Shown here: positions 1-64,000 of the stretch, in pieces | Position numbering within the stretch: the first letter of the stretch is position 1 | Layout: every line of letters begins with the position of its first letter | Assembly (NCBI GenBank): GCA_046263195.1 | Contig: JBHELG010000039.1 | Location: 4,906-68,905 of the forward strand | Length of the DNA: 64,000 bases | Direction: 5' to 3' | Origin: Nitriliruptorales bacterium | GTDB taxonomy: Bacteria; Actinomycetota; Nitriliruptoria; Nitriliruptorales; JAHWKO01 | Made by a program: the position numbers and the translations under genes | The notes under the pieces: model-generated | The model's database searches: none | What the model saw: the letters and a program-made list of their open reading frames with translations, nothing else | What the model was told of the DNA's origin: nothing

Positions 1-246
1 GACGATGAGGCGCCGGCCCTCCAGCTCGATGCTGACGTCGTTCTTCTTGACGCCGGGGAGTTCGATCTCGACGACGAATGCGTCCTCGGTCTCCTCCAGC
101 TCAGCGAACAGCGGTTGCGTGATCGTCGGGAGGGTCGGCCAGGCGTCCACCAGCGACCACATCTGACGCCGCAGCCGCTCGAACTCATCCCAAGGTTGGA
201 AGGTAGTCGCCTCCCCGTCTCGCCGCAGAACCGGCAACACGACCAT
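1..246 (-). CDS. Hsp20/alpha-crystallin small heat-shock protein, N-terminal part (3' end runs off the window)
   Basis: Absent from the ORF track because there is no stop in the window. Reverse translation from ATG at 246 gives MVVLPVLRRDGEATTFQPWDEFERLRRQMWSLVDAWPTLPTITQPLFAELEETEDAFVVEIELPGVKKNDVSIELEGRRLIV. The DAFVVEIELPGVKKNDVSIELEG stretch is a typical start of an alpha-crystallin domain. GGGAGG lies just upstream of the start. Confidence 0.75.
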   Translation of the reverse strand, partial: MVVLPVLRRDGEATTFQPWDEFERLRRQMWSLVDAWPTLPTITQPLFAELEETEDAFVVEIELPGVKKNDVSIELEGRRLIV

Positions 247-424
247 CACCTCCCTCACATCGCTCAGGACACTCACCTCCTCGAACAATGCCCAGAGGTT
301 TCTTATTCCTTTGAAAGAGGAAAGCGATGAGACCTAGGGCTGGCTGGCCTGCTGCTTCAGACGGGTTTCGGCCCGAAAGTGCCCCCCCGCTGGGCCATGC
401 GAGGGCTGGTAGCGTCCGAGCAGC

Positions 425-748
425 ATGGAGCCGGGACCGAGGGCAGTAGTGAAGGATCTGGACGACGCCCATGAGCTTGGCCTCGACGAGGCCATAGCTC
501 ATCTCTGCGCCACCGCTCTGCACCTCATGCAGCGCCACAAGAGCCCGTTCATACCGCTCGAGGTCGTCGCCGCAATGGTCGGGTGGGACGCGGAGACTGC
601 CGGTGTCGTGGTGGACGCGTGCATCGCGGGTGAGCCGGTCGTCTTCGGGTCGTTGCGAGCGGACTGGATGTTCGAGGGCGACCGTCCTGCTTATGGGGCG
701 AGTGGTGCCCGATTCATCGGCATTCGTCCCGTGGTGCAGAACGAGTAG
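425..748 (+). CDS. hypothetical protein (107 aa), divergent from hsp20
   Basis: ORF-track entry with no family motif I recognise. Composition is plausible, but this could be a chance ORF in high-GC DNA. Confidence 0.3.
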   Translation: MEPGPRAVVKDLDDAHELGLDEAIAHLCATALHLMQRHKSPFIPLEVVAAMVGWDAETAGVVVDACIAGEPVVFGSLRADWMFEGDRPAYGASGARFIGIRPVVQNE

Positions 749-775
749 GGCTGGGCCAGCGAGTGCGCTGGCGAT

Positions 776-2236
776 TCAGATGTCTCCACGATTGCGTGCG
801 ATCGCGTTTCGTGCCGCTTCGAGTTGCACGACGACCGCGGCGGTGGCCGTTCCGAGGCTGCTGGCGCGCCGTTCTACCGCCTGGCGGATGTCGAGCAGCT
901 CAGTTATTGAGGAGTCGAGGGCCGGGTGGGCGGCCTCGAGCTCAGCTGCGTCGAGCGTCTCCAGGCCACCGTCACGACTTTCGGCAAGCCTGACAAGCCC
1001 GCCTATGACGTCGTGAGCCTCGCGGAAAGGAACGCCGCGTCGGACGAGCTCCTCTGCAAGGTCGGTGGCGAGTGAGAACCCGCCCGCTGCGGCGTCCTCG
1101 AGCCGCTGACGATCGAACCGCAAGGATCTCACCATGCCGGTGGTGGCACCCAGGCACAGCGCAAGGGTGTCCGCGGCTTCGAACAGAGGCTCCTTGTCCT
1201 CTTGAAGGTCACGGTTGTAGCTGAGCGGCAGTCCTTTGACCGTGGTGAGGAGGGCCACGAGTCTGCCCACTACCCGCCCCGTCTTGCCGCGTACGAGCTC
1301 GGCCACGTCGGGGTTGCGCTTCTGAGGCATCATCGACGAGCCGGTCGAGAAGGCGTCGCCGACTCGGACGAAGCCGAACTCACTCGTGCTCCAGAGCACG
1401 ATCTCCTCGCCCAAGCGTGACAGGTGACTGGCGAGGATGGCCGCGGCCGCCAACCACTCGAGCGCGAAGTCGCGCGCCGCCACCCCATCGATCGAGTTCG
1501 GCGCCACTCGTGCGAACCCGAGCGCCTCGGCGTAGGCGGCGGGGTCGAGCGGCAGGGTCGTCCCAGCCAGGGCGCCGGCGCCGAGCACCGACTCATCGGC
1601 CCGGCTCGCCGCGGCACGCAGCCGCGCCACGTCACGGTCGAGTGGCCAGACGTGGGCGAGCAGGTGATGACTCAGGAGTATGGGTTGACCGCGCTGGAGG
1701 TGGGTGTAACCGGGTGACACCCAGCCGAGGTGAGTCTCGGAGAGGTCGACCAGAGCCTCCTGCAGGTCCGCCACGAGCAGTCGTATCGTCGAGCTCTCGT
1801 CCTTGACCCATAGCCGCAGGTCGTTGGCGATCTGGTCGTTGCGCGAGCGTCCGGCTCGCAGCTTGCCTCCGAGCGGGCCGAGCCGCTCGATGAGCCAGCG
1901 TTCGACGGCCCCGTGGAGGTCCTCGTCACTGGGACGCCAAGGGAACGCGTCCTGCACGAAGAGCTCCGCGCACTCGTCGAGCGCCTGCTCGATTTCCAGG
2001 CCCTCGCCCGCCGCCAGCAGCCCGGTCCGTACCAGCTCGCGGGCATGGGCCTTGGCGCCGGCCAGCTCCTGCCGCCACAGCCTGCGATCGAATGCGGTCG
2101 ATACTCCGAGCCGCCAAGCGGCCTCGGCGGGCTGTTCGGCGAGGCGTGCTCCCCACAGCCGCCCCGGCGTCGCTTCAGCCCTCGGCGGCGCCGAGTGCTC
2201 ATCGCGCCCAGGTCGCCTGACCTCATCCTCGCCCAC
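776..2236 (-). CDS. argH: argininosuccinate lyase
   Basis: Lyase-1 signature SSMMPQKRNPD and N-terminal LWGARL...FDRRLW pattern. The GTG start lies 1 nt after the argG stop. Confidence 0.9.
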   Translation of the reverse strand: MGEDEVRRPGRDEHSAPPRAEATPGRLWGARLAEQPAEAAWRLGVSTAFDRRLWRQELAGAKAHARELVRTGLLAAGEGLEIEQALDECAELFVQDAFPWRPSDEDLHGAVERWLIERLGPLGGKLRAGRSRNDQIANDLRLWVKDESSTIRLLVADLQEALVDLSETHLGWVSPGYTHLQRGQPILLSHHLLAHVWPLDRDVARLRAAASRADESVLGAGALAGTTLPLDPAAYAEALGFARVAPNSIDGVAARDFALEWLAAAAILASHLSRLGEEIVLWSTSEFGFVRVGDAFSTGSSMMPQKRNPDVAELVRGKTGRVVGRLVALLTTVKGLPLSYNRDLQEDKEPLFEAADTLALCLGATTGMVRSLRFDRQRLEDAAAGGFSLATDLAEELVRRGVPFREAHDVIGGLVRLAESRDGGLETLDAAELEAAHPALDSSITELLDIRQAVERRASSLGTATAAVVVQLEAARNAIARNRGDI

Positions 2237-2237
2237 A

Positions 2238-3494
2238 TCACACTCCGAGGTCGGCGCCCGACGCCATCCGCCGTGCCCATGTCTTCAGCGGCAGACCCCA
2301 CAACCTCACGAATCCCTCTGCTTGGCTGTGGTCGAAGCGATCGTCCCCGCTGTAGGTGGCGAGAGACTCGTCGTACAACCCGAACTGACTGCGTCGCCCG
2401 ATCACCGTCACGTTGCCCTTGTAGAACTCGAGCCGCACCTCTCCCGAGATGTAGCGACTCGCCTCGGCCATGAAGGCGTCTAGGGCGCGCTTCAGCGGTC
2501 CCCACCACAGACCGTTGTAGATGAGCTGGGCATAGCGCCCTTCCTGGGCGCGCTTGTGCTCGGCGAGTTCCTGCTCGAGGCAGAGGTCCTCGAGGTCGCG
2601 ATGGGCGGCCAGGAGGGTGAGTGCGGCGGGACATTCGTAGACCTCGCGGCTCTTGATGCCGACAAGGCGGTCCTCGACCATGTCGATGCGCCCCACGCCG
2701 TGCACGCCGGCACGCCGATCCACCTCGGAGACGAGTTCCGGCAGGGGCAGCTCCTTGCCGTCGACCGCCACCGGCAAGCCGTCCTCGAAACGCAGCAGGA
2801 GCTCCTCCGGCTCGTCGGGCGCCAATCGGGGATCGCGGGAGCGGGCGAAGACCTCGTCGGGCGGCTTCTGCCAGGGGTCCTCGAGAATGCCGCATTCTGC
2901 GGCCCGACCCCAGAGATTCTCATCGATCGAATAGGGGTTCGAGGTCTTGACCGGTATCGGCAGGCCGCGCTCGTTCGCCCACGCGATCGCTTCGTCCCGT
3001 GACAGGCCCCATTCGCGGATCGGCGCTTCGGAGCGCAGATCGGGTGCCAGGCACATCACCCCGACCTCGAACCGAACCTGGTCGTTGCCTTTTCCCGTGC
3101 AGCCGTGAGCCACCACGCTTGACCCCGTCTCACGAGCGACCCTCACGAGGTGGCGGACGATCAGCGGCCGCGACAGGGCGGAGACGAGGGGGTACTTGCC
3201 CATGTAGAGCGCGTTCGCCTTGATCGCCGGGGCAACGAATTCCTCGGCGAACTCTCTGCGGGCGTCCACTACGAGGGCGTCGACGGCCCCGCAGTCGAGT
3301 GCCCTCTGACGAACGTCCTCGAGGCCTGGAGCGGGGGCGCGCACGGCCGGGTCCGTGACCGCAGCAGGGGACGACTCCTGTCCAATGTCGAGGGCGAGAG
3401 CGATGACCTCGAGGTCCTTGTGTTCAGCAAGCCAGCGGATGGCCACCGAGGTATCGAGGCCGCCGGAGTAGGCGAGGACGCAGCGTTCAGCCAC
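2238..3494 (-). CDS. argG: argininosuccinate synthase
   Basis: N-terminal AYSGGLDTS ATP-binding motif; 418 aa; arg operon context. Confidence 0.95.
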   Translation of the reverse strand: MAERCVLAYSGGLDTSVAIRWLAEHKDLEVIALALDIGQESSPAAVTDPAVRAPAPGLEDVRQRALDCGAVDALVVDARREFAEEFVAPAIKANALYMGKYPLVSALSRPLIVRHLVRVARETGSSVVAHGCTGKGNDQVRFEVGVMCLAPDLRSEAPIREWGLSRDEAIAWANERGLPIPVKTSNPYSIDENLWGRAAECGILEDPWQKPPDEVFARSRDPRLAPDEPEELLLRFEDGLPVAVDGKELPLPELVSEVDRRAGVHGVGRIDMVEDRLVGIKSREVYECPAALTLLAAHRDLEDLCLEQELAEHKRAQEGRYAQLIYNGLWWGPLKRALDAFMAEASRYISGEVRLEFYKGNVTVIGRRSQFGLYDESLATYSGDDRFDHSQAEGFVRLWGLPLKTWARRMASGADLGV

Positions 3495-3530
3495 TGCACG
3501 CTCCTTCGGTTGGAGGCGGGATGACGGCGA

Positions 3531-4001
3531 TCACGTAAGCAGGCGTCGGAAGCGGGTTGCGAGCTCGGCACCGGCGACCCCCTCCTCCGCGACGACGAGG
3601 ACCGTGTCATCGCCGGCAACGGTGGCGAGCACCCCATCGATTCCAGCCTGGTCGATGGCGCTCGCCACCGGCCCTGCTCCGGCCGGTGGCGTGCGCAGCA
3701 CGGTCAGGCTTCCGCTCGCGTCGACTCGGAGCACGAACTGGCGCATGACGGCCACGAGTTGGTCGAGCGATCCGGCCTGACTGGATTCGGTCACGAGACG
3801 GTAGACGAGTGTGCCGTCGGAGCCGCGCACCTTCACCGCGCCGATCTCGTCGAGGTCACGCGAAACGGTCGCCTGTGTCGTCATGATGCCGTTGTGGGCG
3901 AGCAGCTCGCGAGCCTGGTCCTGCGAGTGCACGTCGTGGCGGCGGAGGAGGTCGGCGAGCACCCGCTGGCGTTCGGCCTTGTCGACGGGACGGCTCATCA
4001 T
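3531..4001 (-). CDS. argR: arginine repressor
   Basis: 156 aa with a winged-helix N-terminus (TQATVSRDLDEIG) and C-terminal GDDTVLVV motif. ATGA overlap with the argF stop. Confidence 0.9.
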   Translation of the reverse strand: MMSRPVDKAERQRVLADLLRRHDVHSQDQARELLAHNGIMTTQATVSRDLDEIGAVKVRGSDGTLVYRLVTESSQAGSLDQLVAVMRQFVLRVDASGSLTVLRTPPAGAGPVASAIDQAGIDGVLATVAGDDTVLVVAEEGVAGAELATRFRRLLT

Positions 4002-4945
4002 CCAGGCCCTCCCGGCGCGCTGTCCGCGAGAAGCATGCTGAGCAGCGCCTTCTGGGTGTGCAGCCGATTCTCCGCCTGCGCGAGCACGCGGGAGGCGGGA
4101 CCGTCGATGACCTCCCCGGTCACCTCCTGGCCCCGGTGGGCTGGAAGACAGTGCAGGAAGATCGCGTCCGGGGCGGCATGCGCCATGAGCCGTGCGTCCA
4201 CCTGGTAGGGGGCGAAGCGCCGGCGTCGCTGCTCCTGCTCGGCTTCCTGCCCCATCGAGGCCCAGACGTCGGTGTACACGACGTGGGCGCCCTCGACGGC
4301 CGTCATGGGATCTAGGGTGACGAGCACGTCACCGCCAAGGTGGCGGCAGAGGGCGAGGATCTGGGGGTCAGGCCCGTAGCCGTCCGGGTGTGCCAGGCGC
4401 ATCTTCATTCCGGCCAGCGCCGCGGCGAGCAGCAGGGAGTGGGCGACGTTGTTGCCGTCTCCCAGGTACGCGAGGGTGGTGCCAGCGAGCCCACCGCGCT
4501 GCTCGCGGATGGTCTGCAGGTCGGCAAGGGCCTGGCAGGGATGCTCGTGGTCGCTGAGAGCGTTGACGACCGGGACGCTCGCGGCTACCGACAGCTCCGT
4601 CAGGCGGTCCTGTGCGAACGTGCGCACGACGAGCGCGTGGACGTAACGGGAGAGAACCTTCGCGGTGTCGGCGATCGTCTCGCCACGACCGAGTTGGAGC
4701 TCCTGGGCAGACAGCGGCAGAGGGTTGCCGCCGAGCTCCGACACCGCGACCTGAAACGACACCCGGGTTCGGGTCGACGGTTTCTCGAACACGAGGGCGA
4801 TGGTGCGCCCCCCGAGCAGTTGCGTGCCTGCCTTGCCCCCGGCGCCCCGTTCGCGCTTGAGGACGTCGGCAAGGTCGAGCAGTCGCACGAGCTCGGCGGC
4901 GTCGAGGTCGGCGACGCTGAGGAAATGCCGCAAGTCGGGTTGCAC
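3998..4945 (-). CDS. argF: ornithine carbamoyltransferase
   Basis: Motifs FEKPSTRTRVSF, SDHEHPCQ and HCLPAHRG. Confidence 0.93.
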   Translation of the reverse strand: MQPDLRHFLSVADLDAAELVRLLDLADVLKRERGAGGKAGTQLLGGRTIALVFEKPSTRTRVSFQVAVSELGGNPLPLSAQELQLGRGETIADTAKVLSRYVHALVVRTFAQDRLTELSVAASVPVVNALSDHEHPCQALADLQTIREQRGGLAGTTLAYLGDGNNVAHSLLLAAALAGMKMRLAHPDGYGPDPQILALCRHLGGDVLVTLDPMTAVEGAHVVYTDVWASMGQEAEQEQRRRRFAPYQVDARLMAHAAPDAIFLHCLPAHRGQEVTGEVIDGPASRVLAQAENRLHTQKALLSMLLADSAPGGPG

Positions 4946-4970
4946 GCTTCCGCCGATCAGTCCGCCTCCG

Positions 4971-6215
4971 CTACGCCACCGGCGTTCCTGTGGGACGGGC
5001 CGCTCGAACCGCCTCTAGGGAGGCGGAAAGCGCGGTTACCGCCAACCCGATCTCCTCGTCCGTGACCGTCAGCGGTGGAGCCAACCGGACGGCGTCAGGC
5101 CCGACCGCATTGACGATGAGAAACCGTTGGCGGCAGGCGGCTTCGACCTCCACAGCCACCCCGGCATCGAGTTCCAGGGCGAGCAGCAATCCCCTTCCCC
5201 GCACCCCGCTCGCGTACGGCACCTGTCCGACCAGGTCGAGGAGTCGCGAGGTCAGCGTCTCCCCCGCCGCGTCCGCGGCGGCAACCAGTCCTTCACCCTC
5301 CATGACGTCGAGCACAGCGAACGCTGCCGCACAGGACAAGGGGTTGCCGCCGAAGGTGGACGCGTGATCCCCGGGTTGGAAGACGTCCGCGGCGCCACCG
5401 CGGGCGACGCAGGCCCCGATGGGCAGGCCATTCCCGAGCGCCTTCGCGATGGTCACCACATCGGGGGTTACCGGGGTGTGCTGCCAGGCGAACCACTTGC
5501 CAGTTCGGCCCATGCCCGTCTGCACCTCGTCGATGATGAGCAGCGCTCCGTGGCGGTCGCAGGACTCCCTGGCCGCGACGAGCACGGCGTCGGATACCGG
5601 ACGCACGCCTCCCTCACCCTGGACCACTTCGAGCAGGACGGCGCAGGTGTCTTCACCCACGGCCGCGCGCAACGCCTCCGGGCTGTCGAAGGCGACGTGG
5701 TCGACGTAGCCCGCGAGAGGTTCGAACGGCTCATGCTTCGCCAGCTGACCGGTCGCCTCGAGCGTTGCGAGGGTGCGGCCATGAAAGGACCCCTCGAGGG
5801 TCACGACCCGGTACTTCCCGGGATGTCGCTCACGTCCGTGGCGACGAGCCAGCTTGATCGCGGCCTCGTTCGCCTCGGCCCCGCTGTTGCAGAGGAAGGC
5901 CTTGCCGTCGGGCCAGCCGAGGACGTCAGCGAGCCGCTCCGCCAGAGCGACCGCCGGCTCGGTGAGGAAGAGGTTCGAGGTGTGCATGAGCGTCGCGGCC
6001 TGTCTGGTGACGGCCGCAGAGACCGCAGGATGGGCATGACCGAGGCTCGTCACCCCCAGCCCGCAGAGAAAGTCGAGGTACGCCCGCCCCTCGGCGTCGA
6101 ACAGAGCGGAACCCTGGCCGCGAACGAATGCGAGCGGCGGCAGCCGATAGGTCGGGAGGCCGTGCTTGGCCCAGCGGGCCTGCAAGTCGGCGAGGTGAGC
6201 GGCGGCGTCCGCCAC
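4971..6215 (-). CDS. argD: acetylornithine aminotransferase
   Basis: Class-III aminotransferase pattern (LIIDEVQTGMGRTGKWFA, TFGGNPL); arg operon context. Confidence 0.9.
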   Translation of the reverse strand: MADAAAHLADLQARWAKHGLPTYRLPPLAFVRGQGSALFDAEGRAYLDFLCGLGVTSLGHAHPAVSAAVTRQAATLMHTSNLFLTEPAVALAERLADVLGWPDGKAFLCNSGAEANEAAIKLARRHGRERHPGKYRVVTLEGSFHGRTLATLEATGQLAKHEPFEPLAGYVDHVAFDSPEALRAAVGEDTCAVLLEVVQGEGGVRPVSDAVLVAARESCDRHGALLIIDEVQTGMGRTGKWFAWQHTPVTPDVVTIAKALGNGLPIGACVARGGAADVFQPGDHASTFGGNPLSCAAAFAVLDVMEGEGLVAAADAAGETLTSRLLDLVGQVPYASGVRGRGLLLALELDAGVAVEVEAACRQRFLIVNAVGPDAVRLAPPLTVTDEEIGLAVTALSASLEAVRAARPTGTPVA

Positions 6216-6226
6216 ACGAGCTCCGA

Positions 6227-7201
6227 TCAGTCAGGGTGTCCGGGGCGCGGCCAGGCTCCGCGGTGGGGACCGGGCCCGCGCCAGTCGCCGGTGCCGTTCG
6301 TCGTGAGCCCGGCGGTGATCATGGTCCCGACCCCCTCGTCGGTGAAGATCTCCAAGAGGATCGCATGGAGCACGCGGCCGTCGATGATGTGCGCGCGAGG
6401 GACGCCGTCCTTCAGCGCCGCCACGATAGAAGTAACCTTCGGACGCATCCCCGCTCCGACCTCGCCTGAGGCGAGCATCGCCTCGAGCTCGTCGAGTCTC
6501 ACCTCGCTCAGCAGGGAAGAGTCGTCACGCACGTCCCGGTACAAGCCGGCGACGTCCGTCAGGTAGACGAGCTTTGCCGCGCCGAGCGCGGCGGCGATGG
6601 CCCCGGCCGCAAGGTCAGCGTTTACGTTGCGGTCGACTCCGTCGCGGTCGCGACCCACGGTTGCTACCACCGGCAGGAAGCCGTCGGCGAGCAACCGGCG
6701 CACCAACGTCGGGTCGACGTCCTCGACCTCGCCCACCCGGCCGAGGTCCTCCCCCCCAGGCCCTCGGGCTGGCCTCAACGTCAGGAGCTTGCCGTCGGTC
6801 CCCGCCAGCCCGACCACCGGTGCGCCCGCAGCCTGGACGAGGCCGACGAGTTCCGGGTTGATCCGTCCCAGTAGGACCATTCGGACGACATCCATGGTCG
6901 CTTCGTCGGTGACCCGCATCCCACCGACGAAGGTCGTGGGCAGTCCGAGCCGGCCGGAGACCTCGCTTATCTGCGGGCCGCCCCCATGGACCACGACCGG
7001 GCGCAGCCCGACGAAGTGGAGAAGCGCCACGTCTGCGGCAAAGGAGCGCTTCAGGTCTTCGTCACTCATGGCGCTCCCGCCATACTTGATCACGACCGTC
7101 TCGCCGTGGAAGCGGGTGATCCATGGCAGCGCCTCGCGCAGCACCGCAGCCTTCGCTTGGGCGGTGCTCGCGAGGATGTTGGGGGGGGTGACCGCTGCCA
7201 T
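6227..7201 (-). CDS. argB: acetylglutamate kinase
   Basis: The ORF-track entry (to 7816) was trimmed to ATG at 7201, which follows AAGGAGGA by 6 nt. VVIKYGGSAM motif. The removed N-terminal part is Arg-rich and overlaps argJ. Confidence 0.9.
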   Translation of the reverse strand: MAAVTPPNILASTAQAKAAVLREALPWITRFHGETVVIKYGGSAMSDEDLKRSFAADVALLHFVGLRPVVVHGGGPQISEVSGRLGLPTTFVGGMRVTDEATMDVVRMVLLGRINPELVGLVQAAGAPVVGLAGTDGKLLTLRPARGPGGEDLGRVGEVEDVDPTLVRRLLADGFLPVVATVGRDRDGVDRNVNADLAAGAIAAALGAAKLVYLTDVAGLYRDVRDDSSLLSEVRLDELEAMLASGEVGAGMRPKVTSIVAALKDGVPRAHIIDGRVLHAILLEIFTDEGVGTMITAGLTTNGTGDWRGPGPHRGAWPRPGHPD

Positions 7202-7254
7202 CGACCGTCCTCCTTTGGCTGCTTCCATTCGCCGTCGCACCGCGTTCGCGGGCG

Positions 7255-8544
7255 TCACGTCGTGTAATAGGCGTTCTCGGCGACGTAGTTGGGGGTGAGG
7301 TCGGCGGTGAGGAAGCTCGCCTCGGCCGGCCCGAGACCAAGGTCGACCGTGACCTCGACGGCTGGTCCGGCCAGGAGCGCCGCCACCTGCCCCCGGTCGA
7401 AGGCGGTGGCGACACCGAAGCGGCAGACCGTGATCGCCTTGCTCGCACCCTGCCCGTCGGGGCCGGGCGTCCCGCCGATCCCAAACGTCACCGTCACCCG
7501 CTCGGGGTCGAATTCGACACCTGACGAGCCCATGGCGGCGAGGACTCGCCCCCAGTTGGGGTCGGCGCCGTGGAGGGCAGCACGCACGAGCGTCGAGGAC
7601 ACGATGGCCCTGGCGAGAGCCAGGGCGTCGCCCTCGCGGGTTGCTCCGGTCACTCGGATCTCGGCGACCTTGGATGTGCCTTCCCCGTCCTCGACCACGG
7701 CACGGGCGAGGTGTGCGCACACGGCCTCGAGTGCCTCGCGGAAGGTCGCAAGGGTCGGGGGATGAGGTTCGCGTCCGTTGGCCAGCACGATGACGGTGTC
7801 GTTGGTCGACGGACACATGTCGACGCTGATGCGATTGAAGGTGCGCGCCACGACTTGGCGGACCATCGGGCGCAGCACCGCCGGGGTGATCGGCGCGTCG
7901 GTGGCGATGACCGCGAGCATGGTCGCCATGGTCGGGGCGATCATGCCCGACCCCTTGGCCATGCCTCCGATGACGCAGGCACCGGCCGTGTCCTCGACCC
8001 GGACCGCCACCTCCTTGGTCCTCGTATCCGTCGTGAGGATCGCGCGGGCAGCGCGTGGCCCCCCGTCGGATGACAGATCGGCGATGACCGCGGGGATGCC
8101 AGCCAGGAGCTTGCTCAGCGGCAACGGCACACCGATGATGCCGGTCGAGCAGACGAGCACATCGGCGGGGTCGACGTCGAGAGCGCTCGCCACCGCTTCA
8201 GTCGTCGTCTCCGCGTCGCGGAGCCCGTTCGGGCCGGTGCACGCGTTCGCGTTGCCGCTGTTCACCACCACGGCACGAGCCGAACCGTTCGCGACATGGT
8301 GGGCGGTGACGAGACACGGGGCGGCCTTCACGCGGTTCGTCGTTATCGTCGCCGCAGCGGCTGCAGCGCAGTCGGAGACGACCAGGGCCAGGTCCTCCCG
8401 GCCGGAGGCCTTCATGCCGGTAGCCACTCCCCCCGCCCGGAAGCCACGTGCAGCGGCGACGCCCCCCGTGACAGGGGTGAGGCCGGGATGGTTGCCCGGG
8501 TCGAACATGACTGCTCCTTCACCGCGTGGAGCGGTGATGCTCAT
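7255..8544 (-). CDS. argJ: bifunctional ornithine acetyltransferase / N-acetylglutamate synthase
   Basis: GMAKGSGMIAPTMATML autoprocessing-site region; ATGA overlap with the argC stop. Confidence 0.92.
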   Translation of the reverse strand: MSITAPRGEGAVMFDPGNHPGLTPVTGGVAAARGFRAGGVATGMKASGREDLALVVSDCAAAAAATITTNRVKAAPCLVTAHHVANGSARAVVVNSGNANACTGPNGLRDAETTTEAVASALDVDPADVLVCSTGIIGVPLPLSKLLAGIPAVIADLSSDGGPRAARAILTTDTRTKEVAVRVEDTAGACVIGGMAKGSGMIAPTMATMLAVIATDAPITPAVLRPMVRQVVARTFNRISVDMCPSTNDTVIVLANGREPHPPTLATFREALEAVCAHLARAVVEDGEGTSKVAEIRVTGATREGDALALARAIVSSTLVRAALHGADPNWGRVLAAMGSSGVEFDPERVTVTFGIGGTPGPDGQGASKAITVCRFGVATAFDRGQVAALLAGPAVEVTVDLGLGPAEASFLTADLTPNYVAENAYYTT

Positions 8545-9686
8545 GGGTAGACGCCGACCGCGGTCAGCCCGAGTGCCTCCTCGAGGCCCAGGAGGAGGTT
8601 CGCGTTCTGCAGCGCCTGACCTGCGGCCCCCTTGCCCAGGTTGTCGATCGCGCTCGTGACCACGACCCGGTGGGTCCGTTCGTCGACGACGGCGGAGATT
8701 TGGCAGCCGTTGCAGCCTGTCAGGGCCTTGGTGTGCGGGAAACGACCCGGCGGCAGCACGCGAACGAATGGTTCGCCGGCATAGCGGTCAGCCAAGGCCG
8801 CCGTCACCTCAGCGGGCGTGATGTTCTCACGCAGCTGCGCGTAGCACGTGGCCAGGAGCCCTCGTGCCATGGGGACGAGATGTGGCGTGAACGAGACCGG
8901 TCCGAGCTCCCAGCCCCCGAACTCGTCGAGCCAACGCTCGATCTCGATGGTGTGGCGGTGGGTGGGTGCGCCGTAGGCGGCGACGTCATCATGGACATGC
9001 GGGTGGTGCAGGGACTCCTGGAGGCGTCGCCCGGCTCCGGAGGTCCCGGACTTCGCGTCGACGACGATCGTGCCGGGCAGTACCAGCTCGGCAAGGGGCA
9101 GCAGTGCGAGCAGTGCCGCGGTCGGGTAGCAGCCGGGGTTGGCGACGATGGTGGCGCCCCGGATGGCAGGCCGGTTCCACTCGCTCAACCCGTAGACGGC
9201 CGGGGCGCCTTGGGCGGGCGCGGTCTTGGGTTGCCCGGGGAAGGACTGCAGGCCCGGAGGGCGGGGACTGACGAGACCGCGGGGGGGACGAGTACGCGAC
9301 CCGCTCGTGCCACCTGTGCGAGGGGCGAGGTCGGGATGGAGGTGGGACTCGCCGTACCAGACGGCGAAGTCAGCAGGATCGAGACGGAAGGCGGCGGACA
9401 GGTCCACGACCGGGGTTCCCGTCTCGTGCAGGGCCCCTGCCAGCTCCATCGCGGCTGCATGTGGTGTCGCCAGGAAGATGAGATCACAATCCGCGAGCGC
9501 CTCAACCTCGGGTGTGACGAACACCGCGTCGTCGTCGAGGTTCGGGAAGAGTTGGGCCACCGACTCGCCCACCTGACGGTGTGCGGCCACGACGGCGACT
9601 TCGAGGGCGGGATGTCCGCCGAGCAGGCGCAGCAGCTCCGCGCCCCCGTAGCCCGAGGCGCCAACTACCCCGACGGTGTGGGCCAT
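8541..9686 (-). CDS. argC: N-acetyl-gamma-glutamyl-phosphate reductase, carrying an approximately 42-codon repeat-derived insertion
   Basis: Start trimmed to ATG at 9686 (GGGAAGGA 5 nt upstream; MAHTVGVVGASGYGG NAD-binding motif). Catalytic PGCYPTA present. An extra segment lies between HLHPDL and AVYGLSEW. Confidence 0.9.
   Translation of the reverse strand: MAHTVGVVGASGYGGAELLRLLGGHPALEVAVVAAHRQVGESVAQLFPNLDDDAVFVTPEVEALADCDLIFLATPHAAAMELAGALHETGTPVVDLSAAFRLDPADFAVWYGESHLHPDLAPRTGGTSGSRTRPPRGLVSPRPPGLQSFPGQPKTAPAQGAPAVYGLSEWNRPAIRGATIVANPGCYPTAALLALLPLAELVLPGTIVVDAKSGTSGAGRRLQESLHHPHVHDDVAAYGAPTHRHTIEIERWLDEFGGWELGPVSFTPHLVPMARGLLATCYAQLRENITPAEVTAALADRYAGEPFVRVLPPGRFPHTKALTGCNGCQISAVVDERTHRVVVTSAIDNLGKGAAGQALQNANLLLGLEEALGLTAVGVYP
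9201..9326. repeat. hairpin-repeat family A, long form, inside argC (reverse orientation relative to the ribBA and priA copies)
   Basis: The plus strand reads GCGGTCTTGGGTTGCCCGGGGAAGGACTGCAGGCCCGGAGGGCGGGGACTGACGAGACCGCGGGGGGGAC. Its reverse complement aligns with the copies at 30302 and 36607. Boundaries were inferred from the ArgC alignment and are approximate. Confidence 0.7.
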
Positions 9687-9721
9687 GACAATCCTTCCCA
9701 AGATCCATTCGACGGTTGGAT

Positions 9722-9743
9722 AAACATACAGCATCATGCATCG
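9722..9743. promoter_or_regulatory. candidate ArgR operator (ARG box-like, ATGCAT core) upstream of argC
   Basis: AT-richer patch AAACATACAGCATCATGCATCG lies 36-57 nt upstream of the argC start. The ATGCAT half-site resembles actinobacterial ARG boxes as I recall them. Confidence 0.3.
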
Positions 9744-9858
9744 TTCGGCGAGGGCGCAGAGGACGGATCGTCCAGGCGAGAGGCGCCGCGGACAGGACGT
9801 GCTCCTTGTGCACGGGGCCGCGCCGGAGCACGCCCCTCAGCCGGGTGATACTGAGTCC

Positions 9859-11724
9859 ATGAGCATCTACGGCGCATGGCGGGCGTTGGGTTCGCCCCCA
9901 ACCGACCAGGACGCACGCCTGTCACGCGAGCTGGCCGGGAGGGTATGGCAGTTCGCCCGCCCCTACCGGCTGCACATCGCCGGCCTGCTGGCCGCGATCG
10001 TCGTGGCCTCCCTGCTCTCCGCGGTCACGCCCCTGTTGTACCGGGCCGTCATCGACGACGCGATCATCGGACGACAGCTCCGACTGCTGCACCTGCTGGC
10101 CGCCGCCATCCTCACCGTGGCTGCTGGCGGTGCCCTGGCGCAGGTGGCTGCCCGCCTGTTCTCGTCACGCATCGGAGAACGGGTCGTGTTCGACCTGCGG
10201 GTGGCGCTCTTCGATCACGTCCAGCAGCAGCCCGTCGCCTTCTTCGCCCGCACGCAGACCGGTGCCCTCACCAGCCGCCTCACGACCGACCTCGTGGGGG
10301 GCCACAGGGTTTTCACGGAGACCTTGAGCGCGGTGGCCCAGACGGTCCTGGGCGTCGTCGTGACGCTGGCGGCGATGCTGCTGCTCGACTGGCGCCTGAC
10401 CTTGCTGGCGCTCGCCATCGCACCGCTGTTCGTAGCGGTCGCGCGCCGCATGCGAGGGCGGCTGCATCGGCTGATGGGCGCGCAGCTGGCGGCCAGCGCG
10501 GACCTAACGAGCCAGATGACCGAGCGCTTCCAGGTGGGCGGGGCACTGCTGGTGAAGCTGTTCGGGCGCCCCGACCTCGAGCTGCAGCGGTTCGAACGCA
10601 GCGCCGGACGGCTCCGCGACATCGGTGTGGAGACCGCGGTACTGAGCCGCGTCTTCCACGTCGCCTTCGCGCTCGTGTCGGGCGTGGGAATTGGACTCGT
10701 CTACTGGGTCGGTGGTCTGCTGGTGATCTCGGGCAGCGTCTCGCTCGGCACGATCGTGGCCTTCACCGCCTACCTCACCCAGCTGTACACGCCGCTGACG
10801 ATGCTCGCAAATGCGCGGGTTGACCTGGCTGCCGCACTCGTTTCGTTCCAGAGGGTGTTCGAGGTCCTCGACTTTCCACCGACCATCGTCGAGGCCGACG
10901 GCGCCATCGAACTCCGTCGGCCCAAAGGCAGCGTCGAGTTCGAGCATGTCTGGTTCCGCCACCCCTCCCCCTCGGAGACGACCATCGTCTCCCTCGAGGG
11001 CGAGGCCGTCGACAGCGGCTATGACGAGGATGCCTGGGTGCTGTGCGACGTCTCGTTCCGGGTCGAGCCGGGACGGACGGTGGCCCTGGTTGGCCCGTCA
11101 GGGGCCGGCAAGACCACCATCACCATGCTCGTCCCACGCATGTACGACGTCACCCGTGGGGCGGTTCGTGTGGACGGCCATGACGTCCGGGATCTCACGC
11201 TGTCCAGCCTCTCCCGTGCCGTTGGCGTCGTCTCGCAGGACACCCACCTGTTCCACGACAGCGTGCGGCACAACCTGCTGTACGCCAAACCGGACGCCAC
11301 CGAGAGCGAGCTCATCGAGGCAGCTCGAGCAGCGCGCATCCACGAGCTCATCGCCTCCCTGCCCGACGGCTACGACACGCTGGTCGGGGAACGTGGCTAC
11401 CGCTTCTCCGGCGGCGAGAAACAGCGGCTGGCCATCGCCCGGTTGCTGCTGCGGGATCCGGCGATCGTGCTACTCGACGAGGCCACGGCGCACCTCGACT
11501 CGGAATCGGAGGTACTGATCCGACGTGCCCTCGGGGAGGCATTGGCGGGCCGCTCGAGCCTCGTCATCGCCCACCGCCTGTCCACGATCGTCGACGCCGA
11601 TCTGATCCTCGTGCTCGACCGCGGCCGCATCGTCGAGCGCGGGACCCACGAGGAACTTCTCGCTGCGGGCGGTTTGTATCGCCAGCTCCATCGCATGCAG
11701 TTCGACCGCTCGGCGGTGGGTTGA
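9859..11724 (+). CDS. ABC transporter, fused permease/ATPase (MsbA/MdlB-type exporter)
   Basis: Start trimmed to ATG at 9859. N-terminal six-TM-type region. Walker A GPSGAGKTT, signature FSGGEKQR, Walker B IVLLDEATA. Confidence 0.85.
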   Translation: MSIYGAWRALGSPPTDQDARLSRELAGRVWQFARPYRLHIAGLLAAIVVASLLSAVTPLLYRAVIDDAIIGRQLRLLHLLAAAILTVAAGGALAQVAARLFSSRIGERVVFDLRVALFDHVQQQPVAFFARTQTGALTSRLTTDLVGGHRVFTETLSAVAQTVLGVVVTLAAMLLLDWRLTLLALAIAPLFVAVARRMRGRLHRLMGAQLAASADLTSQMTERFQVGGALLVKLFGRPDLELQRFERSAGRLRDIGVETAVLSRVFHVAFALVSGVGIGLVYWVGGLLVISGSVSLGTIVAFTAYLTQLYTPLTMLANARVDLAAALVSFQRVFEVLDFPPTIVEADGAIELRRPKGSVEFEHVWFRHPSPSETTIVSLEGEAVDSGYDEDAWVLCDVSFRVEPGRTVALVGPSGAGKTTITMLVPRMYDVTRGAVRVDGHDVRDLTLSSLSRAVGVVSQDTHLFHDSVRHNLLYAKPDATESELIEAARAARIHELIASLPDGYDTLVGERGYRFSGGEKQRLAIARLLLRDPAIVLLDEATAHLDSESEVLIRRALGEALAGRSSLVIAHRLSTIVDADLILVLDRGRIVERGTHEELLAAGGLYRQLHRMQFDRSAVG

Positions 11725-11785
11725 GCCCGGGAAAGGGGCGATGGGCGAGAACCGCTCGCGTTTGGGGCTTTCGGGCCTGACCTGG

Positions 11786-11813
11786 CCAGGGCCCCCGAGA
11801 ATCGGGGCCCTGG
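11786..11813. terminator. GC-rich hairpin between convergent genes (possible bidirectional terminator)
   Basis: CCAGGGCCCC-cgagaatc-GGGGCCCTGG forms a 10-bp perfect stem. It lies between the 3' ends of the ABC exporter and the HYR protein gene. There is no clear U-tract. Confidence 0.4.
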
Positions 11814-11867
11814 CGGGTTGGGCCATACCTTGGACGAGCTGAGCGTCGGGGGAGCTTTCTCGTCCAC

Positions 11868-14800
11868 CTACTTGAGCTGGAAGGCAACCGGGTAAGGGTT
11901 GCCATCGCTGAGCGTGATCGTCACTCGGTAGCACTTGCCAGCCTGCTTCGGGCTCTGCCAGTTGTAGACGAACTGGTTCGCCGAGCTGTCGTAGCGCAGG
12001 CTGGTCCCACCCGTCGCATATTCGTCGAGGGGGTCGGAAGCACCACCCGTGCAGCTCACGACGGCCGAGAGGGTCGTCTTGACGATGGCAAGGTCAGAGA
12101 TGTAACCGTCCTTCTGGTTGGAGACCTGCCACTTCATGGGGGCGGTGGATCCGGCCTTCATGCCGTTGAGCGAGCTGCGGTCGACCGGTGCGGAGAAGCC
12201 GATGAAGTCGAAGCTGACCCTCACCTTGAAGCTCCTGCCGGCCCCGGTGTTGCCCGCCTTGTCCGTGGCCGAGCAGCTGACGATCGTTTCGCCGGGGGCG
12301 AAGGTCGTGCCCGACGCCGGAGAGCAGGTCGGAATGATGTCGCCGTCGACGAGGTCGCTCGCCGTCGCCGAATAGAACACCGTGGCGCCGCTGGCAGAGG
12401 TCGCCATGGCCGCGAGCGACCCGGGAACGTTGACAGCCGGAGCGGTCGTGTCTACCACCGTGACCTTGAAGCTCTTCGACGCTTCGTTGCCCTTGCTGTC
12501 CGACGCCCGGCAGGTCACCTCGGTCGTACCCAGAGGGAAGGTGGATCCCGAACCGGGGAGGCAGGCGGGGATGACGTCGCCGTCGACGAGGTCGTTCGCT
12601 GACGCCGAGTAGTTCACTCTTGCGCCGTCCGCCGAGGTCGCTTCGATCTTCTGGTCGGCCGGGACCACGATGGCAGGCGCCGTCGTGTCGATGACCGTGA
12701 TCGTGAAGCTACTGGCAGCCTCGTTGCCCGCCCGGTCGACGGCGGAGCACGTCACCGCGCTGTCGCCGATGTGGAACGTGTTCCCAGAGGCAGGGGTGCA
12801 GCTGACCTCGATGGCACCCTCGACGAGGTCCACCGCTGAAGCGGAGTAGCTCGCGGCAGCCCCGTCGGGCCCGGCCGCCTCGACCGCGAAGTCAGCGGGA
12901 ACGGTGACCTCGGGGGCCGTCGTGTCGACGACCTTGATCACGAAAGCGCTGTAGCCGGTGTTGCCTGCGGCGTCCCTTGCCGAGCAGGTGACCATGTTGT
13001 CGCCGAGGACGAAGGTGTCGCCGGAGCTGCGGTCGCAGGAGACCGTCACGGCCCCGTCGACCACGTCCGTGGCGGACGTGCCCGTCCACGTGGCCTTGGC
13101 TCCGTCGGGCCCCGTCGCTTCGAGAATCTGGTCGGCGGGCACGATCACGTGGGGGGCGGTCTCGTCCTGGACGCTGATGGTGAAGGCGTTCGTACCTTCG
13201 TTGCCCGCAGCATCCTGGGATGAGCACGTCACCTTCGTCGTCCCGAGGGGAAATGTGTCTCCTGCTTTGGCGTCGCAGTTGGCCGGGAGCAGCCCGTCGA
13301 CCACGTCGAGGGCCGAAACCCCGCTCCAGGAGACGTTGGCTCCATCCGCCGAAGTCGCTTCGGCTTCGATGTTGTCCGGCACGCTCACCTCCGGTGGCGT
13401 CGTGTCCACGACCTCGACCGTGAAACTCATCTCAGCGGCGTTGCCCCGCAGATCCCCGGTCGAGCATGTCACGATGTTGTGGCCGAGGGAGAAGGTCGAT
13501 CCTGAGGCAGGAGAGCACACGACCGGGCGGGAGCCGTCGACGATGTCGAGGGCGCTCGGCGGGGTGTAGCTGGCTCGGGCGCCCCCGGGGCCGGTGGCCT
13601 CGATGACCTGGTCACCGGGCAGATCTGTCAACAGGGGAGGCGTCGTGTCGGACACGGTTATCTTGAAGCTGCCCGAGGCGTTGTTGCCCGTGTTGTCGCT
13701 GGCCGAGCAGTTGACCGTGGTCGTTGCGATCTCGAAGGTTCCCCCCGAGGTTGGCGTGCACTCCACCGGGACGTTGCCGTCGACGAGGTCGCTGGCAGAG
13801 GCGGCAAAGGTGATGTCCGCCCCGGCCGTCTTCGTCGCCTCCTCAGTGATGTCCAGAGGCAGCGTGAGGGCGGGCGCCGTCGTGTCCTTGACCGTCACCT
13901 TGAAGCTGTTGTTGGCCCGGTTGCCCTTTGCGTCGATCGCGGAGCAACTCACCGTCGTGTCACCGACTGCGAAGCTGGAACCGGACGGGTAGTCGCAGAC
14001 GACATCACGGTCGCCGCTGACCAGGTCGAAGGCATTCGCGCTGTAGACGACGGCGGTCTCAGGGCCTTCAGCCTCGGTGTCGACGTCAGCGGGCAGGGTG
14101 AGCGTCGGCGGGGTCGTGTCCTGCACGCTCACGTTAAAGCCTCCATCTGCCCTGTTGCCGGCCTTGTCGCTGGCCGAGCAGTTCACCGGCGTGTCACCGA
14201 GGACGAAGGTGGAGCCCGATGACGGGGCGCAGGTGGGGGTGAGGGCGCCGTCGACGGAGTCGTTCGCGCTTGCGGTCCACGTCACCGCGGCACCCTGCGA
14301 CCCCGTCGCTTCGGCGACCCGGTTGGAGGGAAGCGCGAGGATCGGGCTGGTCGTGTCCTGAACCATCACGTTGAACTGGCCAACCGCCCTGTTGCCGGCG
14401 ACATCGGTCGCCGAGCAGTGGACGATGGTCGGTCCCAGCGGGAAGGTCGAGTCCGACGCCGGCGAGCAGTTCCAACTCGGGGCGGAATCGACGGCGTCGC
14501 TTGCGCTCGCCGTGTAGGCGACGGGCGCGCCGGAGGGGCCGGTGGCGTCTGCGGTGATGTCGCCCGGGAGCGTGAGCGTCGGAGCGGTGGAGTCGACGAT
14601 CGAGTAGACGGCCGAGGCGAAACCCTCGAGGCCCCCCGCGTCCTTGTAGGAGCAGGATGCGGTCTGGTTCCCCAGGCCGTAGTTGGAGAGACCACCCGAG
14701 ATTGCGCTGAGGGTCGCGGGGAAGGTCTTGGCGCCGTCCTCCTTGTCGTCGACGTTGCAGAAGGCTACGGGCACCGAGCCCTTCTCGTAGCTCGCGCCGT

Positions 14801-15293
14801 GGACGACGCCCGAGATGGAAAGGGTGGGCGCCGTGTTGCGCCTCACGACCTTGAGGATGAAGGTCGCCTTACTCGTGTCGTACGCGCCGCTGTCATCGTC
14901 GACGCTCACACTGATCGAGTAGTTGCCCGGAGTCGCCGACGACAGGGTGACCGCCTGGGCGACAGTATCCCCGCAGTCCTTGAACTCGAGGCGGTCGGGA
15001 GGTGACTTCGTCACCCCAGCAGGAACGATCACCGTTACTTTTGCAGGCGATTTCCCCGTCGCGTCGCAGCCGTTGAATCCTCCGGCCTTGTCGTTGTCGA
15101 TGTGGTAGCTGATCGTCGTCGACCCCGACCCCGAGGCCGGCAGCGCGATGGTGTCGCTGCCGCCCGCCACGACGTTGGTCCTCACCACGTCCGCGTAGGC
15201 GGGCAGCATCGTGGCCAGCACACCAAGGACGACCAGGGCATTGAGTACCCTGGCGATGGAGCGGCCGGTCTTTCCGGTCTGAATCCGTCGCAT
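11868..15293 (-). CDS. secreted multi-HYR-repeat protein with a C-terminal PxKF-like domain (1141 aa)
   Basis: ORF trimmed to ATG at 15293; the upstream part overlaps the response-regulator gene on the other strand. Signal peptide ends LATMLPAYA/DVV. There are ten repeats of about 80 aa of the type DTTAPxhxhPxDxxxEATxxxGAxVxYxxSAxDxVDGxxxxxCxPxSGSTFPLGxTxVTCSAxDxAGNxxxxSFxVxV. The tail reads GFSAPV...KAGSTAPMKWQV. Confidence 0.85.
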   Translation of the reverse strand: MRRIQTGKTGRSIARVLNALVVLGVLATMLPAYADVVRTNVVAGGSDTIALPASGSGSTTISYHIDNDKAGGFNGCDATGKSPAKVTVIVPAGVTKSPPDRLEFKDCGDTVAQAVTLSSATPGNYSISVSVDDDSGAYDTSKATFILKVVRRNTAPTLSISGVVHGASYEKGSVPVAFCNVDDKEDGAKTFPATLSAISGGLSNYGLGNQTASCSYKDAGGLEGFASAVYSIVDSTAPTLTLPGDITADATGPSGAPVAYTASASDAVDSAPSWNCSPASDSTFPLGPTIVHCSATDVAGNRAVGQFNVMVQDTTSPILALPSNRVAEATGSQGAAVTWTASANDSVDGALTPTCAPSSGSTFVLGDTPVNCSASDKAGNRADGGFNVSVQDTTPPTLTLPADVDTEAEGPETAVVYSANAFDLVSGDRDVVCDYPSGSSFAVGDTTVSCSAIDAKGNRANNSFKVTVKDTTAPALTLPLDITEEATKTAGADITFAASASDLVDGNVPVECTPTSGGTFEIATTTVNCSASDNTGNNASGSFKITVSDTTPPLLTDLPGDQVIEATGPGGARASYTPPSALDIVDGSRPVVCSPASGSTFSLGHNIVTCSTGDLRGNAAEMSFTVEVVDTTPPEVSVPDNIEAEATSADGANVSWSGVSALDVVDGLLPANCDAKAGDTFPLGTTKVTCSSQDAAGNEGTNAFTISVQDETAPHVIVPADQILEATGPDGAKATWTGTSATDVVDGAVTVSCDRSSGDTFVLGDNMVTCSARDAAGNTGYSAFVIKVVDTTAPEVTVPADFAVEAAGPDGAAASYSASAVDLVEGAIEVSCTPASGNTFHIGDSAVTCSAVDRAGNEAASSFTITVIDTTAPAIVVPADQKIEATSADGARVNYSASANDLVDGDVIPACLPGSGSTFPLGTTEVTCRASDSKGNEASKSFKVTVVDTTAPAVNVPGSLAAMATSASGATVFYSATASDLVDGDIIPTCSPASGTTFAPGETIVSCSATDKAGNTGAGRSFKVRVSFDFIGFSAPVDRSSLNGMKAGSTAPMKWQVSNQKDGYISDLAIVKTTLSAVVSCTGGASDPLDEYATGGTSLRYDSSANQFVYNWQSPKQAGKCYRVTITLSDGNPYPVAFQLK
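12213..14594 (-). repeat. array of 10 diverged HYR-domain coding repeats (about 240 nt period)
   Basis: Periodicity was read from the protein sequence. The DNA copies are diverged, so this is not a recent tandem amplification. Confidence 0.8.
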
Positions 15294-15435
15294 GAAATGC
15301 TTCCCAATCCTCGCGCGGACTCTCGGCCCGCTGGTCTTCTTTTGCGCCGGTTCCGCGGTTCTCCCCAGCACCGGCCCCGCTCTGGTCCCGTCGGACCAGC
15401 TGGTTCTCGCGCTGATACTGAAATCGGCCGGCCAG

Positions 15436-15462
15436 CTGAGAGAACCCTGAGTAGATGCTGAG
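15436..15462. promoter_or_regulatory. three CTGAG(A) direct repeats at exact 11-bp spacing in the divergent HYR / response-regulator intergenic region
   Basis: CTGAG occurs at 15436, 15447 and 15458 (gCTGAGagaac cCTGAGtagat gCTGAGaagac). A further CTGAGA lies at 15510. Confidence 0.35.
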
Positions 15463-15638
15463 AAGACCCTTAGTGTGGCCGAGAGGATCTGGGTAAGTGG
15501 TCGAGGACGCTGAGATACCCGAGCGTGGGACACGGGCCGGGCCGGGGGGAGCCGGTGAGGCAAGGACAGGTGTCCCGGAAAGGGACCTGAGGCTCCTTCA
15601 GGCGCCCAAATCGCCCGCTGCGCCGTTATCCTCTCCCC

Positions 15639-16313
15639 ATGATCACCTCCGCTCCACGGGTACTCGTCGTCGAGGACGACGCGGCCGTGCGCGACACGGT
15701 GACGCTCGCGCTCGAGCAGCAGGGCTTCGAGGTCCGCGCCGTGTCTGACGGGCTCGCGGTCGAGCAGGCGGTTCGCGATTTCCGCCCCGACCTCGCGGTC
15801 CTCGATGTGCGGCTGCCGGTCGGACCGAGCGGCCTCGGTGTCGCCCGGAACCTGCGGACGCTGACCGACGCCCCGATCATCTTCCTCACCGCTGCTGACG
15901 CGGTCGAAGACCGCCTGGCAGGATTCAGAGCCGGCGGTGACGACTACCTGGCGAAGCCCTTCGCCGTCGAGGAGTTGCTCGCGCGGATACGGGCTCTGCT
16001 GCGCCGCTCCGGGCGCATGGCGGCCCGATGGCAGGTCGGCGACGTCGTCGTCGACGAGGATGCCCGCACCGTGACCCGCGCAGGACAGCGCATCGACCTC
16101 ACCCGCACCGAGTTCGATCTGCTCGTCGCGCTCGGGTCGAAACCGGGGCGGGTACTGTCCAAGAGCCAGTTGCTCACAGGGGTGTGGGGTTTCGAGGAGT
16201 ACGACCCCAACCTCGTCGAGGTATACGTGAGCACCCTGCGGCGCAAGCTCGAGCAACATGGGACGCGTCTCATCAACACCGTCCGCGGGGTCGGCTACGT
16301 CCTCGAGCCATGA
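15639..16313 (+). CDS. OmpR/PhoB-family response regulator
   Basis: Receiver domain (VLVVEDD, DLAVLDVRLP) plus winged-helix C-terminus (VYVSTLRRKL, VRGVGYVL). TATCCT lies 6 nt upstream of the ATG with no SD, so the transcript may be leaderless. Confidence 0.9.
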   Translation: MITSAPRVLVVEDDAAVRDTVTLALEQQGFEVRAVSDGLAVEQAVRDFRPDLAVLDVRLPVGPSGLGVARNLRTLTDAPIIFLTAADAVEDRLAGFRAGGDDYLAKPFAVEELLARIRALLRRSGRMAARWQVGDVVVDEDARTVTRAGQRIDLTRTEFDLLVALGSKPGRVLSKSQLLTGVWGFEEYDPNLVEVYVSTLRRKLEQHGTRLINTVRGVGYVLEP

Positions 16314-17707
16314 GGATGCGTACCCCGCCGTTGCGGCGACGCGTCACGCTGTCCGCGTTGGCGGTCGTCGCCGTTCTGCTGCTCACGTTCGACGCGTTCG
16401 TCTACCTCAGCCTGCGCCACAGTCTCGAGCAGTCGCTGAGCGACCTGCTGGCGACCCGCGCACAGCTGGCACGCGAACTCGGTGCGACGGTTCCACGGGT
16501 AGTCCTCGCACCCCGGCTCGGGGCTCTTGCCGTGCCCGCGACCGTGCTTACCCCTGATGGGCAGCGGTTCGAGGCCGAACCGGCCACCCCCCGCCTGGGA
16601 CCCGACCAGCCCCCCACACCGTTGGCTCACCCGCGGATATCGACTCTCGTGACCCTCGACGACGGCACACAGATAGAGGTCTTCGCCACCCGGGCCGGCG
16701 TCGAGACGACCCTCCGCCGTCTGCTGGTGACGGTCCTGAGCGGCACAGCCGCCGCCCTCGCGCTCGCCTACCTGCTGCTCCGCGCCGTCACCTCCCGGGC
16801 TCTCGCACCTCTCGCCCAGGTAGCCGCAACCGCGCAACGTACGAGCGCGGAGCGGACCGGAGAGCGGCTCAGGCCCGAGCGGAGCGACACCGACCTCGGC
16901 CGCATGGCGGTCGCCTTCGACGAGATGCTCGACCGGCTGGAGGACGCGCTCGAACGCTCACAGCAGGCCGAAGAACGCAGCCGGCGGTTCCTCGCCGACG
17001 CTGCCCACCAGTTGCGCACGCCGCTAGCCGGGATCCGCGGGTCCGTCGAGCTTCTCCTCGGCGAGACAGACCCCGAGAGCCGTGACCGGCTGCTGGCCCA
17101 CGCCGTACGCGAGACGGCTCGCATCAGCCGGCTCATCACGAACCTGCTGCACATGGCCCACCTCGACCAGGGCCGGCCGATGCTGCGCGCCGCGACCGAC
17201 CTCTCGGCTTTGTGCCGGCACGAGGTCGAGCGGGCTGCGGCGCTCGCGCCCCATCTCGAGGTCGATCTGAAGCTCGACGACCCGCCACCCCCCGCGGTTG
17301 AGCTCGACGCCGACGAAGTGAGCGAGGCGATTGCGAACCTCCTCGACAACGCCCGCCGCTATGCGACTACCCGCGTCATCCTCGGCGTCGAGCGACACGA
17401 CACCGTTGTCGTCGTCCGCGTCTGGGATGACGGACCCGGAGTGACCGCCGGCGAGGAGGAGCGCGTATTCGCACGCTTCGCCAGCCTCGATCCCTACGGC
17501 GGGGCGGGGCTGGGTCTGCCGATCGCCCGGGAGGTGGCGCGGGCTCACGGTGGGGACCTCACCTACGAGGACGGGGCGTTCGTTCTCAGGCTGCCGATGA
17601 CTCCGCAGCCGCAGCCAAGAGCGGGTGTGGAGACGCCAGGCAAGGCTTGGGACGACCAGGTGGCGCCGTCAGGCCGGCGACAGCCTGCAGCGCGCGATCG
17701 CCTCTAG
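16310..17707 (+). CDS. sensor histidine kinase
   Basis: Start set at ATG 16310, which forms an ATGA overlap with the regulator stop. One TM segment is read at the N-terminus and a second hydrophobic stretch (LLVTVLSGTAAALALAYLLL) before the H-box. H-box AAHQLRTPL, N-box NLLDNARRY, G-boxes DDGPGV and GGAGLGLPIA. Confidence 0.88.
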   Translation: MRMRTPPLRRRVTLSALAVVAVLLLTFDAFVYLSLRHSLEQSLSDLLATRAQLARELGATVPRVVLAPRLGALAVPATVLTPDGQRFEAEPATPRLGPDQPPTPLAHPRISTLVTLDDGTQIEVFATRAGVETTLRRLLVTVLSGTAAALALAYLLLRAVTSRALAPLAQVAATAQRTSAERTGERLRPERSDTDLGRMAVAFDEMLDRLEDALERSQQAEERSRRFLADAAHQLRTPLAGIRGSVELLLGETDPESRDRLLAHAVRETARISRLITNLLHMAHLDQGRPMLRAATDLSALCRHEVERAAALAPHLEVDLKLDDPPPPAVELDADEVSEAIANLLDNARRYATTRVILGVERHDTVVVVRVWDDGPGVTAGEEERVFARFASLDPYGGAGLGLPIAREVARAHGGDLTYEDGAFVLRLPMTPQPQPRAGVETPGKAWDDQVAPSGRRQPAARDRL

Positions 17708-18079
17708 CTCGACCGCGAGGCCCAACATGTCGCTCTCGACAACGACGGCATGCGCGCCGGCGTCGAGGGCGGCGGCGATGAGCGTGTCCAAGGGTGACAT
17801 CCCGATGACGAGACAGCCTGGTGCCTCGGCCTGGAGGGTCGCGATGAGGCGCAGCCCGAGGGTGCCGAGAAGCGCCAGGTGGATGACGGCGACATGAGGG
17901 CGGACTTCACCGGCCAGCCGGACGGCCTCGGAACCCCGGTCCGTCTCGGCGACGACTTCAAATCCGGCGCGTTCGAGGGTGGTGGCGACGACGCGGCGCA
18001 TCCCCGCGTCGTCTTGGCACACAAGCGCGCGGAGCGTTGGGGCCAGTCGGCCGACCTCGAGCCCGGTTTGCGACATCAC
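17669..18079 (-). CDS. stand-alone receiver-like (pseudo-receiver) protein
   Basis: 136 aa with a CheY-like layout (ALVCQDDAG..., VIGMSPLD). The phospho-acceptor position reads VAVIHLAL (His, not Asp), and the conserved Lys position reads VVVESD. The 3' end overlaps the kinase 3' end by 39 nt in convergent orientation. Confidence 0.6.
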   Translation of the reverse strand: MMSQTGLEVGRLAPTLRALVCQDDAGMRRVVATTLERAGFEVVAETDRGSEAVRLAGEVRPHVAVIHLALLGTLGLRLIATLQAEAPGCLVIGMSPLDTLIAAALDAGAHAVVVESDMLGLAVELEAIARCRLSPA

Positions 18080-18112
18080 TTCCCTTCTTCAAGCTGAGGA
18101 TGACAGGCGAAC

Positions 18113-18151
18113 CTGAGAGGGGCCTGAATTCACGGCTGAGAATCCGCTGAG
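18113..18151. promoter_or_regulatory. four CTGAG/CTGAA direct repeats at 11-12 bp spacing upstream of the pseudo-receiver gene
   Basis: CTGAG at 18113, CTGAA at 18124, CTGAG at 18136 and 18147. One more CTGAG lies at 18094. Confidence 0.3.
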
Positions 18152-18210
18152 CTTGGCGCCACGGGCGTCACGGCGGGGCGGCAGGTGCGGTTCACGGGGC
18201 CGCGCCAGAC

Positions 18211-18834
18211 TCAGGGGATGGGTACCCCCCAGATGGGAAACCAGCGGGTGAGGTCCTGCTCGATCTGAAGCTCGCCCCCGAGCGCCCCACGAATGCGAAG
18301 CTCGAGCTCGTTGTCGCGCCGCTCACCTTCGCGCGGCACGAAGGGATAGAACGTCCCGCGCTTGTAGAGGTAGACGAGGTGGGCGACGCGCCCCGGATCT
18401 GTCCCGCCCGCGGTCTTGGCAAGGCCAGGACCGCTTTCGCGCCCCAGCTCGTCTGTGAATGCGAACACGGAAGCGAGCAGCTGGGGGCCGAAGCCCCGCT
18501 CCTCGAGGGTGGCGTTCACGAGGTGCACGGTCGTGACGAGATCTTCGAGGTCGGGGTCGCGCACGATGATCCAGTGATAGCCATAGGAGTCCTGGTCCTG
18601 GGCAAGCTCGGACCCGGACTCTTTCGCGCTCACCGTCAGGAGTTCGGCTATCTCTTGTCTGGTCTCCTCGAAGACCTGGCCCGAGGCGGGGCGAAAGCAG
18701 ACTCCGGCGGCGCCGGCCTGCCGCAGCCCGAGCTCCGCCTCGAGGCCGACCGCGGCGCTCGGCAGTGCGAACAGGGCGTCGAGGTTCGCCTGCTTGCGCT
18801 TCGTACGTCCGAGGAGGACGTCGAGGAACCTCAC
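18211..18834 (-). CDS. PspA-associated protein (PspAB-like), containing a short hairpin-repeat insertion
   Basis: ORF trimmed to GTG at 18834, which forms a GTGA overlap with the htpX stop. It sits downstream of htpX in a pspA-pspAA-htpX cluster. The family assignment is from memory of the conserved actinobacterial cluster. Confidence 0.6.
   Translation of the reverse strand: MRFLDVLLGRTKRKQANLDALFALPSAAVGLEAELGLRQAGAAGVCFRPASGQVFEETRQEIAELLTVSAKESGSELAQDQDSYGYHWIIVRDPDLEDLVTTVHLVNATLEERGFGPQLLASVFAFTDELGRESGPGLAKTAGGTDPGRVAHLVYLYKRGTFYPFVPREGERRDNELELRIRGALGGELQIEQDLTRWFPIWGVPIP
18396..18445. repeat. hairpin-repeat family A, short form, inside the pspAB-like CDS
   Basis: GATCTGTCCCGCCCGCGGTCTTGGCAAGGCCAGGACCGCTTTCGCGCCCC is near-identical in layout to the short copy at 30388-30438. 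It is translated as [15 protein letters not shown]. Confidence 0.65.
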
Positions 18835-19751
18835 CTCGGCCGCCCCAGCTGGCGCTCGAGGGCCGCGAGCTGCTCGAGTCGGCGTTCCAGGCTTGGGTGG
18901 CTCGAGAAAAGCGACGACAGGCTGAACCCCGCCGAGATGGCCGGGGCGAAGAAGAACGCATTGAGGGGTTCGGCGGCGCGCAGGTCCCGGGTCGGAATGG
19001 CTCCCATCTCTCCGGTGACCTTGACGAGGGCGGCTGCCAGCGTGGCGGGCGCCCCGGTCAGGATTGCCCCCGAGCGGTCCGCGGACAGCTCCCGGTAGCG
19101 CGACAGCGCTCGGGTCAACAGGAAGCTCACCGCGTAGACCACCGCGGAGACGAGCAGGATGACGAGGAAGGCGGCGGCGCCCGAGTCCTCGTCGTCGTCG
19201 CCCATCCCGAACCCGCCCCACATGCCCATGTGCAGGCCGAAGCGGGTGATGAGGCCGGCGAGCACGCCGAGGAAGCTCGCGATGGTCATGACGGCGACGT
19301 CACGATGGGCGACGTGAGCCAACTCGTGGGCCAGCACGGCCTCGAGTTCGGGCAGTTCGAGGCGGTGCATGATCCCCGTCGTGACACACACGACGGCCAC
19401 CCGGGGGTTGCGTCCCGTGGCGAAGGCGTTGGGAAGGTCGAGGTCGGCGACGGCGACCCGTGGCTTGGGCATGTCAGCGAGGGCGCAGAGGCGGTCGACG
19501 ACGCCGTGGAGCTCGGGGGCTTCTTCCGCGCTGACCTCGCGCGCCCCGAGGCTCGCGAGCGCGATGCGGTCGGAGAACCAATACTGGGCGAACAAGAATC
19601 CCGCGGCTATGAGCACGACGAAGATGGTTGGCAGCCCCACCGCGATGAGCACGCCCATGAAAGCCACATAGAGCAGGCCCAGCAGGAACATGGTCCAAAG
19701 CATGCGGGCCGCCAGGCCCGTGTCGTGGGGATAGCGCGTCCGCATGTTCAA
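18831..19751 (-). CDS. htpX: M48-family zinc protease HtpX
   Basis: HELAHVAHRD zinc motif and multiple TM segments. TTG start at 19751 with GGGAGGGA 5 nt upstream; an alternative ATG lies at 19745. Confidence 0.9.
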   Translation of the reverse strand: MNMRTRYPHDTGLAARMLWTMFLLGLLYVAFMGVLIAVGLPTIFVVLIAAGFLFAQYWFSDRIALASLGAREVSAEEAPELHGVVDRLCALADMPKPRVAVADLDLPNAFATGRNPRVAVVCVTTGIMHRLELPELEAVLAHELAHVAHRDVAVMTIASFLGVLAGLITRFGLHMGMWGGFGMGDDDEDSGAAAFLVILLVSAVVYAVSFLLTRALSRYRELSADRSGAILTGAPATLAAALVKVTGEMGAIPTRDLRAAEPLNAFFFAPAISAGFSLSSLFSSHPSLERRLEQLAALERQLGRPR

Positions 19752-19899
19752 CTAGGTCCCTCCCGCCTCTGTCGCGGTCTGGCATATTCCCGGCCCGCCG
19801 GGCCTTCGGCCCTTCCCCGCAGACCCAAGACCGCCACTACGACCTCTTCCCCGAATCGGTCCCTCCCGCCTCCGTCGTACCACTGAGGACGTCCCACCC
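19752..19899. repeat. intergenic hairpin-repeat cluster (family A long form with ACTACGACCTC tail, flanked by a 20-bp direct repeat)
   Basis: GTCGCGGTCTGGCATATTCCCGGCCCGCCGGGCCTTCGGCCCTTCCCCGCAGACCCAAGACCGCCACTACGACCTCTTCCCC. GGTCCCTCCCGCCTC(T/C)GTCG occurs at 19755-19774 and 19858-19877. Confidence 0.65.
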
Positions 19900-20178
19900 T
19901 CATCCCGGAATCAGCCCCTCCTCACCGAGCAGCTCCCGCACCTCGGCAAGCGTCGCGTCGCGGGGCGGCAGGACGAGATCGGAGGGCCCGAGGTGATCGG
20001 GGGGCAGCGGGCGGCCGACGTCGAGGATGCGGTCGTGAAGGGCCACGAGCGCCTGCCGGAAGGTGTCCTCATCGCCTGAACCCACCGCGGAGACGAGCTC
20101 GTCGTCAAGCTCGTTGAGATGGTCGAAGGCCTCCTCGGAGACCTCGAACTGTCCTTCCCCCATGATACGCAGAATCAT
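19900..20178 (-). CDS. PspA-associated protein PspAA-like (92 aa)
   Basis: MILRIMGEGQFEV...LNELDDEL...ATLAEVRELLGEEGLIPG matches my recollection of the small protein encoded next to actinobacterial pspA. 4-nt overlap with the pspA stop. Confidence 0.7.
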   Translation of the reverse strand: MILRIMGEGQFEVSEEAFDHLNELDDELVSAVGSGDEDTFRQALVALHDRILDVGRPLPPDHLGPSDLVLPPRDATLAEVRELLGEEGLIPG

Positions 20179-20921
20179 GCGGTTCCCCCTGGTGGCGCAT
20201 CGATTGCCGGTTGCGATGGAGCCGGACCCACCTCTGCTCTGATGCGCTCGAGCTCCGCGTCCACGCTGTCCGTGGCCGACAGCCGGTCGAGCTGCGCCTG
20301 GATGTCGTCGCCGGGCTGCGCGGTGACGTCCTCGAGGGCCCCTGAGGCCAGCAGCTCGTCCACCGCTCCTGCCCGTGCCTGGAGTTGGGCGGTCTTGTCC
20401 TCGGCACGTTCGATTGCCAGGCCCACATCCCCCATCTCCTCGGAGATGCCGGCCACCGCCTCTCCGATCTTGCTCTGCGCCTCGGCTGCGGTGTAGGTGG
20501 CCTTGATCGTCTCCTTGCGCGTCCGGAAGGCCTCCACCTTCGCCTGAAGCCGTTGGGAAGCCGTGGTGAGCTTCGCCTCCTCCTGAGCCAGCTGCTCGTG
20601 CTGTACCCGGAGGCTTTCCAGCTGGGTGGCGAGGCCCGCCCGACGGCTCAGCGCCTCGCGAGCCAGATCCTCCCGACCGGCGGCCACGGCCTGGCGCGCC
20701 TGCGTCTCGAGCTTGGCCGCCGCCGACTGCAGCTGGGTGGCCTGGAGCTCGATCCGCTTGCGGGAGGTGGCCACGTCCGCCAGCCCTCGGCGAACCTTCT
20801 GCAGCAGCTCGAGCTGACGCTGATAGCTGTAATCAAGCGTCTCACGCGGGTCCTCGGCCCGGTCGAGCAGCCTGCTCGCCTTGGCTTTGAAGACGTCCGA
20901 CATCCGTTGCATCAGTCCCAT
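20175..20921 (-). CDS. pspA: PspA/IM30 family protein
   Basis: Start set at ATG 20921 (GGAAAGGAG 6 nt upstream). Long coiled-coil protein with an N-terminus (MGLMQRMSDVFKAKASRLLDRAEDPRETLDYSYQ) typical of PspA. Confidence 0.88.
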   Translation of the reverse strand: MGLMQRMSDVFKAKASRLLDRAEDPRETLDYSYQRQLELLQKVRRGLADVATSRKRIELQATQLQSAAAKLETQARQAVAAGREDLAREALSRRAGLATQLESLRVQHEQLAQEEAKLTTASQRLQAKVEAFRTRKETIKATYTAAEAQSKIGEAVAGISEEMGDVGLAIERAEDKTAQLQARAGAVDELLASGALEDVTAQPGDDIQAQLDRLSATDSVDAELERIRAEVGPAPSQPAIDAPPGGTA

Positions 20922-20944
20922 GCTGGCTCCTTTCCTCGAGAGCA

Positions 20945-23407
20945 CTAGCCTCGCAGGCTTCCGCCGATCTCCCCGACGGCCTCAGCCACGGCCTGGATCA
21001 CCGCTTCAGCGTCGGCATCGGTCAGCTGACGGTCGAGCGCCTGCAACCGCAGATGGAAAGCCAGGCTACGTTTCCCAGTCCCCACCTGTGGTCCGCGGTA
21101 TTCGTCGAACCACCACAATCCGTCGAGCCGCTCACCTGCTCCTGTCCGGACGGCCTCCTCGACCATCGCGAACGGCACGTCCTCGTCGGCCACGACCGCA
21201 ACGTCGACGCCAACCGCCGGGTGGCGGGCCAGAAGCGGTGCCTGGGGGGCCGGCAGCGCACGGCGGGCCAGGTGCTGCCAGAGCGGCTCGAGCAGCAACT
21301 CGGCGACGACGGTCGACTCGGGAAGGTTACGCGCGGACGCTTCGGCCGGGTGGAGTTGGCCGACGATACCCACTTCCGACCCCTGCCAGTACAGCGCCGC
21401 CGTTCGACCGGGGTGAAGAGCGGGATGATCGGCCCGCACCCGTGCCAGGCCGCTTGTCTCGCCGGGGGTCAGCCGGGCAACTACCTCGTCGAGGGCAGCA
21501 AGCAGATCGAAGATGCTCCACTTCGCGTCGCGATCGAGCCACCCATGCCCGTGCTGGGCGCCGCAGGCGAGCAGGCCAAGGGCGAGCGGCTGGGTCGGCA
21601 AGGTCTCCCCATTCGGACCCGTCCAGCGCCAGTTACCCGTCCGTCCGACGACCTCGTCCAAGGGGCCGCCGGGGACCCGGAAGATGCGACCGAGCTCGAA
21701 GACCGCCAGCCCCGACCGGCCTTGACCCACGTTGTGACGGGCCACTCCGAGCAGGCCCTCGACCAGGCCGGGCCGCATGCTCGCGACGTCCTTCGCCACC
21801 GGGTTCTGCAGCCTCACCCGGTGGGTGTCTCGAGGGGCGAGGAGACAGAGAGCGTTCAAAGCGACGAAGGGAAGGGTCTGAGACTCGTGAAAGCCGGCGG
21901 CGAGCACGGCTCTGCGAACATCGCGCTCGGCGCGCTGCCTGCTGTTGAGTCCTCCCTCGAGGGGGATCGACGGCAGGTTGGCGGGGATCTTCTCGTAGCC
22001 GTAGAGGCGAGCGATTTCCTCGGCCAGATCCGCCCCGCGTTGCAGGTCTGCACGCCAGGTCGGCGGAGTGGCTTCGAGCAGTCCGGCAGCCAGTGACTTG
22101 ACCTCCACCCCCGCACGTTGCAGCAGCGCGACCTGATCCTCGTCATCCAGCTCGGGCAGACCCAGGAAGCGGGCGGTGCGGGAGGTATCGAGGCGGATCG
22201 GGCGTGGACCCGGCTCTCCCGGCCCGTCGACGCGGACGCCGAGATCGGACCCGGTAGCGAGGTCAAGGAGCAGGTCGACCGCCCTCGCGGCCGCCCGCCA
22301 CGTGCCAGCAGCGTCAACTCGTCGTTCGAAGCGCAGACTGGACTCCGAGACGAGCCCGAGACGACGCGAGGTCTTCCGCACCGCACCAGGCTCGAACGCT
22401 GCAGCCTCGAGCAGGATCCGCGTCGTCGCTTCCCCGACCTCGGTGTCGCCGCCCCCCATGACGCCAGCGAGAGCCACGGCACGATCCTGATCGGCGATGA
22501 CGAGATCCTCGGGCTGAAGCACGCGGACACGGCCGTCGAGTGTCAGGAGGTTCTCCCCCGGCCGGCCCCAGCGCACCCGGATCCCGGGGCCGTACAGGGT
22601 GTCGAGGTCGAAGGCATGCAGCGGTTGACCGAGTTCGAGCATGACGTAGTTGGTCACGTCGACGAGGTTGAACAGCGATCGGACACCACACACTTCGAGC
22701 CGCCGGCGCAGCCACCAGGGCGACGTCGCCTGCTTCAGGTCCCCGACCACCCAGCCCACGTAGGTACTGCACCCTTCCACCGCTTCCACGTGGACGGGGA
22801 CCGGCCCATCGCCGGGAGTCCGCCCGGCCCCACGGCTGCTCGGCTCGTGGACCTCGATTCCGAGGATGGCGGCGAGGTCCCGGGCGATTCCGAACACCGA
22901 GTGGAGATCACCTCGGTCGGCCGGTACCGCAACGTCGACGACCGGCTCCCCGAGTGGAAGGACCTCGTGGATATCGCTGCCCGGCTCGGGTCCATCGTGC
23001 AACACCATGATGCCGCTGTGATCGTCCGCAACCTCGAGCTCGCGAGCGGAGCAGAGCATGCCGTCGCTCATCACTCCCCGTACCTCGCGCCGCTCGATGC
23101 GGCTGCCTCCGGGCAGGCTTGCGCCCGGCAAGGCGAGCGGGACGAGGTCGCCAGCCGCGAAGTTCCGCACACCGGCGCAGACGGTTCGCTCGTGCTCACC
23201 GTCGTCCACGTTCGCGACGACGAGCCTGTCGGCGTGAGGATGTTCGGAGACCTCCAGCACCCGTGCCACCCGTAGGCCCTCAACACCGGCACCCGGCGTC
23301 CGCACATCATCCACCTCGAGCCCGTTGCGTCCCATCACCTCGAGGAGTTCGTCGAGCGGCAGGTCGAGGTCGACGAACTCTGCCAGCCACGACAGCGGAA
23401 CCTTCAC
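20945..23407 (-). CDS. pheT: phenylalanine--tRNA ligase beta subunit
   Basis: VKVPLSWLAEFVDL N-terminus. The start is uncertain: GTG at 23407, or upstream GTG 23413 or ATG 23485. Lies downstream of pheS. Confidence 0.9.
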   Translation of the reverse strand: MKVPLSWLAEFVDLDLPLDELLEVMGRNGLEVDDVRTPGAGVEGLRVARVLEVSEHPHADRLVVANVDDGEHERTVCAGVRNFAAGDLVPLALPGASLPGGSRIERREVRGVMSDGMLCSARELEVADDHSGIMVLHDGPEPGSDIHEVLPLGEPVVDVAVPADRGDLHSVFGIARDLAAILGIEVHEPSSRGAGRTPGDGPVPVHVEAVEGCSTYVGWVVGDLKQATSPWWLRRRLEVCGVRSLFNLVDVTNYVMLELGQPLHAFDLDTLYGPGIRVRWGRPGENLLTLDGRVRVLQPEDLVIADQDRAVALAGVMGGGDTEVGEATTRILLEAAAFEPGAVRKTSRRLGLVSESSLRFERRVDAAGTWRAAARAVDLLLDLATGSDLGVRVDGPGEPGPRPIRLDTSRTARFLGLPELDDEDQVALLQRAGVEVKSLAAGLLEATPPTWRADLQRGADLAEEIARLYGYEKIPANLPSIPLEGGLNSRQRAERDVRRAVLAAGFHESQTLPFVALNALCLLAPRDTHRVRLQNPVAKDVASMRPGLVEGLLGVARHNVGQGRSGLAVFELGRIFRVPGGPLDEVVGRTGNWRWTGPNGETLPTQPLALGLLACGAQHGHGWLDRDAKWSIFDLLAALDEVVARLTPGETSGLARVRADHPALHPGRTAALYWQGSEVGIVGQLHPAEASARNLPESTVVAELLLEPLWQHLARRALPAPQAPLLARHPAVGVDVAVVADEDVPFAMVEEAVRTGAGERLDGLWWFDEYRGPQVGTGKRSLAFHLRLQALDRQLTDADAEAVIQAVAEAVGEIGGSLRG

Positions 23408-23509
23408 GGACACCGCCCTTTCACTGCTACTCCCAACCCGCCCGGTGAGCTCCGGTGACCAGAGCCGCCCCGCCCCGCCGTTCACGACGACCGCTCAGGC
23501 CCCGGACTC

Positions 23510-24556
23510 TCAGAAGGCTTCGAGAAAGCGGACATCGTTCTCGTAGAACTCGCGGATGTCGCGGACGCCGTGGCGGAGCATGGCAACCCTTTCGATCCCG
23601 ACGCCGAATGCGAACCCGGACACTTCCTCGGGGTCGAGCCCACAGGCGACCAGCACGTTCGGATCGACCATGCCCGCTCCGAGGATCTCGATCCAGCCGG
23701 TTCCCGAGCAGACCCGGCAGGCTGACTCGTCACCCGTACAGAACGGGCACGAGACGTCAACCTCGGCCGAGGGCTCGGTGAAGGGAAAGAACGAGGGCCG
23801 CAGGCGCACCTCCCGCTCTGGACCGAAAAAGGCACGAGCGAAGGCCTGGAGCGTACCCCGCAGGTCCGCCATCGTGAGACCGGCGGCAACCGCGAGACCC
23901 TCCACCTGTTGGAACACCGGTGAATGGGTCGCGTCGGGCGCGTCGTTGCGGTAGACGCGGCCCGGGACGACGACCGCGACGGGAAGTGGCTGGCTGAGCA
24001 GGACACGCACCTGCACGGGTGAGGTGTGCGTGCGGAGCAGCACCCCCTCGTCGTAGTCGACGTAGATGGTGTCCATCTCCTGCCGGGCCGGGTGCTCGAG
24101 GGGGATGTTGAGCAGATCGAAGTTGTAGATGGCCGATTCGACCTCGGGACCTTCGGCCACTCGGTAGCCGAGTCCGATGAACGCGTCCACGATGTCGTGC
24201 TCGACCTGCGTGAGCAGGTGGGGGCGGCCTGGGCGCAGGTGGCGCGGCGGGAGGGTGACGTCGACCCGCTCGGCTTCGAGGCGACGACTGAGCTCGGCGT
24301 CGGCGAGTTCGGTGCGACGGGCCTCGTAGCGTGCTTCGAACGCTTCCTTCAGGGCGTTGATGCGGGCGCCTAGTTCGCGCCGGCTCGTGGGGTCGAGCCC
24401 GCCGAGCTGGCGCTGGAGAGCAGCCACAGGGCTCTTGCGCCCCGCGAAGGCGACCCTGACGCGTTCGAGCTCCTCGAGGTCCGCCGCCTGCTCCAGACCC
24501 TGGAGTGCTTCGATGGCGAGCGCGTCGACGTCCGACGGGCTGGGAAGAACCGCCAC
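23510..24556 (-). CDS. pheS: phenylalanine--tRNA ligase alpha subunit
   Basis: Class II aaRS motifs including FFPFTEPSAEVDV and GAGMVDPNVL. Confidence 0.93.
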   Translation of the reverse strand: MAVLPSPSDVDALAIEALQGLEQAADLEELERVRVAFAGRKSPVAALQRQLGGLDPTSRRELGARINALKEAFEARYEARRTELADAELSRRLEAERVDVTLPPRHLRPGRPHLLTQVEHDIVDAFIGLGYRVAEGPEVESAIYNFDLLNIPLEHPARQEMDTIYVDYDEGVLLRTHTSPVQVRVLLSQPLPVAVVVPGRVYRNDAPDATHSPVFQQVEGLAVAAGLTMADLRGTLQAFARAFFGPEREVRLRPSFFPFTEPSAEVDVSCPFCTGDESACRVCSGTGWIEILGAGMVDPNVLVACGLDPEEVSGFAFGVGIERVAMLRHGVRDIREFYENDVRFLEAF

Positions 24557-24563
24557 CTCGTGC

Positions 24564-25478
24564 CTATCTGACCGGATAACGGAGGGTACCGGCTGGTCCA
24601 GGAGAGGTTGGGGGTGGGCCTGTTCGCGCGGCTCGCGCAGCGGCGTAGGCGGCGACGGCCACGGCGGCGCCCAAGTTCAAGGACTCGATGGGACCGTAAC
24701 GGGGGATCGAGACCGCCTCGACCGTGCCGACGACCGACTGTGGTAGGCCGTGGGCCTCGTTGCCGAACAGCAACGCGACCGGAGGTTGGAGGATCCCCGA
24801 GACTTCGATACTGCCGGTGGCAGAGGGGTCGAGCGCCAGGAACCGCTGACCGACTGAGCGGCAGGCGGCAAGCAGCTGGTCCACCTCGACGTCGACGACG
24901 AGAGGCAGGCGGGCAACGCTACCCGCGGAGGAACGAACCGCCTTCGGATTCCAGGGGTCGACCGAACCGGAGGTGAGTACGACGCCTGAGGCTCCCGCCG
25001 CAGTCGCAGTCCGGATTGCGCTGCCGACATTGCCGGGATCGGCGGCCCCGCACAGGACGATGAGGAAACCGCCCCCGACAACATCGGCGAGCTGACCTCG
25101 TCGTTGGCGGGCTACGGCGACGACCCCTTGGGGACTGACGCTGTCGGCCAGTCGGCGCAGGACTGGCGCCTCGACGAGCGTCAGGCGGGCAGCGGCCCGC
25201 TCGACGGCGTCCGTCAGATCAGCGGCGAAATGAGGCAGCGCGAAGACTTCTTCGACGTCGCCGGTGGACAGAAGCTCGGAGACGAAGCGAGGCCCCTCGA
25301 CGAGGTAGCGGCCTTCGGCGTCACGGGCACGGCGGCTCGCCAAGGATGCGGCGGCCTTTACCCGTGGGTTTCGCGGTGAACGAACGACTGGTTGGTCCAG
25401 CAGCTCAGGTCCGCTCTGCGCCACCGCTGGCGTCCGGACCGGTCGTGACCGTGGCATCGTTCGCCTCACCGAGAGCAC
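24564..25478 (-). CDS. TrmH/SpoU-family RNA 2'-O-methyltransferase
   Basis: NPRVK N-terminal motif plus [10 protein letters not shown] and [21 protein letters not shown]. The start is uncertain, because the annotated ORF start overlaps the rplT 3' end by 74 nt. Confidence 0.75.
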
Positions 25479-25821
25479 GCTTGGCCACCCCGACGAGCTG
25501 ACCGAACGCGGCCGCGTCGCGCACGGCGAGATCGGCGAGCATCTTGCGGTCGACTTCCACCTCGGCGATCTTCAACCCGTGCATGAACCGGCCGTAACTC
25601 AGCCCCTCCTGACGGGTGGCGGCGTTGATGCGGGTGATCCAGAGCCTGCGCAGGTCCCCTTTGCGCTTGCGACGGTCGCGATAGGCGTACCGCTCCGCGT
25701 GCATGACCGCTTCCTTGGCAGCCTTGTAATGGCGGCTGCGAGCGCCCCGGAAGCCCTTCGCACGCTCGAGGATCTCCCGGTGCTTCTTCTTCGCGTGAAC
25801 TCCGCGCTTCACGCGGGCCAT
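25405..25821 (-). CDS. rplT: 50S ribosomal protein L20
   Basis: [26 protein letters not shown]...; has a C-terminal extension of about 20 aa. Confidence 0.93.
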
Positions 25822-25834
25822 TGATCGGCTCCTC

Positions 25835-26026
25835 TCACAGGTTCAGCAGCTTCCTGGCAAGCTTGGAGGCGGGCTTGCCGAGCTCGTCGAGTCCGGCCAG
25901 GCGACGCTTGCGTCGCGAGCTCTTCTTCTCGAGTAGATGTGAGCGGTTGCGCTGCTTCGACAAGACCTTGCCGGTCCGGGTGACTCTGAAGCGCTTCTTC
26001 GCGCCACTGTGCGTCTTCTGTTTCAT
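25835..26026 (-). CDS. rpmI: 50S ribosomal protein L35
   Basis: [21 protein letters not shown]... Confidence 0.93.
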
Positions 26027-26094
26027 GCTCGCCTACCTGCCGCTTCTCGCGCCCTGGTCTTCGGCCACGGCTCCGGATGGCTCCTGCGGAGCAC

Positions 26095-26667
26095 TCAGGC
26101 CTCGGCGACTTCCCGGGCCGGAGCGCTCTCGGAGACTTCTCGGTCCCGCCTTGGGCGGTCCCTACGGGGGGACAGGACCATCACCATGTTGCGGCCGTCC
26201 ACGGTGGGACTCGCCTCCACGGTGGCAAGCTCGTTGACGTCCTCTGCGAGGCGGTCCAACAGCCGCTTGCCGATCTCGGGGTGAGTCACCTCGCGTCCGC
26301 GGAACATGATCGTGGCACGAACCTTCGCTCCGTCACGCAGGAAGCGCTCCACATGCCCGGCTTTCGTCTGGTAGTCGTTCTCCGAGATCTTCGGCCGCAT
26401 CTTGATCTCTTTGACGACGATCTGACTCTGCCGGCGACGGGCCTCTTTCTGCTTCTGCGCCTCCTGGTACTTGTGCTTGCCGTAGTCCATGACCCGGCAC
26501 ACCGACGGGTTGGCTTGCGAAGCCACCTCGACGAGGTCGAGGTCCCGCTCTCGCGCGTACCGCAGGGCCTCCGCCAGCGGCACGATGCCGATCTGCTCTC
26601 CGTCCTCTGCGATGAGACGGACCTCGCGCTCGTGGATCTGATCATTGATCCGCGGCTCGTCGTTGAT
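26095..26667 (-). CDS. infC: translation initiation factor IF-3 with a non-canonical ATC start
   Basis: The ORF-track entry starts at an internal GTG. The reading frame continues upstream as INDEPRINDQIHEREVRLIAEDGEQIGIV, the conserved IF-3 N-terminus. ATC at 26667-26665 lies 6 nt after AGGAGGG. Confidence 0.88.
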   Translation of the reverse strand: MNDEPRINDQIHEREVRLIAEDGEQIGIVPLAEALRYARERDLDLVEVASQANPSVCRVMDYGKHKYQEAQKQKEARRRQSQIVVKEIKMRPKISENDYQTKAGHVERFLRDGAKVRATIMFRGREVTHPEIGKRLLDRLAEDVNELATVEASPTVDGRNMVMVLSPRRDRPRRDREVSESAPAREVAEA

Positions 26668-26794
26668 GCTGCGCCCTCCTGTGGCTGGTTGGTAAGAATA
26701 AGACGAGCCGCCGCGAGGCGAGCGGCGGCCTCCCCTTCGTTCCCGCGCTTCGAGGCTACCAGCAGGGCGAGGTGGCTGGCGAGTGACTCGACCT

Positions 26795-26989
26795 CAATCG
26801 TCCCACCGGCGGTCTTTTCAGGCCCCAGGCCGCGACTACGACCTCTCCCCCAGAACCTGGCGTCCCGCCTCCGTCGCCGTCTGGACAAGTCTTGTCGCGG
26901 TCTGTCAGGCCCAAGCCCGCGACTACGACCTCTCCCCCAGAATCATGCCTTCCGGCCTCCGTGGCCGTCTTGGACACGTCTTGCCACGG
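26795..26989. repeat. intergenic cluster of hairpin repeats (2-3 units with CCNAGNCCGCGACTACGACCTCTCCCCCAGAA tails)
   Basis: AATCGTCCCACCGGCGGTCTTTTCAGGCCCCAGGCCGCGACTACGACCTCTCCCCCAGAA, then ...GTCCCGCCTCCGTCGCCGTCTGGACAAGTCTTGTCGCGGTCTGTCAGGCCCAAGCCCGCGACTACGACCTCTCCCCCAGAATC, then ...CCGTCTTGGACACGTCTTGCCACGG. Confidence 0.65.
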
Positions 26990-27037
26990 TTTTGCTGTGC
27001 GGGGACACGCTCCTGCTCCGAGACCGCCCTCCCACCC

Positions 27038-27601
27038 TCAGCGTCCGGGAATCCAGAGGCGGGAGGAGGCCGAGGAGGGCCGTTCCGACCTCTGGGCGGC
27101 GTCCTGACCCGCCGGCCGCGTCGTCTGCTCCCCACCGGGAGACACTGCCTCGGGCGGCAGGTCACCGCTCTCCTGCGCGGGTAGCTTTCCTTCGGCACGC
27201 AGCTTCGCGAGCTCTGATTCGGCTTCGACCTGCCCGAGACGCAGCTGATTGAGCGCCTGCTGCATCTGCTGCTTGAGACGATCCTCCACGTGGGGACCAC
27301 CCATGTCCGCCACGGTGGCCGCGACGTCGATGAGTAGCCGCGCGTCACGGCGACCGAGCTTGACCTCGGCGGCACTGGCGAGCAGCGAGAACGCCTGGGC
27401 GATGATGTCACCAATACCCGCCTGGCGCAGTTGTGCGAGGTAGGCGCGGACCTCGTCCTCACTGGGCTGGCGGGACTGCCCGCTCCCGGGAGCATCCCCC
27501 GGGGAGGCGGGGGTGTCCCCCGCCATGCCCGGCATCTGCCCGCCCGGCCCGGCCCCTCCGGGGCCAGGGGTGTCCCACTCCATACGCTGACTCTCACTCA
27601 T
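27038..27601 (-). CDS. DUF1844-like protein
   Basis: Core IIAQAFSLLASAAEVKLG matches my memory of DUF1844 proteins encoded next to infC in Streptomyces. Low-complexity G/P-rich N-terminus. SD GGGAGA lies upstream. Confidence 0.6.
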   Translation of the reverse strand: MSESQRMEWDTPGPGGAGPGGQMPGMAGDTPASPGDAPGSGQSRQPSEDEVRAYLAQLRQAGIGDIIAQAFSLLASAAEVKLGRRDARLLIDVAATVADMGGPHVEDRLKQQMQQALNQLRLGQVEAESELAKLRAEGKLPAQESGDLPPEAVSPGGEQTTRPAGQDAAQRSERPSSASSRLWIPGR

Positions 27602-27673
27602 GTCATTCTCCCGCGCGGTCCAGCGGCGGCGGATCGTGGACCGATCGTTCCTGCGACCCTCTCCGGCCAGTGG

Positions 27674-27985
27674 CTAGCCGCTGGCGGCAGGCTCCTCCTC
27701 GGCAGGAACGGCGGCGCCCACCTCCTCCTCGTGGGGCTCGTGGCCCCCTACGCCCTCTCGGATGTCGTGCGCGTACTCGTACTGAGCCTCACTCTCCCCG
27801 AAGGTCGAGAATCTGTAGGCATGAAAGGTCACGACGGCTCCGAGGATGAGGCCGATGGCAAGCCCGATCAGCACGCCCATCGACGAGCCGGTGACACCCG
27901 GGCCCTTTTCCGCTCCCAGTGCGGGCAGCGCTGTGAGCGCGAGAACGATGAAGGCGCTGAACAGCGCCGTGACGGCACGAGACAT
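27674..27985 (-). CDS. small membrane protein (103 aa), hypothetical
   Basis: Trimmed to ATG at 27985 (GAGGAGG 6 nt upstream). Signal-like N-terminus, one further TM segment and an acidic tail. Confidence 0.45.
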   Translation of the reverse strand: MSRAVTALFSAFIVLALTALPALGAEKGPGVTGSSMGVLIGLAIGLILGAVVTFHAYRFSTFGESEAQYEYAHDIREGVGGHEPHEEEVGAAVPAEEEPAASG

Positions 27986-28116
27986 CGACGACCTCCTCGA
28001 ACTCTTTCCGCTGATCGTAGCGGGGCCCCGAGGCGAACCATGGGCGGGAGTACGCCCGGACGGGCTGACGGCTGAGAGACTTCGATTCCGCATCCGTGGC
28101 GACGTGAGGAAGCAGC

Positions 28117-29007
28117 TCAGGGGACGATCTTCGTGATGGGAATCTCGAGTATGCCCGTGGCCCCCCGGGACTTCAGTTCGGGGATGAGACGGTTCACGCC
28201 AGGCTTGTCGACGACCGTCTCGACCGCGTAGCCGTCCTCATCAGCAAGCTGGTTGATGGTCGGCGCCTTCAGGCTGGGCAGGACGGCAAGCACCTGCGGC
28301 AGGTTCTCCGCGGTGACGTTGAGCTTGAGCAGTACCCGGCCGCGAGCATCGATCGCTCCCAGTAGGAGGGTGCGGATGTCCCGCATCGCCTCCCGCTTGT
28401 CGCGATCCTGATAGGAGTCGAGGTTGGCGATGAGCTCGGTGCGGGAGACGAGCAGTTCCCCGATGATCTTCAAGCCGCTCTTGCGCAGGGTCGAACCGGT
28501 TTCGGTGACATCCACACAGGCGTCGACGATGCTGCCCACCTTCGCCTCGGTGGCACCGTAAGAGAGGAAGATCTTGGCCTTCTTGCCCCGCTCCTCGAAG
28601 AAGCGACGCGTCAGCTCGGGGAGTTCGGTGGAGATCTTCACGCCATCTGGCAGGTCGTCGACCGACGTCCACTCGGCGCTGTGGGGCACGGCAAGCACGA
28701 CCCGGATCGGGTTCGCGGTCGCCTTCGAGTACGCCAGCTCGGCGAGCGTCTCGACGCGAGCAGAGGTCTCCTCGATCCAGTCACGGCCCGTCACGCCGAT
28801 GTCGAAGAAACCTTCTTCGACGTAACGGGGGATCTCCTGGGGCCGAAGGATCGCGACCTCGTCGACGCGTGGATCGTCTATGCGTCCGAAGTAGTCGCGG
28901 TCGCTCGGGCGGTGGACTTTCAAGTCCGCGTCCTCGAACAGCTTGAGGGTCGCGACCTCGAGCGACCCCTTCGGGATGACGAGCTTCAGCACATCAGTCA
29001 CTCCCAC
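28117..29007 (-). CDS. hisG: ATP phosphoribosyltransferase (long form)
   Basis: LKLVIPKGSL..., FDIGVTGRDW and the C-terminal regulatory domain are present. The true start may be GTG at 28992. Confidence 0.88.
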   Translation of the reverse strand: MGVTDVLKLVIPKGSLEVATLKLFEDADLKVHRPSDRDYFGRIDDPRVDEVAILRPQEIPRYVEEGFFDIGVTGRDWIEETSARVETLAELAYSKATANPIRVVLAVPHSAEWTSVDDLPDGVKISTELPELTRRFFEERGKKAKIFLSYGATEAKVGSIVDACVDVTETGSTLRKSGLKIIGELLVSRTELIANLDSYQDRDKREAMRDIRTLLLGAIDARGRVLLKLNVTAENLPQVLAVLPSLKAPTINQLADEDGYAVETVVDKPGVNRLIPELKSRGATGILEIPITKIVP

Positions 29008-29061
29008 CCGCCCGCGCCCCCGGCGCGGCCCGCAATCACCTCCGCCCGCGCCTGACGTGTC

Positions 29062-29532
29062 TCACGGCTTCAGGTCGCGCAACAGGTTGGCGGTTTCCAA
29101 CGCCGACAGGGCCGCCTCGGCCCCCTTGTTGCCGAGCTTGCCGCCGGCCCGCTCCACCGCCTGCTCCCAGGTGTCGGTGGTGAGCACGCCGAGTCCGATG
29201 GGGACCCCCGCTTCGCGGGCGACCACCGCGATCCCGGCAATCGCTTCGCCTGCGACGTACTCGAAATGCGGGGTCGCTCCGCGCACCACAGCGGCGAGGG
29301 CCACGAGCGCGTCGAAGCGACCACTTTCCGCAAGCCTGCGGAGCACGACCGGGATCTCGAAGGACCCCGGCACCCGAAAGACGTGCAGGTCCGAGGGATC
29401 GGCGCCATGTCGGATGAGGGCGTCGATCGCTCCGGCGAGGAGCCGCTCGACGACGGCCTCATTGAAACGGGCGGCCACGAGGCCGATCTGCAGGCCTTCG
29501 GGGTCGAGCGTGGCACGCCTCTCGTCGCGCAC
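29062..29532 (-). CDS. ribH: 6,7-dimethyl-8-ribityllumazine synthase
   Basis: 156 aa with VPGSFEIP and GTPHFEYV-type motifs; rib operon context. Confidence 0.93.
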   Translation of the reverse strand: MRDERRATLDPEGLQIGLVAARFNEAVVERLLAGAIDALIRHGADPSDLHVFRVPGSFEIPVVLRRLAESGRFDALVALAAVVRGATPHFEYVAGEAIAGIAVVAREAGVPIGLGVLTTDTWEQAVERAGGKLGNKGAEAALSALETANLLRDLKP

Positions 29533-29533
29533 C

Positions 29534-31129
29534 TCAACGCTCCTCGGAGACGGCGGGATCAGGGACAGCTGGGGTCACCCCGGGCCCCGGGGCAAACGCG
29601 AGACCGTCGCAGACGACCCGGGATGGGCTCATGGGGCCCGGGCTGGTCGGGGTGAACAGGAACTCGGACTGGCGGGCGAGATCACCGACACCGGTCGAGT
29701 CGACCCTTCGCTCGTCAGCGATGGTGAAGACGTGTCCGAGCTTCTCCTGCTTCGTCGCGAGATAGAGAGCGTTGGCTGGGTTCGAGCGCACCTGGAGCGG
29801 TACGCGGTCGACGATCTCCAGACCGAATTCTGCGATGCCAGCCCGCTTCGCGGGGTTGTTCGTCAGTAGTCGCAGCGTCGAGAGCCCTAGGTCGGCGAGG
29901 ATCATCGCGGCGGTGCCGTAGCTGCGCGAGTCGGCGGGGAGGCCCAGGGCGAGGTTCGCGTCGACGGTGTCGCTGCCGTCGTCCTGGAGTTGGTAGGCCT
30001 GGAGCTTGTGGATGAGGCCGATGCCCCGTCCCTCGTGACCTCGCAGGTAGACCACGACACCGCGGCCTTCTTCGGCGATGCTCGCCATCGCAAGATCGAG
30101 CTGGGCACCGCAGTCGCAGCGCCGCGACCGGAAAACGTCCCCGGTCAGACACTCGGAGTGGACCCGCACGAGCACGTTGCGTGCGCCTTCGGTGTCGCCG
30201 TACGCGAGGGCGAGATGGTGTAGGCCGTCGACGAGCGATTCGTAACCGATCACCCGCCAGCTGCCGTAAGGGGTGGGAAGATGGGTCTCGGCGACGCGAC
30301 GAATTGTCCCGCCGGCGGTCTTGACTGTCCCCGCCCTCCGGGCCTGTGGCCCTCCCCCGGACAAGCCAAGACCGCCTTCCCGCCCAGGATCTGTCCCGCC
30401 GGCGGTCTTGGGCAAGCCAAGACCGCCTTCCCGCCCGGGCACGAGCCGCTCGCAACGGCGGCGGTAGGCGATGATGTCCGCGATGGAGATGAGCGGGAGA
30501 CGGTGCCGGTCGGCGAACTCCCTCAGCTCGGGAAGGCGGGCCATGGTGCCGTCGTCACCCATGATCTCGCAGATGACTCCCGCAGGATAGAGACCGGCGA
30601 GACGAGCCAGGTCGACGGCGGCTTCGGTGTGGCCGGGGCGCCGCAGGACTCCCCCCTCCGTGTAGCGGAGGGGGAAGACGTGGCCGGGGCGGCGGAAGTC
30701 GTTCGCAGCGGCCTCGGGGCTGAGCAAGCGCGCGATGGTGTGGGCCCGGTCGTAGGCGCTGATCCCGGTCGAGCGCGGGACGTCGAGGTCGATGGAGACC
30801 GTGAAGTTCGTGTCGGTGCTGGCGCTCGGGGAGGCGACCATGGGCCCGATGTCGAGTTCTTCGAGTCGTTTGGCGACGATCGCCACACAGATGAGGCCGC
30901 GGCCGAACCTCGCCATGAAGTTGACCGCTTCGGGTGTGATCTTCTCGGCGGCGATGACGAGGTCACCCTCGTTCTCGCGTTCGGCGTCATCGACGACGAT
31001 CACCATGCCGCCCTCGGCGATCCTGGCGCGTGCCTGCCCGATCGGGGCGTGCGGGAGCTCAGCCACCACGTCCGTCACCTCCGCCTGTGAGGTCGCCGCC
31101 GGCGCTCCCAGAGGCGTACGCCGCTCCAC
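29534..31129 (-). CDS. ribBA: bifunctional 3,4-dihydroxy-2-butanone-4-phosphate synthase / GTP cyclohydrolase II, with a repeat-derived linker insertion and a C-terminal extension
   Basis: [11 protein letters not shown] (RibB) and [18 protein letters not shown] (RibA). 531 aa, against the roughly 400-425 aa usual for this enzyme. The start is uncertain because the ORF overlaps the ribE 3' end by 71 nt; GTG at 31066 or 31069 is possible. Confidence 0.9.
30302..30440. repeat. hairpin-repeat family A: long copy (30302-30386) plus short copy (30388-30438) in tandem inside ribBA
   Basis: AATTGTCCCGCCGGCGGTCTTGACTGTCCCCGCCCTCCGGGCCTGTGGCCCTCCCCCGGACAAGCCAAGACCGCCTTCCCGCCCAGG followed by GATCTGTCCCGCCGGCGGTCTTGGGCAAGCCAAGACCGCCTTCCCGCCCGGG. 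Confidence 0.75.
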
Positions 31130-31727
31130 CCGCCGTCCGACGGAGAAGCTCCTGGAGATATTTCGCCACGACGTCGGCTTCGAGGTTCACCCGGTCACCG
31201 ATCGCCAGCCCCCCCAGGGTAGTGATCGCGCAGGTGTGCGGAACGAGGCCGACTCGGAAGGTCGCCGCGCTCGGATCGGTGTCGGCCACGGTCAGGCTGA
31301 CGCCCTGTAGGGCCACGGAGCCCCTCGGGACGAGGTAGGGGGCGACGGTCGCAGGCGCGGCGAGCGTGAGCAGGACGGTGCCCGGGTGCTCCTCGCGTCC
31401 CACGACCGTCCCGACTCCGTCGACGTGCCCCTGCACGAGGTGCCCGCCGAACCTTCCGTCGGCTCGTAGAGGCCGTTCGAGGTTGACAGGATCGTCGTCA
31501 CAGAGGTCTCCCAGCACGGTGGTCCGAAGTGTGTCGAGCATGAGGTCGGCTTCGAACCCGTTGGAGGTGAGCTTGGCGACAGTCAAGCAGCAGCCGTCGA
31601 CAGCGATCGAGGCGCCCATTTCCATACCGGCCAGGACCTGCACGCATGTGACGCCGAGGCGGGCGTGGCTCGCTGCTCGCTCGAGGCCGGTGACCCTCCC
31701 CACCTCTTCCACGATCCCCGTGAACAT
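31059..31727 (-). CDS. ribE: riboflavin synthase
   Basis: [13 protein letters not shown]-terminus and internal two-barrel duplication. Confidence 0.92.
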
Positions 31728-31735
31728 CTCGCCTC

Positions 31736-32860
31736 CTACCGGCCAACGTCGGCAGAGGCGGCGGGTTGGAGCGGCGGTTGCGGGCGGGCGACGATCACGA
31801 GGTCGCCTCCGAGCCGGTCCACCGAGTCAAGCCGCCACGTCCAGCGCTCGGCCAGCGAACGTGCGCCGGGGCCTGCGATGCTCGCGACACCGTCACCCCC
31901 GATCAGGGCGGGTGCCACATGCAGAACGAGGCGGTCAACCAGGTTCCCGCGTACGAGCGCCCCGGCGAGGGTGGGTCCGCCTTCCGCCAGCATCGCCTGG
32001 ACGTCGCGCTCGGCGCAGGCCTGCAGTGCGGCCGTGAGGTCCACACCGCCGCCCGCTGCGGGTGCGACAGTAACGACATCGACACCGCGTTCGGCCATGG
32101 CTCGGCGCCACTCCGGCTTGGACTGCGTCGTCGTGACAGCTATCGCCCCCGGACGAGCCGCCTTGGCGTTGGCAGGAATACGCCCACGCGCGTCGAGCAG
32201 GACGGGTCGGGGCTGGACCGGCGGCGCCGGTACGTGACGAACGGTCAATTCGGGGTCGTCGCCGAGCACCGTTCCCGAGCCCACCATGACCGCATCCATC
32301 CTCGCCCGGAGCGAATGAACGGCCGAACGTGCCTCGGACGAGCTGATCCACCGACTGGAGCCGTCGCGTGCGGCAGCCCGCCCATCGAGGGTCTGGGCGA
32401 GCTTGAGGGTCACGAACGGCCGACCCGTGCGGTGGAAGTGGACGAAGACCTCGTTCTGCTGTGATGCCTCGTCCGCCATCAGTCCACCGCTCACCGTGAG
32501 CCCGGCCGCACGAAGTCGTTCGGCGCCTCCTCGCGCGTGGGCGGTGGGCTCGGTCAGGGCATAGACCACGCGAGCTACACCGGCGTCGATGAGCGCGTCG
32601 GCGCACGGCCCGGTGCGCCCGTGATGAGCGCATGGTTCGAGGGTGACGTAGGCCGTGGTACCCCTCGCCCGTCCTCGAGCCGTCCCCAGCGCGACGATCT
32701 CCGCGTGTGGACCTCCTGCCCGTTCGTGCCAACCCTCGCCGACGACCGCGCCTTGATGGACGAGCACGCACCCGACCAGCGGGTTCGGTCGCACAGTGGC
32801 CCGACCGCGCTCGGCGAGTTCAAGCGCCCTGCGCATATGAACCTCGTCGAGCGCAGCCAC
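31736..32860 (-). CDS. ribD: bifunctional diaminohydroxyphosphoribosylaminopyrimidine deaminase / 5-amino-6-(5-phosphoribosylamino)uracil reductase
   Basis: ORF trimmed to GTG at 32860 (or ATG at 32836). HAEIVAL and PCAHHGRTGPC deaminase motifs. The removed 5' part overlaps rsmB. Confidence 0.9.
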   Translation of the reverse strand: MAALDEVHMRRALELAERGRATVRPNPLVGCVLVHQGAVVGEGWHERAGGPHAEIVALGTARGRARGTTAYVTLEPCAHHGRTGPCADALIDAGVARVVYALTEPTAHARGGAERLRAAGLTVSGGLMADEASQQNEVFVHFHRTGRPFVTLKLAQTLDGRAAARDGSSRWISSSEARSAVHSLRARMDAVMVGSGTVLGDDPELTVRHVPAPPVQPRPVLLDARGRIPANAKAARPGAIAVTTTQSKPEWRRAMAERGVDVVTVAPAAGGGVDLTAALQACAERDVQAMLAEGGPTLAGALVRGNLVDRLVLHVAPALIGGDGVASIAGPGARSLAERWTWRLDSVDRLGGDLVIVARPQPPLQPAASADVGR

Positions 32861-32927
32861 CTCAGGTCCTCGATCTTGCCGTCGACGTGTATCCGGGAGA
32901 GCTTTGCAATGGGGCTGACCGCCGCCG

Positions 32928-34256
32928 TCACCACTTCCGCCGTAGAGTGGCATGGTACATGGCGTCGGTACCGTCTCGGTGGGGCCAACGCTGCACCTCC
33001 TCGACGAGGACGAAGCGGGCGTCGCGCTCGAGGAAGCCGGCCACGATCGCCGTCGTCTCCGGCTGCGTCCAGGTGCAGGCCGCATACGTGACATGACCAC
33101 CGGGGCGGGTGCGTTCCCCGCCGGCTGCGAGGAGCCGACGCTGGAGACGGGCGAGCTCGTACGCGTCATTCTGCGTGCGGCGCCAGCGGACCTCGGGACG
33201 GCGGCGCCCGGTACCGAACCCTGTGCAGGGGGCGTCGACGAGCACGACGTCGAAGCTTCCCTCCACCGGCGGGTCGGTCCCGTCCCCGACCCGCACGTCG
33301 GCCGCGACACCGAGTTTCGCCGCGGCTGCCCTGACGAGCTCGGCGCGGTGCGGGTGCAGCTCCACGGCGACGACCTGGCCCTCGGGGCCGGCGAGGGTGG
33401 CGAGATGAGTCGTCTTCCCACCGGGCCCGGCGCACAGGTCGAGGACGCGGTCGCCGTCTTGGACCCGCGTGGCATGCACGACGAGCATGGAGGCTTCGTC
33501 CTGGGGCACGGCCCGACCCTCCGCGACCGCAGCCAGCCGGCGCGGATCGGCCCCCTGCGCCCGGACCGCCTCCGGCGCGTGCCTTCCCGGCAAGGCCTCG
33601 ACCCCGCTGGCGCGCAGCTCCGACAGGAGCTCGTCTCGGTCGCCTACTGCTCGCAGCGTGAGACCCGGCGGGATGTTGTCGCCCTCGAGCGCCGCCCGCG
33701 CCTCGTCGCGACCCAGACGCTCGACAAGCTCGGCGGTCAGCCAGGAAGGGTGGGCGGTCGTGAGCGCGAGACTGCCGACGGGATCGGTCGCCGGCTCAGG
33801 CCAGTCCAGGCCCTTGCTGACCCGGCGGGAGAGAGCGCGCAGCACTCCGTTCACGAAGGCGGCGGCGCGCCGGGAACGGGGGTTCGGCACCACCTCCCGG
33901 GCAAGGTGGACCGCGGTCGCCACCGCCGCAGCGGGTGGCACCTCGGTTCGGAGCAGTTGAAGCGCCCCGAGCCGCAGCAGGCGTCGCAGCGGCGGCTCGA
34001 CAGCGTCGAGCGGACGATCAAGGACCTGCTCGAGTGCCCAGTCGAGCGTTCCCTCCCAGCGCAAGGTGTCGTAGGCGAGGTGGCTCGCGAAGGACCGGTC
34101 ACGAGCGTCGCGCAGCCGGCTGACAGCTGCAGGGACGGCAAGGTTGCTGTAGGCGCCTTCCTCGTCGACAGCCCGCAGCGCGACGAGCGCCGCTCGTCGC
34201 GCGGGCAGACCGGGCCCCGACGTCTCCCCCCGACGGGCGACGAGGTCCTCAACCAC
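32928..34256 (-). CDS. rsmB: 16S rRNA (cytosine-C5)-methyltransferase RsmB/Sun-like
   Basis: NusB-like N-terminus, DLCAGPGGKT SAM motif, DAPCTGFGT and YAACTW. Confidence 0.85.
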   Translation of the reverse strand: MVEDLVARRGETSGPGLPARRAALVALRAVDEEGAYSNLAVPAAVSRLRDARDRSFASHLAYDTLRWEGTLDWALEQVLDRPLDAVEPPLRRLLRLGALQLLRTEVPPAAAVATAVHLAREVVPNPRSRRAAAFVNGVLRALSRRVSKGLDWPEPATDPVGSLALTTAHPSWLTAELVERLGRDEARAALEGDNIPPGLTLRAVGDRDELLSELRASGVEALPGRHAPEAVRAQGADPRRLAAVAEGRAVPQDEASMLVVHATRVQDGDRVLDLCAGPGGKTTHLATLAGPEGQVVAVELHPHRAELVRAAAAKLGVAADVRVGDGTDPPVEGSFDVVLVDAPCTGFGTGRRRPEVRWRRTQNDAYELARLQRRLLAAGGERTRPGGHVTYAACTWTQPETTAIVAGFLERDARFVLVEEVQRWPHRDGTDAMYHATLRRKW

Positions 34257-35169
34257 CCAAGACCTCCCCAGGCTCTGGCCGGTAACCGCGGACGAACGCC
34301 GCCCCTGACATGGCCGGCCGTCCTTCCGGTTGCAGCTCGGTCAGGATGACGGCCCCCTCGCCGGTGCCCACGACCGGTCCCTGGTGATCCTCTCCCACGA
34401 ACTGGCTGGGCATCCCCTCGAAGTCGGTGACGCGCGCGCGCCAGACCTTCAGCCGGCGACCGCGAAAGACGGTGTGCGCACCGGGCGCCGGGTTGGCGCT
34501 GCGTACGAGGCGCACGACCTCAGTCGCGGAAGACTTCCAGTCGATGGCCACGTCCTCGGAGGCGACTTTCCGGGCCAGGGTGACCCCCTCGGCTGGCTGA
34601 GGCACGGGCTGCTCGCCGGCGACGAGACGACGAAGGCTGTCGAGCAGGACAGGGGCACCGAGCCGTGCCAGCCGGGCGAGCAGCTCTCCGGCCGTCTCTT
34701 CCGGTCCGATCTCGACCTTCATCTGCTCGAGGACCGGCCCGGTGTCCATGCCCTCATCGAGCACGAAGGTCGTCACGCCGGTGACCTGGTCCCCCGCTCG
34801 TATGGCGTGTTGGACGGGAGCCGCACCGCGCCAGCGGGGCAGCAGCGAGAAGTGGAGGTTGACGAACCCGTGACGTACCGCGGCGAGCACGGCGGGAGGC
34901 AGGAGCGCCCCGTAGGCCACCACGGCGGCGGCTTCGAGGTCGAGCGCCTCCAGCCGGGGAGCAATCTCGGCCGCCCGCATCGGCTGGCAGACCGGCAGGT
35001 CGAGGTCGTGGGCGACCACCTTCACGGGCGGCGGAACCGGACGGCGAGAACGACCGCGTGGGCGGTCGGGGTTCGTGACGACGACGGCCACTTCGACATC
35101 CTCGGCTGCGGCGAGCGTCTGAAGCGCGGGCTCGGCTACGTCGGGCGTGCCGAAGAAGGCGATCCGCAC
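34249..35169 (-). CDS. fmt: methionyl-tRNA formyltransferase
   Basis: MRIAFFGTP... and HFSLLPRWRGAAP. Confidence 0.93.
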   Translation of the reverse strand: MRIAFFGTPDVAEPALQTLAAAEDVEVAVVVTNPDRPRGRSRRPVPPPVKVVAHDLDLPVCQPMRAAEIAPRLEALDLEAAAVVAYGALLPPAVLAAVRHGFVNLHFSLLPRWRGAAPVQHAIRAGDQVTGVTTFVLDEGMDTGPVLEQMKVEIGPEETAGELLARLARLGAPVLLDSLRRLVAGEQPVPQPAEGVTLARKVASEDVAIDWKSSATEVVRLVRSANPAPGAHTVFRGRRLKVWRARVTDFEGMPSQFVGEDHQGPVVGTGEGAVILTELQPEGRPAMSGAAFVRGYRPEPGEVLGG

Positions 35170-35188
35170 GAGTCAACCTCTGGTGCCG

Positions 35189-35725
35189 TCAGAGCCGTAG
35201 GCCGGCACTGGGCTCGGACAGATCGTCGAGACCGCGCTCGAGGCTGTGCTCGCGCATGCGCTTGAGCGCCTCCTTGCGGTCGTGCTTCGCGAGGTGGTCG
35301 ATGAAGAGCACGCCGTTGAGGTGATCGATCTCGTGGAGGAACACCCGGGCCAGGAGTCCCTCAGCGTCCGTGAGCTGCTCGTCGCCGGACCCGTCCTGGT
35401 GTCGCACCCTCACCCAAATCGGCCGCTCAAGAGGGTAGAACAGGCCGGGAAACGACAGGCAGCCCTCCTCGCCCTCCTGAAGTTCCTCGGAAGCGTCCTC
35501 GACGACCGGGTTGCAGACCGTGCCGTGGCGATCCTTGACCTCCCAGGTGAACAGGCGTTTCAGCACTCCCACCTGATTGGCGGCGAGGCCGCCGCCGCCG
35601 GCCTCGCGCATGGTTTCGAACATGTCGTCGGCAAGCCGCCGCAGACGTGCATCGAAGGAGGTCACCTCCCGCGCACGCTGCCGAAGCACAGGGTCGCCGA
35701 AAAGGCGGATGTCGAGGATGGCCAC
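35189..35725 (-). CDS. def: peptide deformylase
   Basis: Trimmed to GTG at 35725. Motifs GLAANQVG, EGCLSFPG and HEIDHLNG. Confidence 0.9.
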   Translation of the reverse strand: MAILDIRLFGDPVLRQRAREVTSFDARLRRLADDMFETMREAGGGGLAANQVGVLKRLFTWEVKDRHGTVCNPVVEDASEELQEGEEGCLSFPGLFYPLERPIWVRVRHQDGSGDEQLTDAEGLLARVFLHEIDHLNGVLFIDHLAKHDRKEALKRMREHSLERGLDDLSEPSAGLRL

Positions 35726-35826
35726 GAGACACCCTGACCGGTCGGGGACGATGCGCCCCAGGGTACGCGACAGCCGACAAGCGCGGGCCAGGTCAACGAG
35801 TCGTGCCGCCCGTCGTGATCTGGGCC

Positions 35827-37965
35827 TCATCCCACATCGACGGGGTCTACATCGACCCTCACGTCGAGGCCCTCCCGGCTCCACACCACACGCAGTGGAG
35901 TGAGCGCGGCGAGCGTCGATGAGCGGTCGGCACTCTTCACGAGCAGACCGGAGCGCTCGCCGAGCGGACGGGGTCCGAGCACCTGGTCGCTGCCGGGGAG
36001 GCCACTGCGCAGGTCGGCGGCGACCCGCCGACCGTCGCCATGGACGTCGAGTCGAATCGCGTAGGCGGCGGGGGGAAAGCGCAGTTCACCTCTTCGGCGT
36101 GCTTCCTCACGCCAGAACGCTCCCGGGTCCCAAGCCACGAGCGCACGGACCGCGTGATGCCCAGGCTCCCGCGTCTGCACGACGACCGCCCCGTCCGGCA
36201 CGAGCGCGCCACGGGTGGCCGACCCGGGGCGCTTCACGCCGGCTGAGCGGGATGGCCACGCGGCCACCCGGAAAGCGAGCCTCAGGGCATCCTCGCCGGC
36301 ATCGAGTGTGGGACGCCTGAGCTGACCGTCGAGATCCGGTAGCACGACCGCCCCCACGGGACCGGGTGGCTCTGACAGGGCCGAGCCCCTCGTCATGACC
36401 ACGATCGCGGGAGGCGGCGGTGCGGGCTGCGCGTATCCCTCCAACACCGCCACGACCGTGTTCCGAAAGGTCCTGGCGAGTTCCGAGCCCAGGCGCGCCG
36501 CTCCCGCCGCGAGCGGCGCAAAGACGTCACCGCCGCAACGGCCGCAGCGCATGTGCTCACGTTCTGTCGTCCAGCCGCACCCCTCGCAGAGGACGGCCAA
36601 GTCACGACCCGTCCCGCCCGCGGTCTCGGCCCTCCCCGCCCTCCGGGCCTGCGGCCCTCCCTCGGGCAGGCCAAGACCGCTCACCCACCCGGAGGCGACC
36701 GCGAGAGAGGAGTCGCACCTTGGGCAGGCGAACCTTTCGCTGCATCGACTGCACAGGAGGGCACGACCCTCCCCGCGACGAGCAGCGAGCACGACTCCGA
36801 GTTCTCCACGCTTCAGGCATGACCGCAGGGCCTCGACGGCGGGAGTGCCGAGTCGGCCGGGAGAACCGGAGAGGGAGCGATCGTCGAGGCGCACGATGGG
36901 AGCCGCGGACCGTTCGGCGCTCCGGTCTGGTACGACCGGCCGCAGGCGCCGCTCGGCGAGCAGACGCCAAGCTGCGGCGCTCGGGACGGTGCCGACCAGT
37001 ACGGCGGTTGCGCCCGCTCGCCGCGCCCGTTCGAGCACGACCTCGCGGGCGTGGTGCCGGGGAGCGCGCCGCTCCTTGAGAGCCGGGTTCGCCTCGTCAA
37101 TGATGACGGCCAGCCCGAGTCGGGCGAGGGGCCAGAACGCCACGCCTCGTTCCCCGACCACGACCCGAAGCTGCCCGCAGCGAGCCTCGAGCCACCCCCG
37201 GTACAGGCGCCTGGCGCCAGGCCCGCCCCGCATGTCGACGGCCAGGTCCCGGAAGGCGTGCGTGACTGCATCGGCCGCGCAGCTCTTCGGCTCCGGTACG
37301 ACGACGAGGACGTCGCGACCTCCGTCCAAGGTGGCCGCGGCGAGTTCAACGAGTCGGACGCCGAGGTTCTCGTGTGGCAGCGTCCTCCAGTAGAAGGCCC
37401 CCGCTCCAGCTTCAGCCGCAACTCTGAGCTCGCTCCCCGCGTGGCCGTAGGGCGACCATGCGCTGTCATCGATCGCGACAGGCTCGGGATCGGGGGGACG
37501 AGCTGCCCGTCCGGGGGGGTACCACCCCGCCTCCTCGGCGCGGCGTTCGACGTCGCTGACGCGCTGGGGTAGGGCGTGGCGGATCACTGCGGCGGTCGGG
37601 GCGGCGAAGCGCTGTGCTGCCCAGCGCAGGACTTCGATCTCTTCCGGCGTCGCCCAGGCGTGCGGGCCGAGAACGCGCCGCACCTCACGGAGCTTGTGGG
37701 ACGACGTGTCTTGCGTCAGGGCGACGACGAGGCCGCGCACGCGCCGACCGGCGAAGACGACTTCGACGCGGGAGCCCACTCGGATGCGAGGCGCGAGTGC
37801 CTCGGGGAGGGCATAGTCGAAGGGACGGTCGAGGTGGTCGGGCTCGACCTCGACGAGAACCTGTGCGATGGGCAGCTGGTCAGACCCCGACGGCTTCGCG
37901 GAGTTCGTCCGCCCGGTCGGCGCGCTCCCAGGTGAAGGTGGCGCCGCTGCGCCCGAAGTGCCCAT
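35827..37965 (-). CDS. priA: primosomal protein N' (PriA), with a repeat-derived insertion in the Cys-rich region
   Basis: N-terminal FDYALPE, helicase-core-like region and a Cys cluster [14 protein letters not shown]...CEGCGW...CGRCGG. The ATG at 37965 overlaps the metK 3' end by 86 nt, so the true start is uncertain. Confidence 0.85.
36607..36692. repeat. hairpin-repeat family A, long form, inside priA
   Basis: ACCCGTCCCGCCCGCGGTCTCGGCCCTCCCCGCCCTCCGGGCCTGCGGCCCTCCCTCGGGCAGGCCAAGACCGCTCACCCACCCGG aligns along its length with the ribBA long copy. Confidence 0.75.
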
Positions 37966-39070
37966 AGGCTGCCGTCGCCTGGTAGATCGGGCGGCGCAAG
38001 TCGAGGCTGCGGATGATCGCCGCCGGGCGCAGGTCGAACACCTCCCGTATGCCCTTGAGGATGTGGTCGGGATCGGCCTGCTCGGTGCCGAACGTCTCGA
38101 TCATCATGGAGACGGGGTGGGCGACGCCGATCGCGTACGCGATCTGCAGCTCAACCCGGTTCGCGAGGCCCGCGGCCACGACCGTCTTGGCCACCCACCG
38201 AGCCGCGTACGCCGCGGAACGGTCGACCTTCGTCGGGTCCTTGCCACTGAAAGCCCCCCCGCCGTGACGCGCGTAGCCTCCATACGTGTCGACGATGATC
38301 TTGCGACCGGTGAGACCGCAGTCCGCGTGCGGACCTCCCAGCTCGAAACGGCCGGTGGGATTCACGAGCAGACGCATCTCGGACAGGTCGATGTCGTCGG
38401 GCAGAAGCGGCCTGATGACGAGCTCCTCGAGGTCGGGACGCAGGAGCGTCCCGAGGTCGATCTCGGGGCGGTGTTGTGCGGAGATGAGGATGGTGTTAAG
38501 GGCGACCGGACGGTGGTCCTCGTACTCGATGGTGACCTGGGTCTTACCGTCAGGGCGCAGGTAGGGGATCTCGCCGGCCTTGCGCACGGCGGTGAGACGC
38601 TGGGCGAGCCGGTGCGCAAGGTGAATGGGCAGAGGCATGAGCTCGGGGGTCTCGTCACAGGCGAAGCCGAACATCATCCCTTGATCGCCCGCCCCGAGTT
38701 CGTCCAGCTGATCGTAGGATCCGGCCCGGGCCTCGCGTGCCCGGTCCACGCCGAGCGCGATGTCGGGCGACTGCTCGTCGATGGAGACGGAAACGCCGCA
38801 GGTGTTGCCGTCGAAGCCCATGTCGTGGTGGTCGTAACCGATCCCTATGACCGTGTTGCGCACGATCCGCGGGATATCGACGTAGCAGTCCGTGGAGATC
38901 TCGCCCGCAACGATGACCTGACCCGTCGTCACGAGAGTCTCGCAGGCTACGCGCCCGTAGGGGTCCCGTTCGAAGATCGCATCGAGCACGGAGTCGGAGA
39001 TCTGATCGGCCATCTTGTCGGGATGACCCTCGGTCACCGACTCGGACGTGAAGAGCGTTCTACGAGCCAC
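37880..39070 (-). CDS. metK: S-adenosylmethionine synthase
   Basis: [12 protein letters not shown] and [19 protein letters not shown]. Confidence 0.95.
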
Positions 39071-39234
39071 GCTGTCTGTCTCCTGTGATCGGGTCTCGCG
39101 TCGCTGCGCACGGTCGCTGCGCTACTCGAGCGACGTGAAGCTCGGGATCGTATCGCTGCCCTGCGGTCGTCCGCTTGCGATCTCCGCCTGATCTTCCGGT
39201 TCCGGCCAAGACTGCTCCTCCCCTTTCGCACCCC

Positions 39235-40473
39235 TCAGTCGATGAGCGTCACAATCTCGTCCCAGAGCCGTCGGGCCACCTCCTCCTTCGAGGTCAGCGG
39301 CACCTCGACCCGTGAGTCGCGCCCGAGGATGACGACGCGGTTCGTATCCGTCTCGAAGCCGGCATCCGAGGCGCTCACGTCGTTGACGGCGATGAGATCG
39401 GCACCTTTCGCCTCGAGCTTTCGACGCCCATACCCCTCCGGGTCTTCGGTCTCGGCGGCGAAGCCAACCAGCACGGGACGGTCGGCCGGCCCCAGCTCAC
39501 CGCTGCGACGCGCGCGCCCGAGCTCCGCGAGGATGTCGGGATTGCGGGCAAGTTCGATCGTCTTCACCCCGTCTTCCTTCTTCATCTTGCGCTCAGCGTT
39601 GCGAGCCGGGCGGAAGTCGGACACTGCCGCGGCCTTCACGACGACGTCTGCGCCCCCGACTAGTTCGATGACCTTCTGGTACATGTCGCGCGCGGAGATG
39701 ACGGAGTGTCGTTGGACCCCGGTCGGGGTCGGCAGGTCGACGGGTCCGCTGACCAGGTGCACTTCGGCGCCTCGCCGGGCAGCTTCGGCGGCGAGTGCGA
39801 ACCCCATCTTTCCCGAGGAGCGATTGCTGATGAACCGCACCGGGTCGAGGTACTCGCGGGTGGGACCGGCGGTGACGACGACGCGCAGACCGGCCAGCTC
39901 GGGAGAGGCGAGCAGCCGCACGAGAGCGTCGAGGATCTCCTCCGGCTCGCTCATCCGGCCTTCGTCCCTATCCCCGCCGGCCAGTTCTCCCTCTTCGGGT
40001 CCGATGAGGTGCAGGCCTCGTTCTCTCAGGGTTGCGACGTTCGCCTGGGTAGCCGGGTGCCGCCACATTTCGCCGTGCATGGCTGGGGCGAGCAGGATGG
40101 GGCACGTCGCCATGAGGAGGATGTTGGTGAGCAGATCATCGGCCAGGCCCTGTGCGGCCTTCGCCAGGACGTGAGCCGTAGCCGGCGCCACGACGATCGC
40201 GTCGGCCCCACGGGCGAGTTCGATGTGCAGGGCCATGGCATCCCTCTCGTCGAGGTCTGCCGGGCGCTCCCACACCTCGATGTGGACCGGTCGTCGGGTG
40301 ATGCCAGAGAAGGTCGCTCCCCCTACGAAGTGTGACCCTCCCCGGGTGAGAATCACATCCACTGCGGCGCCGCCCCGAACGAGCAGACGAGCGAGCATGG
40401 CGGCCTTGTAAGCGGCGATTCCGCCCGAAATACCGAGGATGATCCGCCTGCCGTCCAACATGGCCTGACCCAT
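39235..40473 (-). CDS. coaBC: bifunctional phosphopantothenoylcysteine decarboxylase / phosphopantothenate--cysteine ligase
   Basis: ILGISGGIAAYK flavoprotein N-terminus and NRSSGKMG CoaB motif. Confidence 0.92.
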   Translation of the reverse strand: MGQAMLDGRRIILGISGGIAAYKAAMLARLLVRGGAAVDVILTRGGSHFVGGATFSGITRRPVHIEVWERPADLDERDAMALHIELARGADAIVVAPATAHVLAKAAQGLADDLLTNILLMATCPILLAPAMHGEMWRHPATQANVATLRERGLHLIGPEEGELAGGDRDEGRMSEPEEILDALVRLLASPELAGLRVVVTAGPTREYLDPVRFISNRSSGKMGFALAAEAARRGAEVHLVSGPVDLPTPTGVQRHSVISARDMYQKVIELVGGADVVVKAAAVSDFRPARNAERKMKKEDGVKTIELARNPDILAELGRARRSGELGPADRPVLVGFAAETEDPEGYGRRKLEAKGADLIAVNDVSASDAGFETDTNRVVILGRDSRVEVPLTSKEEVARRLWDEIVTLID

Positions 40474-40487
40474 AGGCCGTGCAGGCC

Positions 40488-40781
40488 TCAGCTCTCCGCC
40501 CGGCGTTCCTCGGTCTCGATGAAGGCGAGCGGGTCGACCACGGGGAGCGCCTCGTCCGTCCAGCGCGGTTCGACCTTGCCCTGCGCGATCTCGTCGAGCG
40601 CGATCGACAGGGGCTTGTTCGACTCGGTCGAGACGAGCGGAGGCATGTGCTGGCCGAGGCCCTCACCGAGCTGCGCATAGTAGTCGTTGATCTCCCGCGC
40701 ACGCTTTGCGGCGAGATGGACGAGTGTGAACTTGCTGTCGACCTTGTCGATCAGTTCATCGATGCGGGCGATGGCTCTCAC
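40488..40781 (-). CDS. rpoZ: DNA-directed RNA polymerase subunit omega
   Basis: Trimmed to GTG at 40781. [36 protein letters not shown]. Confidence 0.85.
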
Positions 40782-40944
40782 CTCTTCCCGGCGGGGATGG
40801 TGTCGACGACCCTGACTGGACAGGGGCGCCTCACCTGGACCTGCACAGCGTAGCGGCAGCCTCCCTGGGCGTCGACGTGTCGGGAATCGTGCCCGAGGGG
40901 CGGGGGCCTTCCGCCACCCTGCGGAAACACGCAGAGGCTCCGGT

Positions 40945-41637
40945 TCAGGGCTGAGCTGTGCGGAGGATGTTCTTGATCGTCCGGACGCAGTTTTCGAGCT
41001 CGTCATTGACGAGCACGTGGTCGAAGGCGGGCGCCGCAGCCAGCTCGGAGTCCGCGGTTTCGAGCCGCCGTGCCCGCTCTTCCGCGGACTCTGTGCCGCG
41101 CAGCCGCAGACGCCGGGCCAGTTCCTCCCTCGACGGGGGTGCGAGGAAGATGAGGAGCGCATCCGCCATCTTGCCACGCACCTGCAATGCCCCTTGGACG
41201 TCGATCTCGAGCAGCACGTCGATGCCGTCGGCGAGTTTCTGCTCGACCCAGCGGCGCGGAGTTCCGTACCGAGCCTGGTGGACCGACGCCCACTCGAGCA
41301 GCTCGCCTTCGGCTATGAGCTCGTCGAACCGCTCTTCGTCCACGAAGTAGTAGTCGGCGCCTTCGACTTCTTCCGCTCTGGGGGGGCGGGTCGTGAAGGA
41401 AACCGACGCCTCGACGCCAGGCAGACGCTCGAGGAGTCGCTGCACGACCGTGCCCTTGCCCACCCCGCTCGGCCCGGAGACGACGACGAGCAGACCACGC
41501 CCCGTGCTCGCGGCTGCCATTTCAGCTCGGCCGACGCCTGGAGACGACGGTGCGGACCCGTCAGCATCGGCGGCTGGGGGGTCCGCCTCACCTGGATAGG
41601 GCCGGTGGTCCCGGTCAGCCCAGGACCCGAACATCAC
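40945..41637 (-). CDS. gmk: guanylate kinase
   Basis: [11 protein letters not shown]-loop. The start is either GTG at 41637 (GTGA overlap with the mihF stop) or ATG at 41520. Confidence 0.9.
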
Positions 41638-41960
41638 GGCGAGCGCTGCTCTCCGAACTCGGCCAGGAGGGCGGCCCGTTGGTTGCTCCCCAGTCCTCGT
41701 AGGCGGCGGGACTGGGAGATTTCGAGCCGCTCCATGAGGCGGCGCGCCTTCACCTTGCCGTAGTTCGGCATGGACTCGATGACCTCGGAGACCTTCATCT
41801 TCGCAAGCGGCTCAGCCTCCTGAGCCCTGGCGAGGAGTTCTCCAAGCGTTACCTCACCCGCCTTCAACATCTGCTTCAGCTCAGCTCGGATACGACGCGC
41901 CTCCGCGGCCTTCTCCAAGGCCTTGCGACGCTGCTCGGGTCCAAGCTCGGGCAGGGACAT
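41634..41960 (-). CDS. mihF: integration host factor, actinobacterial type (mIHF)
   Basis: 108 aa; ...KVKARRLMERLEISQSRRLRGLGSNQRAALLAEF; conserved position upstream of gmk-rpoZ. Confidence 0.88.
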   Translation of the reverse strand: MSLPELGPEQRRKALEKAAEARRIRAELKQMLKAGEVTLGELLARAQEAEPLAKMKVSEVIESMPNYGKVKARRLMERLEISQSRRLRGLGSNQRAALLAEFGEQRSP

Positions 41961-42088
41961 TCACGGCTCCAGAGAGGGTCGGTTACGAAGCGAGGTACCT
42001 TAGTGGTTCAGGCAGGCCACCGATAGCGCTCGTCTTCTCGCCATCAGCGGCTGGCTCCCACAGCCGGAGGGAAAGGCCCGAGGCCGCG

Positions 42089-42658
42089 CTATCGCCCGGA
42101 GCCCGGCGAGTGAAATGGCGCACCGACCCTGCACAGCGGACATTCGGCGGCCTCCCAAGTGCGAATCGCCATCTTCGCGAGCGAATGCGCTTCGAACGGC
42201 AGGGGCTGTTCGGGCGTGCTGCGATCCACGATCGCTGCGTAACCCATCACCACCGCGCCCTGCGCCTCGAGGACAGCGGCGGTCTCGATGGCCGAACGTC
42301 CGGTCGTGAGAACGTCCTCGACGACGACGATTCGTTCGCCTCTCGCCACGGTCTGGTCACGTCTCAGAGCCATCACCCCGTGATCGCGTTCGGTGAACAC
42401 GAACCGGGCTCCGAGGGCGCCCGCGACCACGAACCCGGCGAGGAGCCCCCCGAGCGCAGGGGATGCGACCGTCTCGGCATCCTTTCCCGCCGCAGCCAGC
42501 TGGGTGCCGAGCGAGCGGCCGAGCTCTGCAGCGAAGACGGGGTCCTGGAGGGCGAGAGCGCACTGGAGATAGGTGTCGGAGTGGAGCCCACTGGACAGCT
42601 GGAAGTGGCCCGTGCGGTAGACACGCCGTCGGCGGAGCTCGGCGATCAGTTCGCTCAC
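42089..42658 (-). CDS. pyrE: orotate phosphoribosyltransferase
   Basis: PRPP-binding motif IVVVEDVLTTGRS. Confidence 0.9.
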   Translation of the reverse strand: MSELIAELRRRRVYRTGHFQLSSGLHSDTYLQCALALQDPVFAAELGRSLGTQLAAAGKDAETVASPALGGLLAGFVVAGALGARFVFTERDHGVMALRRDQTVARGERIVVVEDVLTTGRSAIETAAVLEAQGAVVMGYAAIVDRSTPEQPLPFEAHSLAKMAIRTWEAAECPLCRVGAPFHSPGSGR

Positions 42659-42691
42659 GCGACGAAATCCGTCGCCGGCTCAGGAGTGCGA

Positions 42692-42791
42692 CTCTCGTGG
42701 TGCTCCTGGGGAGCGCCACTCGGGATCGTTTCCGTCGCTGTCTCAGGGGACCTAAGACAGCTCCTCTCGTGGCGCTCCTGCGGAGCGCCAC
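42692..42791. repeat. hairpin-repeat family B: two copies of CTCTCGTGG(T/C)GCTCCTG(G/C)GGAGCGCCACTC flanking a central CTGTCT/AGACAG hairpin
   Basis: Copy 1 lies at 42692-42724 and copy 2 at 42764-42795. The copy 2 stem GTGGCGCTCC/GGAGCGCCAC ends at 42791 and directly abuts the pyrF stop codon at 42792-42794. Confidence 0.65.
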
Positions 42792-43484
42792 TCACGGGGA
42801 GGCCACCGTTGCCAGGATGCTACGGGCGGCCTGGACAGGATCCGCGGCGGCCGTGATCGGCCGGCCCACGACGATGAAGTCGGCCCCCGCCGCCAGCGCC
42901 TGCTGCGGTGTGACCGGGTACGCATGGTCGTCCGTGCTCGTTCCGACCGGGCGCACGCCCGGTGTGACGACGACCGGTTTGGGCCCGAGCTGGGCGCGTA
43001 TCGGGGACACATCCCGCGGGGCGCACACCACCCCGCCGGCCCCCGCGTCCAACGCGAGCCGAGCGAGGCGGGAGGCCTGCTGGGACGCATGTGACAGGCC
43101 GAGCGCAGCGAGGTCGCCGTCCTGAAGGCTCGTCAGGACGGTGACCGCCAGCACGATCGGTGCCACGACGCCGCCGTCCGCCAGCCCTTCCACCGCCGCC
43201 GACACCATCCTCCCACCCCCGCTCGCATGCACCGTCAGCATGCCGATACCAAGCGGGCCGAGCTGGCGAGCCGCGCGAGCGACCGTTGCTGGAATGTCAT
43301 GCAGCTTCAGATCGAGAAACACCGGGCCATAGCCACGGATGCGCTCGACCGCGAGCGGCCCGTAACGGCTGAACAGCTCGAGCCCGACCTTGAAGTAGCC
43401 CACCTCACCGGACAGACGCCCCGCGAGTCGCTCGGCTTCGGCGAGCTCCGCAACGTCGAGAGCGACGATCAGCGGCCCCGGCAT
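42792..43484 (-). CDS. pyrF: orotidine 5'-phosphate decarboxylase
   Basis: Trimmed to ATG at 43484. LIVALDV, YFKVGLELF and FLDLKLHDIP. Confidence 0.88.
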   Translation of the reverse strand: MPGPLIVALDVAELAEAERLAGRLSGEVGYFKVGLELFSRYGPLAVERIRGYGPVFLDLKLHDIPATVARAARQLGPLGIGMLTVHASGGGRMVSAAVEGLADGGVVAPIVLAVTVLTSLQDGDLAALGLSHASQQASRLARLALDAGAGGVVCAPRDVSPIRAQLGPKPVVVTPGVRPVGTSTDDHAYPVTPQQALAAGADFIVVGRPITAAADPVQAARSILATVASP

Positions 43485-43488
43485 CGTC

Positions 43489-44445
43489 TCATCCGACACG
43501 CTGCCCGATCGAAACCGCGCCCCGCAGCTGACGGACGGCGGCGACTTCATGCCCGGCGCACCAGCGGGCCAGCCCGCGAACGACGTCCCGGGCCGCGAAC
43601 GGGTTGACGAAGTTGGCGGTCCCCACCGCGACGGCGACCGCGCCGGCGAGGATGAGTTCGACGGCGTCTTCAGCGCTGGACACGCCGCCGCTGCCGATGA
43701 TCGGTATGCGCGGAAGGGCCTGATGGACCTGCCAGATGTTGCGTACGGCCAGCGGTCGCACCGCAGGGCCGGAGAGGCCTCCCACCACGTTGGCAAGCTT
43801 CGGGCGTCGCGTCTCCACGTCGATCGCCATCCCGAGCAGGGTGTTGATGAGCGATACTCCGCTCGCGCCAGCCGCGACGACCGCCCGAGCGATCTCGGTG
43901 ACGTCCGTCACGTCCGGGGTGAGCTTCGCGAAGACGGGTATGTCGAGTTCCTCGCACACGGCAGCGACGACCGCGCCCGACGGTTCAGGGCGGCATGCGA
44001 AGACGATGTTGCGATCCTCGACGTTCGGGCAGGAGATGTTCACTTCGACCGCGACGATCCCGGCCCGGCCCCCCAGTTTGCCGGCGACCTTGCGATACTC
44101 CTCCACGGTCGTACCCGCGATCGAGACGATGACCGGGATTTCGCGCTCACGCAGCCAAGGCAGATCCTGCGCAATCCAGGTGTCCACGCCGGGATTCTGC
44201 AGGCCGATCGCGTTGAGCATGCCCGAGGGCGTCTCCGCCATGCGAGGGGTGGGAAGGCCTTCGCGGGGCTCGAGCGTGAGGGACTTGACGATGACGGCGC
44301 CGAGCTCTTCGACGTCGTAGAAGCGGTCGAGCTCCCGGCCGCTGGCGAAGCAGCCGGAAGCGCCCAGCACGGGGTTGCGTAGCTGGACGCCGCCGAGCTC
44401 GACGGAGAGGTCAACCTGTGCCTCGGTGTCGGTGGCCTGTTTCAT
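43489..44445 (-). CDS. pyrD: dihydroorotate dehydrogenase, catalytic subunit (class 1B)
   Basis: Trimmed to ATG at 44445 (ATGA overlap with the pyrK stop). NPVLGASGCF and NISCPN. Confidence 0.9.
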   Translation of the reverse strand: MKQATDTEAQVDLSVELGGVQLRNPVLGASGCFASGRELDRFYDVEELGAVIVKSLTLEPREGLPTPRMAETPSGMLNAIGLQNPGVDTWIAQDLPWLREREIPVIVSIAGTTVEEYRKVAGKLGGRAGIVAVEVNISCPNVEDRNIVFACRPEPSGAVVAAVCEELDIPVFAKLTPDVTDVTEIARAVVAAGASGVSLINTLLGMAIDVETRRPKLANVVGGLSGPAVRPLAVRNIWQVHQALPRIPIIGSGGVSSAEDAVELILAGAVAVAVGTANFVNPFAARDVVRGLARWCAGHEVAAVRQLRGAVSIGQRVG

Positions 44446-45373
44446 GGTCGGCGCTCGCCGGCTTGCACCTCGTCGAGCGCCGGCATCGCCAGGAACTCCG
44501 CCTGTGCCGGCGCTGAAACCCACCGGGTCCGCTCCCAGGCGATATGCGCCCCGTTCAGCACGGGCCCGTCTATGCAGGAGCGACGCAGCTGCACGCGCCC
44601 GTCATCGCCCCGGATTGGCACGACACAGGTCCAGCAGACGCCGGTACCACAGGCCATGTGCTCTTCGACGGCGACGTGACAGGGCAGTTGACGCATGGCG
44701 GCACGGTGGGCCACGGCTCGCAACATCGGCATGGGACCGCAGGCGTACACGAGACGGCTGCGGCACTCGTCGACCGCCTGGTCGAACACGTCTGTGACCC
44801 GTCCGCGTCTGCCGAAGCTGCCGTCTTCGGTTGTGAACCTCGCGCTCGCACTCATGCGCTTGGCCTCTATCGGATTGAACACCCGCTCGGCCGTCGCCGC
44901 TCCGATGATCATGTCGACCCGCAGCGCCCGACGCTGCAGCCGTTCGGCGAGAAAGAACAGGGGGGCGGCTCCGTAGCCGCCCCCGACGAGGAGGCAGGCC
45001 GTGCGCTGTTCGGGCATCGGGAAAGAGACTCCAAGAGGCCCCACGAGGTCGAGCTTGTCGTTGGGTTCGAGTTCGGCGAGCCAGGCGGTGCCGGGCCCGT
45101 GCGGGTCGAAGACGAATTGGACGGTGCCTCCCCAGGCGCCGTGGCGAGACGTCCGGTAGATGGAGAAGGGGCGCCGCAGCAGCGTCGCTCTCGACTCCAC
45201 TCCCACGTTCACGAACTGCCCCGGTTCGGCCCGTTCGGCTATCTCGGGCGCCGCCGTGATGAGCGACAGGTACGAGCCTTCGCGGCGGCGGTCGATGACC
45301 GGACAGACCACCCGAAGCGAACCGCCGTCGGGTCTTCCCATGACGACGCGCCCGCCGGCGCCGGGTAGAACGG

Positions 45374-45377
<4 letters not shown>
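44442..45377 (-). CDS. pyrK: dihydroorotate dehydrogenase electron-transfer subunit
   Basis: FAD-binding RPFSI and C-terminal 2Fe-2S cysteines [11 protein letters not shown]...C. Confidence 0.85.
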
Positions 45378-48661
<3,284 letters not shown>

Positions 48662-48682
48662 GGCGTCCCTTGTCCGCTGAGC

Positions 48683-48735
48683 GAGGTCGTAGTGGCGGTC
48701 CTGAGCCTAAGAGGTCGTAGTAGCGGTCTTGGGCC
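48683..48735. repeat. two tandem GAGGTCGTAGT(G/A)GCGGTC(C/T)TG(A/G)GCC units (reverse orientation of the ACTACGACCTC-tailed repeats)
   Basis: Units lie at 48683-48707 and 48711-48735. They fill most of the 74-nt spacer between the small ORF stop (48736) and the carB start (48661). Confidence 0.65.
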
Positions 48736-49047
48736 TCACAGGGCGGTCCCGGGCAGGGTGTGGTCGCGCTCGCCTACCGATGTGGCCTCCCCGCCTCCGG
48801 CGTGGACCATGACGATGTCAGACGTGTTCACGAGCACCGTCTCCGCCCGCTCCCGTTCCCCCGCGAGCTCGTAGACGGCGTCCACGATGGGCAGGAAGTT
48901 GGGCGGCGAGATGTTCAACACGTCGGAGATGCGGCGGTTGTAGGTGCGGGTTTCGACCTGCACCTCTCCTTCGACGATGCAGCCGTTGCGGAGAAACACC
49001 TTGACCCGGACCGGCCGGGTGCGCACGGGAGCCTGCGGATCACTCAT
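48736..49047 (-). CDS. hypothetical protein (103 aa) between carA and carB
   Basis: Trimmed to ATG at 49047: ATGA overlap with the carA stop, and AAGGCGGAG 4 nt upstream. Sequence: MSDPQAPVRTRPVRVKVFLRNGCIVEGEVQVETRTYNRRISDVLNISPPNFLPIVDAVYELAGERERAETVLVNTSDIVMVH... I recognise no family. Confidence 0.5.
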   Translation of the reverse strand: MSDPQAPVRTRPVRVKVFLRNGCIVEGEVQVETRTYNRRISDVLNISPPNFLPIVDAVYELAGERERAETVLVNTSDIVMVHAGGGEATSVGERDHTLPGTAL

Positions 49048-50174
49048 CCGGCTCCGCCTTTCTCTCGTTGCACGAGGTGGGAGAAACGCTCGAACAAGTA
49101 TTCCGCGTCGTGGGGTCCGGGGGCTGCCTCCGGGTGGTACTGCACGCTGAACGCAGGCAGGTCGCGGCACACGAGACCTTCACAGGTGCCGTCGTTGAGG
49201 TTGAGATGACTGACCTCGACCTGGCCGTGCTCCGCCGTCTCGAACAGCTGAGCTTCGACCTGTTCGCCAAGCGAGGCAGCATCGACCGCGAACCCGTGGT
49301 TGTGGCTGGTTATCTCCACCGTCCCGTCGACCCGTCGCAGGACCGGCTGGTTCACGCCGCGGTGACCGAAGCGCAGCTTGTAGGTCTCCGCGCCCAGCGC
49401 ATGCCCGAGCAGTTGCGATCCGAGGCAGATCCCGAACACGGGGACCTTGCCGAGCAGGCGGCCCAGCGTGGCGATGCCGCCCTTGACTGCGGCGGGATCC
49501 CCAGGGCCATTCGAGACGAAGACCCCGTCCGGGTCGTGGGCGAGCACCTCCTCCTCGCTGGCGCTGGCCGGCAGGACCACGACCTCGAAGCCGTGACGGG
49601 CGAGATTGCGCAGGATCGAGCGCTTCACGCCGAAGTCGAGGGTCACGGCCCGATGCCGGCCTCCTGCGTGCCACAGGTAGGCGGCCGGGGTCGTGACCTG
49701 GCCGGTGAGATCCTGTCCGATCATTCCCGGGCTTTCGAGGACTCGGGCGTGCAGGGCATCGACGTCGAGGATCTCTGTCGAGATCCCGCAGCGCATCGCC
49801 CCCTGCTCTCGGATGCGTCGGGTCAGTCGGCGCGTGTCCACCCCCTCGATTGCGACCACTCCGGCCTCGCGCAGGGCGGTGGGAAGATCCCCTTCTGCCC
49901 GCCAGCTCGACGCCCGTCGGGCCGCCTCCCGCACGACGAACCCCGCCACCTGGATGCGGTCCGACTCGGCGTCCGCCGGGTTCATGCCGTAGTTGCCCAC
50001 GTGGGTGGCGGTCATCGCGACGACCTGACCGCGGTAAGAGGGGTCGGTGAGCACCTCCTGGTAGCCGGCCATGCTCGTGTTGAACACGGCTTCGCCGAAG
50101 CTCGTCCCCTCGGCCCCGAACGAGGTGCCACGGAAGGCACTGCCCTCCTCGAGCACCAACACGGCGTCTCTCAC
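49044..50174 (-). CDS. carA: carbamoyl-phosphate synthase small subunit
   Basis: GATase motifs GICLGSQLL and SHNHGFAV; GTGA overlap with the upstream ORF. Confidence 0.95.
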   Translation of the reverse strand: MRDAVLVLEEGSAFRGTSFGAEGTSFGEAVFNTSMAGYQEVLTDPSYRGQVVAMTATHVGNYGMNPADAESDRIQVAGFVVREAARRASSWRAEGDLPTALREAGVVAIEGVDTRRLTRRIREQGAMRCGISTEILDVDALHARVLESPGMIGQDLTGQVTTPAAYLWHAGGRHRAVTLDFGVKRSILRNLARHGFEVVVLPASASEEEVLAHDPDGVFVSNGPGDPAAVKGGIATLGRLLGKVPVFGICLGSQLLGHALGAETYKLRFGHRGVNQPVLRRVDGTVEITSHNHGFAVDAASLGEQVEAQLFETAEHGQVEVSHLNLNDGTCEGLVCRDLPAFSVQYHPEAAPGPHDAEYLFERFSHLVQREKGGAG

Positions 50175-50674
50175 GGGCGCGCCTTCGCGACATCCCGCAG
50201 CCTCCCGGCGAGATCGCCCGCCTGCTCTCTGCTACCGCAGACGAAGCCGGAATCGAGCTCGACCGGTCTGCTGTCGGTCGTGCTGTGCAGCCAGCGGACG
50301 ACGACGGTGCGTCGGCGCGGGGCGGTCTGGGCAGCGTGACCACGCTCGACTCCAACCGCGAGGATCGGTGCGACCCGGACGACCGGACCGCGGTCGCGGG
50401 CGAAGACCAGACTCCCCTGCTCGACCCAGAGCGCGCACGGTCCCGGGCCGAAGAGCCCCCCCAGGGCCACCCGATCGATCCAGTTGCCGTCCCTGGTCGT
50501 GCCGGTGTAGCGGACGATGGCGTCCGGAAGGCGGTTCGGACGGGGACGGGCCGGCAGCGGCACATAACGGGCCTCGTCGTGCGCGCGCCGGCGGAGGTAG
50601 CCACGCCACATGCCATAGGTCGCGAACGCGACGGGCAGAACGAGGAAAAGGAACGTGGCGCCCAGACGTTGCAT
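50171..50674 (-). CDS. hypothetical membrane-anchored protein between pyrC and carA
   Basis: One N-terminal TM segment. GGGAGGGGG SD. The start overlaps the pyrC stop (TGATG). In mycobacteria a hypothetical gene occupies the same pyrC-carA position (from memory). Confidence 0.55.
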   Translation of the reverse strand: MQRLGATFLFLVLPVAFATYGMWRGYLRRRAHDEARYVPLPARPRPNRLPDAIVRYTGTTRDGNWIDRVALGGLFGPGPCALWVEQGSLVFARDRGPVVRVAPILAVGVERGHAAQTAPRRRTVVVRWLHSTTDSRPVELDSGFVCGSREQAGDLAGRLRDVAKARP

Positions 50675-52014
50675 CAGGCGGCCCCCTCCCTCACCAGGCC
50701 GTCGCGGAGCGTGAAACGCCCCCTCAGGAGCGTATGAACCGGACGTGTGGTCAGCTTCTTGCCTTCGAATGGAGTGTTACGGGCCTTCGAACGCAGCCGG
50801 CGACCCTCCACCACCCACCGGGCCTGCGGATCCACGACGGTGAGGTGAGCTGGCGCACCGCGTTCGAGCGCGCCGCCATGTCCGCCCACCCGCCGTACCC
50901 CCGCCGGTCCAGTGGTGAAACGCGCAATTGCGGTCAACAGATCGAGGGTTCCCGCTTCGGAGTCGGGGCGGTGTGCCTCGGGATCCACGAGGTCGGTCAC
51001 GACGGCCGCGAACGCGGTCTCCAGCCCGAGCAGACCAGGTGGCGCGTGCTCCCACTCCTGCTCTTTCTGCTCGGGCGGGTGGGGGGCGTGGTCGGTGGCC
51101 ACCGCGTCGATGGTCCCGTCGGCCAGGCCGATCCGAAGTGCCGTCACGTCAGCGCTCGTGCGCAGCGGAGGGTTCACCTTCAGGTTCGGGTCGTAGGCAG
51201 CGACGAGCGTCTCATCCAGGACGAGGTGGTGGGGAGTGACCTCGGCGGTTACCCGCACCCCACGCGCCTTGGCGGTGCGGATCAGCTCGACCGAACCCGC
51301 GGTGGACACGTGGGGGACATGGAGGCGGGAGCCTACGCCTGCGGCGAGGATGAGGTCGCGGGCGATCATCACCTCCTCGGCCTCCCGCGGCCAGCCAGGC
51401 AGCCCGAGTAACGACGAGGTGGCGCCCTCGTTCATCTGTGCCCCCCGTGTGAGGGCCGGCTCCTCGCTGTGGTTGCAGACGACCGCGTCGAACGTCTTGG
51501 CGTACTGCAGCGCTCGTCGCATGACGAGCGGGTCCGCGACGGGCTTGCCGTCGTCACTGAAGCAGTCGACAGCCGCCGAGGAGGCGCGAAGAGCTCCGAA
51601 CTCGGCGAGCTCACTGCCCTTCAAGCCTCTCGTGATCGCTCCCACCGGGAAGACGTCGGCGAGGCCGACTTCCTCTGCACGTCGCAGCACGAGCTCGGCC
51701 ACTGCCGGTGAGTCGCAGACCGGGTCGGTGTTGGCCATCGGGCACACGGCGGTGTAGCCGCCTGCGGCGGCAGCAGCGGTGCCGGTCGCGACGTCTTCGG
51801 CGTCCTCGAATCCCGGCTCACGCAGGTGGGTGTGGAGGTCGATGAAGCCTGGCATGAGCCACAGACCGCCGCAGTCCACCACCTCATCGCCTTCGGGGGC
51901 GAGGTTGGGGCCGAGCTCGACGATCCGCCCGGACAGGATGCGCACGTCTGCGACCTCTGAGCGCCAGCGTGTCGGGTCGAGGACGCGCCCGCCCTTCAGC
52001 AGCAGGCCCTTCAC
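50674..52014 (-). CDS. pyrC: dihydroorotase
   Basis: [11 protein letters not shown] metal-binding motif; 446 aa. Confidence 0.92.
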
Positions 52015-52967
52015 GCGAGACTCCCGGTGGTGGCTAGCTCCGCTCGGGGTCCGAGCGACAGGTAGAGCACGGCCATGCGCACAGCGATGCCGTTCGTGAC
52101 TTGGTCGGTGATGACGGCACGTTCGCTGTCCGCGACGTCGGGGGCGATTTCGACGCCGCGATTCATGGGACCCGGGTGCATGACGATGGCATGGTCGGGC
52201 AGGCGCGCAAGACGCCCCGCATCCAGCCCCCAGAAGCGGGCGTATTCGCGGGTGGTCGGGAAGAAGTGGTGGGTCATCCGCTCCCGTTGGACTCGTAGCA
52301 CGTACAAGACGTCGAGGTCGCCGAGGACGTGGTCGAGGTCCGTCGCTACCCGTGCCTGCCAGTTCTCAACGCCGGGAGGCAGGAGGGTCGGCGGAGCGAC
52401 GAGGGTGACGCGCGCCCCGACGAGGTTGAGCGCCTGAACCTCGCTGCGCGCCACGCGCGAGTGCAGGATGTCCCCCACGATCGCGACGTTCAGGCCGGCG
52501 AGGCGGCCGAGGTGACGACGCATCGTGTACAGGTCGAGCAGGGCTTGAGTGGGGTGCTGATGGGCGCCGTCCCCCGCGTTGATCACCTTCGCGTCGACCC
52601 AGCGGGTGAGCTGCAGTGGAACGCCCGCTGAGGACGAACGCACGACGATGACGTCGACACCCATGGCTTTCAGCGTGAGCGCCGTGTCTTTGAAGGACTC
52701 GCCTTTGCTGACGCTCGAACCCCGAGTCGTGAAGTTGATGACGTCTGCGGAAAGCCGTTTTGCTGCGAGCTCGAAGCTGATGCGGGTGCGCGTCGAATCC
52801 TCGAGGAAGAGGTTGCAGACGGTGCGTCCGCGCAGGGTGGGAACCTTCTTGATCGGCCGCTCGGCTATCGAGCGCAACTGCTCGGCGGAGTCGAGGATGG
52901 CTTCGACCTGATCGAGGTCAAGGTCGGTCACGCTGAGAAGGTGCGGGAGGGCTTTCATTGCTCCCAT
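52011..52967 (-). CDS. pyrB: aspartate carbamoyltransferase catalytic subunit
   Basis: [15 protein letters not shown] and the LP..MHPGP-type motif. An alternative ATG at 52958 would give an ATGA overlap with the pyrR stop. Confidence 0.93.
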
Positions 52968-53527
52968 CCCAGGTCAGACGGGCCGGCACCCCGGGCCGGG
53001 CACGGGATGACGTCGACCGCGTCCGTGCCGTCGACCTCGGCGAGGCGGACCCGCACGTCCTCTTTCCGTGAGGTCGGCAGGTTCTTGCCCACGTGGTCCG
53101 CCCGGATGGGCAGCTCGCGATGCCCGCGGTCGATGAGCACCGCGAGACGTACCGCACGGGGACGGCCGACCTCCACGACCTCCTCGAGTGCGGCCCGCAC
53201 CGTGCGACCCGTGTAGAGGACGTCGTCGACGAGCACCACGACGCGGCCATTCACGTCGCAGGGAAAGGAGGTCTCGCCGAGAGGCAACGGGCCACGCCGC
53301 GACAGGTCGTCACGGTGAAGGGTGATGTCGAGCGAGCCGTGGGGGACGACGACGCCCTCGATCTCTTTTATGTGACCGGCGAGACGGGCGGCGAGGGGGA
53401 CGCCCCGGGTTTGGATACCCATGAGGACGAGGTCGCTGGCGCCTTGGTTGCGTTCGACGATCTCGTGGGCGATACGGCTGACGCTGCGGGCGATGTCGCC
53501 GGATTCGAGCACGCGCCTCGGCGCCAC
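52955..53527 (-). CDS. pyrR: bifunctional pyrimidine operon regulator / uracil phosphoribosyltransferase PyrR
   Basis: [22 protein letters not shown] motif; 190 aa; GTG start. Confidence 0.92.
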
Positions 53528-53533
53528 ACGGGT

Positions 53534-53568
53534 CCCTTCCCGGCCTCTCGGGACCGGTCCTTAAAGGG
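53534..53568 (-). promoter_or_regulatory. putative PyrR-binding RNA hairpin that includes the pyrR Shine-Dalgarno sequence
   Basis: mRNA sense: CCCUUUAAGGACCGGUCCCGAGAGGCCGGGAAGGG, followed by ACCC and then the GUG start. The loop UCCCGAGAGGCC resembles the PyrR binding-loop consensus (A/G)UCCAGAGAGGCU. The CCCUU/AAGGG and CCGG/CCGG stems include the GGGAAGGG SD. Confidence 0.55.
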
Positions 53569-53627
53569 TGGTCGGCGGCCGCAGGCTACCCGCCCCCCTC
53601 GTCGGCGCCAAACACGGAGCCTGGTGC

Positions 53628-54008
53628 CTAGCGGAAGGCGGGCAGATCGTAGGGACGCACGGTGCTGCGGCCGTTCGCGCGCGCGCGCTCGATGCCCTCG
53701 TTCAGTATCGCCTCGACGTGACCGTTCAAGGCGTCGATGAGAGTCGAGTCGACGCGCAGGTCCGAGGCGCGTATGAGCTGCTGAACCCGGCTCGCCACGG
53801 CGACTCCCGTCGAGTCGTCCAAACGCGGCCCGGCAAGATCCTCGGGACGAACCGTCGAACGCCCGTTCTTACGTGCCCGGTTCATGGCGCCGTTCAGGAG
53901 TGCGACCACCCGGTTGTGCAGTGCATCGGGGAGTTGCGAGTCGGTCCGCAGCTCGGCTCCGCCAATGACGTCTCTCACCTTACTCACCGTGACGAGTAGC
54001 TCTGCCAT
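53628..54008 (-). CDS. tandem (doublet) histone-fold protein, 126 aa
   Basis: There are two internal repeats, each ending in NGRSTVRP(E/Y)DL. Each half aligns by eye with archaeal histone HMfB (GAERVSDD...[14 protein letters not shown]). AGGAAGGA SD lies 8 nt upstream of the ATG. Confidence 0.55.
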   Translation of the reverse strand: MAELLVTVSKVRDVIGGAELRTDSQLPDALHNRVVALLNGAMNRARKNGRSTVRPEDLAGPRLDDSTGVAVASRVQQLIRASDLRVDSTLIDALNGHVEAILNEGIERARANGRSTVRPYDLPAFR

Positions 54009-54043
54009 GATCGAAATCCTTCCTGAGAGTTCGGGCGGCCACC

Positions 54044-54475
54044 TCAGCCACCCTCGAGCCGGCTGGTTCTCAGCACGGCTGACAGCACCCCGTTGATGTA
54101 GCGGGGAGAGTCCTCCGTCGACATCTCCTTGGCAAGCTCCACAGCCTCATCTATGACGACTGCTGCTGGCGTGTCTGTCGCCTCGAGCAGCTCGTAGACC
54201 GCAAGTCGCAGAATGTTGCGGTCGATGATGGGCATGCGCGACACCGTCCAGCCATGTGCGTGGCTCGCGATGATCACGTCGATCTCCTCGCAGCCCCGGG
54301 CGACGCCGTGGATGAGAACACGGGCGAAGTCGTCGAGTGGGTCAGCTTGAGGATCGCTGATCGTACGCTCGAGCGTGTCCGTGATGTCTCGGCGGCGCAC
54401 GTCCGCCTCGTAGAGCACTTCGAGGGCGCGTCGTCGCGCCTCGTGGCGTGGCAGGTGCACAGCTTCCGTGGTCAC
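54044..54475 (-). CDS. nusB: transcription antitermination factor NusB
   Basis: 143 aa; RRRALEVLYEAD... and VVIDEAVELAK patterns; efp-nusB synteny. Confidence 0.9.
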   Translation of the reverse strand: MTTEAVHLPRHEARRRALEVLYEADVRRRDITDTLERTISDPQADPLDDFARVLIHGVARGCEEIDVIIASHAHGWTVSRMPIIDRNILRLAVYELLEATDTPAAVVIDEAVELAKEMSTEDSPRYINGVLSAVLRTSRLEGG

Positions 54476-54476
54476 C

Positions 54477-55034
54477 TCAGGCTCGGGAGAGGTATTCGCC
54501 TGTGCGGGTGTCGACCTTCACCTTGTCGCCCGCGTCGACGAACAGAGGGACCTGGATTTCGACGCCGGTTTCGAGGCGCGCCGGCTTGGTCGCGTTCTGC
54601 ACGGTGTTGCCGGCGACGCCTGGTTCGGTCTCGAGGACTTCGAGGGTGACCGAGGCTGGAAGTTCGACCCCGACGATGCGTCCCTCGTAGTCGAGGATGC
54701 CAATGGTGTCCCCCTCCCGCAGCCAGAATTGAGCATCTCCGACGGCATCCTGGGGGATCTGATCCTGCTCGAACGTTTCGGTGTCCATGAATACGAACAT
54801 GGGACCGTCGCGGTAGAGAAACTGGAGCTCGCGTTTCTGCACGATGGCTTGCGGAACTTCTTCTCCGGCACGGAAGGTCTTGTCGAGTACCTTCCCGGTC
54901 TCGACGCTGCGTAGCTTCGTGCGCACGAACGCGCCGCCTTTGCCCGGCTTGACGTGCTGGAACTCGATCACCTGCATGAGACGGCCGTCGACGACGAGCG
55001 TCATGCCATTCTTCAGGTTGTTCGTCGAGACCAT
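54477..55034 (-). CDS. efp: elongation factor P
   Basis: VKPGKGGAFVRTKLRS loop motif; 185 aa. Confidence 0.95.
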   Translation of the reverse strand: MVSTNNLKNGMTLVVDGRLMQVIEFQHVKPGKGGAFVRTKLRSVETGKVLDKTFRAGEEVPQAIVQKRELQFLYRDGPMFVFMDTETFEQDQIPQDAVGDAQFWLREGDTIGILDYEGRIVGVELPASVTLEVLETEPGVAGNTVQNATKPARLETGVEIQVPLFVDAGDKVKVDTRTGEYLSRA

Positions 55035-55062
55035 GTCGACTCCGGCTCCGACCGCAAGCCTG

Positions 55063-56247
55063 TCACAGAACCACGAGATCGTGCGAGGATGAGGTGAGGA
55101 TGTCGGGCGGACCGGTCACGGTCACGACCACGGTGTCCTCTATGCGGACCCCTCCGACTCCAGCAAGATACACGCCAGGCTCGACCGTGACCGTCATGCC
55201 CGGCTCGAGGTTAGCACGGCCCCCCTCCGCGAGGGTTGGCCACTCGTGTATTGCCAGCCCCACACCGTGCCCCGTCGGATGCAGGAACTGCTTGCCGCGG
55301 CCTGCGGCCGCGATAGGTTCCCGGCAGGCCCGGTCGACTTCACCCACCGCGACACCCGCCAGGGTTGCCGCCACTCCCGCAGCCTGGGCGCAGCGGACGA
55401 GGTCGTAGACGGCTCGGAGTTCCGGACCGGGGTCGCCGAGGGCGACAGTGCGGCTCATGTCAGCGTGATAGCCGCCGTAGCGCGCCCCGAAATCGAGCTT
55501 GAGAAGGTCACCCGGGCGTAGCTCGCGAGTGGTTGGGCGATGGTGGGGAATGGCGCTGTTGGGTCCCGAGGCGACGATGGTGTCGAAGGCCGGGCTCTCC
55601 GCCCCGAGGTCGACCATGCACCGGTCGAGTGCCACGGCCACAGCGCGCTCGTTAGCCCCGGGGCGCAGCGAGCCGAGCACATGCTCGAACGTCGCGACCG
55701 TGATGGCACATGCGGCGCGGATGGCGGCAAGCTCATGTTCGTCTTTCACCGCCCGCAACGCTTCGACCTGTCCTGACGCTGGGCGCGCGTCGATGCCTTC
55801 TTCTCGAGCTTTGCCACGCAGGCTCTCCCCGGCATCCCAGGAGAGGTGGTCAGCTTCGAACCCGACCGTTGCTAGTCCCGCTCTGGAGAGTCGCCGGACG
55901 ATGCGGTCCGGAACGCCCGAGCGCAGCGTCACGAGGTCCAAGCCGGGGGCCTCGGCGTGCGCCTGAGTCGTGTAGCGAGAGTCGGTGAAAAGGACGTCGA
56001 GTTCACCGTCGCATGTCACGAGCACGCGACCATTCGTGCCCCTGAAGCCGGTGAGCCAGCGGACGTTGCGCAGATCGGTGACGTAGAGGGCTTCCAGTTC
56101 TCGCTCCGCGAGTCTGGCACGGAGGCGATCACGGCGCCGCCGATGGTCGACAGGCGGCGGGAGGGCGGGAAAATCGGGGCACGCCGACGCAGGCGGCGGG
56201 AGGGTGGGAAAATCGGGATACGCCGCCGGTTCAGCGCCGGATGTCAC
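55063..56247 (-). CDS. M24-family Xaa-Pro aminopeptidase/dipeptidase
   Basis: HPTGHGVGLAIHEWP and VEPGVY metal-ligand motifs. GTGA overlap with the aroQ stop. The N-terminus carries a 13-aa tandem duplication. Confidence 0.85.
   Translation of the reverse strand: MTSGAEPAAYPDFPTLPPPASACPDFPALPPPVDHRRRRDRLRARLAERELEALYVTDLRNVRWLTGFRGTNGRVLVTCDGELDVLFTDSRYTTQAHAEAPGLDLVTLRSGVPDRIVRRLSRAGLATVGFEADHLSWDAGESLRGKAREEGIDARPASGQVEALRAVKDEHELAAIRAACAITVATFEHVLGSLRPGANERAVAVALDRCMVDLGAESPAFDTIVASGPNSAIPHHRPTTRELRPGDLLKLDFGARYGGYHADMSRTVALGDPGPELRAVYDLVRCAQAAGVAATLAGVAVGEVDRACREPIAAAGRGKQFLHPTGHGVGLAIHEWPTLAEGGRANLEPGMTVTVEPGVYLAGVGGVRIEDTVVVTVTGPPDILTSSSHDLVVL
56152..56225. repeat. 39-bp tandem duplication (two 35-bp near-identical cores) in the peptidase 5' end
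   Basis: AGGCGGCGGGAGGGCGGGAAAATCGGGGCACGCCG lies at 56152-56186 and AGGCGGCGGGAGGGTGGGAAAATCGGGATACGCCG at 56191-56225. They encode PDFPTLPPPASAC and PDFPALPPPVDHR. Confidence 0.8.
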
Positions 56248-56720
56248 TTCCCGTCACCCGCCTTGCCTTCTCCCAGCCGATCATTGACGAGCGCGACCGC
56301 CGCCTGGACTGCAAGGCGGTAACCAGCCGGGCCGAACCCCGCAATGGACCCGTCGCACACGGCGGCGATGACAGAACGCTGACGGAAGCGCTCGCGACCG
56401 TGCACGTTGGAAAGATGCACCTCGACCTTTGGGATCGTGAGGGTCTCGAGCGAGTCGCGCAGCGCGTAACTGTAGTGTGTGAGAGCACCCGGGTTGATGA
56501 TGACCGCATCCGTGCCATCCTGCCGTGCGGCATGGAGCCGGGTCACGAGGTCCCCCTCCGTGCTGTGCTGCACGTGATCGAGTTCAGCGCCGGACGCTCG
56601 TGCCTCCTCCGCTGCCAGCTCCAGGAGGCCGCCCAGGTCGAGGCGACCGTAGAGGGCGGGGTCACGGTGGCCGAGCTGATCGAGGTTCGGGCCGTGGACG
56701 AGCAGGATCTTCATGCTCAC
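56244..56720 (-). CDS. aroQ: type II 3-dehydroquinate dehydratase
   Basis: KILLVHGPNLDQLG N-terminus; HLSNVHGRE. Confidence 0.93.
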   Translation of the reverse strand: MSMKILLVHGPNLDQLGHRDPALYGRLDLGGLLELAAEEARASGAELDHVQHSTEGDLVTRLHAARQDGTDAVIINPGALTHYSYALRDSLETLTIPKVEVHLSNVHGRERFRQRSVIAAVCDGSIAGFGPAGYRLAVQAAVALVNDRLGEGKAGDGK

Positions 56721-57826
56721 ATTCCTCCCGCCTCCGACGCGGCTTCCACTTCGTCGATGGCGGCGTTCACGGCGTGGACAGGGGGGGCCACGAGGACCGG
56801 CCGGGCGAGTCCTTCGAGCAGGACGAAGCGGACGTCTCCCTGTGCCTTCTTGTCGCGCAGCATGGCGGCCCAGATCGCGGCACGATCGAGCGGCGGGATG
56901 CGGACCGGCAAGCCGAGCCGCCGTAGCAGGGTCTCGCCCCGCTCGACGAGCGCCGGTGGGGTGAGCCCGAGGCGGGCACCGAGCCGCAGCGCGACCGCGG
57001 TGCCGATCGAGACCGCCTCCCCATGGAGATAGCCGCTGTAGGCGGTGACCGCCTCGATCGCGTGGCCGTAGGTGTGGCCGAGGTTGAGGTGCGACCGCCG
57101 TCCCGTCTCGCGTTCGTCGCCCGCGACGACCGCAGCCTTCACCGCCACCGAACGCACCACCAGTTCCTCGAGTACCCCAACCTCTCCACCGGAAGCCGCA
57201 CGAGGGTCGGCCTCGAGAACTTCGAGGATCGTCGGGTCCCGGATGAGCCCGTACTTCACGACCTCGGCCAATCCCGCGACAAGCTCGCGGGAGGGCAAGG
57301 TGGCGAGAACATCGACGTCGGCAACGACCGCGAGTGGCTGGTGAAAGGCACCGACGAGATTCTTGCCTTCGGGCAGGTTCACGGCGGTCTTGCCGCCGAT
57401 TGCGGCGTCAACCTGGGCGACCAGGGTGGTCGGCACCTGCACCAACCCGACCCCGCGGTGCCAGGTGGCCGCCAGAAACCCTGCGAGGTCCCCTACCACG
57501 CCGCCGCCCACCGCGAAAATGACGTCACCGCGGCCCAGTGGGATCCGGGCGAGGGACCGGTAGAGGTTCGCGAGAACCGCGAGGTCCTTCGCCTGCTCAC
57601 CATCCGGCACTACGAGGTCGTGGACATCGAGCCCGACCTCGCTCAGAGCCGCGCAGACCGGGGCCGCGTAGCGGTCGACAACCGCAGGCTGGGTGACGAC
57701 GACGGCTCGCCGCGCTCCGACCGGCAGCACCACGTGTCGGGCGAGGTCGACGAGCACACCCCTTCCGACCACGACGTCGTAGCCGCGCTCGGCGAGATCG
57801 ACTCGCACGACCGTGCCAGCCGTCAT
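56717..57826 (-). CDS. aroB: 3-dehydroquinate synthase
   Basis: AVGGGVVGDLAGF and HTYGHAIE-type motifs. Confidence 0.93.
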   Translation of the reverse strand: MTAGTVVRVDLAERGYDVVVGRGVLVDLARHVVLPVGARRAVVVTQPAVVDRYAAPVCAALSEVGLDVHDLVVPDGEQAKDLAVLANLYRSLARIPLGRGDVIFAVGGGVVGDLAGFLAATWHRGVGLVQVPTTLVAQVDAAIGGKTAVNLPEGKNLVGAFHQPLAVVADVDVLATLPSRELVAGLAEVVKYGLIRDPTILEVLEADPRAASGGEVGVLEELVVRSVAVKAAVVAGDERETGRRSHLNLGHTYGHAIEAVTAYSGYLHGEAVSIGTAVALRLGARLGLTPPALVERGETLLRRLGLPVRIPPLDRAAIWAAMLRDKKAQGDVRFVLLEGLARPVLVAPPVHAVNAAIDEVEAASEAGGM

Positions 57827-58410
57827 GCTTGCCCGCCCTCCCGCCGCCTACGGCGGCGCCCGGTCGCCCGCCCGACCTCTTCGCGACTGAGCACGCCAGG
57901 CACGCTCGCGGCCCAGGAGAGCACGGCTTCGGCGACTTCGACCGGCGTGCCGCTCGCGTCGACGCTGTGGTCAGCGGCCAGTGCGTAGCGCGGCGCCCGC
58001 AGCTCCAAAAGCTCCGCGACGCGGGCGGGGAGGTCGGACCCGACGAGCAGGGGACGAGCTCGGGCCTGGGTGGCCAGGCGAGCGGCAAGCGTCTCGCTGG
58101 ACGCTCGCAGCTCGACGAGTACGCCGGAGCTGCGCAGCGCCTCGAGGCAGGCGTCGTCGAGCACAGCTCCCCCACCGACGCTCACGACCTGGTTGGAGTG
58201 ACGGGAGACGTGGGCAACCGCGAGCCTCTCGAGGCGACGAAACGCCGGCTCGCCCTCCTCCTCGAAGATGATCGGGATGGGCCGTCCGGCCATACGCTCG
58301 ACCTCGGAGTCCGTGTCGAGGTGGGGCCTTCCCAACCGGTCGGCAACGATCATGGCGACCGTCGACTTGCCTGCTCCCATCATGCCGAGCAGCACGAGAT
58401 TTTTCGTCAC
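57823..58410 (-). CDS. aroK: shikimate kinase
   Basis: GMMGAGKSTV P-loop. Confidence 0.9.
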   Translation of the reverse strand: MTKNLVLLGMMGAGKSTVAMIVADRLGRPHLDTDSEVERMAGRPIPIIFEEEGEPAFRRLERLAVAHVSRHSNQVVSVGGGAVLDDACLEALRSSGVLVELRASSETLAARLATQARARPLLVGSDLPARVAELLELRAPRYALAADHSVDASGTPVEVAEAVLSWAASVPGVLSREEVGRATGRRRRRREGGQA

Positions 58411-59618
58411 CTCCCACCCGCCGCCACCGACCCGCGCGAGCGCTCTGCCACGTAGTCGCGGTAGCTCGTGAAGTTTCGTGTGACCTCCTCGAGCGTGTCA
58501 CCGCCGGTCTTCTCCAGCAGGGCGTCCGCGAGTTCGATGGCCACAACTGCCTCGAGCACGACCCCAGCGCGGGGGACTGCGCAGACGTCGGAACGCTGGG
58601 TGATGGCGGCATCGGGCTGTTTCGTGGCGATGTCTACCGTCTCGAGCGGGCGCGTGAGACTGGAGAGTGGCTTCATGGCGACCCGCAGTACGAGCGGTTC
58701 ACCGGTGCTCATGCCGGCTTCCAGCCCGCCCGCGTGGTTCGTCTTACGGCGAAAAGCTTCGCCGTCGTGGAAGATCTCGTCGTGGGCCTCGTGTCCCGGT
58801 GTCGCCGCGAGGCGGAATCCCAGTCCGAACTCCACTCCCTTCATGGCCTGCACGGACAGGCAGGCGGCGGCAAGTCGGGCGTCAAGTTTGCGGTCCCAGT
58901 GGACATGGCTTCCGAGGCCGGGGGGCAAGCCGTATGCGACGACCTCGACGACACCTCCGACGCTCGAGTTGTCTTGCGCCGCCCGGTCGATGCGGGCGGT
59001 CATGCGCGGTTCAGCTTCGGGGTCGAAGGTCCGTACCGGGCTGGCGTCGACCTGATCGCTGTCCTCAGGCCCGGGTAGGGGGGCATCGGAACCGACCCTC
59101 TCCCCCCCGATGTCCACGATGTGGCTGATGACGCTTACCCCGACCTCAGAAAGCAGTGCCTTCGCGAGCGCCCCTATTGCCGTTCGTGCCGCCGTCTCGC
59201 GGGCGCTGGCCCGTTCCAAGGCGTCTCGGACGTCTTCGTAGCCGTATTTCAGGGAGCCTACGAGGTCGGCGTGGCCCGGCCGCGGTCGCGTCAGAGGCTG
59301 ACCACGACCGGTAGCGGCAACCGACTCGTGCACCGGCTCAGGAGACATGGCCTCGGTCCACTTCGGCCACTCGGTGTTGTGCACGACGATGGCGACCGGT
59401 GATCCGAGGCTGCGTCCGTGCCGGACGCCCGCGAGAATGTCAAGCCGATCCTCCTCGAAATTCATGCGGGGGCCGCGGCCGTAGCCGAGCCTGCGACGTG
59501 TGAGCTCCCGGGATATGGCCTCCAGGGTGACCGGCAGCCCGGCAGGCAGGCCCTCGCAGATGGTGACGAGGGCGGGACCGTGCGATTCGCCAGCCGTGAG
59601 ATACCGCAGCCGCCGCAC
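58407..59618 (-). CDS. aroC: chorismate synthase
   Basis: LRYLTAGESHGP N-terminus; RPGHADL. Confidence 0.95.
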   Translation of the reverse strand: MRRLRYLTAGESHGPALVTICEGLPAGLPVTLEAISRELTRRRLGYGRGPRMNFEEDRLDILAGVRHGRSLGSPVAIVVHNTEWPKWTEAMSPEPVHESVAATGRGQPLTRPRPGHADLVGSLKYGYEDVRDALERASARETAARTAIGALAKALLSEVGVSVISHIVDIGGERVGSDAPLPGPEDSDQVDASPVRTFDPEAEPRMTARIDRAAQDNSSVGGVVEVVAYGLPPGLGSHVHWDRKLDARLAAACLSVQAMKGVEFGLGFRLAATPGHEAHDEIFHDGEAFRRKTNHAGGLEAGMSTGEPLVLRVAMKPLSSLTRPLETVDIATKQPDAAITQRSDVCAVPRAGVVLEAVVAIELADALLEKTGGDTLEEVTRNFTSYRDYVAERSRGSVAAGGR

Positions 59619-59658
59619 CCATCTCTCCTACCGCCGCTGGATGCAGGGTAGCGGTGGG

Positions 59659-60672
59659 TTACAGGCCTTCGAGCGCGAGTCCGATGGCGGTCGTCAGCAC
59701 AGGTTCAACCTCGGCCAGTTGATCAGGCCCGTACACCGTTCCCTGCACGGGGAGCGTCGCAAGCGGGTGGCCCATCTCGACCGGCATGAGGAGCGCGTCC
59801 GACATGTGATCGCTCAGGCCCTCCAGTTTGGAACCCCCGCCCGACAGCACGACCCGGCTGACCTGTCCAGCACCGCCCTGCGACCGGTAGTAGTTGACCG
59901 CGTCACGGACCTCGTCCACGAACTGGTCCGCCCGCTTCTCGATGATGCGGGCCGTGTGGGCTTCGCCCCCTCTCAGTCCGAGCCGGATCTTCGTAGCTTC
60001 GGCCTCGTCCTCGGAGATGCTCAGCTCCGTGGCGAGAGTCTCCGTGATATCGCCCCCGCCGAGCAGGAGGATGCGCACGAAACGCGGTGTGCCCTGCTCG
60101 TGCACGAGGATGTTCGTGACCTCCGCTCCGATGTCGACGAGCATCTCGGTGTCTGCCATCGAGCGCACGAGAGCACGAAAGGCGGCAAAGGCGTTGAGAT
60201 CGACCCCTGCCGGCTCCAGGCCTGCTTTCTTCGCGGCAATGACGTGACTGGCCACCATCTCGCGATGAGCCGCCACGAAGAGGACGCGCATCATGTCGCT
60301 GCCGTGCAACTGTTCGAGGGGGTAGAAGTCGAGCTCGGCCTCCTCGACAGGCGTTGGACTGAAGTCCTGTACCTGAGAACGCAGGGCCGACCGCAGCTCC
60401 GCCTCCTCGCCGCCAGGGAGGTCGACCTGCCCTACGACCACCCGCCGGTTCGCCAGACCCAGGTGGACGCGACGCTCACGGATCCCGGCGTCCAACCACA
60501 GCTGCTCCACGGCGGCCGAGACGGTGTCAATATCGACAACCTCGCCCTCCCGCACCGCCCCCGACGGTAGAATCACACCGCCGAAGTTGGTGAGGGTCGG
60601 CTCGCCGTTCAGCAGCGAGATCTGCGCCATGTTTATCGAATGGGTGCCGATGTCGAGCCCGACAGCATCCAT
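59659..60672 (-). CDS. pilM: type IV pilus assembly protein PilM (actin-like ATPase fold), with no adjacent pilN/O/P/Q
   Basis: GLDIGTHSINMAQ..., VDIGAEVTNILV, LLGGGDIT and VVLSGGGSKLEGL. GAGGAGAGG SD. The start directly abuts the upstream TAA. Confidence 0.8.
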   Translation of the reverse strand: MDAVGLDIGTHSINMAQISLLNGEPTLTNFGGVILPSGAVREGEVVDIDTVSAAVEQLWLDAGIRERRVHLGLANRRVVVGQVDLPGGEEAELRSALRSQVQDFSPTPVEEAELDFYPLEQLHGSDMMRVLFVAAHREMVASHVIAAKKAGLEPAGVDLNAFAAFRALVRSMADTEMLVDIGAEVTNILVHEQGTPRFVRILLLGGGDITETLATELSISEDEAEATKIRLGLRGGEAHTARIIEKRADQFVDEVRDAVNYYRSQGGAGQVSRVVLSGGGSKLEGLSDHMSDALLMPVEMGHPLATLPVQGTVYGPDQLAEVEPVLTTAIGLALEGL

Positions 60673-60888
60673 TTACCTCTCCTCGGCCTGCACCGACCCG
60701 GCCCGGAGATAGGCCTCCAGGTCCGCCTGTCGGATGCGGTAGTTCCGGCCCACCCGCAGTGCAGGGAGTTGCCCGCCGCGGATGAGGCGGTAAACGGTCA
60801 TGTTCGACACTCGTAGGTCGGCGGCGACCTCGCCCACTGTCAGAAGGTGGTCCCCTGGCCCTTCGCTACCGCCCGCGCCCTGCCCCAT
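60673..60888 (-). CDS. excisionase/MerR-superfamily helix-turn-helix DNA-binding protein (71 aa)
   Basis: LLTVGEVAADLRVSNMTVYRLIRGGQLPALRVGRNYRIRQADLEAYL. Confidence 0.7.
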   Translation of the reverse strand: MGQGAGGSEGPGDHLLTVGEVAADLRVSNMTVYRLIRGGQLPALRVGRNYRIRQADLEAYLRAGSVQAEER

Positions 60889-61080
60889 CAGGTCCCTCGT
60901 TCGCCGGTCGGGCTCTTCGCCCGAGAGCGACTACATGGGGGCGGCCGGCGTGCAGGCCGCCCTGTTGCGCGTCTCCACGTGGTCCGCCACGAAACGGACG
61001 CGGACACACACCCGTGGTCGACTACCACAGTGGTAACACCATTACACAAGAATCGTCAAGGGGCACTCTCTAGTACAGAA

Positions 61081-61135
61081 GGGCGCAGCTCAGAAACTAC
61101 ATTTCTGTAATCACATGCTTGTCTTAGGTGCGCCC
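61081..61135 (-). terminator. nested stem-loop downstream of the prepilin peptidase gene (possible intrinsic terminator or RNA element)
   Basis: Outer stem GGGCGCA/TGCGCCC (61081-87 / 61129-35) and inner stem CAGAAA/TTTCTG (61091-96 / 61102-07). In the minus-sense RNA the stem is followed by UUCUGUACU. Confidence 0.35.
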
Positions 61136-61142
61136 CCGCGGG

Positions 61143-61835
61143 TTACGCCAGTCCCAGCCACCCCCGTAGGGCCCCTGAGAGTGGCCCGCCGACCAGGACC
61201 GCTACAAGAGTGCCCAGGGCGAGATAGGGGCCGAACGGGATCCGGCTCGCCAGTCCTGCCCGACCCGCGGCCATGAGCCCGAAGGCGAAGACGACGGCGG
61301 CAATGACCGAGGCGTATATGCCAATCACCACCTCCCACCCGCCGAGATAGCCGAGAGCCAGCCCGAGGGAAACCGCCAGCTTGATGTCTCCCATCCCCAT
61401 GCCGGGCTGACCTCGCATGAGCCGGAAGGCTTCGCTGAGCAGGAGCATCCCGCCTGGCAGGGCGAGCCCGACCAGAACGGCGCGACGAAGGTCGCCCCAG
61501 CTGCCGTCGAGAAGTGCAGCCCCGATGAGGAGAACGAGGACGGTCGGGGCGAGTCGATAGGTGAGCTTGTTCGGGATGATGCGGAGCTCGAGGTCGATGA
61601 CCGTGGCAACGACCACCGCCCAGCCCACGGCGAGCAGTGCGGGCAGTTCCCACACGGGACCGTGCACGAACGCGGTGAGCGCCCACACGACCGCCACGAG
61701 GAGCTGTACGAGGGTGTCCACGCGCGGGCCTGTTCGCACGACCTCTCGCGGCCAGCGGTGGATGGCGTGGGTCGCAAGTGATCCGCAGAGCAGTCCGAGC
61801 AGGCCGCAAATGGTCGTGATCGGCCACCCGTTCAC
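61143..61835 (-). CDS. A24-family prepilin peptidase (no N-terminal methyltransferase/zinc domain)
   Basis: Polytopic membrane protein with DLELRIIPN and GMGMGDIKL catalytic-Asp motifs. 4-nt overlap with the aroE stop. Confidence 0.85.
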   Translation of the reverse strand: MNGWPITTICGLLGLLCGSLATHAIHRWPREVVRTGPRVDTLVQLLVAVVWALTAFVHGPVWELPALLAVGWAVVVATVIDLELRIIPNKLTYRLAPTVLVLLIGAALLDGSWGDLRRAVLVGLALPGGMLLLSEAFRLMRGQPGMGMGDIKLAVSLGLALGYLGGWEVVIGIYASVIAAVVFAFGLMAAGRAGLASRIPFGPYLALGTLVAVLVGGPLSGALRGWLGLA

Positions 61836-62710
61836 GGGCTTCGGCGCTGTTCCTCGGCTTGCAACGCGGCGAGCGCCACGGCGGACATGGTGCCGGTCGG
61901 AGCCTCCCTGCCGGTCCAGCGGCGGAAGCTTGCCGCAGCCTGGGCGATGAGCATGCCCAGTCCGTGATGGGCGTCGGCGCCGGCTGCTCGAGCCGCTGCC
62001 AAGAACGGGGTGTTGGCTGGCCGGTAGACGAGGTCGAACGCGGCCTGACCGGGGTGGAGCGACTGGAAGGGAGCGGGGAGCTGCTCACCGGCGATTCCGA
62101 GGGGGGTCGCGTTCACGACGAGGCGGGCCCCTGCGACGGCCTCGACGACCGCGGCCGTGTCGGCCAGTGGCAGGGCCACGGCGGCTGGCGCCCCGCAACT
62201 GGCTGCGAGAGTCGCGATGTCCTCTGCTGCCTCGAGCCGCCGGCCGATGAAGGTCACCGGTGCGCCGGCACGACCGAGGGCGACCGCGCAAGCTCGGGCG
62301 ACGCCACCGGTGCCGAGGACAGCTGCGGGAGTCCCCGGTGGCAGCGCCAGGTCGTCACGAAGCACGACCTCGAGCCCCAACGTGTCGGTGTTGTCTCCGA
62401 CGAGGCCCTCGAGACTCCACACGAGCGTGTTCACTGCCCCGACGAGCTCCGCTTCGGCAGTGAGACGATCGCAGGCGCTCATCACCTCCCGCTTGTGGGG
62501 AACGGTGACATTGGCACCGATGGCCTCGCACGCTCCGAGGGCAGCCACGACGGTATGCAACTGCTCGGGCGGGGTGGGTAGGGCGAGGTAGACGAGATCG
62601 AGGCCCTGTTCGCGGAAGGCGGAGTTGTGCATGAGCGGTGACAGCGAATGTCGCACGGGCCAGCCGATCACCGCGACGAGGCGGGTGGTCGCTGACGGCC
62701 AGCGTGTCAC
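61832..62710 (-). CDS. aroE: shikimate dehydrogenase
   Basis: VIGWPVRHSLSPLMHN N-terminus; GTGGVARA NADP motif. Confidence 0.88.
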   Translation of the reverse strand: MTRWPSATTRLVAVIGWPVRHSLSPLMHNSAFREQGLDLVYLALPTPPEQLHTVVAALGACEAIGANVTVPHKREVMSACDRLTAEAELVGAVNTLVWSLEGLVGDNTDTLGLEVVLRDDLALPPGTPAAVLGTGGVARACAVALGRAGAPVTFIGRRLEAAEDIATLAASCGAPAAVALPLADTAAVVEAVAGARLVVNATPLGIAGEQLPAPFQSLHPGQAAFDLVYRPANTPFLAAARAAGADAHHGLGMLIAQAAASFRRWTGREAPTGTMSAVALAALQAEEQRRSP

Positions 62711-63855
62711 GAGCCGAGGCCCGCAGGCGAAGGCAGCTCCAGCTGCCGGTAGCGGGCCTTGTTCCGCCTGTGCTCGTCGAAGGTGCGGGAGAAGACGTGG
62801 TGGCCAGCGTCGTCGATCTTGACGTAGTAGAGAAAGTCGTGGGCAGCGGGTTGGAAGGCGGCCTGGATCGACGCCACCCCTGGCGCCGCGATCGGCGTGG
62901 GTGGCAGACCTGGTCTGCGGTAGAGGTTGTACGGCGACTCCACCTGAAGGTCCTGGTTCGTCACTCGACTCGTATGCGCGCCGAGGGCATAGATGACCGA
63001 CGCGTCGATCTCCAGGCTGCGCCCTGCGGCGAGCCGGTTGTAGATCACCCCCGCAATGGCGGGACGCTCTTCGGGCATCTTCGCCTCCTCTTCGATGAGG
63101 CTCGCGATGATGAGCGTCTGGTAGCGGTCGTGACCGCGAGCGACAGCCCCAGCGACGATCTCGTCGGGCAAGGAGCCGATCACCTTCTCGAGCTGATCCA
63201 CCATGCGCTGAAGGATCGCCTGCGGTGGGGCGCCCGGTCGCTCCTCATACGTCTCGGGAAACAACAGCCCCTCGTAGGGCTCGCGGGCCGCTGGCGAAGG
63301 GGTGGGCACCCAGTCCGGTAGGTCGATCAGACGCGCGTCGAGCACCGCTCGGTAGTCTTCGACCGTGTACGGGGTCTGCGTGGCTAGCCGCTCCAGGGTC
63401 TCGGCGACCGTGAGTCCCTCCGGGATCGTGAAGCGGATCGAGAGGGGCTGGACGGGTCCGACCAGAAGCTTGTCGATCGTCTCGTCGACGCTCATGCCGG
63501 TCTCGAGCTCGTAGAGACCGGCACGCAGCTCTCGATCGAGTCCTCTGCTCTGGGCCTTCAGTCGAAATGCGAGCGCGGAGCGGACCACCCCCCGCTCGTC
63601 GAGCTCTCCTGCGACCGCGTAGGCGCTGGCCCCGCGAGTGACTTCGAGGGTGACGGGCTCCCCCCCGCCAGGCTCGCCGCTCATGGACCAGGTGGCCAGG
63701 ACGAGCCCGGCCGCGACCACGGTCAGCGCCACCGTGAGGATGATCAGGACGATTCTCGGTCCGCTAGCGGGAGCCACGCTCCTGTTCACCTCCGTGCATC
63801 GCATCGAGGAACGTCTGGAGCAGGAGGGTAGCCGCGACCCGGTCTGCGGCCGCAC
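62707..63855 (-). CDS. mltG: endolytic murein transglycosylase MltG (YceG-like)
   Basis: N-terminal TM segment, LASLIEEEA catalytic region and YNLYRRPGLPPTPIAAPG. The start is probably downstream (GTG at 63789 or 63777), because the ORF overlaps the ruvX 3' end by about 90 nt. Confidence 0.88.
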   Translation of the reverse strand: MRPQTGSRLPSCSRRSSMRCTEVNRSVAPASGPRIVLIILTVALTVVAAGLVLATWSMSGEPGGGEPVTLEVTRGASAYAVAGELDERGVVRSALAFRLKAQSRGLDRELRAGLYELETGMSVDETIDKLLVGPVQPLSIRFTIPEGLTVAETLERLATQTPYTVEDYRAVLDARLIDLPDWVPTPSPAAREPYEGLLFPETYEERPGAPPQAILQRMVDQLEKVIGSLPDEIVAGAVARGHDRYQTLIIASLIEEEAKMPEERPAIAGVIYNRLAAGRSLEIDASVIYALGAHTSRVTNQDLQVESPYNLYRRPGLPPTPIAAPGVASIQAAFQPAAHDFLYYVKIDDAGHHVFSRTFDEHRRNKARYRQLELPSPAGLGS

Positions 63856-64000
63856 GTCGCTCGCGCCGCTTCGCGCCCTGCGCGAGCATCGTGCGCTCCG
63901 CCTCGACCGTGGTCAGCCGCTCGTCCCAGAGATGAACCGCTAGACCGCTCCCCTGCTCGACTCGCTCCGCGATGAGACGCGCCCGCTGGGCTGGCTCCCT
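63764..64000 (-). CDS. ruvX: Holliday-junction resolvase-like RuvX/YqgF, C-terminal part (5' end outside the window)
   Basis: Absent from the ORF track. Reverse translation gives ...HLWDERLTTVEAERTMLAQGAKRRERRAAADRVAATLLLQTFLDAMHGGEQERGSR*, with the stop at 63764-63766. Confidence 0.75.
   Translation of the reverse strand, partial: REPAQRARLIAERVEQGSGLAVHLWDERLTTVEAERTMLAQGAKRRERRAAADRVAATLLLQTFLDAMHGGEQERGSR

What the first reader, a model, noticed from the sequence alone, without database searches (positions are those of the whole stretch)
9201..9326. argC carries the element in the opposite orientation and is still in-frame
ArgC reads ...HLHPDL-APRTGGTSGSRTRPPRGLVSPRPPGLQSFPGQPKTAPAQGAP-AVYGLSEW..., while homologues as I recall them run almost directly from HxxPEL to AVYGLPE. 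The DNA of the extra segment is the reverse complement of the long copies in ribBA and priA, although all three genes are on the same strand. The element therefore appears tolerated in coding sequence in both orientations, giving two different peptides: PRGLVSPRPPGLQSFPGQPKTAP versus [23 protein letters not shown].
Basis: partly seen in the sequence, partly recalled or inferred. Interest (0 to 1): 0.7.

Follow-up and report, generated by a model that had tools for sequence, protein, structure and literature searches.

The report
Palindromic repeat inserted in-frame in argC
An 84-base copy of a small palindromic repeat sits in frame inside the arginine-biosynthesis gene argC of an uncultured Nitriliruptorales actinobacterium, flipped relative to its copies in ribBA and priA. 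It resembles the "Rickettsia palindromic elements" but occurs in a free-living, GC-rich bacterium.

Summary
argC (8541..9686, minus strand) carries extra sequence between HPDL and AVYGLSEW. That DNA is the reverse complement of repeat copies in ribBA and priA, and all three genes are on the minus strand.

Only 9213-9296 (84 nt, 28 codons, RTRPPRGLVSPRPPGLQSFPGQPKTAPA) is the repeat. The flanking 14 residues are a loop shared with four close relatives that lack exactly those 84 nt.

The element is a modular nested palindrome with outer arms GCGGTCTYG...CCAAGACCGC. It occurs as an 84-nt long form (argC, ribBA, priA, one intergenic copy) and a 54-nt hairpin form (ribBA, a PspAB-family gene). A 90-nt variant occupies the same ribBA site in a related assembly.

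All genic copies are multiples of three and stop-free. In both orientations the arms are read in the same codon phase (G-L ... K-T-A). AlphaFold predicts an intact ArgC fold, with the insert as a low-confidence, unstructured loop at a site that holds 0-50 residues across the order.

Best reading: a selfish, non-autonomous palindromic element, like Rickettsia RPEs or coding MITEs, tolerated as a translated surface loop. How it moves is unknown: argC shows no target-site duplication and no transposase was found. This is a new member of a known kind, of moderate interest.

The parts
8541..9686 (-). argC (N-acetyl-gamma-glutamyl-phosphate reductase), 381 aa from MAHTVG; catalytic Cys186 in PGCYPTA
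   Evidence: ORF list and Pfam PF01118/PF22698; 100% identical to an NCBI MAG Nitriliruptorales protein; PDB ArgC matches
9213..9296 (-). 84-nt long-form palindromic element; its forward strand is the window's minus strand, i.e. the argC mRNA strand. Encodes residues 131-158, RTRPPRGLVSPRPPGLQSFPGQPKTAPA
   Evidence: Exactly absent from four relatives' argC genes; translation; inverted match to the priA and ribBA copies
9297..9326 (-). Lineage-specific loop residues APRTGGTSGS, 5' of the element in gene orientation; not part of the repeat
   Evidence: Present in element-free relatives P0002-P0006; no significant similarity to the element
9201..9212 (-). Loop residues QGAP, 3' of the element in gene orientation; not part of the repeat
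   Evidence: Aligned with relatives
30302..30385 (+). Long-form element in ribBA (gene on minus strand), read as [28 protein letters not shown]
30386..30439 (+). 54-nt short (hairpin-only) element in ribBA, in tandem with the long copy, read as [18 protein letters not shown]
   Evidence: 46-aa insertion in the DHBP-synthase/GTP-cyclohydrolase linker versus homologues
36601..36684 (+). Long-form element in priA, between the two CxxC pairs, read as (V)[27 protein letters not shown]. Boundaries are approximate to a few codons
18395..18448 (+). Short-form element in a PspAB-family gene (18211..19221, minus), read as [18 protein letters not shown]
   Evidence: 54 nt absent from the orthologue in L001; Pfam PF22742
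19751..19844 (+). Long-like copy in the spacer between the pspA gene and the M48 peptidase gene
   Evidence: nhmmer E=2e-18; sequence; flanking genes
26795..26975 (+). Cluster of partial or related intergenic units sharing the arm motifs, with a GACTACGACCTCT tail
48683..48745 (-). Related partial units just upstream of carB

Best explanation
A small, non-autonomous, palindromic dispersed repeat inserted into a surface loop of argC in this lineage, and it is translated as part of the protein.

The element is a nested hairpin. The outer 9-12 bp arms are GCGGTCTYG / CCAAGACCGC, flanked by TCCCGCC-like motifs. The long form adds an inner GGGCC-NNN-GGCCC hairpin. Units measure 54 nt (hairpin only) and 84 nt (hairpin plus inner module).

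The units are multiples of three, very G+C-rich and almost free of stop codons on either strand. A copy landing in a tolerant loop therefore adds 18 or 28 Gly/Pro/Ser/Thr/Arg-rich, probably disordered residues without breaking the gene. Selection then keeps only such copies.

The argC copy has the opposite orientation to the ribBA, priA and PspAB-gene copies. It yields a different central peptide, but the arm-encoded residues ((R/G)GL...KTA) are the same because the arms are palindromic and read in the same phase.

Shown: repeat identity, inversion, exact 84-nt presence/absence, in-frame state, and loop position with low model confidence. Inferred: translation of the insert, functional neutrality, and mobility in trans by an unidentified enzyme. 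The lack of a target-site duplication at argC points more to hairpin-recognising, single-strand or site-specific mechanisms (IS200/IS605-RAYT-like or IS110-like) than to classical DDE MITE transposition.
For: - **Repeat family and orientation:** searches show 8-11 Watson-Crick pairs of 12 in the outer arms of all eight copies examined.
- **Presence/absence at argC:** four relatives from four different assemblies lack exactly 84 nt at the same place, and more distant orthologues lack it too.
- **Same pattern elsewhere:** the PspAB-family gene differs by 54 nt and ribBA by 138 nt = 54+84.
- **Related assembly GCA_030155285.1:** it carries a canonical long copy at a gene end (L123) and a 90-nt variant at the same ribBA site (L124).
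- **Intergenic copies:** they show this is a DNA element, not a protein motif.
- **Base composition:** the inserts have non-host codon-position G+C (GC2 0.75 versus 0.50; GC3 0.70-0.75 versus 0.83-0.84).
- **Structure:** the AlphaFold model has pTM 0.83, with residues 126-158 below pLDDT 50 and without secondary structure. The rest matches solved ArgC at target-normalised TM 0.88.
- **Site tolerance:** the same loop holds 0-50 residues across Nitriliruptorales ArgC.
- **Precedent:** RPEs and other coding MITEs (PMC2229807, PMC3184786, PMC10969869).
Against: - Only one inverted genic copy exists, and it is seen in a single metagenome-assembled genome with no read-level check.
- No transposase or autonomous relative was found. 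The 29 ORFs scanned with Pfam are housekeeping or ordinary genes.
- No target-site duplication at argC. At the PspAB gene an 8-bp direct repeat is ambiguous.
- Exact-pattern scans of the genome and metagenome collections found no further copies, so copy number, genome-wide distribution and activity are unknown.
- Translation and enzyme activity were not tested.
- Folding z-scores are modest, -1.3 to -3.2.
Confidence: 0.8

Rival explanations
1. The insert has been co-opted. Either the peptide loop or the mRNA hairpin inside argC, ribBA and priA serves a function such as regulating translation or mRNA stability, or acting as a protein interaction loop. On this view it is kept by positive rather than merely permissive selection.
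For: All genic copies use one codon phase. The ribBA site is occupied in two lineages. The outer stems are preserved.
Against: Close relatives do without the argC and PspAB-gene copies. The interior of the ribBA copy is replaced wholesale in L124. The argC copy has the weakest stem and a degraded inner hairpin. G-U versus C-A mismatches fall on different strands in different copies, so no consistent RNA strand is favoured. The peptides are low-complexity and modelled as disordered.
Confidence: 0.1
2. Assembly artefact: a repeat-induced chimera in the metagenome-assembled genome placed the element inside argC.
For: The argC insertion is seen in one assembly only, and its DNA is not in the look-up collection. 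Short repeats are a known source of misassembly.
Against: Both flanks continue the same gene in the same frame, with an exact 84-nt gain at a codon boundary. A chimera would normally join unrelated flanks. Four other genic copies in the window behave the same way. An independent assembly has family members, including one at the same ribBA site.
Confidence: 0.04
3. The element is present in the mRNA but is not translated. It would be skipped by ribosomal bypassing, as in phage T4 gene 60 or the mitochondrial GC-rich 'byp' elements, or removed at the RNA level.
For: It is a GC-rich hairpin-forming insert in coding sequence. The PspAB-gene copy has matching GGG CGC codons at both ends.
Against: Every genic copy is a multiple of three and open in the host frame, which bypassing would not require. 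argC and ribBA have no matching take-off and landing codons. No Rfam family matched at gathering threshold.
Confidence: 0.03
4. Ordinary loop growth: the segment arose by local slippage or indels in a hypervariable loop, and resembles the other segments only through composition.
For: The loop is hypervariable in the order, with unrelated inserts of 20-50 aa in P0009, P0010, P0017 and P0088. No repeats were found for two of them.
Against: The match to the priA copy is 85% complementary over 74 nt on the opposite strand, and nhmmer gives E=4e-21. A 53-nt core of the argC copy, searched with up to 3 mismatches, found only itself; shuffled windows gave no matches. An intergenic copy exists.
Confidence: 0.02

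Closest known systems
Rickettsia palindromic elements (RPE; Ogata et al. 2000, 2002, as summarised in PMC2229807 and PMC10969869)
   Same: Dispersed palindromic repeats with terminal inverted repeats. They are found both between genes and inserted in frame in conserved housekeeping genes, adding a peptide without destroying the ORF. No clear target-site duplication, and no transposase of their own.
   Different: No sequence relationship is expected: RPEs are AT-rich and 105-146 bp, whereas these are 76% G+C and 54/84/90 nt. The host is a free-living, high-G+C actinobacterial lineage rather than a reduced intracellular alphaproteobacterium. This family is modular (hairpin with or without an inner module) and has genic copies in both orientations. 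The orientation behaviour of RPEs could not be checked in the papers held.
Bacterial MITEs with open reading frames (ERIC, 107-bp Correia/NEMIS, Anabaena MITEs; PMC2229807, PMC3184786)
   Same: Small non-autonomous repeats with inverted termini that fold into stem-loops and are sometimes fused in frame to host ORFs, internally or at gene ends. The L123 copy forms a gene's C-terminus in this way.
   Different: Classical MITEs have target-site duplications (often TA) and a cognate IS. Neither was found here.
REP/BIME elements mobilised by RAYT (IS200/IS605-like) transposases
   Same: Short G+C-rich imperfect palindromes with conserved flanking motifs, clustered intergenic arrays, and no target-site duplication.
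   Different: REPs are by definition extragenic. Here 5 of the 6 clear copies in the window are inside genes. No RAYT gene was seen, though only 64 kb was available.
Mycobacterial interspersed repetitive units (MIRU; PMC3184786)
   Same: Actinobacterial 40-100 bp repeats inside operons, whose small ORFs overlap the stop and start codons of neighbouring genes. The L123 copy has a comparable ATGA overlap.
   Different: MIRUs are intergenic and often tandem, and are not internal in-frame insertions in enzymes. Sequence similarity was not tested.
PARCELs (palindromic amphipathic repeat coding elements; PMC2996958)
   Same: A palindromic coding repeat.
   Different: PARCELs are tandem intragenic repeats encoding amphipathic segments in surface proteins. 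Here the copies are single, Gly/Pro-rich inserts in cytoplasmic enzymes.

Membership tests
RPE-like 'protein-coding palindromes' (functional class) | Multi-copy dispersed repeat with a palindromic, hairpin-forming sequence | tested here: met
   Four long copies, two short copies and partial copies in 64 kb, plus copies in L123 and L124. Outer arms have 8-11 of 12 Watson-Crick pairs.
RPE-like 'protein-coding palindromes' (functional class) | Inserted inside conserved protein genes without breaking the reading frame, shown by filled versus empty orthologous sites | tested here: met
   argC 84 nt; PspAB gene 54 nt; ribBA 138 nt; priA about 28-31 aa.
RPE-like 'protein-coding palindromes' (functional class) | Insert lies at the protein surface, compatible with the fold | tested here: inconclusive
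   The insert has pLDDT below 50 and no secondary structure, while the rest of the model matches ArgC structures.
RPE families proper (RPE-1 to RPE-10 of Rickettsia) | Sequence homology to an RPE consensus | not tested
   No RPE consensus was available to the tools. Nothing in Rfam matched at gathering score. Composition (76% G+C) makes homology implausible.
MITE | Terminal inverted repeats | tested here: met
   GCGGTCTYG ... CCAAGACCGC arms in all copies.
MITE | Target-site duplication flanking the insert | tested here: not met
   Comparing filled and empty argC sites shows no duplication beyond a 1-nt ambiguity. The PspAB gene has an 8-bp GGGGCGCG repeat, but this overlaps the element's own conserved end and leaves 3 nt unexplained.
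MITE | Cognate autonomous IS with the same termini | not testable with these tools
   The rest of this genome is not in the searchable collections. None of the 29 window ORFs scanned with Pfam (not the whole window) matched a transposase family.
REP/BIME-RAYT | Extragenic location | tested here: not met
   Five of the six clear copies in the window are intragenic.
REP/BIME-RAYT | Associated RAYT (Y1 transposase) gene | not testable with these tools
   Only 64 kb of the genome was available.
Translational bypass elements (gene 60 / byps) | Insert not a multiple of three or containing stops, with matched take-off and landing codons | tested here: not met
   Lengths are 54 and 84 nt, open in the host frame. 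argC has no matching flanking codons.

The most novel reading that the evidence does not exclude
This is an undescribed family of modular 'ambisense-coding' palindromic elements in free-living Nitriliruptorales (Actinomycetota). It colonises essential genes in frame in either orientation, but only in the one codon phase where the palindromic arms read G-L...K-T-A. That would imply either a phase- or target-specific insertion mechanism, or strong selection for one tolerable peptide. It would also show that RPE-type gene invasion is not peculiar to reduced intracellular genomes.
Probability: 0.3. Interest if true: 0.6.

Novelty: new member of a known kind. Interest (0 to 1): 0.4.

Why it matters
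In-frame invasion of housekeeping enzymes by palindromic repeats has been treated largely as a Rickettsia curiosity, linked to relaxed selection in intracellular bacteria. An analogous but unrelated family in a free-living, high-G+C actinobacterial order would show the phenomenon is more general.

It also offers natural insertion experiments, with filled and empty alleles of argC, a PspAB-family gene and ribBA among close relatives. These mark permissive loops in well-studied enzymes.

For annotation, it explains odd length outliers and "low-complexity linkers" in genes from metagenome-assembled genomes. The modular 54/84/90-nt architecture and the apparent codon-phase lock are testable leads on how such elements move and are filtered.

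Tried and rejected
- **Strict element patterns in public collections.** GCGGTCTYGNNNNNCCCCGCCCTCCGGGCC gave 0 hits in genome contigs and in metagenome contigs. CCGGGCCTNNGGCCCTN{8,16}CCAAGACCGC gave 0 hits in metagenome contigs. This genome and its near relatives are not in those collections.
- **Loose arm pattern.** None matched the nhmmer profile.
- **Six-frame peptide query.** A concatenated query against the protein database recovered only ArgC itself and P0121, and missed RibBA and PriA from the same genome, so it was not a usable census. It did lead to the L123 copy.
- **"Scar" hypothesis.** I tested whether the 12-14-aa loop shared by element-free relatives, and the 10-aa ribBA extra in L125, are decayed older copies. 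Local alignments were no better than shuffles (p = 0.07-0.96). Not supported, not excluded.
- **Other ArgC-loop inserts.** Those in L126 (P0088) and L127 (P0017) showed no repeat copies in their 8-12 kb contigs. Power was low.
- **Source contig.** Looking up the window's own ArgC to fetch more of the contig found nothing on record.
- **Rfam.** No family matched at gathering threshold anywhere in the window.
- **RibBA C-terminal extra.** The 15 aa shared with P0123 is not a repeat within the window.
- **Ogata 2002.** The paper could not be read, so RPE orientation and phase behaviour rests on reviews only.

Full report
**What is at the coordinates**

The finding lies inside a minus-strand ORF, 8541..9686 counted from MAHTVG (381 aa). 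The ORF has the two ArgC/semialdehyde-dehydrogenase domains, but 174 residues are needed to cover the 121-position NAD-binding profile. The protein is 100% identical to an NCBI entry named [quoted passage not shown] on a 73,370-bp contig.

The window is a housekeeping region of a 68% G+C uncultured actinobacterium. It carries argH/G, argB/J/C, pheS/T, hisG, ribBA/E/D, rsmB, fmt, def, priA, metK, coaBC, carA/B and aroB.

Solved ArgC structures align on both sides of this segment and skip it.

**Is it the inverted repeat?**

Yes.
- The repeat finder reports 9220-9293 as an inverted match to 36607-36680 (74 nt, 85%), and 9220-9289 to 30306-30375 (70 nt, 84%).
- A 53-nt core of the argC copy, searched with up to 3 mismatches, found only itself. 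Shuffled windows gave no matches.
- An nhmmer profile built from the long copies finds four of them: ribBA 30291-30388 (+, E=7e-24), argC 9304-9209 (-, E=4e-21), priA 36596-36693 (+, E=2e-20) and an intergenic copy 19751-19844 (+, E=2e-18). It also finds short or partial copies.
- ribBA (29534..31129) and priA (35827..37965) are on the minus strand like argC. The argC copy is therefore truly flipped relative to its host gene.

**Exact boundaries**

Among ArgC homologues, the closest are P0002-P0006 (75-78% identical by BLASTP, 81-84% over aligned columns; 352-353 aa). They retain a short loop (APRT-GTSGA-QDG, or APSRRAKSAS-QAAP) but lack 28 residues. P0007, P0008 and most other Nitriliruptorales go almost directly from HPDL to AVYGL.

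I fetched the DNA of four relatives from four different assemblies: L001 GCA_030776795.1, L002 Logan SRR26798490, L128 GCA_030154565.1 and L129 GCA_030155105.1. All align with a single clean 84-nt gap at a codon boundary.

In window coordinates the insert is 9213-9296. It encodes RTRPPRGLVSPRPPGLQSFPGQPKTAPA, residues 131-158.

Insertion in the window's lineage is the parsimonious polarity. There is no target-site duplication: only one nucleotide is ambiguous at the junctions.

**Anatomy of the element**

Oriented alike, the copies read:

(N8) TCCCGCC S GCGGTCTYG [interior] CCAAGACCGC NNN CCCGCC

- The outer arms pair at 8-11 of 12 positions in every copy. argC is the weakest, with 8.
- The long form has a 42-nt stretch between the GCGGTCTYG and CCAAGACCGC arm motifs, containing a second hairpin (GGGCC-NNN-GGCCC). 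The short form has only about 5 nt.
- As RNA the copies fold to -26 to -53 kcal/mol. The z-scores are modest (-1.1 to -3.2) because any sequence this G+C-rich folds well.
- Where an arm position is a G-U/C-A pair, the wobble falls on different strands in different copies, so no one RNA strand is favoured.
- No Rfam family matches at gathering threshold.

**The other genic copies are real insertions too**

- **PspAB-family gene (18211..19221).** It carries a 54-nt short copy (18395-18448, [18 protein letters not shown]). The copy is absent from the orthologue on L001.
- **RibBA.** It has a 46-residue insert exactly between the DHBP-synthase and GTP-cyclohydrolase II domains. This is a short copy (30386-30439) followed by a long copy (30302-30385). 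Eleven more distant homologues read ERLV-RRVAET without it.
- **RibBA in relatives.** P0123 (83% identical by BLASTP, 85% over aligned columns; L124, GCA_030155285.1) has a 90-nt element at the same site. Its arms and flanks are the same but its interior is unrelated. P0141 (L125) has only 10 extra residues. This site was occupied before the lineages split, and the interior has since been exchanged or decayed.
- **PriA.** About 28-31 extra residues lie between the two CxxC pairs of the zinc-binding region. HMMER splits nearly every homologue alignment at that point.
- **L123.** A further canonical long copy lies in L123, also from GCA_030155285.1. It encodes the last ~25 residues of a gene and abuts the next gene's ATG.

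Unit lengths where empty sites exist are 54 and 84 nt, both multiples of three.

**Reading frames**

Six-frame translation shows 4-5 of the 6 frames of each long copy are open. Staying in frame follows mostly from unit length and G+C content and is not remarkable in itself.

The phase is more interesting. Every genic copy is read so that the 5' arm gives (G/R)-G-L and the 3' arm gives K-T-A. This covers ribBA long and short, priA, the PspAB gene and L123 in one orientation, and argC in the other. It is the same codon phase on the palindromic arms in both orientations.

The alternative phases are mostly open. They would encode Cys- or Trp-containing, or very Arg-rich, peptides. With about five independent events the phase bias is suggestive, roughly 1 in 27 to 1 in 81 by chance. 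It is not established.

The inserts also keep a non-coding compositional signature: GC2 0.75 versus 0.50 in the host genes, and GC3 0.70-0.75 versus 0.83-0.84.

**Consequence for ArgC**

An AlphaFold model built on the 29-sequence alignment has pTM 0.83. Residues 126-135 and 137-158 are below pLDDT 50 with no secondary structure, and these cover the whole insert. The helix before it (104-111) and the strand after it (163-165) are confident, and the catalytic Cys186 helix is intact. The model superposes on solved ArgC structures at target-normalised TM 0.88.

The same loop is naturally hypervariable in the order. Inserts of 20-50 residues, unrelated in sequence, occur in P0009, P0010, P0017 and P0088. 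I found no repeat copies for two of these in their short contigs.

I could not measure distances to the active site because coordinates are not returned. "Surface loop away from Cys186" is therefore likely but not shown.

**Mechanism**

The best-supported account is a selfish, non-autonomous palindromic repeat that has spread within this lineage. Its survival inside essential genes is explained by three features:
- length divisible by three;
- near-absence of stop codons on either strand;
- a flexible Gly/Pro/Ser/Thr/Arg-rich product (mean hydropathy -0.4 to -1.0) placed in permissive loops or linkers.

Presence/absence differences among relatives at argC, the PspAB gene and ribBA show turnover on the time-scale of about 15-20% protein divergence.

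How it moves is unknown. No transposase is present among the 29 window ORFs scanned, and the rest of the genome is not searchable. The lack of a target-site duplication argues against classical DDE MITE transposition. It is more compatible with hairpin-recognising single-strand transposition (IS200/IS605/RAYT type), IS110-type site-specific insertion, or recombinational copying. This step is inference only.

**Comparison with known systems**

Functionally this is the phenomenon described for Rickettsia palindromic elements. Those are 105-146-bp palindromic repeats with about 12-bp inverted termini and no clear target duplication. They are found in frame in 19 or more conserved genes, and one host enzyme (Gmk) has been shown to remain active (PMC2229807, PMC10969869).

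It also resembles ORF-carrying MITEs such as ERIC and the 107-bp Correia element (PMC2229807, PMC3184786). It is not a member of the RPE families by any test I could run. It fails the MITE criterion of target-site duplication and the REP criterion of extragenic location.

Full-text searches found no report of such elements in Nitriliruptorales or of in-frame MITE-like repeats in actinobacterial housekeeping genes. That is absence of evidence within an open-access subset.

**Verdict**

Being in frame in either orientation is close to automatic for this family.

It is a new member of a known kind. Interest is moderate, for three reasons: the unusual host (free-living, high G+C), the modular architecture, and the possible codon-phase lock across both orientations. 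The last point needs a whole-genome census to stand.

Noticed in passing
window 56151-56228 and 57829-57858: A 39-nt unit (CAGGCGGCGGGAGGGCGGGAAAATCGGG...) occurs twice in tandem at the 5' end of, or upstream of, the M24 peptidase gene. An inverted partner (TTGCCCGCCCTCCCGCCGCC) lies just upstream of the aroB-like gene. This is a different small repeat family sharing a CCGCCCTCCCGCC motif.
   Followed up: partly
window 19820-19877, 26819-26876, 26906-26963, 48683-48741: Intergenic units with a conserved GACTACGACCTCT(C/T)CCCC tail follow a CCAAGRCCGC arm. They look like the intergenic, arrayed relatives of the genic element, similar to BIME clusters.
   Followed up: partly
window 11868-16259 (minus strand): A 1463-aa protein with ten HYR domains and an Ig-like domain. 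It accounts for the 237-nt-period direct repeats in the repeat list.
   Followed up: yes
L124 2249-2329 (ribBA of GCA_030155285.1); also L124 1478-1567: The same ribBA site as in the window holds a 90-nt variant with identical arms and flanks but an unrelated interior. A weak further copy lies between the riboflavin synthase gene and ribBA. This suggests interior modules are exchanged between elements.
   Followed up: partly
L123 1209-1298: A canonical long copy encodes the C-terminal ~25 residues of a 230-aa protein of unknown function (P0121). It ends at an ATGA stop/start overlap with the next gene, reminiscent of mycobacterial MIRUs.
   Followed up: partly
ArgC alignment A1, columns 158-210 and 308-340: Across Nitriliruptorales the HPDL-AVYG loop holds 0-50 residues of unrelated sequence (P0009, P0010, P0017, P0088). 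A second loop after IE.WLPG carries 10-35-residue inserts in P0070, P0095 and P0096. These are possible hot spots for other insertions.
   Followed up: partly
window 29603-29671 (ribBA C-terminal region): RibBA of the window and of P0123 share about 15 extra residues ([15 protein letters not shown]) absent from other homologues. The DNA is not repeated elsewhere in the window.
   Followed up: yes
window 31736-33475 (minus strand): The RibD ORF is 579 aa, but its Pfam domains start at residue 210. The upstream 200 codons overlap the rsmB ORF and are probably not coding. The ORF list generally over-extends starts in this G+C-rich DNA.
   Followed up: no

Follow-up and report, generated by a model that had tools for sequence, protein, structure and literature searches.

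An uncultured actinobacterium carries a GC-rich, REP/RPE-like hairpin repeat in frame within several of its housekeeping genes

Palindromic repeats inside bacterial genes

The presence of palindromic repeats in frame within genes is an already known phenomenon, of which the element described here is a new example. According to the accounts of Rickettsia palindromic elements (RPEs) given in PMC2229807 and PMC10969869 (Ogata et al. 2000), these palindromic elements are found between genes as well as in frame within genes for conserved functional proteins. Every family has its conserved encoded peptide, and the elements, whose insertions are tolerated, are regarded as selfish DNA (PMC2229807, PMC10969869). 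The GTAG/CGTC REPs are mostly extragenic, with some intragenic members that often lie in replication or repair genes (Di Nocera et al. 2013, PMC3733652). The use of a single frame is already visible in the published tables of intragenic REPs for some families (PMC3733652). It is near-exclusive in O. terrae GTAG-17 and GTAG-18, the former being read as VAGVADPGPGSASPA or one half of it in about 26 of the 28 listed cases (Additional file 3), whereas R. conorii CGTC-1 and O. terrae GTAG-19 use several frames (PMC3733652). In the 2013 survey, which makes no mention of Actinobacteria, the GTAG repeats are confined to Proteobacteria, Cyanobacteria, Chloroflexi and the PVC group (PMC3733652).

The repeat, its copies and their hosts

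The window analysed is a 64-kb stretch of DNA from a high-GC Nitriliruptorales MAG. The repeat it contains comes in a short form of 51 nt and a long form of 87 nt, the latter being the short form with an additional 36-nt inner hairpin in its loop. The stem is 10 bp long and GC-rich (GCGGTCTTGG/CCAAGACCGC), closes a loop of 5 nt and is bracketed by G-rich flanks, GGGYGGGA... on one side and ...GGCGGGAC on the other. The short form has a predicted folding energy of -24.6 kcal/mol, and the long form one of -43 to -48 kcal/mol. No stop codon interrupts the short form in any of the six frames. Elements occur singly, in tandem arrays or nested within each other's loops, the intergenic tandem units measuring 49-51 nt. 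In the intragenic, GTAG-less subfamily, a YGTC (CGTC-like) tag is found on the opposite strand, 6 nt off the stem; it is CGTC in priA, argC and two copies of L082, and TGTC in the others. A sister family in the same window has an identical stem with GTAG placed 2-3 nt 5' of it. Within the window, five of the six GTAG-less copies are intragenic and all five GTAG tags, at three loci, are intergenic.

Copies are present, on the minus strand, in pspAB, ribBA (two) and priA, where the preliminary description had located them, and the four are read in one common element frame, GGLGL..KTAGGT (frame 1), as it had also stated. The host gene identities are supported by Pfam matches. In pspAB (18211..18830, minus strand; start approximate; in the longest ORF the Pfam domain starts at residue 131), a short-form copy at 18397..18447 (minus strand) is read as LGRESGPGLAKTAGGTD; its loop is shifted and its stem contains one mismatch. 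For 188 profile positions, the Pfam PspAB match takes up 205 residues, about 17 extra. The ribBA gene (29534..31066, minus strand), coding for DHBP synthase and GTP cyclohydrolase II, carries a 46-residue insert between the two domains. A short-form copy with a perfect 10-bp stem (30389..30439, minus strand; 51 nt, 17 codons) lies in this linker and is immediately followed by a long-form copy (30302..30388, minus strand; 87 nt, 29 codons) with the 36-nt inner hairpin in its loop. In priA (35827..37965, minus strand), the two CxxC pairs in the zinc-binding region have a long-form copy (36607..36693, minus strand) between them. A further long-form copy, outside the range of the preliminary description, is found at 9207..9293 on the plus strand, antisense to argC (8541..9686, minus strand; P0121, 381 aa). 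Its reading frame is the palindromic mirror of frame 1, giving RPPRGLVSPRPPGLQSFPGQPKTAPAQ (GL..KTA), and the Pfam NAD-binding domain match of ArgC is stretched to 174 residues over 120 profile positions.

Five same-orientation intragenic copies had been counted; there are four, at three loci, the argC copy in the opposite orientation being the only other intragenic one. Neither six-frame motif scans nor nhmmer revealed a fifth same-orientation intragenic copy in the window. The region 26797-27040 was considered for this role and rejected, because KTAGGT is read there, upstream of infC, in a frame that is not coding. It is an intergenic nested mosaic (26797..27040, minus strand) in which the outer termini of the same element surround two GTAG-tagged units of about 87 nt. 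The sister family is further represented by an intergenic long variant (19745..19880, minus strand) with the GCGGTCTTGG stem, a GGGCC/GGCCC inner hairpin and GGCGGGAGGGAC direct repeats on its flanks, and by two adjoining partial copies (GAGGTCGTAGTxGCGGTC...) at a gene boundary (48683..48760, plus strand). Stems are perfect in 6/6 intergenic copies versus 2/7 intragenic copies, which fits old, decaying insertions whose hairpin is not kept by selection. No Rfam family matched the window and a plasmid BLAST returned no match.

Every internal copy is located in an interdomain linker or a loop. Those of ribBA and of NadE, the latter a perfect copy in the interdomain linker of a related MAG, sit exactly at domain boundaries. 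As is typical of RPEs, ribBA, priA, pspAB, argC and NadE are full-length and their Pfam domains are intact on either side of the insert. In the structure prediction, the ribBA insert is coil or disordered (pLDDT 33-39) between two well-folded domains, a low score that is expected regardless because the alignment holds no homologs of the insert. Distant ribBA orthologs do without it, the gap falling exactly between RLV and RRV, and the PriA ortholog of L140 has no insert either. Comparison of filled and empty ribBA sites (CTCGTG-insert-CGTCGC) reveals no target-site duplication, the flanks not being repeated. The exact element ends and the insert lengths of 51 and 87 nt are set by these empty sites, for ribBA only. 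The inserts account for odd length differences and low-complexity segments in the RibBA, PriA, ArgC, PspAB and NadE proteins of these MAGs.

The relative L001, whose RibBA is 83% identical, has a ribBA insert at the same site with an entirely different inner module. The right end of the long ribBA copy is identical to the orthologous L001 copy at 22 of 22 nt, for about 86% identity in the flanking gene. Of 25 left-end positions, one distinguishes the short from the long ribBA copy, and four or more distinguish the members of every other pair. Judged by these alignments, the closest relative of each ribBA copy is the other one, the long copy is orthologous with the L001 copy and the pair is not independent. 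Also in L001, the RibE reading frame enters a copy in the Arg/Trp frame. Intergenic copies of related MAGs occupy spacers between co-directional genes, where they form arrays, and the element is absent from L139 and L140, which are the nearest syntenic relatives.

A scan of the genome collection with the right-terminus pattern identified at least nine genuine loci in three related MAGs, most of the listed matches being due to chance. In the JGI metagenome collection, there were zero matches to the strict short form and zero to the bare stem-loop, the family thus being absent from that collection; the viral collection gave chance coding matches only. At the protein level, a concatenated five-frame query returned only the ArgC of the source MAG, the long low-complexity query having probably crowded the candidate list, and exact look-ups of other source-MAG proteins gave no record. 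A two-frame profile calibrated by local simulation scored no protein, the word index having passed one candidate, and stacked multi-frame profiles were dropped for E-values above 10 in simulation. The frame-1 profile, searched against 1.84 billion protein representatives, retrieved one unrelated repeat protein and no long-form peptide outside the lineage. The representatives evidently cluster the host proteins under orthologs devoid of the insert.

Frame agreement and its explanations

The frame 1 peptide has a net charge of 0 and 65% G+A+S+T+P; in the Arg/Trp frame the values are +5 and 29%. The least charged, Gly/Ala/Thr/Pro-rich peptides are those of frame 1 and its mirror, in line with the initial view of frame 1 as the low-charge option of that composition. 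The peptide is not devoid of Cys and Trp as was first thought: the priA copy has one Trp, and the orthologous L001 copy has both residues. The three translations originally given for the ribBA copies are correct and free of stops, but the openness of all three frames does not extend to priA, where a TGA interrupts the AVLACP frame. Substitutions of L to P, R to W and G to S are among the peptide changes. Codon adaptation was rejected as the cause of frame choice, the CAI of frame 1 (0.51 versus 0.60 and 0.49 in the other frames) not being the highest.

The probability that the frames agree by chance had been estimated at about 1 in 81. Since the ribBA pair is not independent and the four copies represent three loci, it is instead about 1/9, or 1/27 with the argC mirror frame assigned to the same class. 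Four of the five independent loci fall in the GLG..KTA class, with P about 0.14 if any class could be the majority. Statistically, these numbers do not establish a preference for frame 1. The preliminary description would have given up its argument if the ribBA pair were one event and the events too few, which is largely the case with three independent same-orientation events only. The NadE copy, apparently young, is read in the Arg/Trp frame; frame 1 is thus not obligatory and other frames are tolerated. Independent insertions in the window are too few to show selection on the peptide.

The explanation that we favor, with a probability of about 0.6, is that of a lineage-restricted, non-autonomous palindromic family, a selfish REP/RPE-like repeat of which only the stop-free, in-frame copies encoding a benign peptide persist. 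Their spread would take place by insertion, without target duplication and probably with the help of a trans-acting IS200/IS605-type (RAYT-like) transposase, and most copies would land between genes. An insertion in an essential gene would survive only if the frame of the gene were kept, as with 51 and 87 nt at ribBA. It would also have to be stop-free in the frame used, to fall in a linker or surface loop and to encode a peptide harmless to folding. Frame 1 and its mirror may pass this filter most easily because the encoded segment is uncharged, Gly/Ala/Thr/Pro-rich and disordered. Combined with few and non-independent events, such a filter would make the frame agreement part survivorship and part small-number effect. 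The agreement seen in the window is not evidence of peptide function. Selection on the peptide had been proposed in favor of either a benign flexible linker or a functional module: the linker and loop sites, the predicted disorder, the low charge and the fact that codon usage does not account for the frame agree with the former, and nothing supports the latter.

A simpler account, to which we give roughly one chance in five, is that any stop-free frame is equally retained and that the shared frame is a small-sample accident inflated by the ribBA tandem. The three independent same-orientation loci (P about 1/9), the close kinship of the ribBA copies (1/25 left-end differences) and the orthology of the long one with the L001 copy all point in this direction, as do the NadE copy in another frame, the RibE frame of L001 running into an Arg/Trp-frame copy, and the R. 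conorii CGTC-1 intragenic REPs, distributed over at least four frames at similar frequency. Pure coincidence is less easily reconciled with the antisense argC copy, also in the frame 1 mirror, which brings 4/5 loci into one of three frame classes, with the strong charge and composition differences between the peptides of these classes, and with the near-exclusive single-frame use of some published families.

It is rather doubtful that the GTAG-less subfamily is a REP lineage whose elements have themselves adapted to coding sequence, with genes, especially the interdomain linkers of essential enzymes, as its preferred haven. What was argued for such a lineage is the short form free of stops in six frames, the 51/87-nt lengths at ribBA and the availability, in one frame per orientation, of a benign Gly-rich peptide, together with the split between GTAG-less copies (5/6 intragenic) and GTAG tags (all five intergenic).

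Elements of the IS200/IS605 type insert beside short specific motifs. An insertion beside a short target motif tied to codon phase in high-GC coding DNA could set the frame from the start, with no part played by selection on the peptide, which we consider improbable. This known habit of insertion suits the idea, the right flanks of several copies start with similar GC-rich hexamers (CGTCGC, CGTGAC, GGTCGAC, ACGCGAC) and GC3 is about 0.8-0.9 in the window, so that short motifs are strongly phase-biased. However, no common target motif can be defined from five sites, exact ends are fixed at ribBA only, the NadE copy is in a different phase, and intergenic units insert or duplicate side by side next to no obvious external target.

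A domesticated function, the GGLGL..KTAGGT peptide being a module or the mRNA hairpin serving at domain boundaries, e.g. in translational pausing, is highly improbable: stable hairpins (-25 to -48 kcal/mol), the exact boundary positions in ribBA and NadE, the retention of the ribBA insertion since divergence from a relative whose RibBA is 83% identical and the identity of its right 22 nt against about 86% in the flanking gene would suit it, but the inner modules at the ribBA site are wholly different between the two genomes, 5/7 intragenic copies have uncompensated stem mismatches, substitutions such as L to P, R to W and G to S affect the peptide, disorder is predicted for the insert, the host enzymes are unrelated, closer and more distant orthologs do without it, and the long-form peptide is found in no protein outside the lineage among the 1.84 billion representatives.

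Should a full census confirm a strong excess of the Gly-rich frame, this family would constitute a clean natural experiment on the random peptide insertions tolerated by essential enzymes, and would also show how interdomain linkers are lengthened by mobile hairpin repeats. It would, if so confirmed, extend REP/RPE-type in-frame colonization of genes to the Actinomycetota, where the 2013 REP survey did not report it.

Comparison with known repeat families

MITEs whose open reading frames are fused to host genes, such as ERIC, the 107-bp Correia element and YPAL (Delihas, PMC2229807), carry terminal inverted repeats and target-site duplications. The termini of the present element are instead direct-like, its inverted repeat is internal and no duplication is seen at ribBA.

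With its 10-bp stem and 5-nt loop, the element corresponds to the short (20-40 bp) imperfect GC-rich palindrome of REPs, and its insertion at ribBA occurred without target-site duplication. It resembles RAYT-mobilized REP/REPIN sequences by its multicopy clustered stem-loops, by the GTAG sister family sharing the same stem and by the lack of duplication at the one known empty site, that of ribBA. It differs from them in that no inverted REP doublets (REPINs) were seen and that the intragenic share is high in the window. The GTAG/CGTC REPs, likewise short and GC-rich stem-loops, have a conserved tetranucleotide close to one of their ends, and the intragenic hosts of the present element include priA. 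Here, however, the intragenic subfamily has its YGTC tag 6 nt away from the stem and no clean terminal CGTC; the arrays are direct tandems and not inverted dimers, and the inserts are longer, with 17 or 29 residues.

The RPEs resemble the element in having copies both between genes and in frame within intact conserved genes, and in encoding a family-specific peptide. The units of 51 or 87 nt contrast with RPEs of about 105-150 bp in the accounts cited above, and the element additionally has modular hairpins nested in loops and tandem direct arrays. The sequences are probably unrelated and the hosts are a high-GC Nitriliruptorales MAG on one side and AT-rich Rickettsia on the other: the likeness proposed is one of behaviour, not of family membership.

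Anatomy of the element and its copies

The window, whose GC content is 68%, contains four same-orientation intragenic copies of a GC-rich palindromic element. The source MAG is annotated as a Nitriliruptorales bacterium, RibBA of the window being 100% identical to its protein P0001. No other same-orientation intragenic copy was detected by nhmmer with models of the short and long forms or by a six-frame motif scan of the window. All lie on the minus strand, in pspAB (18397-18447, short form), ribBA (30389-30439, short form, and 30302-30388, long form) and priA (36607-36693, long form), the host genes being identified by Pfam. The preliminary description had located the element correctly but counted five such copies. 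A KTAGGT reading at 26816, considered as the fifth, is part of a nested repeat in the intergenic region upstream of infC, where its frame is non-coding. Outside the range covered by that description, a further intragenic copy is antisense to its host argC (9207-9293).

If the minus strand is taken as sense, the 51-nt sequence of the short form is CCCGGGCGGGAAGGCGGTCTTGGCTTGCCCAAGACCGCCGGCGGGACAGAT. In the long form, of 87 nt, the ends are those of the short form and the loop contains a 36-nt inner module that carries its own GGGCC/GGCCC hairpin. On the opposite strand, every copy starts with YGTC-CCGCC-S-GCGGTCTTGG. In a sister family of the window, the identical stem is preceded by GAGGTCGTAGT, which carries a GTAG tag. 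Five of these tags are found at three intergenic loci, against a chance expectation of 0.27 for the window. This GTAG-tagged family (GAGGTCGTAGTxGCGG...) occupies 19745-19880, 26819-26990 and 48683-48760; all its window copies are intergenic whereas the GTAG-less subfamily is mostly intragenic. At 26797-27040, GTAG-type units are enclosed by outer termini of the intragenic type. The resulting nested mosaic of 244 nt, two units of one type inside the ends of the other, fills the spacer upstream of infC. No ordinary start codon is present there near the IF-3 reading frame; infC usually lacks one. The anatomy is that of REP-type repeats, and we infer mobilisation by a RAYT.

Other repeats were noticed in the window. 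The largest direct-repeat families originate from the 237-240-nt DNA periodicity of a 1491-codon ORF (11868-16343, minus strand) with about ten HYR domains and a Big_3_3 match. Two further local repeats are present at 56151-56228 and 42692-42793, one consisting of 39 nt duplicated in tandem with 90% identity and the other of an internally palindromic 30-nt unit repeated 72 nt apart.

Insertion into genes and occurrence in related genomes

In distant RibBA orthologs, ..ERLV joins RRV.. directly at the exact site of a 46-residue insert that separates the DHBP-synthase domain from the GTP-cyclohydrolase II domain. A related MAG (locus L001, GCA_030155285.1), whose RibBA is 83% identical, carries one copy at this site, and the right junctions of the two genomes are identical; the insertion is therefore older than the split. 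The inner module of that copy is wholly different from the one in the window, and the loop of the element is therefore a place of module exchange or nesting. No target duplication was seen at the ribBA site. In priA, the insert lies between the two CxxC pairs; the orthologous PriA of a syntenic relative has no such segment. The Pfam matches of PspAB and ArgC are stretched by ~17 and ~50 residues, respectively. The ribBA copies, whose ends are fixed by the empty sites, measure 51 and 87 nt, each divisible by three, versus 49-51 nt for the units of intergenic arrays, as a survivorship filter predicts.

The ribBA gene of another related MAG (L002, GCA_030863405.1; ~3410-3440) carries no element at this site. 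A different insert of 30 nt (QGGEHPPTPG) is present 9 nt upstream; its start (CAGGGCGGGGAA) resembles the left flank of the element, and this insert could be a remnant or a further variant.

A scan of the genome collection identified real copies in at least three related desert-soil MAGs, most of the matches listed being due to chance. A perfect short copy is located in the linker of NadE (locus L121), between the CN-hydrolase and NAD-synthase domains. A variant copy occupies the ribE-ribBA junction (L001 1476-1562), where the RibE reading frame enters it in the Arg/Trp frame and stops inside the element. The remaining copies among the matches listed are intergenic, namely two single copies in gene spacers or 5' regions and two direct tandem arrays, each of three short-form units without spacer (L082 1902-2048, periods of 50-51 nt; L097 4023-4154, period of 49 nt).

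Reading frame of the intragenic copies

The pspAB, priA and both ribBA copies are read in one common element frame, frame 1, giving the peptide GGLGL(P/S...)KTAGGT. The argC copy encodes ..RGL..GQPKTA.. in a frame that mirrors frame 1, as follows from the palindromic structure of the element. The three translations previously proposed for the ribBA copies are correct and without stops. The generalization that all three frames are open in every copy and that frame 1 is devoid of Trp fails at priA, where another sense frame contains a stop and frame 1 contains one Trp.

The short and long ribBA copies differ at one of 25 left-end positions while every other pair differs at four or more, and L001 has no counterpart of the short copy. 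The short copy is therefore a local duplicate or a resident-templated insertion. The ribBA pair is thus not independent, a circumstance that the preliminary description had itself named as damaging to its case. Three independent same-orientation events are left, and the chance of a common frame is 1/9 instead of the claimed 1 in 81. If the mirror frame of argC is counted as the same class, four loci agree (1/27 given the first). Adding the NadE copy, the one further internal copy found, four of five fall in one class, with P ~0.14 if any class could be the majority. Since the NadE copy uses the Arg/Trp frame, frame 1 is not obligatory and its exclusive use is refuted.

Frame 1 is not favored by codon usage, its CAI of 0.51 lying between those of the other two sense frames (0.60 and 0.49), with similar GC3. 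Its peptide has a net charge of 0 and contains 65% G+A+S+T+P, compared to +5 and 29% for the Arg/Trp frame; the third sense frame encodes a hydrophobic AVLAC patch with Cys and Pro. In an AlphaFold2 model of RibBA (62 sequences), residues 209-251 form a coil (pLDDT 33-39) between two confident domains. This prediction suggests disorder only weakly because the alignment was devoid of homologs of the insert. Stems are perfect in 6/6 intergenic versus 2/7 intragenic copies and the intragenic changes are uncompensated: the hairpin is not being preserved inside genes. When the ribBA copy of the window is compared to that of L001, the right 22 nt show no difference while 6 of 25 positions differ at the left end, in a flanking gene 86% identical; these few sites give no clear indication of purifying selection on the peptide. 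Reading the peptide as a tolerated flexible linker, one of the options formerly suggested, is plausible and agrees with the anatomy, while selection for one frame is not demonstrated. The initial observation is real but overstated, with four copies at three independent loci.

Distribution and comparison with known repeats

The family is narrowly distributed. The element had no matches in the metagenome collection or in plasmids and is absent in the nearest syntenic relatives. The long-form frame-1 peptide was not found among 1.84 billion representative proteins; multi-frame profiles fell below reporting thresholds in local HMMER simulations. The search of the representative proteins matched P0122, an unrelated 220-aa predicted protein built from repeats of LPAGPQARRSGFHD, solely through the inner module of the profile; P0122 probably represents the translation of a GC-rich hairpin repeat of another organism. 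Across the 64-kb window, no match to an Rfam family attained the gathering score, the FMN riboswitch included, although the rib operon (ribD, ribE, ribBA, ribH) is present.

REPs were divided into GTAG- and CGTC-tagged superfamilies tied to RAYT transposases, the Rickettsia RPEs being CGTC-tagged (Di Nocera et al., PMC3733652). Rickettsia RPEs are well known as palindromic repeats in frame inside functional genes (PMC2229807; PMC10969869). Intragenic REPs are also known from Opitutus terrae, Sphingomonas, Rhodopseudomonas and other taxa, where they often lie in genes for replication and repair (PMC3733652). In O. terrae, ~26/28 GTAG-17 cases are read as VAGVADPGPGSASPA or one half of it and GTAG-18 is always read as VGPALAAG, while R. 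conorii CGTC-1 uses at least four frames at similar frequency (PMC3733652). A frame bias is thus visible in these data; the main text contains 'frame' only within 'in-frame' and 'open reading frame(s)', and the bias was therefore apparently not analysed there. This 2013 survey reported no such repeats for Actinobacteria (PMC3733652), and no paper was found treating REPIN, RAYT and Actinobacteria together. The element adds a new, lineage-restricted member to the protein-invading REP/RPE-like repeats, a class already known.

Follow-up and report, generated by a model that had tools for sequence, protein, structure and literature searches.

Results

The ribBA Locus

The window, i.e., the whole 64,000-nt stretch of DNA analyzed here, contains a ribBA gene that carries a repeat array between the coding regions of its two catalytic domains:

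29534-31129, minus strand: ribBA open reading frame, 531 aa counted from the first GTG, bifunctional DHBP synthase / GTP cyclohydrolase II
30464-31036, minus strand: coding region of the RibB (DHBP synthase) domain, aa 32-222 (PF00926, E = 1.7e-81, 272.8 bits)
29798-30298, minus strand: coding region of the RibA (GTP cyclohydrolase II) domain, aa 278-444 (PF00925, E = 1.8e-68, 229.7 bits)
30302-30388, plus strand: long repeat unit, 87 nt (29 codons), running tag-first (the [C/T]GTCCC end) on this strand and translated from the minus strand
30389-30439, plus strand: short repeat unit, 51 nt or 17 codons, hairpin-forming (11-bp stem, 5-nt loop), translated from the minus strand

The encoded protein matches M. 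tuberculosis RibBA (PDB 4I14, E = 9e-139), with the RibB domain aligned to residues 8-207 and the RibA domain to residues 209-408 of that structure, and it keeps every invariant column of an 18-sequence alignment. Judged from its sequence, it is a bifunctional RibBA with both catalytic domains on one polypeptide and conserved catalytic residues; the label "essential" that a preliminary description had attached to it rests on pathway inference. The NCBI version of this product (MFN2555974.1, 510 aa) is named "GTP cyclohydrolase II" only, despite its bifunctional nature. The 65-aa C-terminal extension was considered as another copy of the repeat and rejected; it is conserved in relatives.

Structure of the Insert

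The same description held that a long and a short element copy in tandem form the inter-domain linker of RibBA, and comparison with the orthologue L002, which is empty at this site, confirmed the arrangement while moving its end from 30440, one base too far, to 30439. The insert thus delimited (30302-30439, 138 nt, 46 codons) falls exactly on the RibB/RibA domain junction (RLV/RRV) and consists of an 87-nt and a 51-nt unit, head to tail, of a dispersed nested-palindrome repeat, so that its peptide comprises 17 residues from the short unit followed by 29 residues from the long one. The ribBA gene remains a single open reading frame, intact across the array and with both catalytic domains preserved, because the unit lengths are multiples of three and the units are stop-free.

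The arms common to the two units, which had been described as near-identical, indeed share 20/22 and 28/30 bases (48/52 overall), and the long unit is distinguished from the short one by a 36-nt core with an inner GGGCC-TGT-GGCCC hairpin. The sequence GGCGGTCTTG(G)/(C)CAAGACCGCC forms the outer stem. Across the repeat, stems are G/C-rich, 10-13 bp long and begin with GGCGG at a distance of 5 nt from the tag, the unit tail is TTCCCGCCC/CTCCCACCC, and the hairpin loop measures 5 nt in the short unit only vs. 39-42 nt in the long unit. Predicted RNA folding gives a nested hairpin with a minimum free energy of -44.3 kcal/mol (z = -2.9) for the long unit and a hairpin of -27 kcal/mol for the short one. 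In a comparison of 10 copies, 88% of cells show a paired outer stem, and covariation is weak.

The repeat units exceed chance occurrence: the 10-mer GGCGGTCTTG occurs seven times vs. 0.31 expected, and the two-arm pattern yields four matches vs. 0.00 expected in shuffles. Two other identities for the insert were considered and rejected, namely an intrinsic terminator (no U-run follows the hairpins) and an intein or intron (the insert is too short for either, and the hallmarks are absent).

Dispersed Copies in Other Genes and in Intergenic DNA

A search with nhmmer recovered copies in priA, argC, a pspAB-family gene and intergenic DNA:

36607-36693, plus strand: long unit in priA, 87 nt in frame, gene-relative orientation as in ribBA
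9213-9296, minus strand: long unit in argC, 84 nt (28 codons) in frame, gene-relative orientation opposite to ribBA
18394-18447, plus strand: short unit in the pspAB-family gene, 54-nt insertion (18 codons) in frame
19773-19877, plus strand: related intergenic unit between pspAA and an M48 peptidase gene, position conserved in the related metagenome-assembled genome (MAG) L127
26796-27040, plus strand: related units clustered in the intergenic DNA upstream of infC, head to tail with 87-nt spacing

The term "element copies" is borne out by these 51/87-nt units at 78-85% identity in three further genes and by related units in intergenic DNA: the ribBA long unit shares 78-79% identity with its counterparts in priA and argC, and the short unit is 85% identical to that of pspAB. 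Altogether, five genic units are found in four genes (ribBA, priA, argC, pspAB), each 3n long, stop-free and missing from homologues, with both gene-relative orientations represented. All of them lie in loops or, in RibBA, at the domain junction. The priA unit separates the CxxC pairs within the Cys-rich zinc region (an insertion of ~29-32 aa relative to homologues); the argC unit occupies a variable loop and is missing from the closest orthologues, and the pspAB insertion is absent from the L127 orthologue.

Related MAGs have intergenic copies as well (L014, L035 and L127), and in L001 one copy overlaps the ribE stop codon. One unit in L035 has exactly the hairpin of the ribBA short unit, and homology links the 3' part of the 26796-27040 cluster with the "core B" unit in the ribBA gene of L001. 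A [C/T]GTCC start is common to all units of ribBA, priA, argC, pspAB, L001, L014 and L035 and to the 26796 unit.

Within 920 kb of high-GC loci, full-length matches were limited to loci of related MAGs; a scan of genome contigs with the left-arm 18-mer gave genuine hits in L014, L035 and L039 among the matches listed, alongside abundant chance matches. Repeat copy numbers are drawn from about 100 kb of fragmentary MAGs. The two-arm pattern gave five matches in a metagenome scan, all of them chance hits of a relaxed CCARSACCGC arm, and none in a viral scan, and no Rfam family reached its gathering threshold, with noise alone at E < 10. A search of 5.8 billion proteins with the 46-aa peptide returned four candidates, none of them scoring, for which composition filters were probably responsible, and no further degenerate element-derived peptides were detected among 58 window ORFs.

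The RibB-RibA Linker Across Relatives

A spacer of 14-15 residues separates the two domains in 106/109 RibBA homologues, and longer spacers (60/44/24 residues) are confined to one sub-clade. These correspond to three insert alleles in three related lineages (+138, +90 and +30 nt, i.e., +46, +30 and +10 aa): the second lineage (L001) has 30 additional residues at the identical site but with a different core, and the third has 10 additional residues located 9 nt upstream of the site shared by the window and L001. The three lineages are roughly equidistant from one another. In-frame inserts in the RibBA linker are present in the independent assemblies GCA_030155285.1 and GCA_030863405.1, and no relative in the RibBA homologue alignment combined an equally long linker with non-repeat DNA.

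PDB 4I14 offers a single residue opposite query residues 229-275, and the AlphaFold model shows residues 228-273 at pLDDT of about 30 and without secondary structure, flanked by confidently modeled domains. The three insert alleles against an otherwise near-constant spacer, together with the low pLDDT, support the permissiveness of this linker, as had been proposed. Between the window and L001, a 22-nt arm is identical although the flanks share only about 73% third-position identity, a pattern compatible both with concerted evolution and with recent insertions that occurred independently.

Candidate Target Motif and Unit Termini

Comparison of filled and empty sites revealed a candidate target motif:

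30292-30298, plus strand: heptamer CGACGCG (CGCGTCG on the coding strand), 3 nt from the ribBA tag end

At the corresponding position, the empty L002 site reads CGGGTCG. At each of the four genic sites, the consensus CGSGTCG is found 0-13 nt from the [C/T]GTCCC end (in argC, inverted relative to the element), and the empty orthologous sites have it as well. With a density of 0.0017 per nt, this corresponds to p of about 5e-7 before correction for a motif found post hoc at four sites. The occurrence of the heptamer at genic tag ends and in empty sites therefore suggests, at the level of sequence, that insertion is targeted to CGSGTCG-adjacent positions.

Terminal inverted repeats are absent from the units, the termini AATTGTCCCGCC and CCYGGGCGGGAA (the latter the reverse complement of the other end) being mismatched; their inverted repeat is internal. 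No target duplication appeared at ribBA or argC in the comparison of filled with empty sites, and the 8-nt direct repeat seen at pspAB only is explicable as an element start resembling its target. The units carry no GTAG tag. A Pfam scan of about 50 window ORFs, all of them housekeeping, detected no transposase or REPtron.

Discussion

Comparison With Known Repeat Systems

There is precedent for such inserts in the form of in-frame Rickettsia palindromic elements (RPEs) and of intragenic REP dimers and clusters encoding 20-82 aa (PMC10969869, PMC3733652). The present family resembles RPEs (Ogata et al., 2000, via PMC10969869 and PMC3733652) in being a dispersed palindrome lying in frame in unrelated housekeeping genes, in adding peptide segments at fold-compatible positions (with translation here deduced from the reading frame), and in having intergenic copies too, with no associated transposase known; it differs from them in unit length (51-90 nt vs. 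about 100-150 nt). Unlike RPEs, whose host is an AT-rich, obligate intracellular alphaproteobacterium, this family exceeds 70% G+C and resides in a free-living high-GC actinobacterial lineage, and its units have shared arms, exchangeable cores and a head-to-tail array. Given the host and a GC content over 70%, sequence homology to RPE-1 to RPE-10 is very unlikely.

CGTC-tagged REPs (Di Nocera et al., 2013, PMC3733652) offer a second parallel: they have an unpaired CGTC (often TGTC) end motif, comparable with the [C/T]GTCCC end described here, a hairpin structure, matched by the 5-nt loop of the short unit, and intragenic copies that often lie in replication or repair genes, as in priA. Intragenic groups of these REPs encode 20-82 aa, with no dedicated transposase known, and they are reported from five phyla, Actinobacteria not among them (PMC3733652). 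In contrast to their 8-9-bp stems with two initial A/T pairs, 4-5-nt loops and CCA tail, stems here are G/C-rich and 10-13 bp long with a TTCCCGCCC/CTCCCACCC tail; moreover, CGTC-tagged REPs are mostly arranged head to head, with "negligible" head-to-tail dimers (PMC3733652), whereas the ribBA units, like those of the intergenic cluster at 26.8 kb, run head to tail. The family also shares with bacterial MITEs (ERIC, BOX, Nezha and others; PMC10969869) a small, non-autonomous, hairpin-forming character and in-frame fusions to ORFs, but it departs from them in that its inverted repeats are internal and its termini are not inverted copies (vs. terminal inverted repeats of about 15-30 bp) and in that no consistent duplication flanks the inserts (vs. 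target-site duplications; PMC10969869).

Interpretation and Alternatives

We consider it likely that the insert is tolerated REP/RPE-like selfish DNA, namely two units of a lineage-specific dispersed repeat accommodated in a permissive linker. A GC-rich nested-palindrome family, restricted to Nitriliruptorales-like MAGs, would have colonized intergenic DNA as well as surface loops and linkers of housekeeping genes, with only 3n-length, stop-free insertions at permissive positions presumably surviving selection; in RibBA, translation would turn the insert into a disordered spacer of 46 residues that the protein tolerates but does not need. Insertion may be directed next to a CGSGTCG-like heptamer, which would account for the occupancy of the identical ribBA position in the second lineage. 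The units lack terminal inverted repeats and show no consistent target duplication, which speaks for movement by a REP-type (single-strand, hairpin-recognizing) or recombination-based route rather than by the cut-and-paste mechanism of MITEs.

How the two-unit array arose is a separate question, and here the sequence argues for a contribution of local events on a resident copy, such as duplication, gain or loss of a core, or gene conversion. The array was probably remodeled in this way, at least in part, because both arms of the long unit carry base variants of its short neighbor: the TGTC tag, G and T at variable arm positions, and the TTCCCGCCC tail, at which the long units of priA and argC differ. 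These shared variants speak against separate integration of the short and the long unit at or near one hotspot, as does the absence of CGSGTCG at the start of the long unit, beside the tag end of the short one. Two independent insertions of this kind are less likely than not, yet plausible: the short form stands alone in pspAB, L014 and L035, and the long form in priA and argC; the exact match of the short hairpin to the L035 unit makes it near-consensus and possibly a young copy; L001 has a different core type at the same ribBA site; the rough equidistance of the three lineages favors a hotspot; and head-to-tail arrays exist in intergenic DNA too.

Co-option of the insert, whereby its hairpins in mRNA or DNA or the 46-aa spacer would serve, for example, domain spacing, translational pausing between the domains or mRNA processing or stabilization in the rib operon, is improbable in our estimate. 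Strong hairpins are predicted (-74 kcal/mol for the whole array, z = -2.4), outer-stem pairing is retained with some double changes, arms are conserved between lineages beyond neutral flank sites, and effects of REP hairpins on mRNA stability have been reported (PMC3733652); yet the covariation is reached by 19/500 shuffles, recent insertion or conversion explains the arm conservation equally well, and no U-tract terminator follows the hairpins. Furthermore, insert length and core are wholly different in the three lineages, other homologues do without an insert, and the same sequence occurs in unrelated proteins in both orientations. An expansion, collapse or mis-joining of the array during assembly is very improbable: the source is indeed a MAG contig, and repeats are error-prone in short-read assembly, but the shared arms of just 20-30 nt are below typical assembly k-mers, the two units are unlike in length and content, the frame is kept over 138 nt, and the two independent assemblies named above have in-frame inserts in the same linker. 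It is harder still to credit growth of an ordinary low-complexity linker by tandem duplication of native sequence, with no dispersed element involved. Gly/Pro/Ala-rich linkers are frequent in high-GC genomes, and the units are adjacent, co-oriented and nearly identical in their arms; against this stand the occurrence of 78-85% identical DNA, nested hairpin included, in priA, argC (inverted), pspAB, intergenic DNA and other MAGs, and relatives lacking any precursor linker sequence.

Beyond the preferred reading of a tolerated selfish repeat, the family might be an active, site-directed, non-autonomous element that inserts next to a CGSGTCG-like heptamer, creating no target duplication, exchanges its modular cores between common arms and survives preferentially as in-frame peptides; we regard this extended version as rather unlikely.

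Significance

Small palindromic repeats that have colonized genes in frame are known chiefly from Rickettsia and a few proteobacteria, and the present locus adds a clear example from an uncultured actinobacterial lineage of high GC content. The repeat family is new and lineage-restricted but of a known kind, and no new kind of biological system is involved. It shows that up to 46 additional residues are tolerated in a RibB-RibA spacer whose length of 14-15 residues is otherwise strictly conserved, and it points to a source of annotation error, the NCBI name covering GTP cyclohydrolase II alone. The material it offers, namely (i) natural filled and empty alleles of one site in three lineages, (ii) four host genes within 64 kb and (iii) a candidate target motif, can be used for asking how repeats spread without a known transposase. 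Should the family prove to be an active site-directed element, it would extend RPE-like systems beyond intracellular bacteria and offer a tractable way to study how CGTC-type REPs move without a transposase.

RibBA Carries an Insertion, Predicted to Be Disordered, at the RibB/RibA Junction

The window has a G+C content of 68% and carries nearly all of its genes on the minus strand, among them ribBA, which is part of a ribD-ribE-ribBA-ribH cluster:

29534-31129, minus strand, ribBA open reading frame
Amino acids 32-222 of RibBA, DHBP_synthase domain (Pfam)
Amino acids 278-444 of RibBA, GTP_cyclohydro2 domain (Pfam)

In an alignment of 18 proteins, ...RLV joins RRV... directly in every RibBA at 70% identity or less, and the window protein has 46 additional residues between these two motifs. 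Among the best 120 RibBA hits, of which 109 had recognisable flanking motifs, the spacing is 14-15 residues in 106; the sole exceptions are the window protein (60) and its nearest relatives P0002 (44) and P0020 (24). Alignment with M. tuberculosis RibBA (PDB 4I14) matches query residues 31-228 to 8-207 and 276-471 to 209-408, so that query 229-275 faces one single residue. Residues 228-273 were modelled by AlphaFold without secondary structure (pLDDT ~30) between confidently folded flanking domains; since the input alignment was shallow (18 sequences, overall pLDDT 71), the prediction supports, rather than proves, a disordered spacer.

The NCBI record for this protein (MFN2555974.1) is named only "GTP cyclohydrolase II", whereas relatives that lack the insert bear the name bifunctional RibBA; the naming model for the family may have failed because of the 46 extra residues. 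A C-terminal extension of ~65 residues past the GTP cyclohydrolase II domain (window 29534-29730, ending ...GLAFAP) is conserved in Nitriliruptoria relatives and is therefore not an element insertion.

Two Units of a Nested-Palindrome Repeat Form the Insert

The preliminary description had attributed the inter-domain linker to tandem long and short element copies at 30302-30440. The tandem is borne out, with the inter-domain protein sequence exactly as first given; the start coordinate holds, and the insert ends at 30439 rather than 30440. On the plus strand, two units make up 30302-30439. One, of 87 nt (30302-30388), reads AATTGTCCCGCCGGCGGTCTTG, core, CAAGCCAAGACCGCCTTCCCGCCCAGG, and the other, of 51 nt (30389-30439), has the same arms around a loop of just 5 nt, with 20/22 and 28/30 arm positions identical between the two. 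Their outer stem is GGCGGTCTTG(G)/(C)CAAGACCGCC, and the core of the long unit contains an inner hairpin, GGGCC-TGT-GGCCC. The stem 10-mer occurs seven times in the window (0.31 expected) and the two-arm pattern four times (0.00 expected), which confirms the observation; its interpretation as element copies in a permissive linker is likewise supported.

Strong hairpins form in every unit, whichever strand is folded, with minimum free energies of -27 (short), -44 (long) and -74 kcal/mol (array) and z scores against shuffles of -2.3 to -2.9. When the arms of ten copies were aligned with loops substituted by GAAA, the 11-bp outer stem was paired in 88% of cells; two-sided changes occur at three outer-stem pairs, but covariation exceeds shuffles only weakly (19/500 reach it). 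This alignment shows a conserved palindrome and does not separate a DNA from an RNA role of the hairpin. No Rfam family matched the repeat units.

Three Alleles of the ribBA Linker

We compared ribBA DNA from the window with that of its two relatives at loci L001 (GCA_030155285.1) and L002 (GCA_030863405.1), the three genes being about equidistant (86-87% DNA identity, 72-75% at third codon positions). In L002 the insertion site is empty (CGGCTCGTG^CGTCGGGTC); by this comparison the window insert is exactly 138 nt long. Its linker carries a different, G/C-rich insert of 30 nt (CAGGGCGGGGAACACCCCCCCACCCCCGGG, read as QGGEHPPTPG) 9 nt upstream of the window insertion point; no further copy of it was found, and it could be either a relic or a mini-element in its own right. 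In L001, one 90-nt unit occupies a position identical to that of the window insert. Its final 22 nt (CAAGACCGCCGGCGGGACAATT, coding strand) are identical to the window long unit, and its core is of a different type (core B), homologous to a window intergenic unit at ~26941-27045 and to a second L001 unit. At L001 1476-1563, just upstream of ribBA, ribE ends within a core B unit, which provides the last residues and stop codon of riboflavin synthase.

An arm identical over 22 nt is more than neutral drift would have preserved since an insertion in a common ancestor (0.73^22 ~0.001). The likely explanations are that one hotspot was hit independently and recently, or that the resident copy evolved in concert with other members of the family.

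Genic and Intergenic Copies of the Family

BLAST and nhmmer searches with the ribBA units as queries revealed three more genic copies, 78-85% identical to these units, all in frame, without stop codons and missing from homologues:

36607-36693, long unit of 87 nt in priA (gene on the minus strand)
9213-9296, minus strand, long unit of 84 nt in argC, on the other strand than the priA and ribBA units and in opposite orientation relative to the gene
18394-18447, short unit plus 3 nt (54-nt insertion) in a pspAB-family gene

The priA unit sits in the Cys-rich zinc-binding region, within a hairpin loop between CPRCD and CEGCG, where PriA gains ~29-32 residues between CxxC pairs as compared with 11 homologues; the insert is missing in 10 of the 11, and the eleventh has an unrelated insert in the same loop. 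The argC gene is 84 nt longer than its two nearest orthologues, and the insert (read as RPPRGLVSPRPPGLQSFPGQPKTAP) is absent in orthologues at 75-78% identity; the loop that it occupies varies from member to member of the clade, with unrelated inserts in some other relatives (P0129, P0130 and P0137). The pspAB-family gene exceeds its orthologue in L127, a syntenic contig, by 54 nt. An 8-nt direct repeat, GGGGCGCG, brackets the insertion; it is made of the element's own start and native Gly-Arg codons, and may mark a microhomology junction instead of a genuine target duplication. The ribBA, priA and pspAB units share reading sense and frame (...GLGL...TAGGT), and the argC unit is read from the opposite strand (...RPPGL...PKTAP...).

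More degenerate related units with the ACTACGACCTC motif form three clusters (at 19.8 kb, 26.8-27.0 kb and 48.7 kb), all intergenic and none inside genes:

19773-19877, copy positionally conserved in L127
26796-27040, head-to-tail units with 87-nt spacing, upstream of infC
48683-48760, 28-nt tandem between carB and carA

Related MAG fragments (L014 and L035) carry short units that are intergenic or in a 5'-UTR, the L035 hairpin being identical to that of the ribBA short unit. Repeat density is ~1 unit per 6-7 kb in the DNA examined. Full-length matches were confined to related MAGs in 920 kb of loci, mostly from unrelated high-GC genomes, and a two-arm scan gave chance matches only in the metagenome collection and none in the viral collection; the family therefore appears restricted to a Nitriliruptorales-like lineage.

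Two other features of the window were recorded. A 39-nt tandem duplication (56151-56225; 1.9 copies, 91% match), located at the N-terminus of an M24 peptidase gene or immediately upstream of it, contains GGCGGGAGGG, which resembles the tag region of the family. Relative to L127, ~6 kb of extra DNA (11868-18100) lies between an ABC transporter gene and pspAB. It holds a response-regulator receiver, two ORFs that gave no Pfam hit and a protein of 1463 residues in which ~10 HYR domains correspond to internal repeats of 237 nt.

Candidate Target Motif and Possible Mechanism

The unit termini are not inverted repeats of one another, comparison of filled and empty sites gave no target duplication at ribBA or argC, and no transposase was found among the ~50 window ORFs, all of them housekeeping (arg, psp, pheST, infC, his, rib, fmt/def, priA, metK, pyr, aro). 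Each of the four genic sites has a heptamer, CGSGTCG (coding strand; CGACSCG on the plus strand), at 0-13 nt from the [C/T]GTCCC unit end, inverted in argC relative to the element:

30292-30298, plus strand, CGACSCG at ribBA
18384-18390, plus strand, CGACSCG at the pspAB-family gene
36605-36611, plus strand, CGACSCG at priA
9297-9303, plus strand, CGACSCG at argC

Orthologous sites that lack an insert, in ribBA (L002), pspAB (L127) and argC (locus L128), already have the heptamer. Occurrence within 16 nt at 4/4 sites, at a density of 0.0017 per nt, corresponds to p ~5e-7 before correction for a motif chosen post hoc, and with four sites we regard it as a candidate target motif. Insertion would be site-preferential, which would explain why one ribBA position is occupied in two lineages. 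The mechanism is probably REP-like or recombination-based, not MITE-like, and selection would then retain solely stop-free insertions of 3n length in loops and linkers.

Possible Origin of the Tandem

How the ribBA site came to hold two units may be read from the diagnostic arm positions (the TGTC tag, G and T at two variable arm sites, and the TTCCCGCCC tail). At none of them does the long unit agree with the other two long units, and at each it equals its short neighbour. This favours, at about an even chance in our estimate, a local process acting on the resident copy, by duplication with core loss or gain or by gene conversion. Short and long forms each exist separately elsewhere, so that two independent insertions are also possible, an account that we hold to be somewhat less likely.

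Relation to Known Repeat Systems

In-frame insertion of palindromic repeats into genes is established for Rickettsia RPEs (PMC10969869) and for GTAG- and CGTC-tagged REPs of several phyla (PMC3733652). In these families dimers or groups that code for 20-30 residues account for over half of the intragenic inserts, clusters encode 43-82 residues, replication and repair genes are frequent hosts, and flexible linkers or loops were already proposed as seats of insertion (PMC10969869, PMC3733652). The ribBA-type family works alike. It has the CGTC/TGTC tag in common with CGTC REPs, but differs in stem length and composition and lacks the CCA tail and head-to-head dimers; unlike MITEs, it has neither terminal inverted repeats nor consistent target-site duplication. 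CGTC REPs were not reported from Actinobacteria (PMC3733652), and our literature search found no account of such repeats in Nitriliruptoria or other Actinomycetota.

Overall, the ribBA feature is not a new kind of system and is best described as a new, lineage-restricted addition to the known class of REP/RPE-like repeats that settle in coding sequence without breaking the frame; in the RibB-RibA linker it is doubled. It provides a clean and instructive example, in which filled and empty alleles occur naturally and a candidate target motif is at hand.

What the first reader, a model, noticed from the sequence alone, without database searches (positions are those of the whole stretch)
53628..54008. 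Bacterial tandem histone-fold (pseudo-dimer) protein between nusB and pyrR
The 126-aa protein consists of two similar halves: ...LVTVSKVRDVIGGAELRTDSQLPDALHNRVVALLNGAMNRARKNGRSTVRPEDL and ...AVASRVQQLIRASDLRVDSTLIDALNGHVEAILNEGIERARANGRSTVRPYDL. Each half aligns by eye with archaeal histone HMfB (...[53 protein letters not shown]), including the R-x-T-x-x-x-x-D signature at the alpha2/L2/alpha3 junction. Each half appears to lack a full alpha3 helix. Single-chain doublet histone folds occur in bacteria; the DUF1931 proteins of Aquifex and Thermus are examples as I recall. They are rare and functionally poorly characterised. This gene has a strong SD and sits among highly expressed core genes.
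Basis: partly seen in the sequence, partly recalled or inferred. Interest (0 to 1): 0.6.

Follow-up and report, generated by a model that had tools for sequence, protein, structure and literature searches.

The report
Fused double histone-fold protein, actinobacterial
A small, well-conserved gene in an uncultured Nitriliruptorales actinobacterium encodes two short histone folds fused in one chain; each fold most resembles the recently described DNA-wrapping bacterial and archaeal "alpha3" histones, and the papers read here do not describe a fused form of that family.

Summary
ORF 53628-54008 (-) encodes a 126-aa protein whose two halves are 54% identical (E=2e-17). It lies between nusB and pyrR behind a strong Shine-Dalgarno site. 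AlphaFold2 (pLDDT 92, pTM 0.84) gives two copies of alpha1-L1-alpha2-L2 plus a 3-residue alpha3, packed as an intramolecular histone pseudodimer. The best whole-chain matches are the M. kandleri histone doublet and single-chain H2A-H2B. Each half superposes on bacterial histones HBb and HLp (rmsd 1.0-1.7 A).

By sequence it is not an Aquifex/Thermus-type DUF1931 protein. The family profile hits the face-to-face (FtF) alpha3 histones HLp (5e-10) and HTkC (1e-8), but not 1R4V or 1WWI. Both halves keep the FtF signature R-x3-N-x-R-x-T-x4-D, an invariant L1 arginine and the alpha1 Ser-Lys/Arg motif.

The family is small: 33 clusters, 4 of 185,579 species genomes, all Nitriliruptorales or Actinomycetota MAGs. 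It is syntenic throughout and under purifying selection (dN/dS 0.13-0.47).

Most likely it is a single-chain alpha3 histone that binds DNA. Two chains may form an FtF-like torus; I could not test this. Net charge is only about +1, which weakens the case for strong DNA binding. The published surveys I read do not describe alpha3 doublets, yet metagenomes hold many, arisen repeatedly. Verdict: new variant of a known kind, moderate interest.

The parts
53628..54008 (-). Gene for the 126-aa double histone-fold protein (stop codon included). It is identical to MFN2555997.1, 'hypothetical protein ABR592_03870 [Nitriliruptorales bacterium]'.
   Evidence: ORF list; exact look-up; 32 homologous clusters of 123-127 aa; dN/dS 0.13-0.47.
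53835..54008 (-). N-terminal alpha3-type histone fold, residues 1-58: alpha1 8-17, L1 with invariant R21-T-D23, alpha2 26-47, L2 N48-G-R50-x-T52-V-R-P, alpha3 55-57.
   Evidence: AF2 secondary structure. This half alone hits HLp at 4.1e-5, HTkC at 2.3e-3 and HBb at 8.5e-3. Conservation table.
53805..53834 (-). Linker, residues 59-68. It starts with the conserved A59-G60; the rest is variable and often acidic.
   Evidence: Alignment A1; conservation; pLDDT 84 for residues 61-70.
53643..53804 (-). C-terminal alpha3-type histone fold, residues 69-122: alpha1 72-81, L1 R85-V-D87, alpha2 90-111, L2 N112-G-R114-S-T116-V-R-P, alpha3 119-121.
   Evidence: AF2; phmmer alignment to HLp 9QT0 residues 12-64; conservation.
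53628..53642 (-). C-terminal tail P123-x-x-R126 plus the stop codon.
   Evidence: Alignment A1.
54017..54024 (-). Shine-Dalgarno site AGGAAGGA, 8 nt upstream of the ATG.
   Evidence: Sequence; an equivalent site occurs in all 8 orthologous loci.
54044..54475 (-). Context: nusB, directly upstream with only a 35-nt gap, so co-transcription is likely (inferred).
   Evidence: Pfam NusB 112.5 bits; same order in L001, L003, L081, L083-L086.
52955..53527 (-). Context: pyrR, directly downstream, first gene of pyrR-pyrB-pyrC-(bPH)-carA.
   Evidence: Pfam Pribosyltran 71.9 bits and the pyr genes; synteny.
53534..53568 (-). Context: PyrR-binding hairpin in the 100-nt spacer between the histone gene and pyrR. 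It marks the start of the separate pyr regulatory unit.
   Evidence: Partial match to Rfam RF00515, 26.5 bits, model positions 4-37, below the gathering score.

Best explanation
The gene encodes a single-chain (pseudodimeric) member of the alpha3-truncated histone family. Two short histone folds are joined by a 10-residue linker and fold onto each other in the usual histone handshake, so one chain replaces the homodimer formed by HBb, HLp or HTkC. I infer that it is a nucleoid-associated, sequence-nonspecific DNA-binding protein of a Nitriliruptorales clade. It would contact the DNA backbone through the two L1-L2 sites, each formed by L1 of one half and L2 of the other and each carrying an invariant Arg and Thr. 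It would also use the paired N-terminal ends of the two alpha1 helices (S9-K10 and S73-R74). Both halves keep the residues that build the dimer-dimer interface of face-to-face (FtF) histones. I therefore favour, at about 0.35 absolute, that two chains associate into an FtF-like four-fold torus that wraps roughly 60 bp, as shown for HLp. Otherwise it would act as a stand-alone DNA bender like HBb. Shown: the gene, the repeat, the fold, the family affinity, conservation and synteny. Inferred: DNA binding, oligomeric state and abundance.
For: Fold: the AF2 model has pLDDT 92.3 and pTM 0.84, with two copies of alpha1(10 aa)-L1-alpha2(22 aa)-L2-alpha3(3 aa). The whole chain matches histone doublets and single-chain H2A-H2B. 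Each half superposes on HBb (rmsd 1.0 A over 56 aa, 32% id) and HLp (rmsd 1.7 A, TM 0.90).

Sequence: the family profile hits HLp at 4.8e-10, HTkC at 9.5e-9 and HBb at 1.8e-6, and each half does so on its own.

Diagnostic residues: the FtF signature of Schwab 2024 (R48, N52, R54, T56, D61) and the HLp tetramer residues R49/N53/R55 correspond to R44/N48/R50/T52/D57 and R108/N112/R114/T116/D121. All are invariant in 33 sequences except position 108, which is R or K in 32 of 33. HBb-type dimers lack the R and N.

HLp DNA contacts: A13-S14-K15, K17, K21, T27 and T57 map to V8-S9-K10, R12 and T22/T52, and to A72-S73-R74, Q76, R80 and T116. Positions 12 and 74 are basic in 100% of members. R21 and R85 are invariant. 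By spacing they sit where HMfB has its R19 'sprocket' arginine; this is my own mapping.

Real, constrained gene: dN/dS is 0.13-0.47. The order efp-nusB-X-pyrR is conserved down to 55% identity. An ATG start and strong SD occur in all orthologues.

Precedent: HLp wraps about 60 bp as a tetramer and reorganises the E. coli nucleoid (PMC12701072).
Against: No experiment or expression data exist for this protein. Net charge is low: median +1 per chain (range -6 to +5), median pI 8.3. By the same calculation HBb and HMfB are +3 per monomer, or +6 per dimer. Acidic archaeal histones are still modelled with a basic DNA-binding ridge (PMC13260811), so this weakens the case without refuting it. One HLp contact position is Gly or Ser in the N half (G16). 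Neither half ends at alpha3 as HLp and D4GZE0 do, and the terminal carboxylate or last residue takes part in their tetramer interface. The linker and the P-x-x-R tail could therefore interfere with a torus. A multimer prediction could not be run. The family is known only from MAGs and short metagenomic contigs.
Confidence: 0.6

Rival explanations
1. A histone-fold scaffold that does not bind DNA, as proposed for the Aquifex/Thermus DUF1931 double histones. The conserved L1/L2 residues would then serve fold stability or protein-protein contacts.
For: Net charge is near zero across the family. Bacterial double histone folds described so far are said to lack DNA-binding residues and have no known role (PMC13088155; PMC11390915). 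Pfam assigns the protein to DUF1931. Some relatives carry signal peptides, so this fold is evidently used outside the nucleoid too.
Against: Unlike Aq_328-type proteins, it keeps the RxTxxxxD motif, the L1 arginine and the alpha1 Ser-Lys/Arg motif in both halves, all invariant or nearly so. Its nearest characterised relatives are all proven DNA binders. No sequence relation to 1R4V or 1WWI was detectable.
Confidence: 0.2
2. A locus-linked factor: either a specific regulator of the adjacent pyr operon or other genes, or a partner of NusB/EF-P in transcription-translation, possibly binding RNA.
For: It always lies directly downstream of efp-nusB on the same strand, and next to pyrR in every locus whose contig extends beyond the gene; the nusB gap is 35 nt in the window. 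In Streptomyces the same neighbourhood holds the global DNA-binding regulator BldD (PMC13118837).
Against: The synteny is sampled only within one order, so it may simply be inherited. The pyr operon has its own PyrR hairpin. Histone folds give no base-specific recognition in any characterised prokaryotic case. Singlet relatives, including one in Nitriliruptorales, sit in unrelated contexts.
Confidence: 0.1
3. A true member of the Aq_328/TTHA-type DUF1931 pseudodimer family, i.e. the reader's specific comparison is a homology statement.
For: Pfam DUF1931 scores above its gathering score (29.4 vs 21.8). Foldseek finds 1WWI (6e-3) and 1R4V (3e-2) over the whole chain.
Against: Each half alone is below the cut-off (14.9 and 17.9 bits), and both map to the same model segment 20-54/138. 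The family profile does not find 1R4V or 1WWI at E<=10, while alpha3 singlets score 1e-6 to 5e-10. HLp itself is labelled 'DUF1931 domain-containing', so the Pfam model also captures alpha3 histones. 1F1E and H2A-H2B fusions match better structurally than 1WWI and 1R4V.
Confidence: 0.05

Closest known systems
HLp of Leptospira perolatii (PDB 9QT0-2) and HTkC of Thermococcus kodakarensis (9F2C): face-to-face (FtF) alpha3 histones
   Same: These are the best sequence matches for the profile and for each half. They share the truncated alpha3, the short alpha2, the RD clamp and the R-x3-N-x-R tetramer-interface residues. HLp and the window protein also share the T-V-R-P L2 sequence.
   Different: They are 55-65-aa singlets that must homodimerise and then tetramerise. 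Here two folds are fused in one chain and have diverged to 54% identity, with half-specific conserved residues (G40 vs E104, E56 vs Y/H120). Neither fold ends at alpha3. L1 carries an invariant Arg where HLp has Met. Net charge is much lower.
HBb / Bd0055 of Bdellovibrio bacteriovorus (8FVX, 8CMP, 9EZZ): 'bacterial dimer' alpha3 histone
   Same: Best structural superposition of a single half (rmsd 1.0 A, 32% id). Same N-terminus (MAE-LV) and Ser-Lys motif.
   Different: HBb lacks the FtF R and N residues and has R-K-T. It is dimer-only and bends DNA. The protein here carries the FtF residues and R-S/K/A-T.
Aq_328 (1R4V) and T. thermophilus 1WWI: DUF1931 double histone folds
   Same: Bacterial, single-chain, two histone folds forming a pseudodimer of about the same overall shape (TM 0.53-0.59). 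Same Pfam label.
   Different: About 150 aa, and reported to lack DNA-binding residues. No detectable sequence relation to this family. The present protein looks like a separate, later fusion of alpha3 singlets.
Archaeal and viral histone doublets: HMk of Methanopyrus (1F1E), halobacterial HstA, Marseillevirus/Melbournevirus doublets
   Same: Top whole-chain structural matches. They follow the same principle: a fused pair allows the two halves to diverge.
   Different: Those are built from full-length nucleosomal-type folds with a long alpha3 that makes four-helix bundles. Sequence identity is only 10-18%.
58-aa Nitriliruptoraceae singlet histone listed by Hocher et al. 2023 (PULK01000049.1-3) and the singlet in L011
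   Same: Same order of bacteria, 47-62% identical to either half, same L-R-x-D and NGR-x-T-(V/L)-RP-x-DL motifs.
   Different: Single fold. The L011 gene lies after an Lhr-like helicase, not between nusB and pyrR.

Membership tests
Histone-fold superfamily | alpha1-L1-alpha2-L2-alpha3 unit with a long central helix, pairing head-to-tail with a second unit | tested here: met
   AF2 pLDDT 92.3 with the unit present twice. Foldseek probability 1.00 to many histone structures.
Double histone fold (single-chain pseudodimer) | Two histone folds in one polypeptide that pair intramolecularly | tested here: met
   Halves 54% identical. pTM 0.84 for the single chain. Best whole-chain hits are 1F1E and engineered or viral single-chain histone pairs. 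This rests on a predicted structure, not an experimental one.
alpha3-truncated histones (Schwab et al. 2024) | alpha3 reduced to 3-4 residues | tested here: met
   Helices 55-57 and 119-121 only; definition.
alpha3-truncated histones (Schwab et al. 2024) | alpha2 4-5 residues shorter than in nucleosomal histones | tested here: met
   alpha2 is 22 residues in both halves. The L1-Arg to L2-Arg spacing is 29, against 33 in HMfB (my count on the sequences).
alpha3-truncated histones (Schwab et al. 2024) | Sequence relatedness to the family, including R-x-T-x4-D | tested here: met
   Profile E-values 4.8e-10, 9.5e-9 and 1.8e-6 to HLp, HTkC and HBb. Motif invariant in both halves.
Face-to-face (FtF) subfamily | Conserved interface residues R48 and N52 (HLp R49, N53, R55) | tested here: met
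   R44/N48/R50 are invariant. N112/R114 are invariant and position 108 is R/K in 32 of 33; definitions.
Face-to-face (FtF) subfamily | Assembly of four folds into a closed torus through two equivalent interfaces | not testable with these tools
The fused N-half C-terminus and the P-x-x-R tail differ from HLp and D4GZE0, whose chains end at the interface.
Bacterial dimer subfamily (HBb type) | Absence of R48/N52; conserved R-K-T in L2 | tested here: not met
   R and N are present in both halves. The L2 position is K in 11 of 33 (N half) and S in 28 of 33 (C half); definition.
Pfam DUF1931 (PF09123) | Score at or above the gathering cut-off of 21.8 bits | tested here: inconclusive
   The whole protein scores 29.4 bits. 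This is the sum of two partial hits, 14.9 and 17.9 bits, both to model positions 20-54 of 138.
Aq_328/1WWI-type DUF1931 pseudodimers | Sequence relatedness to the solved members | tested here: not met
   Neither 1R4V nor 1WWI is found by the family profile at E<=10.
Aq_328/1WWI-type DUF1931 pseudodimers | Loss of the histone DNA-binding and assembly residues | tested here: not met
   R-x-T-x4-D, the L1 Arg and the alpha1 Ser-Lys/Arg are kept in both halves; the family trait is described.
Archaeal nucleosomal histones (HMfB type) | Full-length alpha3 (about 10 aa) forming a four-helix-bundle tetramer | tested here: not met
   alpha3 is 3 residues. The profile reaches HMfB only at E~0.1. BLASTP gives no alignment.

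The most novel reading that the evidence does not exclude
The doublet is the main chromatin protein of this Nitriliruptorales clade. Two chains would close into a four-fold, FtF-like torus whose two faces or interfaces are non-equivalent, because the fused halves have diverged (G40/E104, E56/Y120). That would give a polar, nucleosome-like particle wrapping about 60 bp. It would be the first obligately 'heterotypic' histone particle in bacteria, the first histone-based chromatin in Actinomycetota, and one instance of a fusion that has arisen repeatedly among alpha3 histones.
Probability: 0.2. Interest if true: 0.7.

Novelty: new variant of a known kind. Interest (0 to 1): 0.45.

Why it matters
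Bacterial histones have only recently been shown to be real chromatin proteins (HBb 2023-24, HLp 2025). In the surveys and the 2026 double-histone-fold review read here, bacterial double folds appear only as the Aquifex/Thermus type, described as lacking DNA-binding residues. This family shows a second kind of bacterial double fold. It is built from alpha3 histones and keeps the DNA-contact and face-to-face interface residues in both halves. It also sits in the vertically inherited core genome of an actinobacterial lineage. Actinobacteria are not among the phyla named as main alpha3-histone carriers, although one Nitriliruptoraceae singlet is listed in a supplementary table. Metagenomes also hold dozens of other alpha3 doublets that arose independently. 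Fusion therefore seems to be a recurrent evolutionary step for this fold, as in archaea and giant viruses. A natural single-chain FtF histone would be a convenient object for testing how the torus assembles and wraps DNA, and how asymmetry arises in histone particles.

Tried and rejected
(1) AF2 prediction of a two-chain assembly, using a 30-residue Gly-Ser linker on a 25-sequence concatenated alignment (A2).
(3) BLASTP of the C half against HMfB (sequence from memory): no alignment at E<=100.
(4) PHROGs: no family, so there is no sign of phage origin.
(5) NCBIfam: only a sub-threshold 'archaea_histone' hit, 23 bits against a cut-off of 50.
(6) Sigma-70 promoter and terminator scan of 53300-55200: no promoter, and no terminator between nusB, the gene and pyrR. 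This is uninformative in a 68% GC actinobacterium.
(7) Rfam at gathering threshold and tRNA scan of the window: nothing.
(8) Origin of the duplication: unit-level identities cannot resolve it. Consensus N vs consensus C is 0.55, the same as either half to outside singlets, including the Nitriliruptorales singlets (0.53-0.58) and P0039. A lineage-specific fusion is plausible but unproven.
(9) Second histone gene in the window: none in a six-frame HMM scan.
(10) Long opposite-strand ORFs overlapping the gene (53568-53999 +, 53093-53740 +): dismissed as high-GC artefacts, since conservation, SD and dN/dS all fit the minus-strand frame.

Full report
OBSERVATION. The ORF is at exactly 53628..54008 on the minus strand: 126 aa with an ATG start. 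Its two halves align without gaps at 54% identity (E=2e-17). Pfam confirms the neighbours, all on the minus strand: aroQ, an M24 peptidase, efp (54477-55034), nusB (54044-54475), the ORF, a PyrR-type phosphoribosyltransferase (52955-53527), pyrB, pyrC, a small bPH-domain ORF and carA. The site AGGAAGGA lies 8 nt before the ATG, and only 35 nt separate the ATG from the nusB stop. An equivalent Shine-Dalgarno site and an ATG start are present in all eight orthologous loci checked. The exact protein is in NCBI as MFN2555997.1, 'hypothetical protein [Nitriliruptorales bacterium]', on a 73-kb MAG contig. The window is 68% GC and holds no second histone-fold gene.

WHAT IT IS. Pfam gives DUF1931 above its cut-off (29.4 vs 21.8 bits), plus weak CBFD_NFYB_HMF, Histone and TFIID-18kDa hits. 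NCBIfam gives a sub-threshold 'archaea_histone' hit. An AlphaFold2 model built on 33 family sequences is confident (pLDDT 92.3, pTM 0.84). It consists of two copies of alpha1 (10 aa), L1, alpha2 (22 aa), L2 and a 3-residue alpha3. In Foldseek against the PDB, the whole chain matches the Methanopyrus histone doublet 1F1E best (3e-5). Engineered single-chain H2A-H2B, Melbournevirus doublets, 1WWI (6e-3) and 1R4V (3e-2) follow. Each half superposes on HBb (rmsd 1.0 A over 56 residues, 32% identity) and HLp (rmsd 1.7 A, TM 0.90). In the viral library the top hits are giant-virus histone doublets.

WHICH HISTONE FAMILY. Among PDB sequences, the protein and its family profile find only four close relatives. 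These are HLp of Leptospira perolatii (9QT0; 4.8e-10), HTkC of Thermococcus (9F2C; 9.5e-9) and two constructs of HBb of Bdellovibrio (1.8e-6). Archaeal nucleosomal histones appear at E 0.05-0.16. The Aquifex and Thermus DUF1931 proteins do not appear at E<=10. Each half on its own gives the same ranking. Both halves match the same segment (positions 20-54 of 138) of the Pfam DUF1931 model, and each alone is below the cut-off. HLp is itself deposited as a 'DUF1931 domain-containing protein', so the Pfam label does not separate the two groups.

Schwab et al. 2024 define 'alpha3 histones' by an alpha3 of 3-4 residues, an alpha2 shorter by 4-5 residues and the R-x-T-x4-D motif. All three features are met here. 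Within that family, face-to-face (FtF) histones are marked by R48 and N52 of their profile, and HBb-type dimers lack them. In HLp the tetramer interface uses R49, N53 and R55. Here the pattern R-x3-N-x-R-x-T-x4-D occurs in both halves: R44/N48/R50/T52/D57 and R108/N112/R114/T116/D121. It is invariant in 33 sequences except position 108, which is R or K in 32 of 33. By sequence the protein is therefore a fused pair of FtF-type alpha3 histones.

FAMILY, DISTRIBUTION, SELECTION. A search of 5.8 billion proteins found 32 further clusters of 123-127 aa (55-95% identity). Where named, they come from Actinomycetota or Nitriliruptorales MAGs, and JGI labels some 'histone H3/H4'. Among 185,579 species genomes, a motif-seeded scan found the orthologue in four, all Actinomycetota or Nitriliruptorales MAGs. 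The order aro genes, M24 peptidase, efp, nusB, doublet, pyrR, pyrB, pyrC, carA, carB is kept in every locus long enough to show it, down to 55% identity. Pairwise dN/dS is 0.13-0.47.

Within the family, N halves are 67% identical to each other and C halves likewise, while N to C is 47%. The fusion therefore predates the family's radiation, and both halves evolve at the same rate. Thirteen positions are conserved in both halves, essentially L1 (R-x-D) and L2 (N-G-R-x-T-V-R-P-x-D-L) plus a Ser at the start of alpha1. A few positions are conserved but differ between halves: G40/E104, T7/V71, A59/P123, and E56 vs Y/H120. This points to mild subfunctionalisation.

HOW IT LIKELY WORKS. HLp contacts the DNA backbone through A13-S14-K15, K17 and K21 (alpha1), T27 and G29 (L1), and T56 and T57 (L2). 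Using the HMMER alignments, these map to V8-S9-K10, R12, G16, T22, S24, S51 and T52 in the N half. In the C half they map to A72-S73-R74, Q76, R80, V86, S88, S115 and T116. Positions 12 and 74 are basic in every member, and position 10 in 79%. R21 and R85 are invariant. By spacing they occupy the place of the HMfB R19 'sprocket' arginine, which Hocher et al. report as not conserved in bacterial singlets. That mapping is my inference.

I therefore consider DNA binding as a nucleoid-associated architectural protein the most likely function (0.6). The retained FtF interface residues favour association of two chains into a four-fold torus that wraps DNA, as HLp does (about 0.35 absolute).

Several points count against this:
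- Net charge is low, median +1 with a range of -6 to +5, against +3 per monomer computed the same way for HBb and HMfB. However, acidic archaeal histones are still modelled with a basic DNA ridge.
- Neither half ends at alpha3, whereas the chain terminus takes part in the FtF interface in HLp and D4GZE0.
- I could not run a multimer prediction.

Rivals are a non-DNA-binding scaffold like the DUF1931 proteins (0.2), a locus-linked regulator or NusB/pyr-associated factor (0.1), and true Aq_328-family membership (0.05).

COMPARISON WITH WHAT IS KNOWN. Schwab's 17 categories of prokaryotic histones list double histones only as DUF1931 (Aq_328-like), Halo and Poseidoniia; there is no alpha3 doublet. 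The 2026 review of double histone folds lists only 1WWI- and 1R4V-type proteins for bacteria, and states that they lack DNA-binding residues. The 2026 archaeal survey describes acidic doublets with a median length of 143 aa whose solved example is the full-length M. kandleri doublet 1F1E; a rudimentary alpha3 is noted only for the 'miniature' cluster. Hocher et al. 2023 note singlet and doublet size classes and list one 58-aa Nitriliruptoraceae singlet in a supplementary table. A histone fold in this order is thus already catalogued, but the doublet is not.

A full HMMER scan of 1.84 billion representatives gave 813 hits at E<=1e-3. Of the 152 listed proteins outside the family, 56 have two alpha3 units. 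This share is inflated because a two-unit query favours doublets. In 21 of 92 units the best match anywhere is the protein's own other half, with up to 87% identity between halves. Fusion has therefore happened repeatedly. In the species-genome scan, the only cytoplasmic bacterial doublets found belong to the Nitriliruptorales family.

VERDICT. It is a new variant of a known kind. Function and oligomeric state are inferred, not shown. Interest is moderate (0.45).

Noticed in passing
window 53534-53568 (-): A hairpin matching the PyrR-binding site (Rfam RF00515, model positions 4-37, 26.5 bits, below the gathering score of 54) lies directly 5' of the pyrR GTG at 53527. This fits PyrR autoregulation of the pyr operon and suggests the histone gene and pyrR are separately controlled.
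   Followed up: partly
window 52955-55034 (efp-nusB-X-pyrR): In 929 Streptomyces genomes the same conserved neighbourhood (efp, nusB, pyrR, pyrB, pyrC, carA) holds the global developmental DNA-binding regulator bldD (PMC13118837). An unrelated DNA-binding protein thus occupies the corresponding neighbourhood in another actinobacterial lineage. This could be coincidence.
   Followed up: partly
P0034-P0038, P0040, P0043, P0044, P0049, P0050, P0065, P0066; L005 (Planctomycetota MAG) 6001-6348; L006 (Gammaproteobacteria MAG) 6001-6363: A clade of alpha3 histone-fold singlets and doublets carries N-terminal signal peptides (e.g. MTITAVFLALSMVMAFIPADANA/ARSSKPKEIVVVGSKVKEV...). Some also have an RRM domain (PF00076). 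These appear to be exported histone-fold proteins that keep the NGRSTVRPYDL ending. P0034 was seen on 24 contigs. I found no mention of exported histone folds in the papers read.
   Followed up: no
P0100 (149 aa), P0110 (141 aa), P0058, P0042 (representative library): Some alpha3 doublets have halves 85-87% identical, which indicates very recent internal duplications. Others form N-N/C-C orthologous sets. Fusion of alpha3 histones into doublets has therefore occurred many times independently.
   Followed up: partly
L011 6001-6174 (Nitriliruptorales MAG JAWVZB010000031.1): A 57-aa singlet alpha3 histone, 50-62% identical to either half of the doublet, lies immediately downstream of a 1547-aa Lhr-like helicase ORF, not at the nusB-pyrR locus. 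Whether any genome carries both the singlet and the doublet is unknown.
   Followed up: partly
window 50171-50674 (-): A 167-aa ORF with a bacterial PH-like domain (PF25362 bPH_11, 43.7 bits) is inserted between pyrC and carA, overlapping both by 1-4 nt. It is apparently part of the pyr operon.
   Followed up: no
L012 151-516 and L041 2644-2805 (archaeal MAG CAZNYH01); L054 (Nanoarchaeia MAG): One uncultured archaeon carries both an alpha3 doublet (29% identical to the query) and an alpha3 singlet on different contigs. In a Nanoarchaeia MAG, two singlets lie within one 12-kb locus.
   Followed up: no
window 53093-53740 (+), 53568-53999 (+): Long ORFs (215 and 143 aa) on the opposite strand overlap pyrR and the histone gene. 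They are typical high-GC antisense artefacts and have no support from conservation.
   Followed up: yes
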